A stretch of DNA of 64,000 nt from Raillietiella orientalis (lineage: Eukaryota), in assembly GCA_036172245.1 (NCBI GenBank), contig JAYWIR010000003.1, forward strand, positions 2,914,001-2,978,000. The letters run 5' to 3'. A model generated the notes under the pieces. It ran no database searches and had not been told where the DNA came from. It saw only the letters and a list, made by a program, of their open reading frames with translations. Each line of letters begins with the position of its first letter. Position 1 is the stretch's first letter. A program made the position numbers and the translations under genes. This document shows positions 1 to 64,000 of this stretch, piece after piece.

Positions 1-299
1 ATAAAGGAAAACAAAAGCTTCTTACATGTAGTAAAAGCTGTCCACGTCCTCTACAAATGGCATCACCATTAGGATCCATCATGAAGGTGATGTTTTGCTA
101 ACGGCACGATCTGGTGTCGAGTTTCCAACTCCAAGATGTGGAAAGCTTTCACGACATCACATAATTTAAATGGAAGCACGTAGCTGCAACACATGTAAAA
201 TGAACACGCATTCGTACACCTTTCTGCACTCTGCGGGCATCAGTGGAACGAAACGCACATAGAATCCATTGCTTTTCGGAGGCCTATTTGAAAAGCTTT

Positions 300-1130
300 C
301 CCCATCGTGAACGTTGCCTATAAAAATCCGTCAAGATTTTCACATTCGCAGCCAGTCATCAGGTTGAAGACTGAGATGTGAGCCCGATCTCTTCCTGGGG
401 TTTGAGTGCTGAGAATGACACCGGGAATTGGATTCGACGGGCATACGCGAACATGGGGGGAAGAAAATCACTTTTCAAGCCTATGCAGTGTGAGGATCCC
501 TCGTTGCGAAACATCCGGATCGAGGGGAAACTGTCCTGAGTTCGTCTGCATCGGGCTTGGGGGCATTTCGTACTTAACGGCAACCTCCTTCGGTTCGCTG
601 ATGACGGACTGATCCACATGGGGTCGCGATTCAACCCTTTGCCTCTGAAGGCACCGCTCGCCGGATCCGACTGCTGACCGTCTGTGCAGGAAGGTGGGCA
701 AGATGGGAAGAGTCCCTAAGCCACATCCTCAACAGATGCGCCAACAGTTGGACTGCGACCACGGAGAGGCATGGCGCGTCGAGGACCTGGATCAAGAAGG
801 TCATTCCATCCAGACCATGCCGGGAACAAACTCGAAGGTTAAACCAGATTTTATTGCTACGAGAAGAAGGGAAGGCAGTCACACTGGACATGGTTTGCCC
901 TCACACGTATGCACCAACAGCGCGGGAACAGACAAGGCGGAAGGAGAGTGAGTATCGAGGATTGAATCCCAGCATCGACTCCAAAGCAATGCCCGCTGCT
1001 GTAAGTAGGCTCAGCTGCCGCAGAATAGCTGGGATCTTGGGTTTCAACAAGTGAGGCAATGAAGATTCCTAAAGAAACAGCCTCATGCATAAGAAAGGGT
1101 TGTTGCCTTCGAACACGGAACACCCCCCGT
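300..1130 (+). mobile_element. Degraded 3' part of an RLE-type non-LTR retrotransposon (Utopia/NeSL-like)
   Basis: Frameshifted translation gives HFVLNGNLLRFADDGLIHMGSRFNPLPL (cf. Utopia HF..G.F.RFADWRFIHRARLNL.PL), the knuckle RLCRK..EESLSHILNRC..TTERH, then KPDFIA..KAVTLDMVCP..RRKESEY (PD..D..K restriction-like endonuclease). Several stops and frameshifts. Confidence 0.75.
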
Positions 1131-1459
1131 TTGCCTAATGGGAACGTGAGGCGTGCTGCCTCACGTAGGGAAAGAACCGCAGGATAGGGCAGAAGAAGCT
1201 GGTGGAAGCTCTCTCTTCCACTTGTTCAGACACCTTTTCACTACAACACTATGTGTACAAAATTTGAATGAAAGCAAGCACCTTCGGTGTTTTGTCAATG
1301 ATCATAAGAATGAGCTGAAATGCTGAATTTTAAGACTCGAAACTTTAAAGGAAAAGCATTTACATTTACACACGTAAAAGGTAATGTACAAGTGTGAATG
1401 TAAAAGTAACATGTGTAAGTGCTAGTGCTCTCGACTCGAGGGCGCTCGAGGGTAAGATC

Positions 1460-4400
1460 ACTTAAATTCTCGTGCTTTGAGACTTCTCAAAAGCTGGCCA
1501 AAATGATCACTCCATAATCCATCAATGCATCGCTTTCTGTATAGCATATCTTCCGAAAAAAGGTATGCTCTCGCCTTCAGAGATACGAATTCTGGAAAAC
1601 GTCCACAGTAATCAACGAGGCAAAACAACCGTAAAGAATTCGGACTCTGCATCTCCTGTTCCATCCTCAGCTTCTTGGTAAGCTACCCAACACTTGTAGG
1701 GTGATTCTTCTCAGTATTCGAGTCTGAATTTAGTAAGCATTTCCTCTGCTAAGACATCGATTCTCCAAGGACCAGGTGAGATGATGACTCCACTCTGCGT
1801 TTGTGCACAACAAACCCTGTTCTGAGAACAACCTCTGATTCTGAGTAAGCGGAATCTCTCTTTTAAAAGTGCTGGGCAATTCTCATCGAACAAGACACTG
1901 AGGACCACACGCACCGGCTGCACATGTAGTACGTCTCCAGCTAGGTGCAAGTACAATGTAAGATCTTTGGGTAGAAAATCGAGGGAAACCGGGACGTATC
2001 TTGTGACTGAAGAAATTCGGAAATGGCAAGTGAGAAAACGCATCGAATTGGGAGGATCTTAAAGCTCATATTGTCGATCGTTTTCAAGGGCTCCATCAAA
2101 TGTTGCAAAAACGGCTGTTAAGAAAAGTGCCCCACCTTCCAGAAAACAAAGTTTCACCAGTGGTCATAGTTGCATTAGGAAATCGTTACCCAATTCATTT
2201 GCAATGCCTAAGAATTCCGAGTTCGGAAAAACTCTCCCCTACATCATTTGCAGCCTTACACGCGCAGGAAAGGCTGTGGAAAATCTTAGGCTTTCTCGTT
2301 CTTTCTGAAGCTTTGTGAAAGCTGACAGTGAAAAAGAAGCAGCCTCGAGAGTCCATCCTTGTCATTTAGTCATTCAAGACATGGTTTGTAGTTCATGTTA
2401 ATGAATCACTGCTGCCTACGAATGAGAGGTATGAAACCTACCTAATCTGTTGCCTACCTCCAGAACTGTGTTACCGATTCGCCGAGTGATGGTTTCCGGA
2501 CTCTTGCTGGAACTTACCACTGTCTGTGATGCAGTAATCGGAAATTCAGTTTCCGCTTTCTGGAATCTGTTCGTGAACTGCTGGAGACTCACAAAAGCAG
2601 GGGAGACCATCCGAAAATTTCTATGAATGCACAAATGGTGGTGTTGAAAGAAAAACAATTGCCATGGCTGCGGAATATGAATATTTACACGAAAGAGTGG
2701 TTGAAAATGGCAGAGTCGTACTCTCGGCCTTACAGTTCCACGATAGAGATATGAATGGGATGTTGCCTAACTAAGAATGCTATTCTCTTTTAGAAACTGA
2801 GTATGCGCTTGTCCTCTATCTGGAATAGGAATCTAGGTAGCATCTCTAACCTCAGACTAATCGCTTCATTTGGAATCGAATTTGGGAATTTTTTCATTCT
2901 CCATGTGGCAAAAGTCAATCCTTAATATTGATGCAGAAATGACAATCCTCTATTCCATATCCTGTGGTTTGGAGTGATACAGCTAAATGTGGAAGCAAAC
3001 ACCTCGAAAGGTCGTAGGTTGACTTTTAGATCAGCAATCTGCCCTCTTTCGAAGTCTTAGTTTTCCTCTGAAGCAACAGAAAAATGGAATGCATGCAAAA
3101 TAGGAGGAAATTTATGTGATTTTCACTAAGAGGCATCTGCATTAGACCTACTCCATCATGTTGATCATGTTCCTATTCCCAATTTTAACTTTCGTCACCC
3201 GCCTTCCTGGGTTGCTATGCTGACCTCGGGACTGCACAAAGCTGTTTAAGCTTCTAAAATAATCAATGCGATGCATTACCATATCGGTGAAATTCGAATG
3301 ATGAAGTAACAAAGAAGCATCAGTGAGTTTTTGCATTTGCTCTGTCTTTCAAGGCTTTGGGGGAATTTGGCTTATTTCAGTTGGGGACCTGTGGATTATC
3401 TTTACGTCTGAACTTGGATAATAAACATTCAATTGATCTTGAATTGAATGCATATTTATCCCGCACTCAAACTCGGGGAAAGCAGATAGAAGATTGGGAC
3501 AGGGCAGCTGATTCTAACTTTATCTCACAGGCATTGATTCTTGAGCATATTTTCTTGCTATCACCACCATGTGGACTACTACATGTATTTATTTCCTTAT
3601 TCCAGTGGGGAAGCTTCGATTCCTTAGGTGATCTTCATACCAATTAGTTCAAACGGAATCGATTGCTACTATGGCGATGAAATTCTTTGAAGCAAAAATA
3701 GCAAGATGCACTTGTTCCCAAAACACACCCTGTTTTCTAAAGTGGATCCATATTACATCATCTGATTTGGATGCGAATCCCCAAGTCATCTCCAGAGCAG
3801 CAGGACTCGATAACTTTTTTGTTAATGACTACAAATTGGTGAACCTTTGGATATTCTAAGCCAACAATAAATTCCAGCAGCACAAAAATTCATCCCGAAA
3901 ATCTTCATGCACGAACGCGGATTTTGTTGACTTCCGTTATCTTTTATTTGCATGATACTTTACTAAAACCGTCATCTCAAACTTCCACAGGTCCTCAGTG
4001 CCTTCTTTATCATCTTGGAAGAGATCATTTCCAGTAAATCAGTGATCATGAAATGTGAACATAGGAGGCATTGGGAACTCATAAATTTACCTGCATTTTC
4101 CAATGATGAACATCATCACTTGTTTGTTCGGTTCCCTAGACGTGATGCTGCATCTTCCATCAGAATCTCTGAGCTGCTCTTACTGTCCTGCATGCAGGTG
4201 GATGAAGGAGTCCAAAGAAAAAAACGCTTGAGCAGAGTTTGGAGAAAAGAGTGTTGCAGGAGGGCGGAGTATATGATCTTCTGACTCCTGTTTGCAGGAT
4301 CACACGTCAAATCGAAACTGGAGCAGAGTCTCAGGCAGCCTGATATCAGGAGCTGGGGTTTTGCTTTGCATAGAGAATCTGCCAAAGCTGACTCTCATCT

Positions 4401-4700
4401 CTTTCACTGTGCAGATCTTCATTGAATCACTAAGTGATGCTCTCTCGCTGCTTCTTCGCACCTTCAAGTTACCTATGAAGAGACCAATGACGAAGCAACT
4501 TCTTTATTGACTGCAAGACTCATTTTGCTGATCACTGCTGTTGTATGGTGGTGGGAAGGAAGCTGTGCACACATTTGGACTTTTCCCATGAAGCTCTCAA
4601 CCTCCTGAGAATCGCTCCATGGAATGCAGTCACCCATTCTTAGCATGCGATTGCACACTCGCGAAAGCGCACCTTTTCTCTTTTATTCATCTCACGTTCT
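1460..4700 (-). mobile_element. Highly decayed L1/Tx1-type LINE ORF2 remnant
   Basis: Minus-strand remnants in the expected order: FHDH..LWKFEMTVL (cf. APE SDH..WKLN.SLL), HSNPGRR (cf. KSPGPDG), GWSPLLL (cf. GCPLSPLLF). Many stops. Confidence 0.45.
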
Positions 4701-6599
4701 GTCAATCGCTTTTACGTTTCCTCTGGAATAATCCCGATGCGCCTTCTCACCCCTCTGCCTTTTAGCAGCTCCTCTTCATATTTCGAAACCGAAATACATG
4801 CTGAGAATGGCTCGATCACTAAACTGCTTGGTGATCAACGAAGGATGAATGATGTACTCGCGGAACTGCCTATTGTGAAGCATTCACGTTTTAACACACG
4901 GGGATGCTCGTCAAGTGAACACAGACGTGGAGAACATTCGCATGCATGTTCTGAACATGCATCCCTAAGCGGTAAGAGTGTTTCGATTCTGAGACACTAG
5001 TAGGAATGAAGTGAACGCCGGAATCCTACAGAAAAGCACGGATGAATCAGATGAACCTCCGGGCTGGCAACCTCCTGCTTGCTGTTTCTGCTTCCTCCTA
5101 TGGTTTCGGAACAGAAATTTTTTGGCTCGCCGGCGAAGTCACAGGGTTTTCCGGAGTGCATGCCAAGCAAAACACGCGTCCCGTGTACGGAAAATGTGAT
5201 GAGATGGAAAGGTGTGCAGAAGATGCGGATATGGGATTCAAGTAGGGAATCTCGAGGATCCTCATTCGACCTCTCTCCGTAAAATCTGATCCGGATTCCA
5301 GCCAGACTCCGCACTGTTAAGGATTCACTTTTGAAGCGAAAGCATTTTCTGAATTTTAGTCATCATTTGTTGCCTTGTAAGTTTCATGATGATACTTAGC
5401 AGGCCAATCTAATAGATTCGTAATAGCAACAAGATAATTTTCTTGGTATGAAGCATTTCTCACTAGCAATGCAACACTTGGAAACACTATCTTTCTTGGT
5501 ATGAAGATCGAAAGCCATTTCACGCTTCCGTACAAGACTAATCCATGTTTTCGATCACCTATTCTAAAAAAAAAAAATTGAAAAAATAAATTATATCCAA
5601 TGTGGTCATTCGTATTATCATATTATAATGGAAATGAGTTTTGCTATTCATAATTTAAAATATGAGATGCATTAGTGGACGTATTCTTGATTCCTTGGAA
5701 AAATCAGCACCGTTCAGATTCGTGACGCCATTATTAATGAGAGGAATCCATCAAATGGAAAGTAATTTAATTCCGGGACAGTAAAAGCTTTTATTTTCTC
5801 ATCCAAGATGATTAATTTCAGCATCAAAATATTGATGAAATTAACTTGAAATTGAAGTTTTTAATCTAGGTTTTTCAGATTAGGATGCTTTTCAAAAAAA
5901 TATCCACTTTGGAAGACTAAATGTCGCATAATGAATCACATTTGTTGTTGATAAGATACCCGGATAGAGCTAATGCGTTATTAAGATGGCAAATTTTGAT
6001 ATAATTTTAAAGTAGAAAATAGCCGAGTCTACTCGAGAATTTGACTCCGCCTTTGCTAATGTAATATTACTAAACAGCGTACGCATAGCGGCTTCTGATT
6101 GGGCGCCGAAAACTTTCAGATCGTTAAGGAGGTATTTCCCCCAATAAGGTTGGGTGATTCGCTTTTACTGCCAAAATGGCAACTAATGATGATGCTGACA
6201 TCTGTTTTCATTCAATAGAGTTTCACTTGCCTTTCAGCTTGAATAGGTGGCAGTATTTTTAAAGGATTCAAACTTCCACTTCGAAATTCGTTAACTTTCG
6301 AAACCAAATTTTGAAATATAAGAAAAAAAAAAAAACTTGAGATCATCGCTCCTGCAAATTTTTAAGTTTTCACTTCGTATATTTTTTTCATCAGAATAAC
6401 CACAAACGAAAGCATATAAAATGCACGATATACGAAGTGGTGTTTTCAGCATGAAACGGTTTTCAACCACAGTTTTGTATGCCCAAGATGGACATGGTAT
6501 ATGAGTTGGAAAAAAAAAAAACCACTCTCATTTCATTAGTAGATATCTAGTGAATCTGCTGCAAATACGTAAGATTTATGATACAACCAGTACATCAAC

Positions 6600-8100
6600 G
6601 AAGTGCACCACTTTGTAGTTCTTTCCATGGAGAATGTGAGCTGTTCACTAGTTGGAAAGCACTTTAGTCTACTGATCCAGTTCAAATTAGAGATGCCAGT
6701 TGTTGTTGTTGTTTTTTGGAATAATGGTCAGCGAAGAGTTGCACTCTGGGAAGCTTTTACTGAAAATCAAATTTTCAACAGAATTTTGGATCCTTCCGGA
6801 GCACTCGTTTTTGGTAAGGCAATCGTATCTCATACCGAAGCTTCGACGTTTCCTTCGTTCTGAAAACTGAATGGAAAGAGCGCTTCTTTCCTTCACTCAG
6901 ATATTCACGAACACTGGAACCTTTGCACTGAAGCATCTTTGACTTAGTGGAAGAGAAGCCAGGGGTGGAAGAGAAGTGTACACTTGAGTTCCATGCTTTG
7001 GTTACGTCATCTTTACTTACATGACAGAGCTACATTATTATACAGATGCCCTGCATATCTTTCTACTCCAGGCTGTGGATTCAGGTAGCACGTGCAATAC
7101 TCTATTAGTTGATTAGAACCCTCGATTCAAACATGTCCTTCTCACGGAATCCAAGGTCAGTATGCTCCCTTGTTTGTTAAACTTTTTGAAATTCTGAGGG
7201 AAGCATCCCGAGGAAGACTAACTAAATAATTTTGTCATAGAAGAGCGGTCACAGCCAAGTGATCAATGCATTTACCACTGCAAGAAAATAAGAGGCTGCT
7301 AGAAAATGGCCGCTGAAAGAACTTTGTGAGAAATCACTCCGTACGGATAGAACTGAGTGCACAAAAACTGTTCCAAACTTGGTGGGCATCCACAGAACAG
7401 CGGAGCTCATACTCAATTTCCTGTCTCCTTTGCTGGTGCTGGAAACGTTCGTTGGATTTGGAGAGAGCAAGAGGGCGATGAACCAAAGGTATACGTTCAA
7501 AAATTGTGCGCATTGCTGTCTTCGACGGACAAAAATAAATACAGGTTTCTCTTATTCTGCTGTAAGCCTCCTTGAAGCATCAGTGGAAGCAGAACTTTCG
7601 TGGAAGGTAGCCAATGCTCTTCGACTAAGCTAAAGGTTTGCTTCTTGAATTTCACTACTGAGATGCTGGCAGGCTAGAAGGAAGGAATGCACCTCACGAA
7701 GCTGGAGAGGGGCAGCAGGACTTGGAATACGCATTCGTAACTGCGTCTATGTGACCAGAACGAATTCTTTGGGAGAATTCACGCAAATCCTTGAGTGTTG
7801 GATCCCTCAAGACAAACAGATAAGAACAATGGCAGATTGGTCCTCCAATTCGCACTGAGGTACTTTCGCCTATAAATGTAAATGCATCTCCACAGACTCA
7901 AGAAGGAAAACAGAAATCTCAGGCAAGACTTCAGCAGAGCTTTCGAGAATGGACTAAGGTCTTAGAGCTTGGGCACGGGTCGTTACGTAGTGATCATATA
8001 GGAAGTTCTCCCTCTCTCTTTCAGAGCAAAGAAGCAATTGAGAATTTCTTTGCATATGTCTTGAAATCGGCTTCATTTTTGAATTCCAAAGTCATTCATC
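6600..8100 (+). mobile_element. Decayed L1/Tx1-type RT fragment
   Basis: Remnants SRTLEPL (cf. LALEPL), ALHIFLLQAVDSGSTCN (cf. post-YADD F...SG..VN) and AGLGIRI (cf. GGLGI) in correct order. Confidence 0.4.
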
Positions 8101-9749
8101 CGGACTGCTGTCTCTACATAGGTCGGTATATGACTCTTGCTGCGCTCGTCCGATTCAAAGGTCGTCTCTTTGATCAGCACATTCTTTATATTTCCGTTTT
8201 TAGAATGTCAAATACGGCTAGCTGTCTTTATTTACTATTACGCAGTCCTCGACCGAATCTAAAGCCTCCTATGGATCCTTTGCTCGCCACTCATCAATTC
8301 GCTGGATGCAGTGTCAGAGTTCATCAGATGCCCTTCGAGAAAACGAATGTTTCTGTTTCTTTGTCCTTGCTTGCTCCTAACCAACCAGTTCCGGTTACTT
8401 TGGTTTGCCCCACTCTTGACCTCCGCTATTGAGAACTTTATAAATGGAAGATACCAACAGACAGTACCGTACCTACTGCTGAGAACTCACTTTCCATTAT
8501 TAGATCAATATGGAGACTGCAAATTCCTGTACAAATGCATCCCTGTCATTTCAAGTGCTCGTAATAACACCTTAAAAACGCCTTAAGTTTCAGACATCGA
8601 ACTCTTGTAAGGAGGTCAATTATCCGATTCAGAGTTTGTTTTCGGTAATCGACAGGTATGCACCATGACCAGTATTGATGGTTTCAGTAGTCATGGGTTA
8701 GAGAAAACCCTTTCATTTTATCAAATAGGGTAGAGATTGCGGCCTTGGTACTGGCTTAGTTTTCGTCTCTCAGAATATCTGCGCTTTGAAACGTCTTGTT
8801 TTGCATGTGTCGGGTTGTACGTTGGGAGGTAAGGGGTTTGGAACAAGCTTGGACAAAGATGCAAAAGTTACCTTGGCGACGTGGAGCGTGGAGTGGCTTC
8901 GAAGCTTGAGGATTGGTAGGAAGGGGGCGAAAGCACCGCTGATAGGTTTCCCAGTTGTCCCAAAACTGCATGACGCCCATATGATCCCTCACCTGAAGTG
9001 CACAAGTAGTTAGTTCTAGGTTGAAATCTGATTAAAGCAACTGTTTCCGGAGAATCAAATTAAAAAAAAAAGCAGCGGCGACAACCATGAATGGAATGGA
9101 ATCCAGTGCACATGGAATCGGAAAAATCGGAAATCTCTTTCGTTCACTCCACAACCAAAATACGAGAACTTTGCGGTGAGTGCTGGCAGCCCTCGTTTCT
9201 CTTGCAGGAAATCCGTCAAGACTTCAAAGGAAGTGGCGTTGTAAACGAGCCGAATGCTTGCATTTTGTTTTGCTTTTTTGCTTTCGAGCATTCGGCAGCT
9301 GTAGGAGAGGAAAAAACACTGAAACGCGCAGCAGCAGCTGTGGAGTCTCCCTGACATCGGTGAAGTCCAAAATCAAATCAGGCCGTGGTGGTGGTGCCAT
9401 CTGAAAGAAAACGCTTTTTTTTTCTTTTTCCTTTTTTTTCGCATTTGTTGCTTTAATTCGCTGCCAGCGAAAGACGTGGAAAAGCGTCCTCTAAGAGCGA
9501 GTATTCTTCTTTGAAGAGAAAGCAAATGGGGAAGCTTTCGCCTTCCGAAGGTCCCTAAAGGCAACCTGTTTTACTGCAGGATTCACGTGGCGGTTTCCTC
9601 GATCGCAGAGCTCCGTTCGTTGCTCGCTGGGCTCCTGACGAGAGGCACGTTGGAATCTTGAGGCAACGGAGGGGGGGGGAAAAAAAAAAAACTCGACTAC
9701 ACGTTGTAACTGGGGCGACCGATCAGAAAATTCCAGAATTGCGCTATTT

Positions 9750-10562
9750 CGTCGTCTTTCCATTTTCTTGGCTTTCGCTGTTTTCCTTTTAGTTTCTGTT
9801 TTGGTTTTGGTTTTCCGGGTTTTCCTTTTTTTAGACCCGCTAATTGCTGAAGGGGGCTCATGAAGCACTTCAACACTGTCTACGCCACCCGAGGGTACGT
9901 GTGACTCTTCAAGTTAGGGGGAAGCAACCCTGCTGGAATCTCCCTATGGATCCAGGAAGACTACGGAGGGAAGAGTCCGTTCCTTTTACTCTTGGCAAGG
10001 AGTCTTGAAGATAAGTTATCATCCTGGTTGTTTCCGAAGGAAACCTCTTCTTCCTTATTCTCTCCGTTGAGACTCCCCGGACACTCATGATTTCTTCTCT
10101 GGAGGGAACCCACCCGCAAAGGAACCGCTCCTGGTTTCCTCCGCCGAAGAGAGCTCCGAAGGGATACTTCCTGATTTCTCTGAAGGATCCTCCCTGAAGA
10201 GAACAACGCTCTTCTTGGACACTCTCGGGACCAGCCAGCGCAAACCACCAGCTCCACGGGACGAGATGGGGGAGGTATGGCTCCATTTTCACAACCGGAG
10301 AGGAAACCCCTAATTGCTTCTTGATTCTTGGAAGAGCCTCTGAGGGTCAACTTCCGAATTCCGGCCGTTTAATGGGTGCATCGGTTAGCACCAGCGCCGC
10401 ACCCGAAGTCTGTTGGTCGATCAGCGTCATCTTGCGTGGGGACTCAAAGCCCACGACGCAGCCCTCCATTTCTCGGCTTCGATTCTCCACGTGGAGGACG
10501 GACGCTCAAAGCCTGGTGCCACGAGCGGAGGTCGTGCAACCAAGCGGTCCTCAGTGCGGGCC
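9750..10562 (-). mobile_element. tRNA-headed SINE-like repeat, copy B (empty target site near 10390-10398)
   Basis: Colinear with copies at 28520, 32272, 48555 and 53418: GCCCGC start, CGTGGCACCA, GCCGAGAAATGG, GATGACGCTG, shared body and A-rich tail AAAAAAAGGAAAACCC..AAAACAGCGAA. B box degenerate in this copy. Confidence 0.7.
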
Positions 10563-10999
10563 GTCGCCGATTCCTCCTCAAGCGGAGGCGCTGGTTTTTA
10601 GGCCGCCGTCCGACGAACGTGAATTTCGTTCCAGTTTGTTTCGCCCTGGGATTCGAACGGTGACTCCTCCCGGTCCTCCCACAACCGCTCGCAGCAAACA
10701 AAACGATCCTGGAGCAGTCTCGCGGGAGAAGGAGGGATTTCCGACCGACCCATCACCCGTGCGCTGATCGGGAGTCAGGTGGGGGGGGGGGGCCGTCCCG
10801 AAAGGCAAGCCATCCGAAGAAGCAGGAGCGGCGCTGACGGACCCTTCCAGCGTCGCCGTTCCCAGCAAGGGGCTTGCAAAAGGAGACATGGACAATGGAA
10901 AGGAGCTTGGACAATGCTGGATGCAATAATCCAGTTTTTCAGTCGCGGACAAAGCTTTGGAATGAAATGGAAAGTTTTTTTACCCTCCGGCGTCCGCTC

Positions 11000-13900
11000 G
11001 GCATCCTTTAGATGGGAAACGTCTTTCGAGTCACTGATCGAAATGATGCAGCCACACCGAAAACTCACCCGTTTGAGCCTGGACTACCCAAGCGTGGTCA
11101 TAAAAGTGAAAAGAGGAACTTTTATATATAAGCGCGTATCACCATAAACCAAATGCACCAAATGTGAAGGCGCCGTGTTGTGGTGTTCCAGAGCGAATCA
11201 AAGCCGACGCATTTGGAAGACCCGAGTTTGAGAAGCTGATCCTTTTGCGTCCATCACCTGGACTCAAAGGTTCTCAGATTGGGTCCGCTTTTTTGTTTTT
11301 TGCTTCGCCAAGTGCCAAAAAAAAAAAGCCTTTTCGGTTTTTTTTTTTTTCAGTCTCGCAGGAGCTTGTCTGCGCCTGTACGAAGTCTCCAACAGCAACA
11401 CTGCCCTAGAAGACGCCCTGAACTTTCCGCTCCTCGACTCGAAAGTCCGACCCCCGTTCCAGGCACCTGCTTCCCGTTTTTCGCACTAAAGCGTTTGGAC
11501 TATCTTGTAGAACACGAACTTCGCCATGCAGCAGCATCCGCCTTCGAGTTAGGAGTCGAATCCGTCCTTTCGTATCCTCGGGAACCCTCTCAGGTACGAA
11601 CCTCCCTTATCTCGCATCGCTACAGAGGGAGAAAGGAACTTATCTCCTCCTTTCCCTAGAAACGGAAAGGTGGAGGAAGGGAAGGAGAGACTGGAAGGCT
11701 GACGTGTTCTAAGATCCCCGTTCTTCAGGCCGAGGACTCGGCGCCCACCGCAAGGATAAGGAAGACGAACCGAAACGTCGTGGTCAAACGAAACCGTTGC
11801 CATAGACACTCTTCTATTCTCGTCTCCGGAAAACGATCAACTGACCGATCCCTCTCAGAAGGCGGCGGTTCTCAGCTGCCGCAGACCCGGTAGTCGGCAA
11901 ATCCTACCGAAGATTGGGACAGTAGAGATCTGCCCTCTCACGTCGAAGGCCACCGGAACGGGAGGATGTTCTGGAAGCAGAGCGCGAACAACCGGCTCTC
12001 AGAACGTCCCCCCGCCCGTGGAAACCGGCCATTTCCGGTTCGCCTGCAGTTCTCGAAGAAGAATGCCCCTGAAGCAAGAGACAGGATAAGGGCTTCCGTG
12101 AAATCACATCTCGAGGGCGTTGTCCTGCAAGAACGACCCTGCGGCTACATTTCTTCTCCCTGGGTATTCCATGCCGCGCTTCCATGTCCGAGATCGATTC
12201 TTTGAGAGTGGATCCTATTGCCGTCTGCGCTCAGTAAGCTTTCGGGACTTGTGAAACGTTGGTTTGAGTTCTCAAGGGTCGTATGGAGAGTGGCTATTTA
12301 CTGAAAGCTTAGCGATTCCTCCCTCACTGGTCAGCCCCAGCCTTCTGAAAGTTTTCACTGCCCTTCGTCGATCCTTGGGTGTAGCGATGGCGAGTGGGCG
12401 TTGCCTAGGGATCCGGCAGTTCGATTTCGAAAATTAGAATTTTCAATTCCCAGGACTACTGCGAGCGGCGCCTCTTCTTCGGAACCCTTCCACGTTCGTC
12501 AGGCAGGCATGCGGAAAGCGCTGAACCCCATGCGTTTTCTCCCTGCTAGCCTTTCCTTTGATGTCGATTCTCCGGGGCGAGTGCGCCTCCCAGAGTCTGC
12601 AGGTTTGTGATGCTTGCGATCGCTCGCAGAAAGCGAGGAGAAAAGGAGTGACCTCGAAAGGCTGCAGCAGCCCCCCCTCCGACGGACCAATAGAACGAGC
12701 ACCTTCCCCGCGAGGTCTACTGCGGCAGTCCCGTTCGTGCAGGTGGAGGAAGAGATCTACCGGGCACGCGAGACCCCCTGTGAGTTCCGGAAACCGAAAA
12801 GCGAGTGCTTGGAATGCTGGAAGGAAGATGAGCAACTGCCCTCACTCCAGAGTGCCGGTAGGAAACGCCGTCCTCTCTCACACGAACTCTGCATCAAATC
12901 GTATCGATCAAGGTGAAGAGGTGGGCGGCAAGTGGTAGCTGTGCTCCCGGAGGGATCGGCGCATGGCGGGCGCGCGGAAGACCAGCAACCTTGCCAGCAG
13001 CGACTCCAAGAAACGCGCGTCACCCCTTGCGGAGGTGGTTCTCGGAGCCGATGTCCCCTTCGGAGTCTTCATCTGTTGTTCCCGGAGTTCCCCATGGAGC
13101 GCGGACTTGCAAACAGCAGGTGGCGAAACAGTCAGATACGCTCTTCCAAATGCCGACGTCTCTCCCCGCGTCCGAGGCGTCGCAGGGACCCACCGTGCCT
13201 CCGAAGGAAGTGCATTCCATTCAGGGGAGGATAGTACGGGAACAGGTGAGGTACTCCTTCCTCCCAGAGAAGGAATAAGGAAGAAATCACATCCCGATTC
13301 GATTGGTGGGAAATTCCCGACCTCCGTGCACGAGAGCGTCCGTGCGTTTTCCTCTGCATCATCCTCGCTCTCTCTCCCTTTCTCCCTTTCGGCCCCAGAA
13401 ATGGCAAGGCTACACGATCTCCGGAATCGTTCCAGATGTGAGCCGCGCGCACCGCCCTTCCGGAAGCTCCTTCCACCGCCGCCACCCGCCAGCAGAGAGA
13501 CGCCCCGCGCGACAGAATGAGCGACGGCCAGGATCCAAGACACTTAGGGGTGACTCGCCAGAAGAGATCAAAGCGGAAGTGTTCCCGCAAGCCCTCTAGC
13601 TTCGGTTCGTCTACTAAACCCCCTTACGAGATGGTGCAGCACATCGCGAAGGGTGGAATCCCCACGGGCGAGAGCCACCCTCGCGTCCATCCGGCCGAGG
13701 GTGCTGGAGCGCAGGAGCGCTCGCGGTGTGCTGATCGCTTCCCGTCCAGAAGACCCGCAGGGGGCGAGGTTTCCTTGCAGCGGACTCCCTCGTTTTCCAG
13801 CTGCTCTCGGATAGAGCGGCTCGTTCGTCCACTTCTCCTCCCATTCCTCCTCCTCCTCTTCCTTCTTCCCCATTCCCTGCGCTCTTGAACAAGGGCTTTC

Positions 13901-14250
13901 CGTGCCTCGTGAACGCCGGCGCAGCATTCCACGTTTCCCTTGGATACGAAAACCACTCTTGAGCGAATCGCTTTCTAAGGTTTTTATTGCAGCTCCCGAG
14001 AGCCAATAAAACGTACGGGAATTTCCTTTTTTTCTTTCGGAAGACTTACAAAAGTGACGCGCGGTGTCTTCTCGCGGGGTGTTCGGGCTGGGAGTTTCGT
14101 CTGAAAGAGCTTCCCTGAGGGAGAAAAGGCAATCGAAGGGAGCAGTACTCTTCCAGGACAGCGCCCTTGTCCCCTGGAAAGGCAGGCAACGTTCCGCACG
14201 GATGGCGCTCATCTCAAAGATCGCCTCATCATTTATTGAAGGGCTGTAAA
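11000..14250 (-). mobile_element. Decayed L1/Tx1-type ORF2 (linker plus RT)
   Basis: RALLRSS..ARGDST (cf. IRSR..GEK.T), IPSLGGRSTSPVP (cf. GKSPGPDG), PKG..DARFLESLLARL (cf. DYKILSK.LA.RL), PFEVTPFLLAFCE (cf. CPLSP.LF.L..E). Confidence 0.6.
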
Positions 14251-14565
14251 ATGGATGCAGAGAAATTGAAAACGAAAGGCTGGAAAGAAGGGAAAAAAAG
14301 AGTGGTCAAGTTTCGCCATTTTTTGTGACCTTCGTTTATGATTATCTGGAGTTTATGGCTTAATGGCTATCCATGAGTCACATACCAAACAACATGGCTG
14401 AGGAGGAAGCGCGCCCTCTACAGGCTACCGCCGCAAGGGCAACCGCTTCGGGCTGGTGATGCGCCGGCCAGCCAGCAAGGTGCGATCTCCCCTCGGCCGC
14501 CACGCCCACGCATGACCTCTCCATTATTTTTTTCAGGATCCCCACACACCATTTACCTCTCCCTT

Positions 14566-14570
<5 letters not shown>

Positions 14571-14613
<43 letters not shown>

Positions 14614-14614
14614 A
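14571..14614. repeat. (CT)n microsatellite joined to a (CG)n run
   Basis: About 30 nt of ctct followed directly by cgcgcgcgcgcgca. Confidence 0.95.
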
Positions 14615-14619
14615 CGCTC

Positions 14620-15400
14620 CAAAGTCTGGAAGGATGTTTTTATGGCAGCGTGGCGTGGGGGCGCAGCAAGAAGCGCACCGCCGCTGACATGGGGACCGCT
14701 GCCCTTTGCCTTCTGGACCTCTCTGGACCTCCTCATCTTCCCACCCTGGATCGCAACCCCGTTTATTTCAATTAAATAAACAAGCAGGAACGAAACTTTG
14801 GGAATACGTGAAGAGGATCCTCGCAGCATTTTCGTGGTCTCTTCGCCCCCCCGCGCTCCCCTTTCCAAGGACCGTGGCTTTCTACTGACCGAAGAGACTT
14901 GAATTCGGCCAGTCTGGTAGTTTAGGTTAAGACGCGTCATCAAAGTTCGGTCCCATCCCTCTTGCACCCACGTAGTCCAACTGTTCCCACGTGACAGGAT
15001 CGGAGGAGCGTTCGAGAAGATCACTGCTGACGTTCGGACCCGCTTCTTCGAGTCCGAAGTTGAGTCTTCCCAGCCACGGGCTCGACGCTGGGGACTCGGT
15101 CCCCAAACGACAGGGTGAGTAACTCGTGCCCACAATCTCGGTGAGCCGCGGGCTGGTATAATCAAATGCCTTTGGTGCACCCCTTTGGTGCACCTTTGCT
15201 GAATGGACCCCTCCTTGCTGCAAACCGAATCGCAAACATCTTCGCAGCGTCCCGAGCACACTTTAGGCGGTACATCCAACAGATGCTTCTTCTTCATCCG
15301 ACGCTGGAGGGCTCTGGAAATTTCCTTAGGCGATTGGCATAGGGCGAGGGATCCCCAGAAGCGCCCGGTAGCTGACCGCGCACCACGGTCCTAAGGACTC
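14620..15400 (-). mobile_element. Decayed LINE ORF1 (gag-like, zinc knuckle) remnant
   Basis: RILFTYSQSFVPACL..GQRSPCQRRCASCCAP resembles the region before and at Tx1/L1 ORF1 CCHC knuckles. Same strand as, and upstream of, the ORF2 remnant. Confidence 0.4.
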
Positions 15401-15799
15401 CACGGCGATTGCGCGCGTATTCACACCCTGATTTCCATGGAGGACACCCGGAAAGCGATGACACAATAAAGAAGTCTCCCGCCCTCCTCCCCATTATCCT
15501 CCTCTTCCTTCTCCTCCTCTTCCCTTTTCCTCTACTCTTCGTTTTTTCCTCCTCTTCCCTCACCCTCATTTTCCCCTCATCCTCCTCTTTCTTTCTTCCT
15601 CCCCTTTCTTCTGGAGCTCTTTCTGCTCTTCCCCTGGCCGGTCTGCCCGCTTCCGAGGTGTTCTCGGATCCGCGTCCGAAGAGAAGGTTGGATTTCTTTT
15701 TCGCAACAGGAGATTCGGACTCAGCTGCGAGCCAGTATCCGGGATTTTTCGTCCTCGTGGGAACACTTTCCATCTTCCATGCTCTGGCCTCTATGATGC

Positions 15800-18100
15800 A
15801 GGCGGCGTTCTCACCGCACCGTTGTACAAATGGACAAAAACGCCTCTGGCGGCGGTTTTGGATGTGCCTCACTTCGTGCCGTACCTTTGGCACGTTCGGT
15901 CCTTGTCTTCCGGTCGTTCCCCCTGTAGCCAGCAAGTCAGGTCGATTTTCTCATGCCAATGCATAAGCTGCGGTCGTGGATCGTTTCCGGAAAGCAGGAA
16001 GTGGAATGGCACCTTCTGCAGTCCCACGCAGGGAGTGACTTTCCCTTCCTCCCCCCCCCCCCATTCCTGGTGCATTCGAGTGAGGAATTCCCGTAACCCA
16101 TTGCCCAGGGTCGTGCACGCACTGGATCCAGAAACGGAGCTGCAAATGACACCACACGAAACGAAATGGGGCCGAACTCCAGCGTAAATGGAAGCAGGGA
16201 GGGGAGGAGAGGGCCGCGAGGGCTGCCTCTTGAACAGATTAGTGAATGGAAGGTGGGGGAACCTGCTTCAAAATGAGGGTCGGACAGGTACGGGAGGGAT
16301 GGACGAGGTGCTACTACCACTGACTCCGAGACAACCTGACCACAATCTCCCTGAGGCTGTCTTGTGTTTTACACCCTCGCATTGAGTCTGCATTTCGCGT
16401 GATTACTTCCTGGTGATGGCAACCAGCGATGTCCTTCTCCAATTGGTCGACTACGGTCGTCCGTCTGTGGCTGAAGGAATCCACAGGTGAGGTCTCTGGT
16501 GAGTCCTGTATTGCCAGTGTCGTTCTCTTCCTAGCAGGTCTTTGAGAGCATCATCAGCACTGCTACAGCCCCGAGGACATTTCAGAAGCAGCCTCTGAGG
16601 AAAGACCCCCCAGCATTTCCTGTTGGGTGCATTTCTTGGAGCTCCTGATCCCTTCATAGAGGCGTGAGGGCGATTCTCATTTCTGAAGAGGTTCCCCTGG
16701 CGTGCGAGCAAAGGCAGACTGAGCGAACAAGTGCAAGGTGGTGCAAGCGACCCTGCTTGACACGCCAGACAGCCTGAAGACACCCTGAGTCTCCGGCCTT
16801 TCCTTCAGATGTCCCTTTCGGAAGGGCGAGAATCCCTCTTCCCGCCCCAAACTCTTTGCCGTTTTCATTGGCAACGAACATCCTCCGGAAACCGGCGGGG
16901 GAAGAAACACGCGCACCCCTCCGCACCGGCCAGGAATCGCGTCCCACGCGTCCACTCCTAAAGGCGGCCCTCCGGGTTTCGTCCGATTCCGTGACGTCAT
17001 CCTCCTTCCCATGCCAGAGCGATCCACGGCGCTCATCCCGCACATCCATCCGGAAGACTTCGAGGAGATGCAGGCAGGAGCGCTCCGGAGCAGAGAGATG
17101 TAGGCCGCTTCCCTCCCCCCCCCCTTCATTGTTACCAAGAGGTGCCCTGCCCAATAAGGGTCTCCAAAGGCACCTCCCAACGCCGGAACCAGTCCTGCTC
17201 TGTCCAGCGATGTAGCTGTGAGGAGCCTCTACCTCCGGGTCGCGGACGGGCGTCACCACGACAACGGGGCGAAGCAAACGCTCAGCGAGGGTGGAAAGGT
17301 TCATGAGAACACGGAGGAGAGGGGGGAGGGTTTACCCTCAAGGGAAGGTGGATGCGTTCCTCTCCGGATTGCCGCTGGAGGGAAACGTGCGACCGCAGGA
17401 GGAGGGCAGGGGAACTGCCACGCACCCCATCTCTACCCGCCACGATCCCGTCTTCCTGCACTCCTCAACGCGCCGAGATGGATCGCCATGAGGGAGAGTC
17501 CTCGACGGGACCGTCCCTTCCCTGTGAACTCGTCCACCCAACCGTCGAAAAGACCATCCAGGAGAGCAATGCATCCCTTTCCACCCTTCGTCCCCATGGA
17601 CACGAGGGTTCTGTTCCTTTGCACGCACTTGACCTCTAAGCAGCAATCCTCAAGTTCAAAGTGGGACTGGCAATTGCCCAGCACCTTCCAGGTGGCCATC
17701 CCCTAATTCATCCTTCCTCTCCCTCATTTCTTCATCCTTCCCCTACAGCAGTAGGAGAAACCCCTCCCCTGATCCTCTTAAAGGTCTTCCTTGAGGAGAA
17801 CGAGCTCTTCCTCCTCTTCCACTTCCTCCTCTTCATCCTTCTCTTCTTCCTCCTGCCACCGTAGGAACTGCTGGAGGAAGCTCCTGACTGGACCCTGGGA
17901 GCGTCCGGGGTAAGGATGGCATTCCCTTTTTTTCGTTTTTGTTTCCGTTTTTCCCCTTTCGTTAAAGTGTCCTGGCAACATCTCTGGCAAAAGAGAGCTC
18001 GGTAAGAGCACGCCGATGGCTCTCCTCCACGTTCCCTTGGAGTTTTCGAGAAAAGCGGCGATGCCCGATTTTCTTCATGTTCTTTTCCTCCTCCTCCTCT
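15800..18100 (-). mobile_element. Decayed L1/Tx1 ORF1 plus APE endonuclease remnant
   Basis: ORF1-like ELEDCCLEVKCVQRN and LPPLLRVL, then APE-like LEVFRMDV, WQYRTHQRP and YLSDPH (cf. LSDH). CT-rich low-complexity 5' region. Confidence 0.4.
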
Positions 18101-21100
18101 TCCTCACATCCGCACATTTTGTGGTCGTCCCCTGGAAGGGTGGAGTGCAGAGTCCATCAGGGAGACTAGTACTATGAGGTCCCGAGATGACGAGAATTTT
18201 CCCTTTCGCATTCCCTTTTTCCGTCCACTACCTTTATTGCCTCCCCCCCTCACGTCGTCGAACGACGGGTGGGAGGAGGAGGTTCCACCTCCCAGCCACG
18301 GGCGAGACGCCCCTCACCTTCCCGCTCTCTCCCGAGGCGTCCTTCCCGAGCGCTGCGCCAAAGTCCCAGACGGCCAGCTGCCTCGCAACGCCGCCGCCGC
18401 GGCTCGAGCGTCATCAGTCCATCAGGGCTCGCATCTGGGCGAGCGTGTCCTGGAGAGAAGGAGAGGCGGCGGGGTAAGAGGTGAGGGGAGGAGGGGGGGA
18501 AGGGGGAGGGGGAGGCAGCCAGAGCGCGGGAAGCAGCCAGGAGACGCCGCTTGAGCGCATGGCGGAGGATGTCGGAGACGTCGCGTGGCGGCGGAGCTGC
18601 TACTGCCGCCGGCTCCTCCCCGAGCGCCGCAGCCAATCAGGAGAGTCCGCCAATCCGTCCCGCAGGCTCGCAGCGGCGGGTCCTTTCGTACCGTCCTCAT
18701 TAAAAATGCGACATTTGGATTCAATTCCGCGTGCTGATTGGATAGGACACCTCGGTCGGCCATGCCTACCGAGCATGTGTAATGAGGCGCGCCCCACAGG
18801 CGCCTCGGCTGCCCGCCCCTCCTCGTCCAGCAGCGCCGAAAAATTGCCCGGAAGAGCGCGAGCTGACTGTTCTCTCCCTCTGATTCTCCTTTCTTTTTCT
18901 CTTTTTCTCTCCCTCTCTTGCCTTTTTTTCTTTTTTTCTCTTTTAAGAAGACAAGGAGGAGAAGTTGGAGCCACCTCTCGAATCACCGAGCAATCAACGC
19001 GAAACGCACAAAGGTGGTGACACGGACTCGGAGCAAGCTCACGGGCGATGCGCGTGCGTGCAGCGTTCAATACGGTGGCTGCTTTTGTTTGGAGAGAAAA
19101 GAAAAACAAAAAAGGGGTGGCGGTGGGCACGCAAACTACTAGCCAACTTTGCAAGCATGGCATCCTCTTCCTCTTAATCCTCCCCCTTCCCTTTCCAGAC
19201 CGAGCCGCAAGTGCGCTTGCGCCTGCCAGTCGGTGCGCTCATGCGGCGACCTGCTACTTAACCGCAGGCATGCACGACCCATGTGCACTTGGTTCTCGGA
19301 CTCGCAACACGCTTTCCGTCCGCCCCCTTCCAGAGATTGAGAAGCAAAAAAAAAAAAAATCTGACGAGACACGCTCCACTTTGCCGAAGCCGAAAAACAA
19401 CCCCAGTAGGCATTTGTTCTCGAACTAGACTCGGTCGTCGGCTTCCTGGAGCAGCGCTCACTTCTTCCACGCTCCGTCGAGAGCACGTGCGATGAGCACG
19501 GATTCCAGACCACGCTCTCGTCAGAAGCAGCGCCGGAGGAAAGACAAGGCCCCGCTCGCGATCTCCTCCTGCTCGGGTCACGTGGCAAGACACGGCCCAC
19601 AAGCCCCTGTCGATGGAACCGAAACTGGAACTTCCTTGGTGAAAGGTGACCCTCCTATTTCCTCTCGCTAAGTTTCCCGAGTCCTTTCTGGAATTCAAGT
19701 TCGCAAGAGTACTGCATTATGTTCCACGCGAGGCATGTTGCAGCAGGTCACGCACAGCTCTGATGGAACCAGCAACATGCTTCATCCGCTTGCAACATCC
19801 TTTTTGTCCCAATGTCACCCACCCATGTGTTCATGACAGGGCCGAAGTGGGTACATCATCTTCCCACTGCACACAGTCATGGGAAAATGGCGCAACAGTG
19901 AGTTCCACATCGAACGACCAAACACCTGAAGGAGACTGGAATGCTGATTCGATGCTGGTAACAATCCACCCCCGCTGGTCATGACCACTGCACATGCTGG
20001 ATCCTTCGTAGCAGATGATGCTTGCTGCTCATCTCCTTCACTTGCTTACCTTCCCATGATTCTCTGACCTTGACATCCTGAACGCAACAATCATGTGAGC
20101 CTGAGATCTGAAGGTAGCCATCTGATGATACACCCAGGAGACAAGGGAACCACCACATTAGCAGGGAGCCAGTTGCCCACTTCACATTAACCACAATGTT
20201 CCACATTTAACTGAATTCCCCCACTGCAATGTTACACATACTCTTTTTTATTGTACATTTATTCCACAGCACCACGAAAATCCTTGCTCCCACCATTATA
20301 GCAAGCAGCACAAACCTGAGACACCCTGAGAAAACTTCTAATACACGACATGTTTCATGATTTCAGGGCTTGGTGGCACATCTGCACGAGGTATGAACAC
20401 AGGAACTGGAAATCCTAAGACTCACACATAGAAAACATGCAAACATGTGTCAGGTTCAGTTGGGCATTAGGGGCATCCATCACTAGCAGCATCATCACAT
20501 CTCCTGGTACATTTGCATGCCAATAACTACACACAGGTCATAGATACATGCTTTATTCACTTAGTTTTATTCACTTAGGCATAGTTCGGTCATACACAAA
20601 AATAGCCAGTAAATAGCACTGTAACATACCAGAATACATGTGTCCATGCTATTCATAAGCACTGAGCACCCAGTTCCAAGTGAAGCTCCCTTCTGTTATC
20701 ATTCAAATGCTTGGGTTTTATTTTTAATCCATGCTTAACAGATTCTTGCTGCATGCATTTTTCAGCTCATTTCAAGAAGCTGTACATCTTTCCACAAAAC
20801 TAACAGGGCAATTCCATAACTGCAAAGTGACTCAAAACCAGTTGTAGCTAATTCAATCTTACAATTATCAGTCCTACTCCTTACAAGACCAACTGTTAAC
20901 AAGGCTTATTCACAGAATTTAAAAATTCTTGAACCATATAGTACTTACAAGATATGCTAAAACACGAAATTACAATATCAATTTCTCAGACAACCAAAAA
21001 CTGGAAATGAGAATTAATGTGTATTCCATAGAACAAGATACATCCACAATGCACAATGTTGGAAGCATTAATGAAAATTTGGCAAATATACTTTAAAGAC

Positions 21101-22320
21101 TAAATTCATCAATGTGAGACCTTGCTACAAATCACAAAGAGCTGTAATTATTTAATAATGAGACTTAAGAAACAAGAACAGAAGAAAAGTTACTGTCAGC
21201 AGGAATTTGAAATCTATTTGCCATTATGACAACGTTAAACGGGCAAACTCACTCGTAAACGGACGCCATAAAATCATAAACAGTGGAGCTCCAAACTCTT
21301 GAAGCCATGCACAAAAAAGTGACACTACGTTAAAATAAAACTTCTGTTACTGTCAAATTTACAGAATTTGTGCATCCTGAAATTCTGAAAGTATGTTACC
21401 TGGACCTTTTATTTTCAACTACACATGAAATCAATGGTACATCAATATCAGCTAAATAGCAACCCTCAGTTACTTCCAAGAACTCATTACAAATTATGAA
21501 ACTCAAATGAGCACAATCTAACTCACAAATACAATTCCAGGTACTTTTTCTGAAACAATCATCTACTCTCCCTATAGAATAATCATACATGCCCGCAAAA
21601 GGTGTGGTTTTTTGTTTTTTTAATTTTGCAATCCATTTTTGCTGATTAGAAACTACTAAGCAAATGGATGATTAACAAAAACTGACTTGTTGAATAGTAT
21701 ATTATTAACCTGGGGTATCATGTAAAGTCACTGAATCAATTCTCAAGACATTGGCCGGTTACAAGGCTAAAATGAAAAAAAAAAAAAAAAAAAAACTTCA
21801 GAAACGAAACCTATTTCGACTACTAAATCTATAAAAGGATCATGTCAGAGTCAGCAATACACATGCAGTGCACATTCCATCCCAGATGAGCTTTTGGGCC
21901 GTCTCAGCATCAAATCCTGGTGCACCCAGGTTAAATTGATGGTGATCACTGCACTTCAAAAGGCAACGCCGCCAACATCGACCTCGTGAGGGCTTCGCGC
22001 CATTTTTTTGTTCTCTTCAGCAGAGAGCAGGCTGGTCAACACACCCTATTTCTGTATATGACTTTTTCCACGATAAGTGCAGATGTCTCACGACTTTACA
22101 ACAAAAGAGACTTTTGAAGAGAAAATAGCCAGAAAGAGTTGAATTCCTGTGCTTAAAATCTTTAAAGTAGGAATTTCCGAAAATTTCACGAAGTACATCC
22201 TGTTAACGGTAACACTATCACTAAACCATAAAATTAAGAATGAACAGAATTGAAAATGCTGCGTTTATTTTACATAGTTGTGCTTGTCTTGAGCTTACGG
22301 GAAGATCAGCTCACGAGCAA

Positions 22321-22620
22321 CTACAAAAGATTCGTGAAAAGTATCTGTGCATTGTCACGCATGTAGAATGAGACATCTGAATAGGACATGCGTTTATAAA
22401 GCACAGTGAGAAATACATTTTTCGTATGATTGCCATTTTTCTCATCGAATCCTCTGTGTGCCCGAGAAGAAATAACTTGAAAACCTATTCTCCGAATCAA
22501 ACTGAGACAGGTAGTCGTTTTATGTATGAGCCCTGTTGTGTAATCTATGATTTTTTGCAATTGTAATATATCCTTACGGTGAATTTCTCTGATACAAATC
22601 CAATACCTGATGTATTTCAT
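22321..22620 (-). mobile_element. Possible IS630/Tc1-mariner-like transposase remnant
   Basis: TTTCLSLIRRIGFQ..FDEK..FL..YKR..FYMRD loosely matches TL.RLL..IGF..E..YL..R..IYYLDETW. Weak match. Confidence 0.3.
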
Positions 22621-23499
22621 GTCAGATAATATTGTGCACTAATTCTGATTTCTTGAGAATTTTTACAATTACCAAAAAAGATGAACTTTTCATACAAGAA
22701 TATAAATGATGTGTTTAATCTGTCTGGGAAAAGCAAATTATGAATGACGAAATTTAATAAATATGGAAAATTAGTTCAATAGAGAAAGTAAAAATGGTTA
22801 ATAAGGCTTTGTTTATAGTTGTTATTTTTTGGCTTCCTTCCTATAACTGTTTAATGTTTGATGTTTGATGGAAGAAAATTGCTGTTTACGAAAAGTAGCG
22901 TATTTTTCTCTCTCTTTCGTTTCTTTTCATTTAATTCCATTCCTAGAATAGACGACTCGAAGACATGAAAACAGAGAAGCAAAAAAAAACTTGAAAATAC
23001 TAAGAAACTGACATTCGTTCTCGAATGTGGAAGAAGTCTAATATGGCGCTTTTACATTTTACAAGGTAATTCTTGAGGTTTACACAACCTGTGCTCGAGG
23101 TGCACGTTGGTATGTTGGTACAATTCCATGCTGCAATGATGACACATGAATGCTTCCCCGTTTCATATAAGAACTTCATTTCACTTCCTAGTTTCCGTAT
23201 GTTTGCAACACTGCTCTCGTGAGGATCCCGTGCTTGCTTCAGTGATGCCTATCCTTCCCTGAATAAAGGGATAAAAAGCAGAATTCGGAACCACTTGCTT
23301 GTTGGCAGTCTGCAAAACAGTCTGTATCGAGTCTTACGACTGCCACTAGAACTGATTTATTATTTCCATCATATTTCGAATGCATTTCGATTGGAAGACT
23401 CGTTGGGTTTTTTTTTTGCTGAATCTATTTTCAAATACACAGATACTTATTTTAAATAGGCAGCATTTTTTTTCCCCCTTTTTTTATCAGATATTTCTG

Positions 23500-25700
23500 C
23501 CCATTTCTTCGAATTTGCAATAAGGTCTTTGTTTTCAAGACACATACGTGTGCAACACATTCTCGGAAAAAGTATGTGCATCGTTTCAAGCGCTGAACGT
23601 TCAAGTTAAAGGCAGTAGCGTTGATGGAGGATCCACATACTGTTGTTTTCCATTTGCAGTTCATCCCATCAATTGGTACGTCGTAAGCCTTTGCAACTTC
23701 TTCTCCTCGATCCAGACCTGCAAGCATTGCAGCTGCATCAGCCAGCGCAGCTGCAGAGGCAGACTTAAAGTGAGCCTCGCAAGTACGAAAGAGATGCGGG
23801 AGACGTCCTCCTCTCGGAATCCAAGAAAGATCAGTTGCAAGATGTGATTTTAGCAGAGGTGCACAACCTTTGGTAACAACGCAGTCGTCCGAATCAAAGC
23901 ATGGTCATCCTTTTCTTTCCTCCCCTGAGGGGCACGAAAATTGGACCACTCCCATCTTAGAGTTGGATGGTTGGTCTACTAACCAAGAGCAGCTGCCATC
24001 CTTTCATTTATCACCCAGAAGTGATACAGAGATGATACGACTGCTTCCTTTACATGACTGGATTTTCTGAGCACTTTCGAGAAGAAGCTCTTAGCAGGGC
24101 GCAGTGTAATGATCACTGTGTCGCCCCTCACAGGATGCAGAAAGCATGCTGTATTCGAGATGGTTCCGCCACCAGGACTGCATGCCGATGAATTTCTGAA
24201 AGACTGTGCTGAACCTTCAAAGACCCACGTCCGATTCAGTCATGTTCCGTAGGTCACTGGTTCCAAGACCCCGAGATGCTCCTCCTCGAGGAATGGAGCC
24301 ACAGTGAAGGCATACTTCCACCTCAGGGCTGTTATTTTTCTGAGGGAGCCCGAGTCTTCTCCGATCCTGCGGCCGTTGAAATGTCTCCTCTTCTGGGATT
24401 CGTGAAACTTTCAGAGTCCCCTGAGACTTTTGATGGAAAAATCTCCAAAGTGCTCTTCCGGACCAGAGGGCCATCTCTTCCTGGAAGACACGTTCCGAAA
24501 GACGATGTTGGTCTTCGAGAATCGCTCATCGTGCCCTCAGGGAAGGGAAGCAAAGGATGGCCATGATTTGGTTCGGACGACTGCGTTAATCGAGCGTTGC
24601 GTACTTTTGCTAAAACCACATCGTGCAACCGGACGGTCAGCGCAGGAGAAGTAACGGGCTGCTGGTCTTCGTTTCTTTCGATTCTTCCGGGGATGTTTTG
24701 GTGGGAATCGGACGCTGTCTGCAACTCCTCGAGAGAGAGAGAGGTGTCTTTCGAAGCGCAAGGCGGTTGCCTCAGGACCTATATTCGTGGTTCGGGAGTC
24801 TCCTCTCTGGCATGCCTATTTTTCGGCCCCGATCCTCTCGATTTGGTCCGCTTCAGCTGACTTGGGGTTGTCTTCCTTGCGAGCTCACTAGCTTGGTGAT
24901 TTTGATCCTTCGCCAGTTAAGAGAGGCTCACGACACCCATTCCCCATATCTTCCAGGATGGCGTCGTTTTCCATCCACATCTCTCCACGTGCAAGGCTCA
25001 TTCTGAACTGCAAACGTGGCCGAACCACCAGGGGAAAGGATCCCTGCAAGCAGACCATTTATCTCGTATCTCGGTCTTCTGAAGAGGCTGCGGTTCTCGA
25101 GAAGCTGATTGCCGAGATCCAAGATAAGCCTTCCGTGCGTTAGGCGGCGCTGCTGGATCCTGGAGCACGTCATTTCCTCCTCGACGCACTTCACCTGTAG
25201 CCCGTGGATCTTTAGATCCGAGCTGCGGGTGCAAATAGCCGAGGACTCCACCCAAGCCGCCCACCTCCTGCCTTTCCGGAAGACAGCACTCTCCCGGGCA
25301 GCGTGCGCAGCCGTGCTCGCGGTCAACCCATGCGTTGTCCGCAGGCCATGCGTGTTTCCCATTAGAGACAAAGTGTGCTGGCGCGCGATGCTGTGGTCCG
25401 CTGCTGGGCCTTCCCTCGGTCAGGGTGCCTGCGGTAAGCGGGCAATGCTTCCCCGAGTTACACCCTCCCTGTAAGCGAGCCTTGGGATGATTTGCTTTCG
25501 TCTGTATCGATCGAGAGCCACATCTCCAAGGAGATTCAAGCGTCCACGTCTTTCGTCAGCCCGGACTTTTTCCTTTTTTTCCTGCCCATCGTCCGGACGC
25601 TCGTGACGTCGCCGCCGAGCCTGAGGGAGCTTTTTTCCCTCCCGTGGTTCCGAGCGCCACGCCCAAATCTTCATCCGTCGGTGGTGTCAGCGGCAGCCAT
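23500..25700. mobile_element. Cluster of decayed LINE fragments in both orientations
   Basis: About 23830-23940 and 24528-24630 are inverted homologues (e.g. AACGCAGTCGTCCGAATCAAAGCATGGTCATCC). 24930-25400 (-) has APE-like LSLMGNTHGLR and THGRLILDL. Confidence 0.45.
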
Positions 25701-25829
25701 CATTTGCCCCCTCCATCGAGCGCAGCGCTCTTCGCCGTGGACTTCGCGGTGAGATGGACAGTTCGAAACGGAAGGGGTGGATCTCGCCCGGTAGGTTGGT
25801 CAGGCCGAGGCCATCCCGCTGACCTGTGT

Positions 25830-26545
25830 GGATCGAAATCCCGAACGATCTTAAAAAGAAATACGTATGCTTATCGTATATGTTAATGTATAATTTTATA
25901 TATAGATTAATATATATTATACAGATGATCAAAAGTAAATATGTGCGCTTATTATGTATATTAATATATAAATTAATATTCAGATTAATATATAAATTCA
26001 TTTTATCATACGTATTTATTCATTTAATTAATAATACGTATTAACACATATTATAATAAATACCAAAGATTGAAAAAATGGGCATATATGACTAATGTAT
26101 ACTCACGTATATAATAACTATATATTACACGAATGCGTACATATCGAATTTTAAAAGATGAAAAATAATAATGACAATCAAAAGTAGCAGAAAAAAGAAT
26201 AAAAAAGCAAAAAAGTTAAAAAAAACAAGAAAATTTTGGATTCGATTTCATACATATGTATCTAGTTTAATATAATTCAGTATGTATTTGAAATTAATGT
26301 ATATTCACCTATATATCAATCTATGTAAAAATATATTCGATAAACATATTATAACTTATATTAATATAATAAATATCAATAAGTGTGCATATTGAAATAA
26401 GTTTGTATATCATTCCATACGTAAATATATGTATTGATGCACATATGTACTTAATCTTTACAATGTACATTAATCTATGTACGCACTTCTTTTTTTTAAG
26501 AACTCCGAAAGATCTTTTTCTAAGATCTTTCGAGACGTCGAGCCA
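25830..26545. other. Extremely AT-rich island bounded by imperfect inverted repeats
   Basis: Abrupt switch from GC-rich flanks to TA-rich sequence. Left end GGATCGAAATCCCGAACGATCTTAAAAAGAAA vs reverse complement of right end GGCTCGACGTCTCGAAAGATCTTAGAAAAAGA. Confidence 0.7.
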
Positions 26546-26559
26546 AACTCCTTGGCGGA

Positions 26560-27605
26560 CGCACCCTCGCTGGAGTTGACGACGGGATAGCCCTGCTTCC
26601 CGTCGTCAAGTGGTTCACGAGGCATGGGGAGGCGTCCAGGAAGAGCGTGCTGTGGCTCCACTCACCAAGCGAGATCGAGCCCATTGCCCAGTAGGGAGCC
26701 TCCTTCGGGCGACTGCTGTTCCCCGCGAAGAGTGGGTCCAGATGACATGGGCAGCACTCTGCCTCGCTCTTCCGCGAAATCCGTGCGAAGACGAGTGCAC
26801 CCAGAAACCAGACTCCTGGGAGGCTGGAAGACGAGCGAGCTGGCAGACGCCGCCACCCCTCTCGAAATTGGGCAAAGAAACTCCTTCGGTGGGGCGGGCT
26901 GCTGAATGTGTCCCCCCCCCTCCTCCCGAAGGTGGTCTCCCTCCCGTGTTCGAACGCTTCTGTGGAAGCAGGACTGCGCTGCTGCTACTGCGTTGGGGAT
27001 TCCATTGCAGCCAGTACGCGCACCTGGTTTCCGAGGGAGTCGTCTCCCCGAGCTGCAGAGGGTGCGGAGAGGTGGAATCACTCCCGCACCTGCCATTCGA
27101 CTGCGGTGCCCTCCAAAAACGGTAGCGGATGCCTGCAGCTCCAGAAGGACACCGCCATCGACGTGATGCGGCGGTTCTTCATGCGAGGTGGCCTCTCGTT
27201 AGGAGAGGTCATCGCAACATGCTGCATCTGCTCCATCGGCATGGCCCACCACATGTTGGAGTTGCTAGCGGTAACTACAGAAATCACCAGGATCGCAGAC
27301 GCCAATATGAAGACGCCTGCTAGGTGACCTCATCTTAATGAAGAAATTAGGAAGGAGATCGTTGGCATTCAGCACCGGCTTTGAGAAGAAGGAAAGACCG
27401 AAACCAATGACCCTTGTCCCCTCCTTCACCCCATATCTTTTTCTTGCATTTTTCACATTTATTTATGGTCCCCTCTCTCCCATCCCGGAATTTCAGGGGG
27501 AGATCCATCCCCTTGAACTTCTTTTTTCTTGGTTTGGAAAAACCTGGCTCCCAGGTGGTTTGTTCACTTCTGGATATAAACGACCCGGCGCAACCTGGTG
27601 ATAAG
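26560..27605 (+). mobile_element. 5'-truncated L1/Tx1-type LINE (zf-RVT, 3' UTR, hairpin terminus)
   Basis: LRWGFHC..VSPSCRGCGEVESLPHLPFDCGAL is the zf-RVT CCHC motif. T-rich UTR ends TATAAACGACCCGGCGCAACCTGGTG. Confidence 0.75.
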
Positions 27606-27609
27606 CGGC

Positions 27610-28450
27610 TGCTCCTCTTGCCCGCAAGGCATGGCCAAGAGTCCTCGATGTCTCCAAGAAAGATCCACACCTGCCTCGCTCTTTCTCAGGGCGCCCCATG
27701 CAGCAGTCCCCGCGGAACTCTTCCGAACACATCGTCCAGGTCGATGGGTTCCATGCGGAAGGATTCTGAGGAGGTTCCCCGGCGCCACTGAGCGCTGTTT
27801 TTTTTTTCTTTTTGGAAGGGAAAGGAGGAGGGGGGAATGTTCTCGAGGGTCCATCGAATCCTCTCTTCTCGTGGCAGATGGCCGCGTTGTCAACTGGACA
27901 CCCCCCAAGTTCCAACGAGAGGCACTTCACTCATGGGCAGTAGACGCAGGTTCCTGTAGATGCCGGTCCCCCTCCCCCCACCGCCATCTACCTTTGGAGG
28001 CCGAAGACGATTCCGACTTAGGCCAACTCTGGACGCACGGATTCCGTTGGACTGTGTCCGTGGGATTCGCCCCGACGCACCCGGTTTTCGGTGCCCTTCT
28101 CGCCGGTGCGGCTGGCGTCCTCCGCCTGTCCGTGAAACGGGGTGCTCTCACCTCCTAGACTCGCGTCCCGCTTGCCGCTCGAGGCCGTAGGGGCCGACTT
28201 CACTTGGCTGATGGGTGCCCTGCACACCCGGCTGGCTTGCCAAAGGATGAACTCATTCCCAAGAGCAGGAGGTGGCGGAACGGAACCGGTAAGACCGGAC
28301 TTCTCGGAGGAGCCCGGTCGCAGCAGCCGAGGGGAAAGAAGAGAGGATAGGGGAGAAGGAATGTCTCTCAGAAAAGCGACAGTGGAACCGACCGGGTACG
28401 CGCGAATTGAAATGCTGCGAATCCCAGGTCACAACTCCCCTTCGAAGGAA
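27610..28450 (-). mobile_element. Decayed L1/Tx1-type post-RT fragment
   Basis: VGLSRNRLRPPKVDGGGG (cf. V..L..PK..GGLG). Confidence 0.4.
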
Positions 28451-28688
28451 CCCGGGAAGCCAGCGGTTGTACGAAGCGCGCCCCAACATTGCCAACGGCC
28501 CGCAATGGCAATGTTGAGGTGACGCTTGCCACGGTTGTGTGGGCTGCGGCCCTGGCAAGCGTCGCGGGTTCGAATCCTCACATGGAGGATCGACGCCGAG
28601 AAATAGAGGTGAGCCGTGGGTTTCGAGTCCTCCTCTTCCACCACAGGACGACGCTGGTTGACCTCTGTTCGGATGCGGCGACACTGGT

Positions 28689-29409
28689 TGACACCCGGTC
28701 ATGCCGGGGCGTTTTTTTATAAAATAAACATCCATGTCTGTGGCGGGGCGTTTGATTCTGCCACGTTACTTGTAACTACGAGGAGGAACCTGCCGGGAAC
28801 TGTCATGCAGGCCAGCGGAGTTCGCCTGGGCAGCACAGGAGAAGGGGAGACAAACAAAAAGAAAAACATAAAACGAAAAACATACAGTGAAAAAAATGGG
28901 AAGGCTCGGGAAGGGATCACCGGATGCTGGAGAGTGTTCTCTGCACTCTTGTAAGGATGCCGGAAAGTTCCTGTTTTGAGATGGATGAAGATGTGGCCAT
29001 CTTGACGCTGTCCTCATGAAGAGGACAGCAAAAAAAATGGCGACCCTGTCGTTCTGTCCGCCTCTGGCGTTGCTCCATGCAGCCAAGGTCGCGCCGCGTG
29101 GGCAGCACAGTGATGCCGGGAATGCAGCCGTCCTGAGGGCGTCGAACAGGAAGAGGAGCTTTCAAACGTTTCTGGCGTTGCCGCCGGGAGTTCCAAGGGT
29201 CGCGGCAAAGCGTCCCCAGAGAAGCCGGAGGCCGACACAGTCCACTAGGAGGTGCAGGTGGGATTCATGTTCCCGCACCTGAGACAGTTCAGGTACACCC
29301 CCTTCTGCCGTGTCCAGTGATGCCGGTGAACGTTGCACAGGAGGCCAAAGTGCAGCTGCATCAACGCCGACTCCTGTTACTTTAAGGGGAGGATGCGGGT
29401 GTTCATGAG
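28689..29409 (-). mobile_element. 5'-truncated Tx1/L1-like LINE inserted antisense in SINE copy A
   Basis: zf-RVT remnant (HESHLHLLVDCVGLRLLWGRF), T-rich UTR and hairpin terminus. Flanked by GACACTGGT (28680-28688) and CACCGGT (29410-29416). Confidence 0.8.
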
Positions 29410-29799
29410 CACCGGTGGAATTGGGAAACCAGATGCCCCTGTTGACTGACAGAGATTGGGATATCGACCCTTCGGGGTTCTTTTGGGAATCAAGGATCCT
29501 TTTGAGGTTTCCTCCCTTCGGTTGAGAAAATGGAACCATCCATTGAGTATCACAGAGCTGCTTGATACCCGCGTCGGAGAACGTTGCCTCTCCAGAGTGT
29601 CAAGAAGCGCGCTGTTTCCTTCTGGGAGCGCCTCCAAAGAAATTGGAAGGCGTCCCTTTCGGAGTTCTCTTCAGAGTTGGAAGCCAGGAGCGGTTCTCTT
29701 GAGGGAGGGTTCCCTCCGGAGAAGAATGGTGTGGCTCCTTCCGATAGGGGTTCCTCAGGAGAGAATAAGGTAGAAGTCCACTTGGGAAGTCCCCTTCAA

Positions 29800-30050
29800 A
29801 GACAACCAACCAATCGCTATCGAGCATGCACTTCGCTTTCTGCGGATGGAAGCCAGATGGCCCCACCTGGATGCAATCCGGGCCCACCTGGTCTGCATCC
29901 CGTAAACGATGTAGAGGACTCTTTCCGGAGGGTTGTGATCTCTCCCCTGCCCCCCACAATGTTTTTATTTATTTTTATTTCATTTTTCTTCTGTTTCCCT
30001 CCCCCTCCGCTGAGCCTTCCTGGATTCACAGTGTGGTCCCTCCGAAGTCA
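29800..30050 (+). mobile_element. Short LINE 3' fragment inside SINE copy A
   Basis: AGATGGCCCCACCTGGAT is shared with the LINE end near 50560 and is followed by the T-rich UTR. Confidence 0.6.
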
Positions 30051-30253
30051 TCTCCCAGTCTGAAGCTCCCCAGTCACACGCACCCTCGGGGGCTGGCAGG
30101 GACAGCTTCAAAGAGTCTTGCGAGCTTCTGGGCGAACTGTTCTTCAGCACTTTGTGAGCCAAAAAAAGAAGGAAAACCCAAAGAAAAAAAAAACCGGAAG
30201 GAAAGCAGCTGAAACAGAAGAACTCAAAAGGATTTTGCATCATATCTTTATAG

Positions 30254-31159
30254 TGTGATCCCGGAAAGGAGGGAAGTGACTTGCTGCATGGCAGCGAAAA
30301 CAAAACTTCTGCGGGCTTTGACAATTCGGGAAGTGACGGACGCTGCGACTCCGAGTGCCCCACCCCACGGAATTGAAGACTGGGACGAGCTGCTCGGCAA
30401 CCCTCCAGAGGAGGTGAAGTGGCCCCCAGCGTGCTGAAATAGTGGCACCCTCCCCCTCAACTGGCGGGATTCGGTGTTGCTGGTGGTGCATTGGGGGATC
30501 CCGTGCAAAGCTCACCTTCACCATTGGACGTGGGGGGAGGGTGGGTGCTGAGGCAGGCAACAGGCTTGGGAAGTGAGGCGACAGACCCTCCCGCACTTGC
30601 TATTGGACTGTGCTGCCCCCCGACTCCTTTGAAATCGCCTCACGACCATCCTAGAATCCCGGCGGGAGGCCTCAGGGATATTTTCAGACGCCTCTTAGCG
30701 CGTGGTGCCTCACTGCCGCCACCAACCGCGTCCCTCGCAGTTCCCTGCTGTGTTCACGAGATCACGACGGCCCGGAACGCCAGGGAAGAGTTTCCGAACG
30801 GCAGGGACGCCATCCACTGGGCGCGGATCTTCCTGGGGACCGCCTCGAGGTGGTCCCACCTGGGAGCTATACGGACAGCACTTGCCAGCATCCTGAACAG
30901 GATATTGAGGACGCGTGGCAGTGTACCGCTACCCTTCCTCGATTCCCCCCTCCCCGTGTATAAATTCCGCTTCCCGGTTTTGTCTGTTTATTTTCTGTGT
31001 GTTTTGTTTTCCTTCCCCCCCACGCTGCCGAAGCGGACCTCGTCGGTCTGCGTACCGATCCTCGGCAGGTTCATTGCGCGTGGTAGAGCCAACGGTTCTA
31101 CCATAGAAACGTATTTTTATTACGTCATGTAATAAATGCCCCGGCATAACCGGGTGGAA
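30254..31159 (+). mobile_element. 5'-truncated Tx1/L1-like LINE with hairpin terminus
   Basis: Homologous to the 28689 and 53562 copies. Ends AATAAATGCCCCGGCATAACCGGGTGG. Possible diverged TSD ATCATATCTTTATAG (30239-30253) / ATCATCCCTTTTTAG (31160-31174), 12/15 identical. Confidence 0.7.
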
Positions 31160-31559
31160 ATCATCCCTTTTTAGGGAAAGAGGGGAAAAAAAAAACACAT
31201 TTCCAACGCAAAACTTTCGAAAAGGAAATCTCGCCTAGCGTTCCCGGTGTGCCGGAGTTCTCCTCACTCTGCGTTGCATGCGTGCTTCAAGGGGGAGAGA
31301 GGGCGCTCTGGATCTGCTGGCCGACCTCCAGTCCCGATGCCACCCGGGCGAGCAGCCCTCATTCTTTTTTGTTCTTTGCAATGAAGATACTTCGCCCGCC
31401 CTGAAGGCTATGAGAGATCGCTCGACAGATGACAGCAATTCCTCCGACCCTGACATCCTCCAGGCTGGACCTATTCGGCTCCGTGGATCTTTATGTACAT
31501 TATTGTACATAGAAACTACTCTAAATCTACAAAAACTATTGCCGAAGCGGAATCCGCTA

Positions 31560-32272
31560 GTTGATTCTTCAAGATAGGGGTATCCCGGGAGGGGATCACC
31601 CTATGAATCCAGGAAGGGTTCCGGAAAAGGGAATCCGTTCTTCTCACGCTTGGGAGGGATCCCCGAAGGGAAGGCTCTCCCTGGTTGTCTCCGAAAGGAA
31701 TCCGGGAGGGAATCCCCTCCTTTGTTCTCGCCGCTCCAGTTTTCTTCTCCGAAGGGGACCCAGAAAGGACTCCGCTAGTAGAGATTTCTCCTCTGGGGGG
31801 ACCCCCAGGAAAGGAACCGCTCCCGTTTGCTCCTCTGAAGAGAACCCCGAAGAGATGCTTCCGGATTTATTCAGAAGGTGCTCCCCGAAGGGAGCTGCAC
31901 GCTTCCCTGCACTCTCTGGAGAGGCATCATCAATCCAGCAGCTCCATTGTGCGAGACGGAGGGTCCTCTCCCGAAAATAGGGGGTCCGCTCCGTTGCACA
32001 ACCGGGGGGGAACCCCCACTCCTTGATTCTGTTTCCTGGAAGGACCTGGAGGGTCGACTCCCAATTCCGACCGTTCATCGGGAACATCCGGTTTGAACTT
32101 CTACCGGTGCCGCACCCGAAGACGGGCCAGCCAGCGTCATCTTGCAGGAGGAGCTCGAACCAGCGACGCACCCCCATCTCTCGGCGTGGATTCTTTCCGA
32201 GGATTCGAACCTGCGACTCTTGGTGCCACGCGCAGAGACCTCAGCCACATGGTCTCAGCCCACAGGGCGGGC
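31560..32272 (-). mobile_element. tRNA-headed SINE-like repeat, copy C (empty target site near 32103-32111)
   Basis: Reverse strand reads GCCCGC..CTCTGCGCGTGGCACCAAGAGTCGCAGGTTCGAATCC..GCCGAGAGATGG..GGTTCGAGCTCC. Body colinear with copies B and D. Confidence 0.8.
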
Positions 32273-32299
32273 AATCGAAAGTCCTTGCAGGATGCTTCC

Positions 32300-34800
32300 C
32301 TGCTCCAGAGATGAGAATCTTTTTTGAGACTGTTGATCCCATATCCTCCCTAACAGTCGCTCTCTGCTGATCTGGTATGGTCCCCGCATTTCACCACTTC
32401 CATTGGATTCTTCCAGACGTGGTCTTTCTAAGCACCCCGAAAACTTTTCCTGCTCATCGGGGGAGCTCATCTGCAAAACTATCCCAATGTATGAACCAAC
32501 CGGATTGCATGTTTCCTGCAATCTTTATTGCTTGTATACCTATCGGAGAGGTGAAGGCTGGATGTCTTCGAATCCCCTTTTTCCATTGGTCCTGGCTTGG
32601 TAAAGGGTTGCAGTCCCTGTACTTTCCCTTCTTTGTCTCCCAAGAGCGATCCTGTTTGCTTGTTGATGCCCACAGTTTGCATCCCACGTCGATGAAGCCT
32701 GAGCTCGGTGAGTCGTGAAGGGCCTTTTTTTTTTTTTTTCCAACCTACCCGGAGGCATCCTGGAAAGGGATTTCTTGGTGGCCGAATTTCTTTGCAGACG
32801 ATGCCCTTCCCTAGGTGGTGGAAACCCGTCCTGCCCGGAAACCTTTCTGCCACCCTCCAGGTGCTCCTGAACGTGCTTCACACTGGTCTGCCACCGCTCC
32901 CGTTCTCCAGTCCTCCCACGGTGTATACGCTGAGATGTCTGCCACTGAGATCACAACATGCAGGACTCAAATCCTCCTTGCCTGCGAAGGTGTGTCCCGC
33001 ATGCTCTGACGCACGTGGCTCATCGCGGGATCAAATTTTTGTGCACAATTCGAATGTGCCTCTTGGCGCTGTTCGCACCGGGTCGTGCAAAATCTGCGCA
33101 TTTCGATTTGGAACGATGAAGTTTGGGCAGATAAGCCTCTGGATTGGCCAAAGGAGGAAGAAGCCTTGAACAGCCAACCTGAAGTTCCACTCGTTCCAAG
33201 GTCTCCGTTGATGACTTACCCTCTCGTTCGTCCTCTTCATCCGTACCGCTGCTCCAACTGTCGGTTCGGTCCAACTGTTGTTCATTTGGAGAGGTCCCCT
33301 GCGCCCATTTTCTGGTTTCTTTTCGCGTCCTGCAGAGTCAAGCATCAGTTCGTGGAATCACCCGGGGACCCTGGGATCCTCGACGATGGGACCAACTGGC
33401 GGTTATGTAGGCTTCAAATTGAGCTGAACAGAACTACATCTCCTCAGTAAGAGTTATGATAATTCTTCCACATCAGCAAAAGCACCACGAACGGCTTATT
33501 TGCCTAATCGGATTTTTTTCAGAATCGATTACTTATGAAAAGGACACAAAAGACCTGTCTTTGGAAACAGTTGTCTCGTTCACGGATGAAAACCTAGTCC
33601 TGTGGAAAAAGAATGGGAGTGGGCGTACGACCGGTCCACTCATACGTCTATGACCTTGTTTCATGCAAAGATTTCTTCAATTTCATTCATACAAAGCAAA
33701 TATAATGTGCAATGGTCTCTGTTTGGTCTGTCCATTCTTCGATAATTCTTTTCGTCTTAGTAAGCAAAAGTTGATAGCGGTGCCATCTCTGAAGAAGCTC
33801 TTGAGTTCGAGCATTTTGACATAACAAGCCGCGTCATTTCTTTATGAGATTATCGAACTGTTTTCCCTTCAAGCGCTGTGCTTTATAAGTGCACGGCTTT
33901 GAAGACATCTTGCTGCAACCAGCCTAAACAAGCCGGAGATACTTCCAGGATCCTTCAATACGAATAATTCACGATATGAATGTATTTATGAGGTACAGCG
34001 ACATTTATAAGGGAGTGCACCCCTCAGCAGTCTTCAGGGTCTTCGCGACCGAATGTGACCGTTGCAGCTCTGACTGGTTAGTCGGAGCTGCATCGGACTG
34101 GTTCAGTTCCGGAATCAGCTCCTGGAGGCCATTCATCTGTGCCATCATCCTCATCTTCCAGAAAGACACCGGGTGTTCCATCAGAGGGATGATCCATCCA
34201 GTGAATCCCGCAGGAGTCTTCTCATCAGATGCATACGTGTTCCGCTGACAGATTCTCGACGACTCGCCGTGCCGTTCCTTCCTCTGGCACATCCTTCCGC
34301 CTTCGCTCAGTTTAGAGTTGGGCGTCCCCATTTCTATCGTTCAAACTTTGAACTCTTGAAAAAAGTTGCTTCTGGATTTCCTCAGGCTGCTGTGACCACT
34401 TTACTCCTTTCACTCGCGTTGTTCTTGTTCGACTGTCCGAAATGCGAGATGCGGACGAGATCCGTGGAAGGTGGTGAAAAGTGGCACTCCTCCAGAATGT
34501 TCCTCCTTCCGAAACATTTGCTGCTGCGAGGTGTCTTCGGTGTCATCAGCATCTCCACCAAGCTCAGAATTGTCTTCAAGCTCTTCCGGAATGGCGAGGA
34601 TCCAGCGGAAGCCTTCCGACGAAGAAATCGTTTTGCTGCTCAGTCACCACGGAGAGAAAACGCTCGTTTGAAGATTAGGCGCAAGAAGATGACATTGCCC
34701 AATCACACATCCCATGATGAAATGACTCCGGTCACATCCACTGCATAGGATCTCGGAATCGAAATGCCCTGCACGCTTCCGTTTCCCGGATCGATTTCAT
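32300..34800 (-). mobile_element. Decayed L1/Tx1-type LINE (RT to C-terminus)
   Basis: GISIPRSYAVDVT (cf. YADDVT), RICQRNTY..PAGFTG (cf. RV..L.P..GGLG) and C-terminal LHVVISVA. Confidence 0.55.
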
Positions 34801-37791
34801 GTGAAATTTATCCTTCTCCGGGATGTATTCTAAAACACATTCCTTTGTGAACATGGAAAGACCGCGCGCACCATTACTGCTATCAGAGGTGAGCCAACAT
34901 AAACGAATGATCCATTCATGTATCGCCTACTTTCTCATCCTGAGCCTACTTACCCCGAGATAAATTGTCCTTAAGGGATCCCTTACCCGAATCCCTGCAA
35001 GTAACTGACTAAGGCAGGCATCAGCCGGATGGGCTTATGCTCTTCCATCTATTCCATATCCATTTCATATTCTATCCCCCTTTCTACAAGAAAACATTTC
35101 CTAAGAACATACTTTTAAGTTCAGTAAACGGGAATAATTGTCTGATGTACACTAATTAATGAGGTAAAAAACATGTATTCGATTAAATATTCATACATAT
35201 ATACGAGACGATTCTGTCACAAACTGATGTCTTTCAGGAAGGGAACCTCTTGAACAGATGGTTTCATCCCGAATTCTGTGTTCCGTGCGTTCGACTTGGA
35301 TGTTCGTTACGATTCATCCGGTCAGAACTCCTCCGCAGATCGTTAGAAACGGTCGCACGACGGAACGCAGCATCTGCTTCTTAATTGCGTACCCGTTTCC
35401 AAGTGAGGATACCTTTAAGGTCCGACTGGCGCTGCCAAGGTGGAGTGCTCGAGACGTGGAATTTGCTTAGACCAGACAGTGATGGAGAAGGAGGCCATCA
35501 CTGTCTGCTCCTGCCACACCTGCAAACGAGATGGCCGCTCTCAACTGTCAGGCTGCTGCCCACGAGTCACCAAGGGCGCCCAGTCTTTCAGTCCCGGAAA
35601 GTGAAACATGATTCGAGCCCAAAGTAGAAAACGGATGGAGTTTCCCGAATTGAAGGCTTCCGTTCGAACCGGTGCTTCCGAAAAATAGCCATTTCATTCC
35701 GAAGTTCGAATCCCGCACGAATTTCTTGCAATGCCCTCCCCCCTCCCCTCCCGAATGAAATCTTCCCCCCCCCCCCCCCCCCCTTGCATCGTGAAAAGAT
35801 GGGTAGGCAGTGCACCGCTGGTCATGGTGATTATCGAGGAGGGCAAATAATAATAAATTACACAAATCCGTCTTCCGTGAGCGAGAACTTATTTGAGATT
35901 CGCGCTCCTTTCGCAGCTTCCCATAAAACCTTGTGAGGAAGTTTGTTGGCACGTGAAATTTGGAAAGGGGGATTTATTTAGCAAAGAGAGGTGACCCCCG
36001 TGCTGAGAGCACAATTTTGGGGACCTCCTACAACGCATGGATTCAGCAGGCATCCCATCCGTAAAAAGCACTTCGTGTATGTTCCGAACTCTCCAAAACC
36101 CAAACCACTGACTTCCAACCGTCTCCCTTTTCTCCGTGGAAGATGAGTGATGGAGATGAGCCACCCCCTCGTCGTCTGCGTCAGTGACAAATGGAGATGC
36201 TCTCGCTCGATGGCCATCACGTATCGTCAAACAAAAAGCTCCCATTTTCGCTGCCGCCTGAACACTCGCGCGCGGTCGTCGAATCTTCCCCAAAAAAAGG
36301 CCGTTTGGAGCAGAGCAACTATTTAGCAGGTACGGATTAATTGCACTAATGGCTCTTTTGAATACGAATGTAACTGTGCCTCGTTTTTTTAGGGAATGAG
36401 GAAGGAACTCGTCGTAATCCGTTACCGGAACAATGAACTGCAAAGTGCCGTTTTCGAATTCGACCAAACGGTCCAGAAGATCGCACCCATAATCGGGAAT
36501 GCAAGTAATTATGATGAGAGCACGAAATGAGAGACTGAAATCTAACGGGAAGGGTATTTCGGTAGTTGAGTATAACTGAGGATCTGATCGGAGTGGGAGG
36601 TGCTCGCGGAAGGCTCGTGCTCACCACCCTCGTCACGCAGCATCCTTGGCGATTCCAAGGCGCCGGACCCCCTCGACTCCGTAGGGAGCTCGGTATGAAA
36701 GGGAAACGGAACGGGTCCACAATTTCGGCCTAAGCCTCCGCCCGAAAGGCGAGCAGCGAAATTACAAAGCGCTGAATAAAACATATCGCACTTCCCATGG
36801 CTGGGAGTGTGTGGAAGGTGAGCAGATCGAAAGGTTGAAAGTTGGTGCGAGAGCACGTGAAAGCGAGAATCGACGAAGCTTCTTGCTTTCACCTAGGAAG
36901 AAAGGATCGAAATTGGACGCTGCTGCCGCGGGCGATATCACTCATGCGATGCTCCTGTGTTGGACATAAGTGCCAACACCTACACGAATCGGAACTGTTT
37001 CTCTTGCGAAAGTCGCGAAAGTTGGTTTGGACAGGCAAGCAGTAGAAGCTGGCAGGTGGACCGGGTGCAAAAATCCTCCTGGTTGAATCACGCTGTGAAA
37101 TCTCACACACCCCTCGAAGGTACGGGAATCGGGACGGAGGAAGTTCGCATTCCCTCCGAGATTGTGGCAAAGGGCTTTCTTCAGCTTTCGGAGGAGTGTT
37201 ACCACGTGTCTTTATGCCCGCCTGCCAAGCAGATACTGGTTGCCAAGACGAGTTTCTAATTCGTTTGCCTCTGCTAAGGATTGCCTCAAAAGATCATTTT
37301 GAAAGTCCGAACATACGAAATTTTTACATCTTCAAACTGGCTCCTCAAATAACTTGGGATTATTTCTGCACGCATGGTTAATATAATACGGTTAATAGAG
37401 CATAGGATGGAAGCGCTCAATCCATCTCGTTATGAGTTTTAAATAATGAGTAACATGAATAATAATGTACACCTGCTAAGGCTGTTAGCTGCACTACATT
37501 CGTACACTGACAAGCAGAACATCGGAGATAAATTCATTGCACGAGTCATCGACGTGTTGACTCGAACACGGCGCACCACGGAAACGCGGAAGTATTTGCA
37601 ACTGTCCTCAGGAATTGAGTTTTCTTCAACATCCACTTACGACGAGAGGAAAGGAGATCGCCACACATGAACACCGCCACTTGTAAATACACGTACGGCG
37701 TCATGAACGACGAATACCGTAATATCGACAGATTATCCTCCCTTCTAGGGAATCACTTCTTCCGAGTGAACAACGTCAGTAGACAGGGCGT

Positions 37792-38082
37792 GTCGAACAG
37801 ACTGTTACTATAAACCTTATTCATCTTATGGATACCTAATTCAACATCGAGGTCTCGAAATTTCACATCAATTAGAACTCTCCATGAAAATTACGCTGTT
37901 ATCCCTTAGGTAACTTTTTCTTCATTTCAAGATCATTATTACTTCATATAAAATTATTAAACCATGAAGATAAATTCTTCATTCTTCTGCCCCAGATAAC
38001 ATCCTATCGAAATTTCATCCTACCATTACACTCTCGACTTACTCAAGGACACTATTTCTAAAGGGTCTTCTCGTCCCTTAAA
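37792..38082 (-). pseudogene. NUMT: fragment of mitochondrial 16S rRNA (rrnL, domain V region)
   Basis: Reverse strand carries conserved metazoan rrnL blocks in order: GGGACGAGAAGACCCT, GTTACCTAAGGGATAACAGCGTAAT, GACCTCGATGTTGAATTA, AGTCTGTTCGAC. Isolated ~290 bp piece in nuclear context. Confidence 0.92.
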
Positions 38083-38299
38083 CCGTGTGCATTCCAAAAT
38101 GGAATTTTCCTCACCGAATGGAGCAAGTCACAAAGGTGATGCATGGCAGCTCACCACCCTCGTTCTTGGTGATTCCAAGGCACGCGACTTCTTGCTGCAA
38201 GACGTAAGCTTCTTATAGGAATCGAGGACACCCTTCGGCACCGTTAAGGGGGGAAGGAATGGCTCCTATGGAGCAACGGAATGATCCGCAGCATTAGTC

Positions 38300-39100
38300 G
38301 GCTCAGGAAGAGCTTTTTTTTCCCCATCCCCTAATCTGACATCTTGAGGGCCGTTGTAGGTGAATCGAAGGATTTACGCGGGCATTCTGATGATCCTGGA
38401 TTTTCGCATTCTGTGATTTACCGCAACAGCATGAATGCAACAAACATATGGATTGGGATGATTGGTGGATGTTTACGTGCCATGAAAGTCGATCCGCCGA
38501 ACCGAAACGTGATGTAGTCGATTGACGAGGTCCCGTTTCCTTAGAAACCTGCCGTCGATGTCAACGGACCGTGATGCACTGCTCGGAAAAGTTTCTCCTT
38601 CCTTGGGGATCACGCTCGAAATCGAAGGGACGGTAGCCGACGGGGAGGAATGGCTATTTCTTGCTCGCTATCGAGAGCTTATAACGATCCGGTCTGTAGA
38701 AGGTCAGTAAGCAACCCCTAAAGCGTCAGTTCTCCGAGGCTCCCTCAACAAGCCCTACACTGATCTCCGCCTATGAATTACCCCACTTCGAAAAATCCTG
38801 GTGGCTGCCTGTCCATCAAAGAGGGCTTCCGGTAGCCAAAGAACATCATCGTGAAAGGCACGCACAACCAACGCAAGCCTGCACTCCAGTAAGAAAAAAA
38901 AGTTCCGCTGGAACTTCATGTTACAGAGAGGTATACCGAACACTCGGTGTGGCGCCCGTGGCAGTCGGTTGTACCACAACAACCTGTTGATGAGCCTTTG
39001 CTGACGTCCTTCGGGACCGACTCGGAACGGAATCGGCAAATGCTTATCAGCCATTTGTATGGTACACGTTCCTTGAATATTCCTTAAATGCTACACCAGA
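38300..39100 (+). mobile_element. Possible piggyBac-like transposase remnant
   Basis: LTRSRFLRNL..DRDALLGKVSP (cf. MSRNRF..D.L.K.RP) and GSRLYHNNLLMSL (cf. G..LY.DN.FTS). Heavily decayed. Confidence 0.3.
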
Positions 39101-40242
39101 TTCCGTGTTGAATGCTGCATGGGGCTGGGCTGTACGGCGCTAGTTGGCTTCCAAACACTGGACACTCAGCCCTGGGGTGCAAACAAAATTCCAAGCGACG
39201 CAGAAGTTCTGGCAAAGTTTTCAGCTTCGAAGCTGATCGCGTACAACCAATCTTCGTACGAAACGCACTCAGAATCCCCACCACCGCCAGACTGAAAAAT
39301 TCTTTTGCTTCAGACTGCTGCAAACTGCAAGTGACTGCTGCCCGCGTACCCGGGCGGAGCTACGCAGAAGCCGGGACTCAATTTCGCGTCCACGGGTTGT
39401 GGAAACGTCCACAACCAGCAATGGAAAGAGCAGAAGGCACACCCAGTCCCCTTAATGGCCACGAAAGCAACCGAATCCCAACTCGGGAAGGCCGCACCGA
39501 CTGCCGGTGTTCTTTGCTCCAAGCTCTCGGAAGGAATTTCGGACAACACTCGCTCAAGGTAAGCGGCACAGAAAGGATGTACGAGCAAACGAATAACTTT
39601 ACATACTTGGAACGACTATTTCTTTTCTTTACATAATGCCAATTAACGTACTTTCAGGAATGTGACAACCGGATTAAACGAAAACAAAAAAAAACATCAC
39701 AACTGTCTTATAAGAAATTGGGCTTCGTGTATTCAAACAAATGGTAGGCGCGAACCTGCGACCAAGACACATTTTACCAAACTTCAGTTCACCACTGCGA
39801 AATACAAGACTTTATTTGGGAAACTGATTGTACATTCATGGAGAATGCTGTCCCTCTGCTGGAGGAACGGGCACTGCTCAAAAACACAGATGCGCCCCTT
39901 TCTAAATGTGCACTCAGTCCACACAACAAGGGCATCTGAATAACACATGGAAAAGTACCCATAAATTACTCCTTTAAAAAATCAGAATTGCAAAATTATC
40001 TTTCAATTATTTCTTCTCCAGCAGCATTTCCTTCTCTTCTTTCATATGAAAACATAAATCAACGACCAAATATTTAAATCTCCTTCAAAAGAAAAGCTAT
40101 TTCAAATCATGTAAAAACAATCTGAGAAACACAACAAAGGCTGATGATGATTTTTCTCCGTGATATCCGATTACCAGCATTCTTTACTTCAAAACTGATC
40201 AAATCTTTCCCTGTGATTTCCAAGTTCACATGATCTGCATGA

Positions 40243-43200
40243 TCAAGTGGATGTCTCGTGCTTTTGCTTATTCAGTAATGATGAAAATAATAAAGCAACT
40301 TGCTCCTTCGAAGGACAACTAATCAGCTGTTGCTCTTCACTGTTATAGTGTTCACCAACAATTGCTTCCAACTGACTAAAGCAGTACGAAACGTTTGCTT
40401 GTATAGGTCTAAACAAAAGTAATTCTGTATCTGCATTGCCAAGATACAAATTCAAACTATGAATAATCTTTGGAGTCATTGTTTTTATGTTTCTTAAACA
40501 AGTGGCTATCAAATGTGCCAGATTTTCAGCACAAAAATCTTGAGCATGGGTATCTTTCCCATGAACAAAAGATATGAGGAACTTCTGCAATGGACCCACA
40601 AGCAACTCTGTATTATGTTTAATGAGTTCCTGGCATGATGCTCTAAGCTGGCTGTTTGCTTCTTTTTTTGAGTCCACATAATAATCCACTACTTGAGGTA
40701 AGCCCTTAAGAAAAAATTCCAGGACAGCATTAGTTGGGTCCAAACAAAAAATCTGGCTCTTTTTTTCTAGGAGCTGCACAGCTGTAACTAGACTGTGCAG
40801 TTATCCTCATTACAAAAATTTAGTACCTGCGGTCTTGAGAGGAGAAAAATCTAAGCTTGTTTCTTTGACAGTGAAATCGGCGGCAAACGAAATAGTCTGT
40901 TCCCTTAAAATGAGCAGATGTTTTATCAAAAACAGAAGTCCATCCTCATGACTCTAAGCAAATAGCACACAATTTTAACAAAATCAGATCTCCTCAACTG
41001 ACCTTTGTTTCACTAATTATCTGACTAGCTTTCTGTAAACTCTGTACACATGCAGACAATGCTTCCTGTGACAAACCCTTTAGAACATCTGGCTCCAAAC
41101 AAGATCGCAGGCGAGATAACACAGTCAAAGTATTTCGAAGACTAGGATACCACATTTCCAACAAATCAGCTGGAGATGCTACAAGGAAATGATTAGGCTA
41201 TTCATTGATATTCATTCTCTACAACCAGCCACAGCTTCTGGTAATCTGGGTGAAGGGTTTGACTGGTCACCATCCAAATTTAAAGCACTGCCTTGATAAT
41301 CCACTGCTTTAGTTCTGTCAACAGTAATAGGTTTTGTTGCAGCATCTTCCTTCAGAACATTCTGCATGGCGAAACTTTTTGTGAGACACTTCAGTAGTTC
41401 TAAACTTACAAACCTGAACAATTTCTAAATTCGCTGGATAAGATAAATCACCTGGTGAGGGTCGATAACCAAGAATGTCATTTTTGAAAAAAATGTGGGA
41501 CCGATAAATCAGCCGCTCCTCAGCATCATGCAGCAATTGTGATAAGACTGTTCCCAATACTCGGTAAATCTTTGCTAAACATAAATGGAAGAGGTGATGG
41601 GCAAAAATAGAAAATACGTTTTTTCAAGATAAGGTCTCCTAACAATTCCCATTTTAATATGTTGCATAATTCAGCTAATATAGGCACACTCTCTTGATGA
41701 ACAACAACTTCACAAAGACTGTCATATAGTGGAGTACACAGCTGCTCTAAAAAATCACTAAAATTCGCATTGACAAAATAATAAACAGAATACTTACTTA
41801 CTCCATTTGGGTGCACAACTGGAGGAAAAAATGGTAATAAAGCTGATGCTCATCTTCACAAATATGGGCCAACAGAGAACTGGAAGATCTTAGTATGTGT
41901 CCTAAGTCTCTGCTATGAATAGGAATTACCCAGTGCATATCCATGACCCTTACCTTCTGTGAGAAGCTATTAATCCTCCAATAGTAGATACAATACTAGC
42001 CTTTAGTAAAAGTAACCTCTGTTTAAAGTAACATTGTAGAATATCATCATACAAATTGGAATACCTGTACAAGTATAAATTACATAAACAAACGACTTAT
42101 AACAATTACTCAGTTGATGTTGGAACCCTGTTTTCAACTTCTTTAGTCAAGAAGGCAATTTTCGAAGCATGAGAAAGGAACCTTCCGTAAAAAAGAGAGA
42201 AAATATCTTGATTCGAACATTTCTCCACTTCCACCAATTGTATATTTTTTACTGCTGTTGTAAGAACTGTACAAATATGCATGGAGATCATTTGTAGACA
42301 CTTGTTCCTTCCATTATCCAAATTGCTAAGGCATTTCGGAGTTTCTTTATAATTTTCCTGTGGCACAAGGAAAAAATGAACGTCATTTTGCAAAATACAT
42401 TTTGAAACTTACATGCTTCTTGAAAAACTCCAGCAACTCATCAAATTTACTCAGAACAGAAACAATGGAAACATTATCCACTGTAAAAGTTGGCAAACTG
42501 ATTTTGTGGCATAACAATTCCGCTTCATCGAAGTGCTTCAAATCCTTACAAATCTTCTCCATTTTTTGGGTGCTTTCCATCTGAATAGTTATTGTTGAGA
42601 ATCAAAAACATATTTAGGATACTATTACTTGCTCCTGGATAAGTTTTTCACATGCCTCATTTAGACCATGTGTTTTCTGAGATGCTGATAAATGCATTCC
42701 TTTAAGTTCTTTCAGAGATTCAATGGTTCCATTAAATTTTGTAAGTATACTGTGACATTTTCCACTGTAATAATCTAAAGATTCCATGTTCTGGAGGTAT
42801 GGAGACACTTCCCTCAGAACGATTTTTGGTTCCACTTGTGCACACCATGAAAAATACTAAAATTTTACAACAAAGCGAAAATGAAACAACAAACCCATGT
42901 GAAGGTTAACAAATGCAAATAAACAATGCTTGTTACACCATGAAGATGGAACCTTTGCCACTAAAGTCAAAATGACAGATCATTCAATGAGAAAAAACAA
43001 ATGCAGCAATAACATTTGAATAATATTTTGCAAAATTTCAGTTCCAATTTTGTTTTTCATGATCATTTTAAAATATTCCTTTTGTACACATGAAACTTTA
43101 CAATGCAAACAATAGCTATGCTTTAAAAAGAGCTCAAAAGTCCTAATTTTAGACTTTTGAAAAATTGGTTGCAAACCAATTATCCTTCAGACATAGGTAA

Positions 43201-45385
43201 CATGAACATGAAATCAACAAATCTTTGACCCATATAACCCCAGCTACCTTGGTAGCTGGGGTTATATTAAAATGACTGCTTCACTAAATCTATGCGCTGA
43301 CCTTTTTGCATCAGCGCAAGTAACAATATGTATTTACCTCTTGCAATGAGTCTAACTTATGATTATCTGATTCATCTGGCAATTGTACATGATCACTTTC
43401 TGTTTCTTTTGGTTCATCACTTGGACTCCTGTTCTGACTGCATAACTGAGAAAACAAAAATAAAAAATGCTATTATGAAAATTAAAAAAACTAAAAATCT
43501 TCACACCATGCAGCACAAATACATGGATCCTTAATTGCATTTTAAGCCAAAGAGTTAGAAATAAATTTTTTCACTGGATTACTTGCAGATTATTGCTGCC
43601 TATAAGAGAGAAAAAAAAACAGAAAACACAAAGATCAGTAACTAAGCACATTACACAAGCATAAAAATGACACATTTCAAAAACATTTTCTTTCAGGAAC
43701 GAACTTTGTGGATATGTGGCATTTGCTATGATGAAATATAGAAAACTTACTTCAGTTCTCACTGTTATCATTAGTAACAAATATTCATTAGAAAATAACA
43801 CTATTTAAAAAAGAAGTCTCAAAAATGCAGTTGCACAACAAAGAAAAGTAAACAGTAATTAAAAAAACTACTTTGCCTAAGTGTTCCAAAATATTACTAC
43901 CATCAAAGTAAAAAATGAATTTTCAATGTGAATAAATCAGCCGTTATTTTCTGTAACATTTCTAGCTAATCTACCCTGTTTCATTCCAGAATGCACTGAA
44001 CTAGCAATATAATAATGACTTGGCATCAGGATAATTGCCATTATCAACATAGCACATGTTCCCAGTACTGATCATGAAAACTTCTCACTAGAGTGACTCT
44101 TATTAGATGGACTGATCTTGGGGTTACCTGCATTTGGCATTATTTTGCCTAATTTAAAAGTACATCTGCTTTAAAATTTTCAAGAAACGCACAAGCATGG
44201 AAGGCATTTTCAAAATTCAATCTGATACTCTAACTTTTGATTTAGATGCCTTAATTCATGATGACATTATGTGCATTGATTTCTTTGGAATCACTGTAAA
44301 ATTATTATTTTTTATCACAAAAATTCAAATTTTTTGGCTTTGGCTTTCTTTGAGTAATTTTCGAACACTCACGAATTTATTATTTAGGAAAGAAATTCAC
44401 ACATGACTGCCATAAACAATTCCTTGCTGATACTTTACTTCCACATTACATTCACAACTCATTATGATTTACCAATTAAACACACTGACAGATTTGCTTT
44501 GCATGCATGAAGCAAATGATCCCACTAATTTTCATTGGAAGCTACTTTGTTTACTTCCAGGTCATAATGTGGAACTGAGAAAAATCTCAAATTTTCCAAT
44601 TCCTTGAAATCTGTCACTGGTTCCTTGAAATGTCATGACCAAATGAAAAAGCATGGCAAAAAACACAATGAAATTTGAAATTCCCTATAAAAACTGAACA
44701 CTGAAAAACCAAACAATTATTTAAAATGCTCGTTATTTATTATGATTTTAGCTTTTGAGGAACTCTCCTTATGCCTTTCAGTTCTATCTAAATCAAAATC
44801 ATATGAATCCTATTTCTGATTTAAAGTAACTGCTAAGCTTTAGAAATATGAGACAATAAAACCGTTTGGGACGGCCTTGTAACCAATGTACTCAATAGAA
44901 TTGCAGCCTTATGCTTATCTGCACTTTGCTTTAAACTCAAATAATTATGTTTTTAATCTAAAAGAATTTAAAACTTCCCAAACAAGGCTTAAATCACTGG
45001 AAATCATGGTACTCTTTCAGACAATATCAACAAAACCAAAATAATGACTGCATTGTCCTCTAATGTTCTTAGAACCCATGGAAACATATTTAATAATTCT
45101 GTAAAGGCTACTACGATGACATTTGGCTAGTCATTAGCTACAAAAGGTAGAACCACATCAAGTTGGAAAAAAAAAACATTAAAACAATGATACAGTAAAT
45201 GATTATACGTGCTTTCAAAAGGAGACCCCAGGAACACTTCCTACCTGTGCAATTGGCCAATCCCGAGAAAGCGATGACAATTTTTCCAATATCCTTTCAT
45301 AATGGGGTTCTAATACAGCGTAAGGTACACTTGTATCAGTCCATAATTGCAACCTGTCTGATAAGCTTTTTGTGTCTGTGCCCAT
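40243..45385 (-). CDS. COG3: Conserved oligomeric Golgi complex subunit 3, about 796 aa. Coding exons 45385-45245, 43445-43338, 42856-42629, 42580-42413, 42357-42110, 42064-41954, 41909-41802, 41757-41618, 41574-41414, 41361-41226, 41178-41003, 40953-40827, 40781-40243
   Basis: All introns GT-AG; exons sum to 2391 nt in frame. Diagnostic motifs [102 protein letters not shown]. Possible polyA signal at 39811-39816. The N-terminal linker may contain extra exons. Confidence 0.96.
43232..43267. repeat. Perfect 17-bp inverted repeat in a COG3 intron
   Basis: ATATAACCCCAGCTACC-TT-GGTAGCTGGGGTTATAT. Confidence 0.97.
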
Positions 45386-45733
45386 ACTATAAATATTTTG
45401 TACTAAAACACTGTGGAAACTTTATATACTGCAGCTTCCTGAATCCCAACATCCTGTGATAAAGAAACACCTTGTCAAAGAGATCATTAAACCAATTATG
45501 AGGCTTAAAACAAAACTGGTTTTATGCACACATTAGTTTCTTATTGTGAACTGTTAAACACATACCCCTTCCCTCCCCCCTCCGATGCTTTTATTTTTTT
45601 AAGTTTTTCCTGATCTTACAACAAACCCACAAAGGCACTCCTCAGATAAGAGACATTCTAATCTTGAAGTACGGATGACTACGGCAATCTTCGGTTTAAT
45701 CTAACATAACCAATCGAACTAAATCGAACATAC

Positions 45734-46050
45734 CTTTCCAAATCTAACAGAATGTAACACCGGAAAACAGCACCATCCACGCACACGTCCTTAACATTCA
45801 CACACATGCTTTCTGTTTGACAGTCAGAGCTCTACAGTGATCGTCAATGTTGAGGAGACAGGGAAATTACTCAAGTCGCGCATCCTTCGAAAACATGTTG
45901 CTAGATCTGTATGTTAAGTGTACAGGATCTGTAAGTACGGGTCGATTCTTCCTCGAGTCCGCCTTTCAGCAGTCGCACATGGGCGATCGCGTTCACGCAA
46001 CGGAATCGTCCACATCGATGCAGTGATACCACTCTTTGCTCTTCTAGTAT
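45734..46050 (-). promoter_or_regulatory. Likely COG3 non-coding first exon and promoter
   Basis: Strong donor AAG|GTATGT at 45734/45733 pairs with acceptor CACAG at 45454, upstream of the ATG. CpG density rises here compared with the gene body. Confidence 0.5.
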
Positions 46051-46899
46051 CGGCAATTTCTCTCTCCCTCTGTCCATGAAATGCAGATCGTTGCCCCAAT
46101 GATCATCGTGATTTTTTTTCTGAGCAATGCGATGATATACACACCATTCGTATGCACTGAGCTTTTACGTAACCAGAAGATGTAGCAACGTGCATTGCTT
46201 AAATTGGGTTCTTTGTTTGCAGGAAGTTCATGCATTCTTCCAAGTACTCTCTGTTATCGATGCCAGTAAACAATGTACAGTTTGCACTGAATGTTCTTTT
46301 TCCTGGTGGTGTACGAAAGCGGGAAATGGAAAATTGGAATTCCACTTCAAGGAAAAAATTTTTAGGCACTTTCGTCTTCTGGTTTCTGTTTTATAAATTT
46401 TTGCATCGATGATGAGAAGGTTTCTTTCCTTCTGCTGGGAACAACTGCAGTGGATTCACAGCAAACCGACAATAATATAAGATGCACACATTCTCGAAGG
46501 TGAAGGTTGCTTTATTTTTTAACAAAGGAAGGAATGATTTAGACAATCTTAACGCAGCCTGCATTCGGAACACTGCGAATGAAAAGCATCACGGATACTG
46601 CTCAGCACCGTGTCACCAATAAAACAAAGTTCAGTGAACTTGATTAGAGAACGATGTTTTCCTTTGTCAAACCACCCTGCTTCCTTGTCTACGGTTTGAG
46701 GGACACTGTGTAGGCTGAACTTCCTGCACTGCTTTATTCAACTTTTTTCTGAGAACCACTATCTTATGAGAATGTTTCCGTTTTCGTGCTGGATCTTCTA
46801 CAAAGTCACTTGCTAAAACATTGCTCAACTAAAAGTGAATACCATAAAGCTTGTGGACATTTTTTCTTCTCTCTCTCTCAAAAAGGGACCGTTTTTCAT

Positions 46900-48080
46900 T
46901 CCCAAACTGCTTACTATTTCCTCCTAGCTTGAAAATAATTAACGATTCAAAAATTATCAAACTGAGCAGGCATGACGTTGTGTATTCACAGGTTAGGTTC
47001 CCGCATTTGATTCGTTTAAAATATCTCATTCTTTTGTGTTGAATAGAGATGAAAGCGTTCCCATAGGATTTCATAGAAGACGAATGCAGAAACCAGACTG
47101 CAAAGGCAAGGGAATTCCCCTTGGGGATGTACCCAGAAACCCATGCTCCCAGACGGCCTACAGAGATACATGCGCATAACATATCCGACTTAGGAAAACT
47201 CGAGTATAGTAGTAAGAAAGACTTTTGCCAATTGGAAATTCCGACCCTCGACTTGCAGCAACAACTGATTATTCATCATAGTGCTTGCGAATGGTAGAAA
47301 TTGTTCAAATTGGATTTGCCCGCACACCAAACAAAACACGTATTCAATCAACGAAGGGATTTTTATCTTGATTTTCCTTGGAAGTTTTGAAGGGGCAAAG
47401 CATTCCAAACATGTCTTCGGAATGCACAATGTAGATCTCTCCGAAATTTCATGCAGGCTAATGATGACGATCTGGGGATCCCAGAAGAGCTCTATGTACG
47501 TCTTTTCTTTTCAGTCAACACCTCGCAAAAGCATGAGTTGAAGGCGGGAATTCTGGAATATGAATGATACGAAGATTGCTGCTGGACTTTCACACGTGTT
47601 TCGGATGAAAGCAAAACTTTAGTTTAAAGGAGAACTATTTGTAGGAAGCCAAACTGAGACTCCTCCACTTTCTCTACATACGGTCGTTTGCTCCCTCTTT
47701 CCTCCCGAAACCAAAGCACGGCTTCTGCGTTTAGCTGTATACACTTACGTAAAAATATATCTTTCGCAAATATATCTTGAGCCTCCTTTTCTGGGACCTC
47801 GTGAGCTTCAGGAAGGCTATCCCTGATTATTTTTGTCTTTGCAGATTACTGAATATAAGGCAATCAATTATACACATATTTTGGTATTAGATCTCCTGCG
47901 AAGTATCCATAGTATTCTGAGGCATTTATTTCTGTGAGCTTCTCCTCAGCAGTATGCAATTCCGGTAATTCATCAAACCGCTTTTGTTCTCTTCTTGGTT
48001 TGCTGGGCTCATTTGATACATCGAATATCCCTGGGCATTCGGGACTGTCTGCATGCTGGGTTTCAGAAGATGTAGTGTGG
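46900..48080 (-). pseudogene. MRPS30: Intronless pseudogene of mitochondrial ribosomal protein S30 (mL65)
   Basis: ECPGIFDVS..LHTAEEKLTEINASEYYGY..YN*LPYIQ*SAKT (cf. EYPPILDLS..TVEEKLFEINMPRYYG..YNSLP..Y..RT), then VD*..IELFW, GFWVHPQGEF (cf. PGFWPGD..EF) and T*PVNTQ, all colinear. Multiple stops and frameshifts. Confidence 0.7.
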
Positions 48081-48554
48081 TGAAAACTGCTAGAAACGCT
48101 TAAATAGAGAACGGGTAGAACGGGTGGGTGGTAACCTTGGTTCGAAATGTCATAATGAATTTTGAAAACGGGGTCGGTGCTGATGCATCCAAGAAGCACA
48201 GTGTGACTCACAATATTCAATGGTGTTACTCTCCACTGTCTCCTCAATCAAAACATATGGAACGCTTAGTTGAAAAGGATAAACGATGCTGGAATGTACC
48301 ACACCTGTGCGAGACCTATTTACACGTCTCTTATAATCATCAAAGCACATCTGAAGCTTCTTCGCAACCGCTTTTGGCGGGAACATACTCTGCATTCTGT
48401 TCCTGCTTGTTCCTTCAGCTGCATTTCGGCGTGCAATGCTCAAAGTCATGTGAATCGTGACTATTTGGGAACTGCGAGGATATTTCACGATGCGTGTATT
48501 GGAAAAATGATGGGGACGACGTTTGTGGAAATGGAACCTGGACGGCGAAAATGG

Positions 48555-49420
48555 GCCCGCGTCGGAGTTAAGGCTTCCGCGCGTGGCACCATGCATCGCG
48601 GGTTCGAATACTCCGGCAGAAACTGACGCCACTGCGTCGTTGGGTTCCGAGTTTCTCCCGCGATGGCGCTGGTTGGTCGCGCCATTCGGGAGTGGCACCG
48701 GTGGTGGTTCAAGCCGAGAGGCCCATGAAGAAGGCCAGAACAATGGGAGTCGACCTTCGGGTCCTTCCAGGAATCAAGGAGTGGGGAGTTCCCCTTCCGG
48801 TCGTGCAGCAGAGAGCGAACCCCCCACACCGAAGGGTTCCCTCCGAAGGGTTTCAAGATGGAGCAAGAGCCTTCACAGGCACCTCTCCCAGCTGTTTAAA
48901 GGAGCGGACTTCCCCCCGTTGTGGGGGGGACCCTCCAAGTTGCTGCCTCTCCAGAGAGTGCAAGGAAGCGAGCGAGAGCGATCCCGCTGAGGGAAGCTGC
49001 AGCGCCTCTTCTGAATTTCGGAAGCGTCCCTTCGGGTTCTCTTCAGAGGAGTGAACAGGAGCGGTTCCCTTGCGGGTTCCCTCCGGAGAAGAAATTCCTA
49101 CAAGCGGATCCTTTCCGGGTTCCCTTCGGAGAAGCTGAAATGGAGAGGACCACCCCCATTACGGGGGGTGTCCCTCCAGAGAGAATGAGGAAGGCGATTT
49201 CCTTCGGAATTCCTGGATTCATAGGGAGGACCTCCCCTTCCGGGGTGCCCCCTTATCTTGAAGAATTACACGCACCCTCCGCGGGTGGATTGGACCAGTG
49301 TTAAAGAGCCACGTGCTCTGCGACGCACGCGACGACTCATAAGGTACTTAGCGAATCAAAAAAAAGAAAACCCTAAGAAAAAATGAAAAAACAGCGAAGA
49401 CAGAGAAGAACCCCAGAGGA
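48555..49420 (+). mobile_element. tRNA-headed SINE-like repeat, copy D (near full length, empty target site 48694-48702)
   Basis: GCCCGCGTCGG..CGCGTGGCACCA..GGGTTCGAATAC head, shared body, CACGCACCCTC..CAGTGTT and A-rich tail. Confidence 0.8.
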
Positions 49421-50459
49421 TTTCCATTCCAGAAATGGAGAGATTTTTGCAAGTTTTGATAGCTACATCCATATTAAATAATTTCTAGGACTTCCAGCAT
49501 GTGTGTGTGTGTGAAATACCGAGAAAGCGACCAGAGGAAGCTCCAGCCTGCTGGCTGGAGCCTCCTCTGTTTTCGACTTTGCAGAGGTGGCGAACTCCAT
49601 TCCCGATTTACGACTGCTCTTTGACAGCTTAAATTTCCGAACGAAAAACTTCTATTGGTGCTCTCAAGCATCCAGGTTTCAGTTCTCAAGATGCTCCGTA
49701 AAGATATCCTCAAAAACAGAAATCTGCACAGTTTGAGCAGAATCTGATTCCATCGACTGCATTATCCGAAACGTGTCTGCCACTGTGCTGTGGTGGCAAT
49801 GTCCATCTTCAACGGTGAATGCTTTGACCGCGCCGAGGTGGTGGGAGAAAGTAAAGACCCGTTGTGAATCGGGAAGAATCGCAAGAAAAGACGAACCAGG
49901 GCTTGCGTTCGTCTTGATTGCAAAAGTCCATTCTCCCCATTCCTTCTTTCTGGCAACGCCTAACGTTTCCTTTCCATTTGAGATTACATTGGGAGCGAGG
50001 TTTCATGGAGCAGCAGTCTCATGCGTGTGTGTGGTCACAGCTATCACGTGCAGCTTTCGTTTCTTGGAACAAAGAAACTCTACGGAAACGACAAAACTCA
50101 AAGGCCGAGTTTTTGAATCCGAATCCCCTTGGACAAACGTAATCGTGCGATTTCAGTTCGCAGGTACCAGAAGAAAAGCCAAAAAAAAAAGAAGGAAGAG
50201 GGGGGCAGCAATCTATGCTACAGGATTTGGAGAAGAGAGTTCCTTCAATTTTTCGGATTTTCCCGGGATACCCCCCGCCATCACGATTATCAGCTCGTAT
50301 GATGATAAGTGATTCTAGATCTGATGCATTAAAAGCTTTGTGTTCACCCCATTTCGCCCCAAAAAGCATTTATTGAAAAAATAAACGTAGCATGAATGAA
50401 TAAATTCCAAGCAGGGTCAGCATGACAACAGCATTGCTGACCTGCGTGAATCCGCGTGC

Positions 50460-50863
50460 TTTCATGAGTTCGAATGCTTTCCGCATCCGCCTCGACCCGC
50501 TCACCATGGATTGACGGACGAAGTCGAAGACTTAACCTCCGAATTCTTGAGGAAAGCGTCGAGATGGCCCCACCTGGATCCAGGAATACGGAAAGAGCTT
50601 GCCGTCATCCTGGGAAGGATGCAACGGCCCCAGCAGCAACTGTGATCCCTTCCCGTACCCTCCCACTTTTTCTTTTCTTTTTGTTTAGTTTTTTGTTTTT
50701 CCCCTTCTCCCTGCTGCCGTGGTGGACCGAACCGGTCTGCGAACCGGTGACCCGGCAGGCTCTGTGTTTCTTCGTGCGTGGCTGGAGCATTGGTCCAGCC
50801 ACTGCACGTCTTTGTAAAAGTTTATTGTTTCAATAAGCGCCCCCGGCGAAATCCGGGTGGAAA
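50460..50863 (+). mobile_element. 5'-truncated LINE 3' end with hairpin terminus
   Basis: GATGGCCCCACCTGGAT, GTGATCCCTTCCC and T-rich UTR, ending CAATAAGCGCCCCCGGCGAAATCCGGGTGGAAA. Confidence 0.75.
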
Positions 50864-52399
50864 TCGAAGACCCAACCCACCCAACCTACTTCGAGACGCC
50901 CTAGCCCGCGAAGGAACGGTCCTAACGAAGACGGGTATTTGATTAAAGAAGTACAAGCGTCCAACACGCGAGCATTGCAGGCTTTAGAGAGAGAAAGGAA
51001 AAAAAAAAAACAGGAGAGGAATTATCTCAAAAGGGTACTGTGAAAGAGCACTTGCCTGTCATTCTTTTGCAGATCGTCGAATCTGAACTGCTTCGCTGCT
51101 TGGTCAGGTGCCCGACGTGAAAGTCTTGTTGAAACGAAGAGCATTATACCTCTGTCCTGCTGCAGATGCTGAGCGCTTTTCCAGTCGTGGAGGGCGACGG
51201 CCGTGCCGCTTTTACAAAAAGGAAGCTAGCCATATTTCTGGGCGGTCTTTGCAAGTGTTTTTGTTTTGATCTTGCACTCTTACTCTCAAGACACAGAGTT
51301 CCATAACGCCTTTGAGATAGTGAAGAACAGCGCTCGACGGATGCAGATTCGAGAAAAGGGGAACTTCGCAACGGCGCCAGGCAGGCGTTAGAAAACCAAG
51401 CGCTCCCTTATCCCCACGTTCAGTTGCGACTGAGGTCATTTCATAGGAGGGTTTCTCCCAGAGGAACTCACTCAGGTGATCCGTCTCCTCATCACGACGT
51501 GAACGCAACTCCCAACGAAAAGGCGCGGCAGCTGAATGCAACGAGCATCTCTAATTTACAGTGTGCTGGTTGTGAGAATTTGGTCTCCCGAAGGAAAGGT
51601 GCAAGACGAAGAGCTCCCATCCGTGCTGCTTTTCAGCAAACCAACGATGACTCCCCATTACTGCTTTCGTCAGCTGATGAATATCAGGAAAGGAGGGGAG
51701 GGGGGGAAAGGAAAAGGAAAAAAAAAAAATCAAGAGGAGCATTTCTTTGACTAGAAAAGCAGCAATCTTTGGTTCGTTGCGGATTCCTGCCGTGCAACTT
51801 TAGTAGGAGTCCTGGGGCATCAGCTCACTCCGTGTAAGCTCATGGACAAACAAGGCTGACGCTCGACCTCACTTGTCTGGCAGCGGACAGTTCCGAGCGC
51901 CGAACCACCGGTTTCGGAAACTGCCTTGCTCGTGACGAGTTGTCCAAAGCAACTCTGCATCCAGCTTCCATGGAATAAAAGCAACCGTGTCCGCTAATTT
52001 AGAGCGCTCCCACAAAGAGAATCAGTCTGCCCTTTGAACCGAAACTTCAGTTGCCATTTAACCACTCTATTCGGTCGCACGCAGCAGTGCACTTTACCTG
52101 CGCTGACCCCAGCATTTGCAATAACAGCATCATTAGTTCATAATTCGGTGATATATTCATGCTCAACAGAAGTGATGTAATATTGATTATTATTTTTTTT
52201 TTTTCGAACCTCTGTGGTAGTTGCTTCGGTGTGAAATGTTCAGATGGCACTATTGGCGTATGATTTCAATCAACCGAGATTTGGCCGTAGTGGAGAAAAT
52301 TGGTGTCAACTTCGAAGACTAGAGTTTTTTTTTTTTTTTTCATTATCCTTGCTGTCTTTCGTAGCGGTTCCCTTGAAACTCTTTGAGGTGCCTCCATAC

Positions 52400-53300
52400 A
52401 CCCGAAACGCAACTGACGACTGCAGCCAGAGAGTGTTCGGCACCACCTAGCGGTTCTCTCTTGAAGCTTCGAACAAACAGTGCTTGCCGTGGACGCCTTC
52501 ACCTGCCGTCCAGCGCTCCATCTTCTCCTCAGAAGCAACTCATCAGAAGAGTCCCCCCAAAGAAGCGAATGCCCTCCCAGGACGCTCCTGCCTCCGTCGA
52601 CCGCACTCCACCGGCGTCGACCGTTTTCGCAGAGCCTCGGACGCGGAGCATTTTGGGAGATCCCGGCAGACCCGGATGTTTGGATTCTGTGGTCTGGATT
52701 TCGTTCGGATTCTGGACCTGAGCGTCGACCCGTTCTTTCGGGGATCTGGTGGACAAGAAAGCAGAAGCAGAGGGTGGGATCCCTTGAGTCACCCCTGGAT
52801 GCGATGATTTCCCCCACTAAGGAAAACGAGCGCTGCAGCTTCGTGACCCGAATTTCTTCTGGCATGTTTTTTTTGTGCGTGTCATCCGGAGGATAAGCGT
52901 TGTGCCCACAGCCTGCGCATCTAGGAGACTGCAAGGTCACAGTCCAAGATAAAGTGGTCCAAACCGCTTTGATGAGGATAGGTACGAGTGATGGGAGGCA
53001 TATCGGAGCCGGAAACAGTCAACGGGGAGGCCGGCAGCCAGCTGCTCCGAGAGACGGAAGAGGAGCGCCCCCGCCGCAAGGCATCTCCAGCAAGGCAACG
53101 GCAAGCGCACGCAGAGAAAATGCAGGCATCCGAAGTCAACACGTAACACCAAAGAGTGGCGTGGTTGTGTCTGCCGTCATCCGAGGGAGGAGCGTTCGCA
53201 TGGCCGAGGCCGGACTTCCGCCGAGGGATGAGGACAGAGATACGTCGCCCCCTCCTCCCCTATGGGCCACCTCTGCCCGCGCAAGCGGTCGTTAGCGCCA
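52400..53300 (+). mobile_element. Decayed LINE RT fragment
   Basis: GNSQRGGRQPAAP (cf. RGVRQG.P.SP). GC-rich like the other LINE remnants. Confidence 0.35.
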
Positions 53301-53417
53301 CCCACCCCGGTGCTGCTGGGACGCGCACGCCGCGAAAGGGGGTTCCTTTCGCTCCGCCCTTTCCCCCGCTTTCTCTGCCTCGCGAACAGCACCTACTCGT
53401 CGAATCCGCGAAAGAAG

Positions 53418-55000
53418 ACCCGCGTCGGTGGTTGTGTGGCTGCGGTTTCCCGCGTGGCACCACCAGGCGTTGCGGGTTCGAATCCCCGCGTTGAGCATCG
53501 ACTCCGAGAAATGGGGGATGCAAAGATAATGACGGTTGGCCTATTCAGGTGTGACACTGGTTGACACCCGGTCATGCCGGGGCGTTTTTTTATAAAATAA
53601 ACATCCATGTCTGTGGCAGGGCGTTTGATTCTGCCACGTTACTTGTAACTACGAGAAGGAACCTGCTGGGAACTGTCATGCAGGCCAGCGAAGTTCGCCT
53701 GGGCAGCACAGGAGAAGGGGAGACAAACAAAAAGAAAAAAATAAAACGAAAAACATACAGTGAAAAAAATGGGAAGGGATCACCGTGTGCTGGAGGGTGT
53801 CCTCTGCATCCTTGTAGGAATGCCGGCAACTTCCTGTTGCAAGACTCCCAGATGGAGTCATCCTGACGCCGTCCTCGTGAAGAGGACAGCAAAATAGATG
53901 CCATCCCTGTCGTCCTGGCCTCCTCTGATGTTGCTCCGTGCAGCCACGCTCCCGTCACACGGGCAGCACAGTGCTGCAAAGGCTGGCTGCAGGGCGTCCC
54001 GCACAAAGAGGAGCCGCATCACGTGTCTGCATTGCCGCCGGGGGTTCCAAGGGTCTCCGTGAAGCGTCCCCAAAGGGGCCGAAGGGCAACACTGTCCACT
54101 AGCAGGTGCACAAGGGATTCCCGCTCCCCGCACCTCGCATAGTTCGGGTCCACCCATCCACCCACCCGTGTCCAATGAAACCGGCGGGCGTTGCACGGGA
54201 CGTCCCAATGCAGTATCATCAACGTACACTCCTGCTACTTTGAAGGGAGGGTGCGGGGTGTTCAGGAACACCGGGGGCCACTGCAGGTCTTCCTCCAGAA
54301 TACCCAGTGGCACGCCCCAGCTCAAAAGTAGCGCGAGGTCGAGCATTCAAAGCAGCAGCGCCGGTGAGCTGGTCCGTCGTCCGCTCGTCCAGTTCTTTCC
54401 TCTTTCCGGAGGTTTCCACGGTAACCTCCCGTCTGGCCGTAAGGCTGCTGCCCGTGTGCTCCCTAAGGGAGGGCAGCGCAGCGGCGAGGGACGTTCTGCT
54501 TGCCCGTGCACTCTTCACGGGATCTTCCAGGATCTCCCGAAGCGGGCAGTTGTGGTTGCGCGCGTACAGGAAACGCACGTCGCACCTGTTCCGCGCCCAC
54601 GTGCGCACGGTTTCCTGCAACCAGGCACCACCGTTCGCGAGATCCATCCGGTTTCATTCTTTCGAGTGGCCACCTGCCGAAGGTGCAGTCCGCAGTGGAT
54701 GAGGCTGCGTGGACGACGCGCCAGGAAGGACGCGAGTCCCACGCTGCCGGTGGTTCGCTGGACGAGAAGGCGTGCAGGTTGGCACCAGGTGGTGCTCCAG
54801 AGCTTTGCCACGAGCGCCAAAGTTCGAAACTGGAGCTGCAGCTCCGTTTGCTCCAGCGTCAGAAGGCCTAGACACTGGTGGAAGCCGAAAACCCCCGATG
54901 CTTTCGTTGACTGTCCAGGATTTGGAAGTTGACTCTCCCCAGGGTCCTTCCAGGACATCAACAGGTTCTTCGGGGTTGCTTTCCAGTTGAGAGAATGGGG
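53418..55000 (+). mobile_element. tRNA-headed SINE-like repeat, copy E, interrupted by a LINE
   Basis: A-box-like TGGTTGTGTGG and B box GGGTTCGAATCCC. Body resumes at 54871-55000, matching copies A, C and D. Confidence 0.8.
53562..54870 (-). mobile_element. 5'-truncated Tx1/L1-like LINE inserted antisense in SINE copy E, 9-bp TSD
   Basis: ILHWDVPCNARRFHW..DPNYARCGERESLVHLLVDS..LWGRF (zf-RVT). Direct repeat GACACTGGT at 53553-53561 and 54871-54879. Confidence 0.88.
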
Positions 55001-55314
55001 CTGATTTGTCACCCGTATTTGCCGGGGCATTTATTGTAAAAGTTCATAATAAAGTCGTTATTTTTTACAATATGGTGGGCACGCGCCAATGAAATAAAAG
55101 CGTCCAAATTGTTGAACAGTAACGTGAATTTTTATAACCAAATGGACAAATTTAACAACATTGCAGAAGGAAAAATAATGATAGGGTATACGGTAAATGA
55201 CGATGACGGTACGATATAAAATTCTATTCAAGCTTGTTCCTCAGGATTGCTTTGTCCCGTATTCTTCTCGGGAGAAGAACAACATGAACAGGAAGGCAGA
55301 CACTTTCTGACCAC

Positions 55315-56052
55315 TCAATAGCTAAATTGAATGAGTAGTCGATCACTTTGTCCAATCATCATTAAGGGTAATTTGTGACTGCCCGTGGCACTGACACAGA
55401 ACATCCAAGTGACCCTTTCCTTTCTATTCTTCCTCCCAGGGGCTGTTACTTCATTTCGATGGACATTCGCTTTATCTGGTAATCCTTTGTACACCAGTCC
55501 TGTTTCGCCACGATTATAGACTTCCTCCATTAGATGCTGCTTTTCATCGGCTATCTCTTTGAGTTTTTCCAAGAAAACTGGAGCCTTTGAGGCGCCGCAC
55601 GGATGCGGTCCACAAGCGGACACCATGTCTTCTTCTTGAAGTCGCTCAGCCACCCGCCACTTGCCAAAAATTCCCCATCACAGCATCCCAACCGAACCGA
55701 GATTTCGTTGGCCTCTAATTTTAAGATTTCGTCTGTGATGGCGTTTTCGTTTCTTTTCTTTTCTTTTTTTTCAAGTCTCCCTGTTGCGAAAAACCACGAA
55801 TGTGAAGCGCGTCCCAATTTCGGGAAAGTCCGAGATCGCCATCCCGTTTTTAGGCGTTTCGGAACATCGCGGCGTGAGGCGACCAGCAGGCCTCCAAGTT
55901 CTCTTCGTCTTTCAGGATCTTCGAAATTGCTCATCAACATCTGGACTTTCTCCAGTAGTTGATGAATTCCCCTAATTTTTTCCCATCTTTATCGCGGTTG
56001 AACAAAAAAGTTCCCTTCATTAACCGACAGAACACTTGAAACGTTGACCATA
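55315..56052 (-). mobile_element. Tigger/pogo (jerky-like) transposase remnant
   Basis: CENP-B-type HTH (WFF..ITDEILKLEA..LG..FLASGGWLSDFKKK) then DDE_1 start VYNRGETGLVYKGLP..APGRK..KERVT.MFC.SATGSHKLPLMMIG. Frameshifted, first catalytic D lost, C-terminus missing. Confidence 0.9.
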
Positions 56053-56059
56053 TCAAGGG

Positions 56060-57300
56060 CTGCTTGCGTCAAAAGTTTCTTTTATCGAAGGTGACTACAT
56101 CCAACGTGCACGTAACAACGTCAACAAACGCCCCCAGGGAATCTGGGTGATAAACCAAGCCGTCCCGGAAGCCAACGCAAGGCTCGTTTCCGGAACCCAG
56201 TGCTCTAGAACGGGGATCGAGTCCATCCTGCTCGGTGTGTGGGAAAGAGGGTTGCAGCATTCAAAGAAGCGTCGCCCGAAGAAGGGAGACCAAGCACGAA
56301 AAACTTTTTTTTTTTTTTGCCCTCCTGACGGAAGAGTCCCGGTTTCGATAGGAGCACACCAGTGGTAGCATTCCCTGGGAACCCCAGGATGCAGCGATGC
56401 ACGACAAGGTGCTCGGCGAATTCGGGGAGCCCCCTGCGCAAAGGCAGAAAGGAGAGGTGCGCCACGGTCCACCACGGCCAGGACGCACTTCGGGATCACT
56501 GGCCCGGGATGAAGACAACAGCCAGAAAGCTGCTTTCTCCTGGACGACCGACGCGGGGAAAGTCCACCGGGCCATACGTCACGCGTTCCGAGTTTCGGAA
56601 AGTCCCCCGCGTATGGAGCAGCAGCAGGCGCACTTGGCGCAAGCCCTCACCAGGCACCAGCGGGGCACCTCCATCCGCCTGGAACACGCGAGCACTCGAG
56701 CTGGCGCGGAGTGCTGCGAAAAAAAAAAAAAAAAAAAAAAAAAAGACGGGACGTCGAACGGTGCGTGACCACAACGGATCGGCTCGCTCACGGGATCGGT
56801 TCCCCACACTGCTGGCAAAGGAAACACCCTGCAGCTGGACAGTGGGAATGAGAGAGCCGAGCGGCGCCGCAGCCTTCTTGGCGGCGACAGCAAGGCGCGG
56901 CGGCGACCTACTCATGACGCCTTCCGTGGGGGGGGGGAAAGTATTGCGTTTCATGAAAGGGAGGAAGCGCAGGGTTGCCCGTCCGATGGGTCGAATGGCC
57001 GCGCGCCCGTCAGCTGCAGGACGAACGCTCTTTTCCGACGATTGACCCTGACGACCAGAACAAGACTTGGAGGGAGTTTCCGTCACGCTGGGAACCGCGC
57101 GGCTGCCTGCGGACGGACGGCCCGGTCGGGTTCACCGCCCATCTTCGCTCGCAGTCGGCCAGCGTGCCTCCGCCGTTCCGGGGACCGGGGCGGTCCAAAG
57201 AGAGAAGAAGGTGGTGGTGCGTGTGGTGTTCTTGCAGGGCCCCTTTCTCTCGCGAGTCGCTCTAGACACGCGAGGTCACATGCGTTTTCGTCATAGGCGA
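56060..57300 (+). mobile_element. Decayed LINE RT fragment
   Basis: PTQGSFPEP (cf. RQGCPLSP), KVLGEFGEP (cf. VL.EFG..SG) and FSWTTDAGKVHRAI. Confidence 0.5.
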
Positions 57301-57399
57301 GGTGCTGCAGCTGGGCGGATGCCGAGAAGCCTGACGACCGTTTGTGTTTGCTGGTTTCTTTCTTTCCATCCAATAGGAAGCTCCGCAACTTAGGGAATT

Positions 57400-59400
57400 T
57401 CGCGTTTTTTTTTTTCTTTCCTAACATCTGTGCTCGTTGGATGAAACTCCGCCGATTCGGAAGCTGCCTCGGGGAAAGTATTCTTTCGCTGGATATAAGA
57501 GCCCCGGCCACCCTTCGTGGGCTGACAACGACGTCCGCCAGCTGCCCCCTTCGGGATATCTCTGAAAGGAGACACCTTCCTTCGCCAGAGAGGTTCCCTG
57601 GTGCTCTCGAATTGAAGATCGGGCCATGTTTGCACTGTCCAAGGTTCCCCGGGAAGCAGGGAGCCGCTTTTGCCTTCCGTGCGCCACCGAACCGACCGTT
57701 GCCCAACAGCACTCGGCAGTTGTCCCTGTAAGAGAGGACGCTGTTACTCCAGGCGCATCTTCACTCCTCCGGGTTCCCAGCCCACGACTAAACCTTCACG
57801 GGGTGTTCCGGGTGGATGCTTCGAGGCAACCCACAACACCTCGTACGATGCCGAGGGAAAGAAAGATCCAAAGCTGGATTCCGGGGAACACCGCGCGTCG
57901 GATCCTTCGGTTCCCCGTCTTCCCGCGCGCCTCGTTCTTCAGGGCACCTGAGCAGAGCTCGGGTAACGTGAGATTTCCGTTTCTGATTTCACACGGGCCT
58001 TCAGCTGCTTCCAGAATCGTGCGACCCAGCGTGCCCTTTCCCTGTTTACACAAGCAGGAGGAACAACAATGTGGGAAAGGGAGCAGAAACTGACGGATGG
58101 CAACGACAGCAAGGAATGTACGACGGAGTTTTCGACAGATATCCTTTTTCCTTTTTCTTCGCTTGAACCGTACGGAAAGTGGGAGGCCTTTTTTCCGCAT
58201 CCGCAGGTGGAAGCGATGGGAGACCCCTGACCGGTGATTTCTCGATTTGGGGATTCGTCGCAAAGCTGTTTCGCCGGCTGTCGTCGAAACTTCTGGAAGG
58301 GACCCGAGCTAAACGTCGAGACGTGACGGTCTGCTCACGGGACGTCCTGTGTGGGCTGTGTGGGCATGGGAGGTGCTTAGGGGCCGATGACAAAACCCCA
58401 ACCGGATCGGCACAGGTAACGCTGCCGCTCTTTCGCTGCGGTGTCTTTTCCACACAGAGCGAGGTCAGCTGCTACAGGAGAGACCGGCATGACCTAATCA
58501 GATTCCACGGAAGTTTTATCAGCAGCTTTCGAAAGTGCTGAAGCGAGCGACAGTGTCGTTTGCGACATGAGCGCCTTTCGCCGGAATGGTCGTTTGGAGT
58601 CGGCAGCCTTCAACACCTCTTGCAAGTGCCAGTCTGTATGCGGGGGGGGGGGGGAGAAGGGAAAGGAGATGCGGGGGAGCATTCGTTCGTGAGGATGTCA
58701 GCTGCCTTGTACTCGTTCTTGCAACCGATCATGATAAAGATCCTGTAGATGATGACACATCGCCTGAAGTGTGTGTTTGTTTTCATCACAGCCACAGCGA
58801 GCCGTCGTTGCTTTCCTTTCTTCCCGGTTAACGGATTCAGAAGCAGACGTCTTTACGACACTTCTTTGTTCCCTTGAGCTGATGATAATCGTCCTGCTGG
58901 AGACGATGTCCAGAGTCCACAAAAAAAAGGTCACGCGGGCGCGCTAGCCGCCTTAAGCCAAATCGAAGGTTTGGTGACCCGTACTTTCGCGATAGCAGGG
59001 GCATGGGAAATCCCCGGGGAGCTCCCGCTTTGTACCCGTTCTACGGCAAAGAACGGGCGCGCCTTTGTCATACGAGAGCCGATCGGCAGGCGGAAACGAG
59101 TCGAAAGAGGGTGCAATCGAGCTGCTGCTGCTGAGCAGTCAAGAGCTTGCATAATGGAACCAAAACGACCGCAAGGAAAAAAAACATTACTGGTGCCGCA
59201 ACCCCTTACAGCCATTTTGCGAATCACAGGAAGTGGATTGAACGCTCCGACTGCGAGGGGATTTTTGGAGAATAAGGAAACGCGAGACAAAGGTATCCCG
59301 CAGAGTGGCTCGCCGAGTTCTCCGGACCGGGGCGCGCCAGCAGCTTGCGGAGGTCGGCAGAGCTTGCCACCACCCAACACTCTCATTGGTATGACGAGCA
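57400..59400 (-). mobile_element. Decayed LINE APE-to-RT fragment
   Basis: AVGAFN (cf. GDFN), LD..RLHP..SR (cf. L.D.WR..HP..SRID) and SRAPG (cf. KSPG). Confidence 0.45.
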
Positions 59401-60699
59401 GAAGAAATTAATGCAGCAAGGACGACGTACTGCTGATGACTTTTCCTGATGTGCTCCGCAGCTAAGCAACAGGAGTTACGAGCGGCAGCAGCAGGCTAGC
59501 AAGCATCACGGATCAGCTGAGGAGCAGCAGCCCTTCTGCATCGCCCTTTCGGCATCTGAATCACGCCGCTCCCAGATGCACACCATGCTTCTTCATTAGC
59601 AGCGAGGCTCGTGCTTGAGAAGGCCGGCGCTGCACTGGCAGAAAATCCGTTCGGAAAAAGTCTTTTTTTTTTTTTTCTTTTCCTGCGCCGATTTCCTCAG
59701 GCAGTGTTGCAGCAGAAAGCAACACCGGGGACGGACCCATCTGCCTTGACGAGAGATCACCCGCAAATGCAGCGCCTGGATTGCCAGCAGCGAGCTATCG
59801 GGTGCATCCAGCGTGATGATGACTTGCAAAACATGACGTCAGGCCTTCACCATTTCGCGAGGCATCGCGTGTGTTACAGTGTCACAGCTGCTCGGCAAAG
59901 TCATGCCAGCACACAAGAACTTATCTTCCTCGTGCGAGTTGCGCGCCCGCTGCTGCTGAGTGTTCAGAAAATGAGATCTTTCAGGTAGGAGGATATTCGG
60001 AAAATATAGGACCGTGAAAATATCCTTAAAAAGGAAAAAAAAAAAAAACTGAAGCTTTCAAGTCCACCCGAGAACTTCAGGCAAGTGCAGGATGAACACC
60101 AGAAGCACGAACATCCATGAACGCCTTTCTCGTACATCGCGGTGCTGGGACGCACCGATTTCGTTGCACAAGTATTCCAGCCTCTTTGGAACCTTAGGAA
60201 GAGTGGGCTTCGGTGCTTGTCCTTTACTGTTCTCCTTCAGTATGAGGTCTCAAACGGGTTGCCACCCTTCTTCCGCAAGCACTCGGGTAACATCCATGCA
60301 GGGAAGGGGTAGCACTCTTCGTGATTCGCTCGTGTAGCAGCATTCAGGTGGCTTCACCAATCTTACAGTCTGCAAATCTGATCGTCTGGAGGGAACATCC
60401 CTCCCCAAGTCACCAGACCTCGTAAAATCTTTAGCTTTTTTTTTTTTTTTTTTTTAGAATAACCGTGACTTTCAATACGAAAGACCCCCAGTGGAATACG
60501 TGGTAACAGTAAGGAAAGCTCGAGTTCAATGAAGCGGCAGTCGTGCTGAAAATCTGCTAAGAGACTACCGGAGCCACACCTAGAGGCGAAAAGTCGCGAG
60601 TAAGCTGTGTAATCATCTATTTACTCTTCTTCCTCTCTGCGATTTTACCTCTTTTGAAACTTTGTTCTTAAGCCTCGTTTTTGAGCTCCCCCCCCCCCC

Positions 60700-61690
60700 C
60701 CTTTCTGCACAAAACATCAAAGGTTTTGTTTTCATGGTGGCCGTTGCGGTTCTTGGAGTGACGTCACGACGGCCCCACACCAAATGCCGCTGTATGTTTC
60801 AGGATAGCAACAGCGAGGAGACGAATCACGAGAGTGAGTGGACAGGCTTGCATCCAGCAGGATCCCTTCTTCTTCTTGCACACGTATTTTTTGCCTCGAA
60901 TTCTTCTGTGGAAGCGAATCGCGTTTGGCAACAGGAAAAACGAACGGGTTTGATGCAAGGTCTTCCTTCCGTGCCGAGGTGGTTGCGCAAGAAAGGAATG
61001 ACCAGGGGAGACACCTTGCCGGGTCCCTTAGCACACAGGGAAAAGGCGAAACCACAGGGGGCTGTTACTCCGGGGAGGAAACGGAATGATACAACCCGCT
61101 TGAGATGCAGGAGATGCTGTGAAACTGCAAATACACTTGAAGAGTGCACCGCGCCAGAAGAGCCGAAGTTTGCGAGGGGTGTGTACGCGTCGAGGAGGTT
61201 CGAAACACACATTAAATTGGACTACTGAAATCCAACAGCTCGTTCCGAAAGTCTCAGAGTTTCCTCCTTCACCTGATGCGTTCCAAACGTGTTGGCGATG
61301 TAGCGATGGCCCGGGGCAGCAGCCTCACGGGATCGAGGGCAACATTTCTTGGTATCGAAAGGCAAAAGGAGGCGGCGGTTTTTCAAGACTGTCCTCCGAA
61401 AGCGCCAAATTTTCACTCCTTCAGGCAGACTTAACCCCGTCCCCGGACGGGGACAGTCGGTGAATCCACCACGCGTTGCTCCTGAAGAAGGACCGGTGGT
61501 GGCTGCTGTGCGAAACCTTCCCGCAGCTTCACGATCTCCTCGCTTCCACTCGATGGTGGGAACCACATTTGCCACATCAGAAACAGACCCTTGTCCCGGA
61601 AATGACCTGAATGAACTCGGGTGGACCGTGTAAAGATTTATTTTGAATAATTCGCAACCGGAATAAATCACTGGGGTTGAAAAAACCCAC
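60700..61690 (+). mobile_element. LINE remnant with knuckle-like motif and diverged hairpin terminus
   Basis: CRRCCETANTLEEC resembles a decayed CCHC knuckle. TGTAAAGATTTATTTTGAATAA..CCGG..CTGGGG resembles the terminus at 50810-50863. Confidence 0.4.
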
Positions 61691-61982
61691 CAAGCAGAAT
61701 CGGTAAAAATATAATAGGTCTTTCTTTTTTTTCTTTTTTTTTTCAAAAAAAAAAAAGAAAAAAAGAAAAAAAAACTTTCGAATGCCCGTCAACATGGGTG
61801 ACATCATGACTACAAAACCGATCATCGTCACCGCAACCGGGAACTGGCATCAAATCAAATCAAACGCAAGAATCAACACCATCTTCCTGTTTATCCAGGG
61901 ATGGCGCATCACAATGACGCTCTCCTCAGCCATGTCAAGTTTTATCGCATCATATCACAGAACTTTACGAATCTGCAAACAC

Positions 61983-62020
61983 GTGTGTGTGTGCATACAC
62001 ACACACACACACACACATAC
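61983..62020. repeat. (GT)n/(CA)n microsatellite
   Basis: gtgtgtgtgtgcatacacacacacacacacacac, partly self-complementary. Confidence 0.9.
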
Positions 62021-62254
62021 TCTACAAAGGCACTGCCCGCTCACGTGGCGGGCGTGGATTCGGAACACGAGGAAAAAGAAATGATATGCAAAGGTGAGAT
62101 CAAGCCATCAAACTCCGGGGCCGAAGACATTACTGATATGTTTGCGCGCGCGCGTGTGTGTATGTGGAAGAAAAAAAAAAAAAAAGAAAAAAAAAAGGGA
62201 GGGGGGAGGGGCATTCAATGCTTAAGGCACCTCTGGAAGATATTCACAGCTCTT

Positions 62255-62281
62255 CGACGACGACGACGACGACGACGACGA
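62255..62281. repeat. (CGA)n trinucleotide repeat just after the MEIOC stop codon
   Basis: cgacgacgacgacgacgacgacgacga. Confidence 0.95.
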
Positions 62282-62290
62282 AGTGGAAGG

Positions 62291-64000
<1,710 letters not shown>

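Follow-up and report, generated by a model that had tools for sequence, protein, structure and literature searches.

Two fragments of one LINE family lie at the same position and in the same orientation within two copies of a SINE-like repeat. The question raised by this locus is whether they arose from two separate insertions at a preferred site or descend from a single one. The window analysed, 64,000 nucleotides of animal DNA from the Raillietiella orientalis genome (contig JAYWIR010000003.1, positions 2,914,001 to 2,978,000), contains COG3 and MEIOC exons and five dispersed copies of the SINE-like repeat (A to E), whose flanks are unrelated. A profile search of the window recovered all of them (5/5). 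The pieces of these copies are the following:

9851 to 10533, minus strand: SINE copy B, uninterrupted (profile match), with the empty site at 10390 to 10398, GGCGCTGGT
28536 to 28688, plus strand: SINE copy A, head up to the insertion site (profile positions 31-157 = 28556-28693), with GACACTGGT as its last 9 nt (28680 to 28688)
29416 to 29808, plus strand: SINE copy A, part beyond the LINE insert (profile positions 137-557)
29819 to 30021: internal LINE-like piece within SINE copy A
30001 to 30195, plus strand: SINE copy A, second continuation after the LINE-like piece (profile positions 609-722), with an A-rich tail at its end
31559 to 32248, minus strand: SINE copy C, uninterrupted (profile match), with the empty site at 32103 to 32111, GGCACCGGT
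48561 to 49322, plus strand: SINE copy D, uninterrupted (profile match), with an A-rich tail to about 49400 and the empty site at 48694 to 48702, GGCACCGGT
53437 to 53561, plus strand: SINE copy E, head (profile positions 6-159), with GACACTGGT as its last 9 nt (53553 to 53561), the left copy of the target site duplication (TSD)
54871 to 55004, plus strand: SINE copy E, right TSD copy GACACTGGT (54871 to 54879) followed by the SINE continuation (profile positions 145-265)
about 55005 to 55095: related short antisense LINE tail, which interrupts SINE copy E

The host repeat

Mutual alignment of copies A, B and D showed that their 3' end is A-rich. A search for TSDs around the SINE copies gave one weak 8-mer candidate only, in copy D. 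Copy E is devoid of a 24-32 nt segment common to A, B, C and D, and it is broken again at about 55004 by the short antisense tail. The name SINE, given to this repeat in the earlier note, implies a short element, and this had to be corrected: the repeat measures about 800 bp with its A-rich tail, which exceeds the usual length range of SINEs. No tRNA gene was found in the SINE head by ARAGORN (0), and Rfam gave no tRNA in copies C and E at the gathering threshold or at E<=1-10; their sole Rfam match was the tRNA-like mascRNA at chance level (E 5.8). Visual inspection of copies A, C, D and E shows a T-arm-like GCGGGTTCGAATCCCCGC accompanied by a B-box-like GGTTCGAATCC. The repeat may be a SINE-like retroposon of about 800 bp with a tRNA-like head and an A-rich tail.

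An internal motif towards the 3' end of the SINE (GGGTGG...GACCAGTGT) resembles the LINE end; the SINE runs about 100 bp further to its A-rich tail.

Two LINE fragments at one SINE position

The inserts in copies A and E, together with the tract in which they are nearly identical, are located as follows:

28689 to 29409, minus strand: LINE fragment in copy A, 721 bp, 5'-truncated, antisense to the SINE (nhmmer and BLAST matches to the fragment in copy E)
53562 to 54870, minus strand: LINE fragment in copy E, 1309 bp, 5'-truncated, antisense to the SINE (direct reading; BLAST and nhmmer)
53562 to 53785 (E) and 28689 to 28925 (A), minus strand: LINE 3' tail tract of about 235 bp, ~98% identical between A and E, with an AATAAA-like and A-rich sequence and two hairpins

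The earlier description of one LINE family lying antisense at the same SINE position in A and E, with unlike 5' truncations, was confirmed, and the two fragments have a common 3' end. Both SINE copies are split at the same profile position (157/137 in A, 159/145 in E), and the stretch 28680-29418 aligns to 53553-54277 with 80% identity over 744 columns (BLAST, nhmmer). The TSD of copy E is perfect (9/9), as had been claimed. The flanks of copy A also read as reported: the 9-mer GACACTGGT on one side and, on the other, a return to the SINE at CACCGGT (29410-29416), where the 5' junction of the LINE is ambiguous within CACCGG (29410-29415). The place in LINE E homologous to this junction reads CACCGGGGG. 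Copies B, C and D are indeed uninterrupted. The 9-mer is present in 2/2 occupied sites and in 0/3 empty sites.

The existence of related tails at other sites, mentioned as a caveat in the earlier note, was likewise verified. Besides the internal piece in copy A and the short tail at about 55005, three more related fragments were placed:

26816 to 27606, plus strand: related LINE 3' fragment G, off the SINE site, covering positions 488-1321 of LINE E
30334 to 31163, plus strand: related LINE 3' fragment F, 59-62% identical to LINE E, off the SINE site, covering positions 513-1322 of LINE E
50540 to 50864, plus strand: related LINE 3' fragment H, off the SINE site, covering positions 995-1320 of LINE E, with a candidate 8-bp TSD TCGAAGAC (50524 and 50864, 8/8)

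The LINE tail of the A/E type thus sits at the SINE site in 2/2 window copies. The window also has four tails of diverged sister families that retain a 3' end (F, G, H and the tail at 55005), and all of them lie elsewhere. No TSD was found for F and G at k=8. The TSD of H overlaps its LINE terminus, which fits priming by terminal microhomology. Two truncated LINE copies at one SINE spot suggest, in a sample of two copies from one window, a site-preferring element of a known kind.

A tail and a body of different divergence

The identity between A and E is not uniform along the LINE. It reaches 98% in the last ~235 bp and 76% in the body (205/210 vs 380/498 matches, Fisher p 4e-14). The A-E p-distance falls from 0.37-0.385 in the SINE to 0.243 in the LINE body and 0.022 in the LINE tail, and the bootstrap intervals do not overlap, so the earlier observation that the SINE flanks are more diverged than the LINE tails holds. 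Frameshifts and the loss of Cys residues mark the bodies of both copies as degenerate. Between sister families the tails are barely better conserved than the bodies (62% vs 59%, 56% vs 49%, and 63% vs 65%).

Read on the plus strand, the tail of E contains the terminal hairpin (53567-53581) and then a T7 stretch (53585-53591). Two 3' hairpins are kept in six tails across diverged families, and poly(A) is absent. Folding of the 238-nt tail RNA was unremarkable (z -1.54), and neither the tail hairpin nor a degenerate version of it matched any locus in exact-pattern scans of metagenome contigs (0 loci each). The idea that the ~235-bp tail could be a separate young plus-strand element with an A-rich end was rejected, as tail and body are contiguous and in register in F, G and H.

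Identity of the inserted element

The common 3' end, the 3' hairpins, the absence of poly(A) and a zinc-knuckle-like ORF2 C-terminus suggest that the insert follows the pattern of a non-LTR retrotransposon truncated at its 5' end. The zinc knuckle of the zf-RVT type found at the C-terminus of ORF2 has the form Cx2Cx7Hx4C. In the window, G has an intact form of this motif and E, A and F have decayed ones; the translations gave two segments:

54022 to 54234, minus strand: degenerate ORF2 C-terminal zinc-knuckle-like segment of LINE E (...RCGERESLVHLLVDS...)
26940 to 27122, plus strand: intact zinc-knuckle version in copy G, CRGCGEVESLPHLPFDC

In the ESM Atlas, zf-RVT was present in 24 of the 30 nearest named clusters for the E segment (best score 0.95, 180 shared features), and the G segment gave one cluster with zf-RVT on 29% of its members. 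Profile searches brought nothing further. Pfam hmmscan on ten hand-picked segments, including the zinc knuckle, yielded nothing relevant at E<=10 and left zf-RVT unmatched, and a PDB profile search gave two chance matches only (E ~0.9). None of the 376 stop-to-stop ORFs of at least 75 aa in the window carried RVT or Exo_endo_phos domains; the fragments are too 5'-truncated to carry the reverse transcriptase (RT), so this says little about the family. Longer proteins gave no match in word-indexed searches that used as queries the G ORF, the zinc-knuckle segment of E and a 6-row profile. The sole phmmer match of the G ORF among 1.84 billion representatives, a 2434-aa repetitive protein whose only Pfam domain is Lantibiotic_a, was discarded as spurious, as BLASTP showed low-complexity repeats. 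AlphaFold2 modelling of the 61-aa G segment without an alignment was poor (mean pLDDT 52). None of these analyses lent support to the Tx1-like label of the earlier note.

Two insertions or one

We put at about an even chance that A and E go back to separate retrotransposition events of one LINE family, which hit an identical nucleotide position, antisense in each case, in different and old copies of the SINE. The DNA upstream of the two SINE copies has no homology (local alignment z=0.8, vs 21.6 for the SINE head and 6.7 for the part beyond the site). The homology therefore stops at the SINE edge, and a segmental duplication of the two loci was ruled out. In their SINE parts, A and E show no less distance from each other than from the empty copies B and C (p-distances: A-E 0.385, A-B 0.316, A-C 0.338, E-C 0.332, E-B 0.368), and the maximum likelihood tree of the SINE groups A with B, weakly (68/71). 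Counting all differences, A and E diverge more in the SINE than in the LINE body (0.374 vs 0.243; Fisher p 0.0004), and the SINE also has the higher indel density.

These results uphold the earlier claim of independent insertions only in part. The end of the flank homology, the SINE parts of A and E not being nearest relatives and the perfect TSD of E speak for it. On the other hand, an A+E clade of the SINE parts was not rejected by the AU test (p 0.26), and the 5' junction of A lies in the CACCGG microhomology. Transversions are also equally frequent in the SINE (27/230, 11.7%) and in the LINE body (51/477, 10.7%; p 0.70), the excess of SINE divergence consisting entirely of transitions.

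The 3' junction adds a further difficulty. A and E carry the same GACACTGGT beside the LINE end, although the SINE DNA next to it is only ~60% identical, and A has 3 extra nt there. This common 9-mer resembles inherited or LINE-derived sequence more than a pair of TSDs formed independently. Moreover, a recent date for both insertions, as implied by the 98% tail, would require two source elements with near-identical tails to explain the 24% divergence of the bodies, and the sister-family tails, hardly better conserved than their bodies, count against such sources.

A single origin would account for several of these features, and we consider it unlikely. One ancestral insertion would have been followed by copying of the composite to a second locus, loss of ~590 bp from A between CACCGG and the right-hand CAC(C/T)GG, and homogenisation of the ~235-bp tail by gene conversion. 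The 9-mer and the tail shared by both copies agree with this, as do the equal transversion divergence and the A+E clade that the AU test allows. The 5' junction of A falls exactly in the microhomology predicted by such a deletion, and the copies lie 25 kb apart in the same orientation, permitting conversion. However, the end of homology at the SINE 5' edge means that the copy must have moved as a SINE-bounded unit. The antisense tail places its hairpin and T7 stretch ~30 nt past the junction in the sense direction of the SINE, and since an oligo-T stretch is a Pol III terminator (PMC4494074, available text), SINE transcription through the insert should stop there. The greater total divergence and indel density of the SINE, the segment that A has in common with B, C and D and that E is devoid of, and the still perfect TSD of E also tell against one insertion, and a conversion tract confined to the tail, between flanks 76% and ~60% identical, is ad hoc. 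Two insertion events at one SINE position are the better-supported reading, favoured but not proven.

The site could also have been used twice without any sequence-specific enzyme, which we regard as rather improbable. A near-palindromic segment of the SINE (GGTGCGGCACC...) would act as a fragile or structured hot spot, or would resemble the LINE 3' end, and the LINE RNA would capture a nick or break by base pairing. In agreement with this, the target TGACACTGGT matches the adjoining LINE end TGACACCCGGT at 10/11 positions, the LINE terminus overlaps the TSD by ~4 nt as judged by homology with the four sister tails, and the 9-mer follows occupancy. The comparison comprises two occupied and three empty sites, however, and such reuse is indistinguishable from endonuclease specificity by sequence alone.

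Coincidence of two unrelated random insertions is practically negligible: the dense repeat nesting in this part of the window favours it and nothing more, whereas the same nucleotide, orientation and adjoining 9-mer would have to recur in a repeat family that makes up ~4% of the window, at ~1e-6 by our own rough arithmetic (two random insertions into that ~4%, at the same nucleotide and orientation of an ~800 bp repeat).

Possible mechanism

If A and E are separate events, the machinery of the element would nick the sense strand of the SINE at ...CAC(T/C)GGT^GGAA. The freed 3' end (...TGGT) may pair with the last bases of the LINE RNA, which by homology with the sister families would be ...GGGUGUCAACCA. 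This RNA-DNA pairing would prime reverse transcription, and each retrotransposition event would yield a 5'-truncated copy. Cutting of the second strand 9 nt away would give the 9-bp duplication seen in E, and in A the 5' end of the cDNA would have been joined via the CACCGG microhomology between LINE and target. The choice of site could lie in a site-preferring endonuclease, as proposed in the earlier note; pairing of the RNA 3' end with nicked DNA fits the same data.

A more specific version is improbable. The LINE would be truly specific for this SINE position, largely through pairing of ~9 nt of its RNA 3' end with the SINE strand, and would re-enter occupied sites. A half-site and the 9-mer survive at the 3' junction, so a new target-primed reverse transcription could start there, and the new cDNA would recombine with the resident copy and overwrite its tail. 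The young, 98%-identical tail and the 9-mer on old bodies of 76% identity would then be accounted for.

Significance

Targeting of one transposable element by another is established, so the present finding is incremental: a possible further case of a known kind, not a new principle. If the site preference holds genome-wide, the SINE would join the safe-harbour targets of sequence-specific LINEs, a list that so far includes rDNA, snRNA genes, microsatellites, DNA transposons and LTR elements. If the preference is true, it would also offer a compact target of ~9-20 nt to study site choice by endonuclease or by RNA-DNA pairing. The mosaic of young tail and old body could be the trace left in nature by repeated insertion into a single site, in a case of two copies.

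Comparison with known systems

Kajikawa and Okada (2002, cited in PMC4494074) reportedly described 'stringent' LINEs: the RT recognises the 3' stem-loop of its own element, and partner SINEs carry this stem-loop too. The LINE described here is like the stringent ones in its two 3' hairpins, kept in six tails of diverged families, and in its absence of poly(A). It differs in that the SINE is the target, carries the LINE antisense and has an A-rich 3' end of its own, and the tail is not shared.

Other sequence-specific LINEs use conserved genes or simple repeats: Keno and Utopia in U2, Kibi and Koshi in (TC)n and (TTC)n, and R1 and R2 in 28S rDNA (PMC4494074, PMC4640811 and PMC5035012, in the portions available). 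The fragments in A and E resemble these in the precise, repeated junction with a defined target and in a possible pairing of the RNA 3' end with it. The target here is, unlike theirs, a diverged interspersed repeat. No array of occupied units, as in LINEs of RNA genes and microsatellites, was seen in the window.

Target preference is common in the Tx1 clade, where it is not strictly a defining trait. Among the papers listed in our literature search, none described a LINE specific for a SINE; the supplementary target tables of PMC4494074 may name further target types. According to the available part of that article, fixed positions within other transposons serve as targets for Tx1-clade LINEs and for their SINEs, and a single site is sometimes used repeatedly. 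The examples include Tx1L in the piggyBac-type Tx1D of Xenopus, Tx1-Mar in Mariner-N4_AMi, Tx1-9_AMi in Harbinger, and Tx1-8_Crp/Tx1-4_AMi in LTR elements (Kojima 2015, PMC4494074). Among the targets named in that part of the text, a SINE-like retroposon such as the host here does not appear. Poly(A) tails are present on the SINEU elements that Tx1-Mar mobilises (PMC4494074, same part); the LINE of this window lacks one, its 3' end consisting of a hairpin followed by 7-12 nt. The sample is also smaller, two copies vs 77/88 in the Tx1 study (PMC4494074, same part). Reuse of one site is known in the Tx1 clade from tandem SINEU-3 copies sandwiching a TSD, and 5'-truncated copies with TSDs of ~10 bp are features of these LINEs too (PMC4494074, same part). 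The LINE in SINE copies A and E is like the Tx1-clade elements that target other transposons in its fixed position and orientation inside another multicopy mobile element.

Two LINE inserts at one site of a SINE-like repeat

All counts and comparisons of SINE and LINE copies were made within the 64-kb window. A host-repeat profile was made from the three uninterrupted copies (B, C and D) and run on the window, where it detected five copies:

10533-9851, minus strand: SINE copy B, profile match, uninterrupted
32248-31559, minus strand: SINE copy C, profile match, uninterrupted
48561-49322, plus strand: SINE copy D, profile match, uninterrupted
28556-28693, 29396-29808 and 30001-30125, plus strand: SINE copy A, profile match, split in three
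53437-53568 and 54872-55001, plus strand: SINE copy E, profile match, split in two

In copies A and E the profile match breaks off at one shared position, at which B, C and D are uninterrupted according to both the profile and the sequence reading (empty site GGCGCTGGT in B, GGCACCGGT in C and D). Read directly, the 1309-bp insert of E is flanked by a perfect 9-bp target-site duplication (TSD), GACACTGGT, at 53553-53561 and 54871-54879. In A, GACACTGGT at 28680-28688 is followed by 721 bp, after which the SINE resumes at CACCGGT (29410-29416). An earlier note had described the empty sites, the TSD of E and the matching position in A in the same way. From the common end, 28680-29418 aligns with 53553-54277 at 80% over 744 columns. 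This shared-site feature is real and non-random.

Regarding the host, the element that had been called a SINE is indeed a dispersed repeat, and its length is about 800 bp, longer than had been thought. An A-rich tail terminates it in A, B and D, and its head carries the T-arm-like GCGGGTTCGAATCCCCGC; neither ARAGORN nor Rfam called the head as a tRNA. As far as the evidence goes, it is a SINE-like retroposon with a tRNA-like head. Its 3' region in D (49280-49310) and B (9860-9890, minus strand) reads GGGTGG...GAC(C)AGTGTT and resembles the terminus of the LINE inserts in A and E, GGGTGTCAACCAGTGTC; the resemblance may be accidental or may come from an old module derived from a LINE.

Nature of the insert

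The insert has the properties of a LINE 3' fragment. Related tails do occur at other sites, as had been cautioned, in diverged sister-family pieces. Besides A and E, nhmmer found four of these, and a short tail was recognized by eye:

30334-31163, plus strand: sister LINE F (nhmmer)
26816-27606, plus strand: sister LINE G (nhmmer)
50540-50864, plus strand: sister LINE H (nhmmer)
29819-30021, plus strand: internal sister LINE piece (nhmmer) without 3' end (E positions 981-1180), sense, within SINE copy A at profile 557-609
about 55005-55095, minus strand: short antisense sister-family tail, AATAAATGCCCCGGCAAATACGGGTGACAAATCA in LINE orientation (by eye)

The last of these interrupts SINE copy E some 125 bp past the first insert, so two LINE tails lie in E, each at its own position. 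Six tails have in common an AATAAA-like signal, two hairpins and 7-12 terminal nt, and none of them (0/6) carries poly(A). Compensatory changes were found in one of the two hairpins, and the terminal one is CCCCGG-loop-CCGGGTG.

The upstream frames encode a decayed ORF2 C-terminal zinc knuckle, intact only in G (CRGCGEVESLPHLPFDC). In the ESM Atlas, 24 of the 30 named neighbours of the E segment were zf-RVT (best score 0.95). Such a zinc knuckle would be in keeping with the L1/Tx1 group. Nevertheless, Tx1-like can be used only as a candidate label and is unsupported as a clade assignment, since Pfam gave no match on the zinc-knuckle segments, none of the 376 window ORFs of at least 75 aa contained a reverse transcriptase or endonuclease domain, and protein searches found no relatives of the LINE segments.

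Genomic setting

The window is animal nuclear DNA, with these further features:

41321-42856, minus strand: COG3 exons (C- and N-terminal domains), host gene
62294-63569, minus strand: MEIOC exons, host gene
47867-48247, minus strand: weak MRPS30-like match (E 9e-4, below cut-off)
55318-55988, minus strand: pogo/Tc5-type DNA transposon fragment (HTH_Tnp_Tc5 E 1.5e-6, above cut-off; DDE_1 weak, below cut-off)

Gene stretches are AT-rich (32-40% GC) and repeats have 55-58% GC, with the repeat nests concentrated in the GC-rich parts. In the 10-kb block at 10000-20000 (54-58% GC), long ORFs are numerous on either strand. The block gave no Pfam match and, SINE copy B at its start excepted, resembles no other part of the window. 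Two inverted repeat copies of about 104 bp (23834-23937 and 24529-24629, 81% identity, about 600 bp apart) may be the termini of a small DNA transposon.

Near-identical tails on diverged bodies

Over about 235 bp from the junction inward, the LINE tails of A and E are 97.6% identical (205/210), and identity then falls within about 20 bp to 76% (380/498) in the LINE bodies (Fisher p 4e-14). CpG decay was rejected as the cause, as the contrast without CpG transitions is still 1.4% vs 20%. A general constraint on tails was also rejected, given that in comparisons between sister families the tails barely exceed the bodies in identity (62/59%, 56/49% and 63/65%). Both bodies are broken. Possible origins of this mosaic are two decayed source lineages with a common tail, tail conversion or, as the boldest of the three, a site-specific element that re-entered occupied sites, where its cDNA replaced the resident tail.

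One insertion event or two

The A and E loci are separate SINE insertions. Segmental duplication of the loci is ruled out, because homology is absent upstream (z=0.8) although the SINE aligns (head z=21.6, post-site part z=6.7). Two separate LINE insertions are the probable origin of the inserts. A model based on enzyme or priming specificity is given as the best explanation, with even prospects of being correct, and a hot-spot variant of two events is improbable.

A single insertion behind both A and E is unlikely. It would be compatible with the AU test, in which an A+E clade is not rejected (p 0.26), but the SINE parts of A and E (p-distance 0.385) are no closer than those of A-B (0.316), A-C (0.338), E-C (0.332) or E-B (0.368). 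In the SINE tree, A, B and E form a group (99/97), within which A is joined, weakly, to the empty copy B (68/71). The greater divergence of SINE flanks than of LINE tails, noticed earlier, was recovered as three A-E tiers with non-overlapping intervals (SINE 0.374, LINE body 0.243, tail 0.022), which also speaks against one event. However, the SINE excess over the LINE body consists of transitions only, and the equal transversions (SINE 11.7%, LINE body 10.7%, p 0.70) speak against two events.

At the junctions, A and E have the same 9-mer next to the LINE, although the adjoining SINE DNA is about 60% identical, and A has three extra bases there. The 5' junction of A lies within CACCGG, where the LINE of E reads CACCGGGGG; a later deletion would give an identical junction. 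These points speak against two events. In favour of two events, the 9-bp duplication of E is still perfect, and a composite moving as a SINE would need transcription from the head through a hairpin and T7 that the antisense LINE tail puts about 30 nt past the junction. Read in SINE sense, the antisense LINE end at 28694-28718 and 53567-53591 (plus strand) gives this hairpin, CCCGG-TCATG-CCGGG, followed by T7. The arrangement resembles a Pol III stop, which would terminate a head transcript of about 190 nt; oligo-T is described as a Pol III terminator in passages of PMC4494074. The earlier proposal of a site-preferring LINE with independent insertions is plausible and somewhat favoured, and is unproven.

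Proposed mechanism

For two events, a target-primed route can be outlined. Comparison with the homologous ends of F, H and the 55005 tail gives a LINE terminus of GGGTG and 7-8 further nt (TCAACCA in A and E), which the 9-mer ACCAGTGTC (LINE orientation) overlaps by ACCA. This overlap would fit nicking of the sense strand of the SINE at GGT^GGAA, after which the freed ...TGGT end could pair with ...ACCA of the LINE RNA. GACACTGGT is present at 2/2 occupied and 0/3 empty sites, a distribution over five sites that would agree with a specific nick as well as with a need for pairing. In sister LINE H the terminus likewise overlaps an 8-bp TSD, the candidate TCGAAGAC at 50524-50531 and 50864-50871; with the preceding bases (GAAGTCGAAGAC vs GAAATCGAAGAC), this target also resembles the LINE terminus.

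Comparison with known elements

Passages of Kojima 2015 (PMC4494074) describe Tx1-clade families whose insertions occupy fixed positions in Mariner, Harbinger, LTR and piggyBac-type elements. They also describe SINEs with snRNA heads that use these sites as well, including tandem re-insertions. That a LINE can target one transposon is already established by these examples. No SINE-specific LINE turned up among the papers that the literature searches listed. The present inserts share with the Tx1-clade elements of those passages a fixed position inside another transposon, whereas here the host is SINE-like and the LINE is hairpin-ended and poly(A)-less, a combination that would be a new addition or variant.
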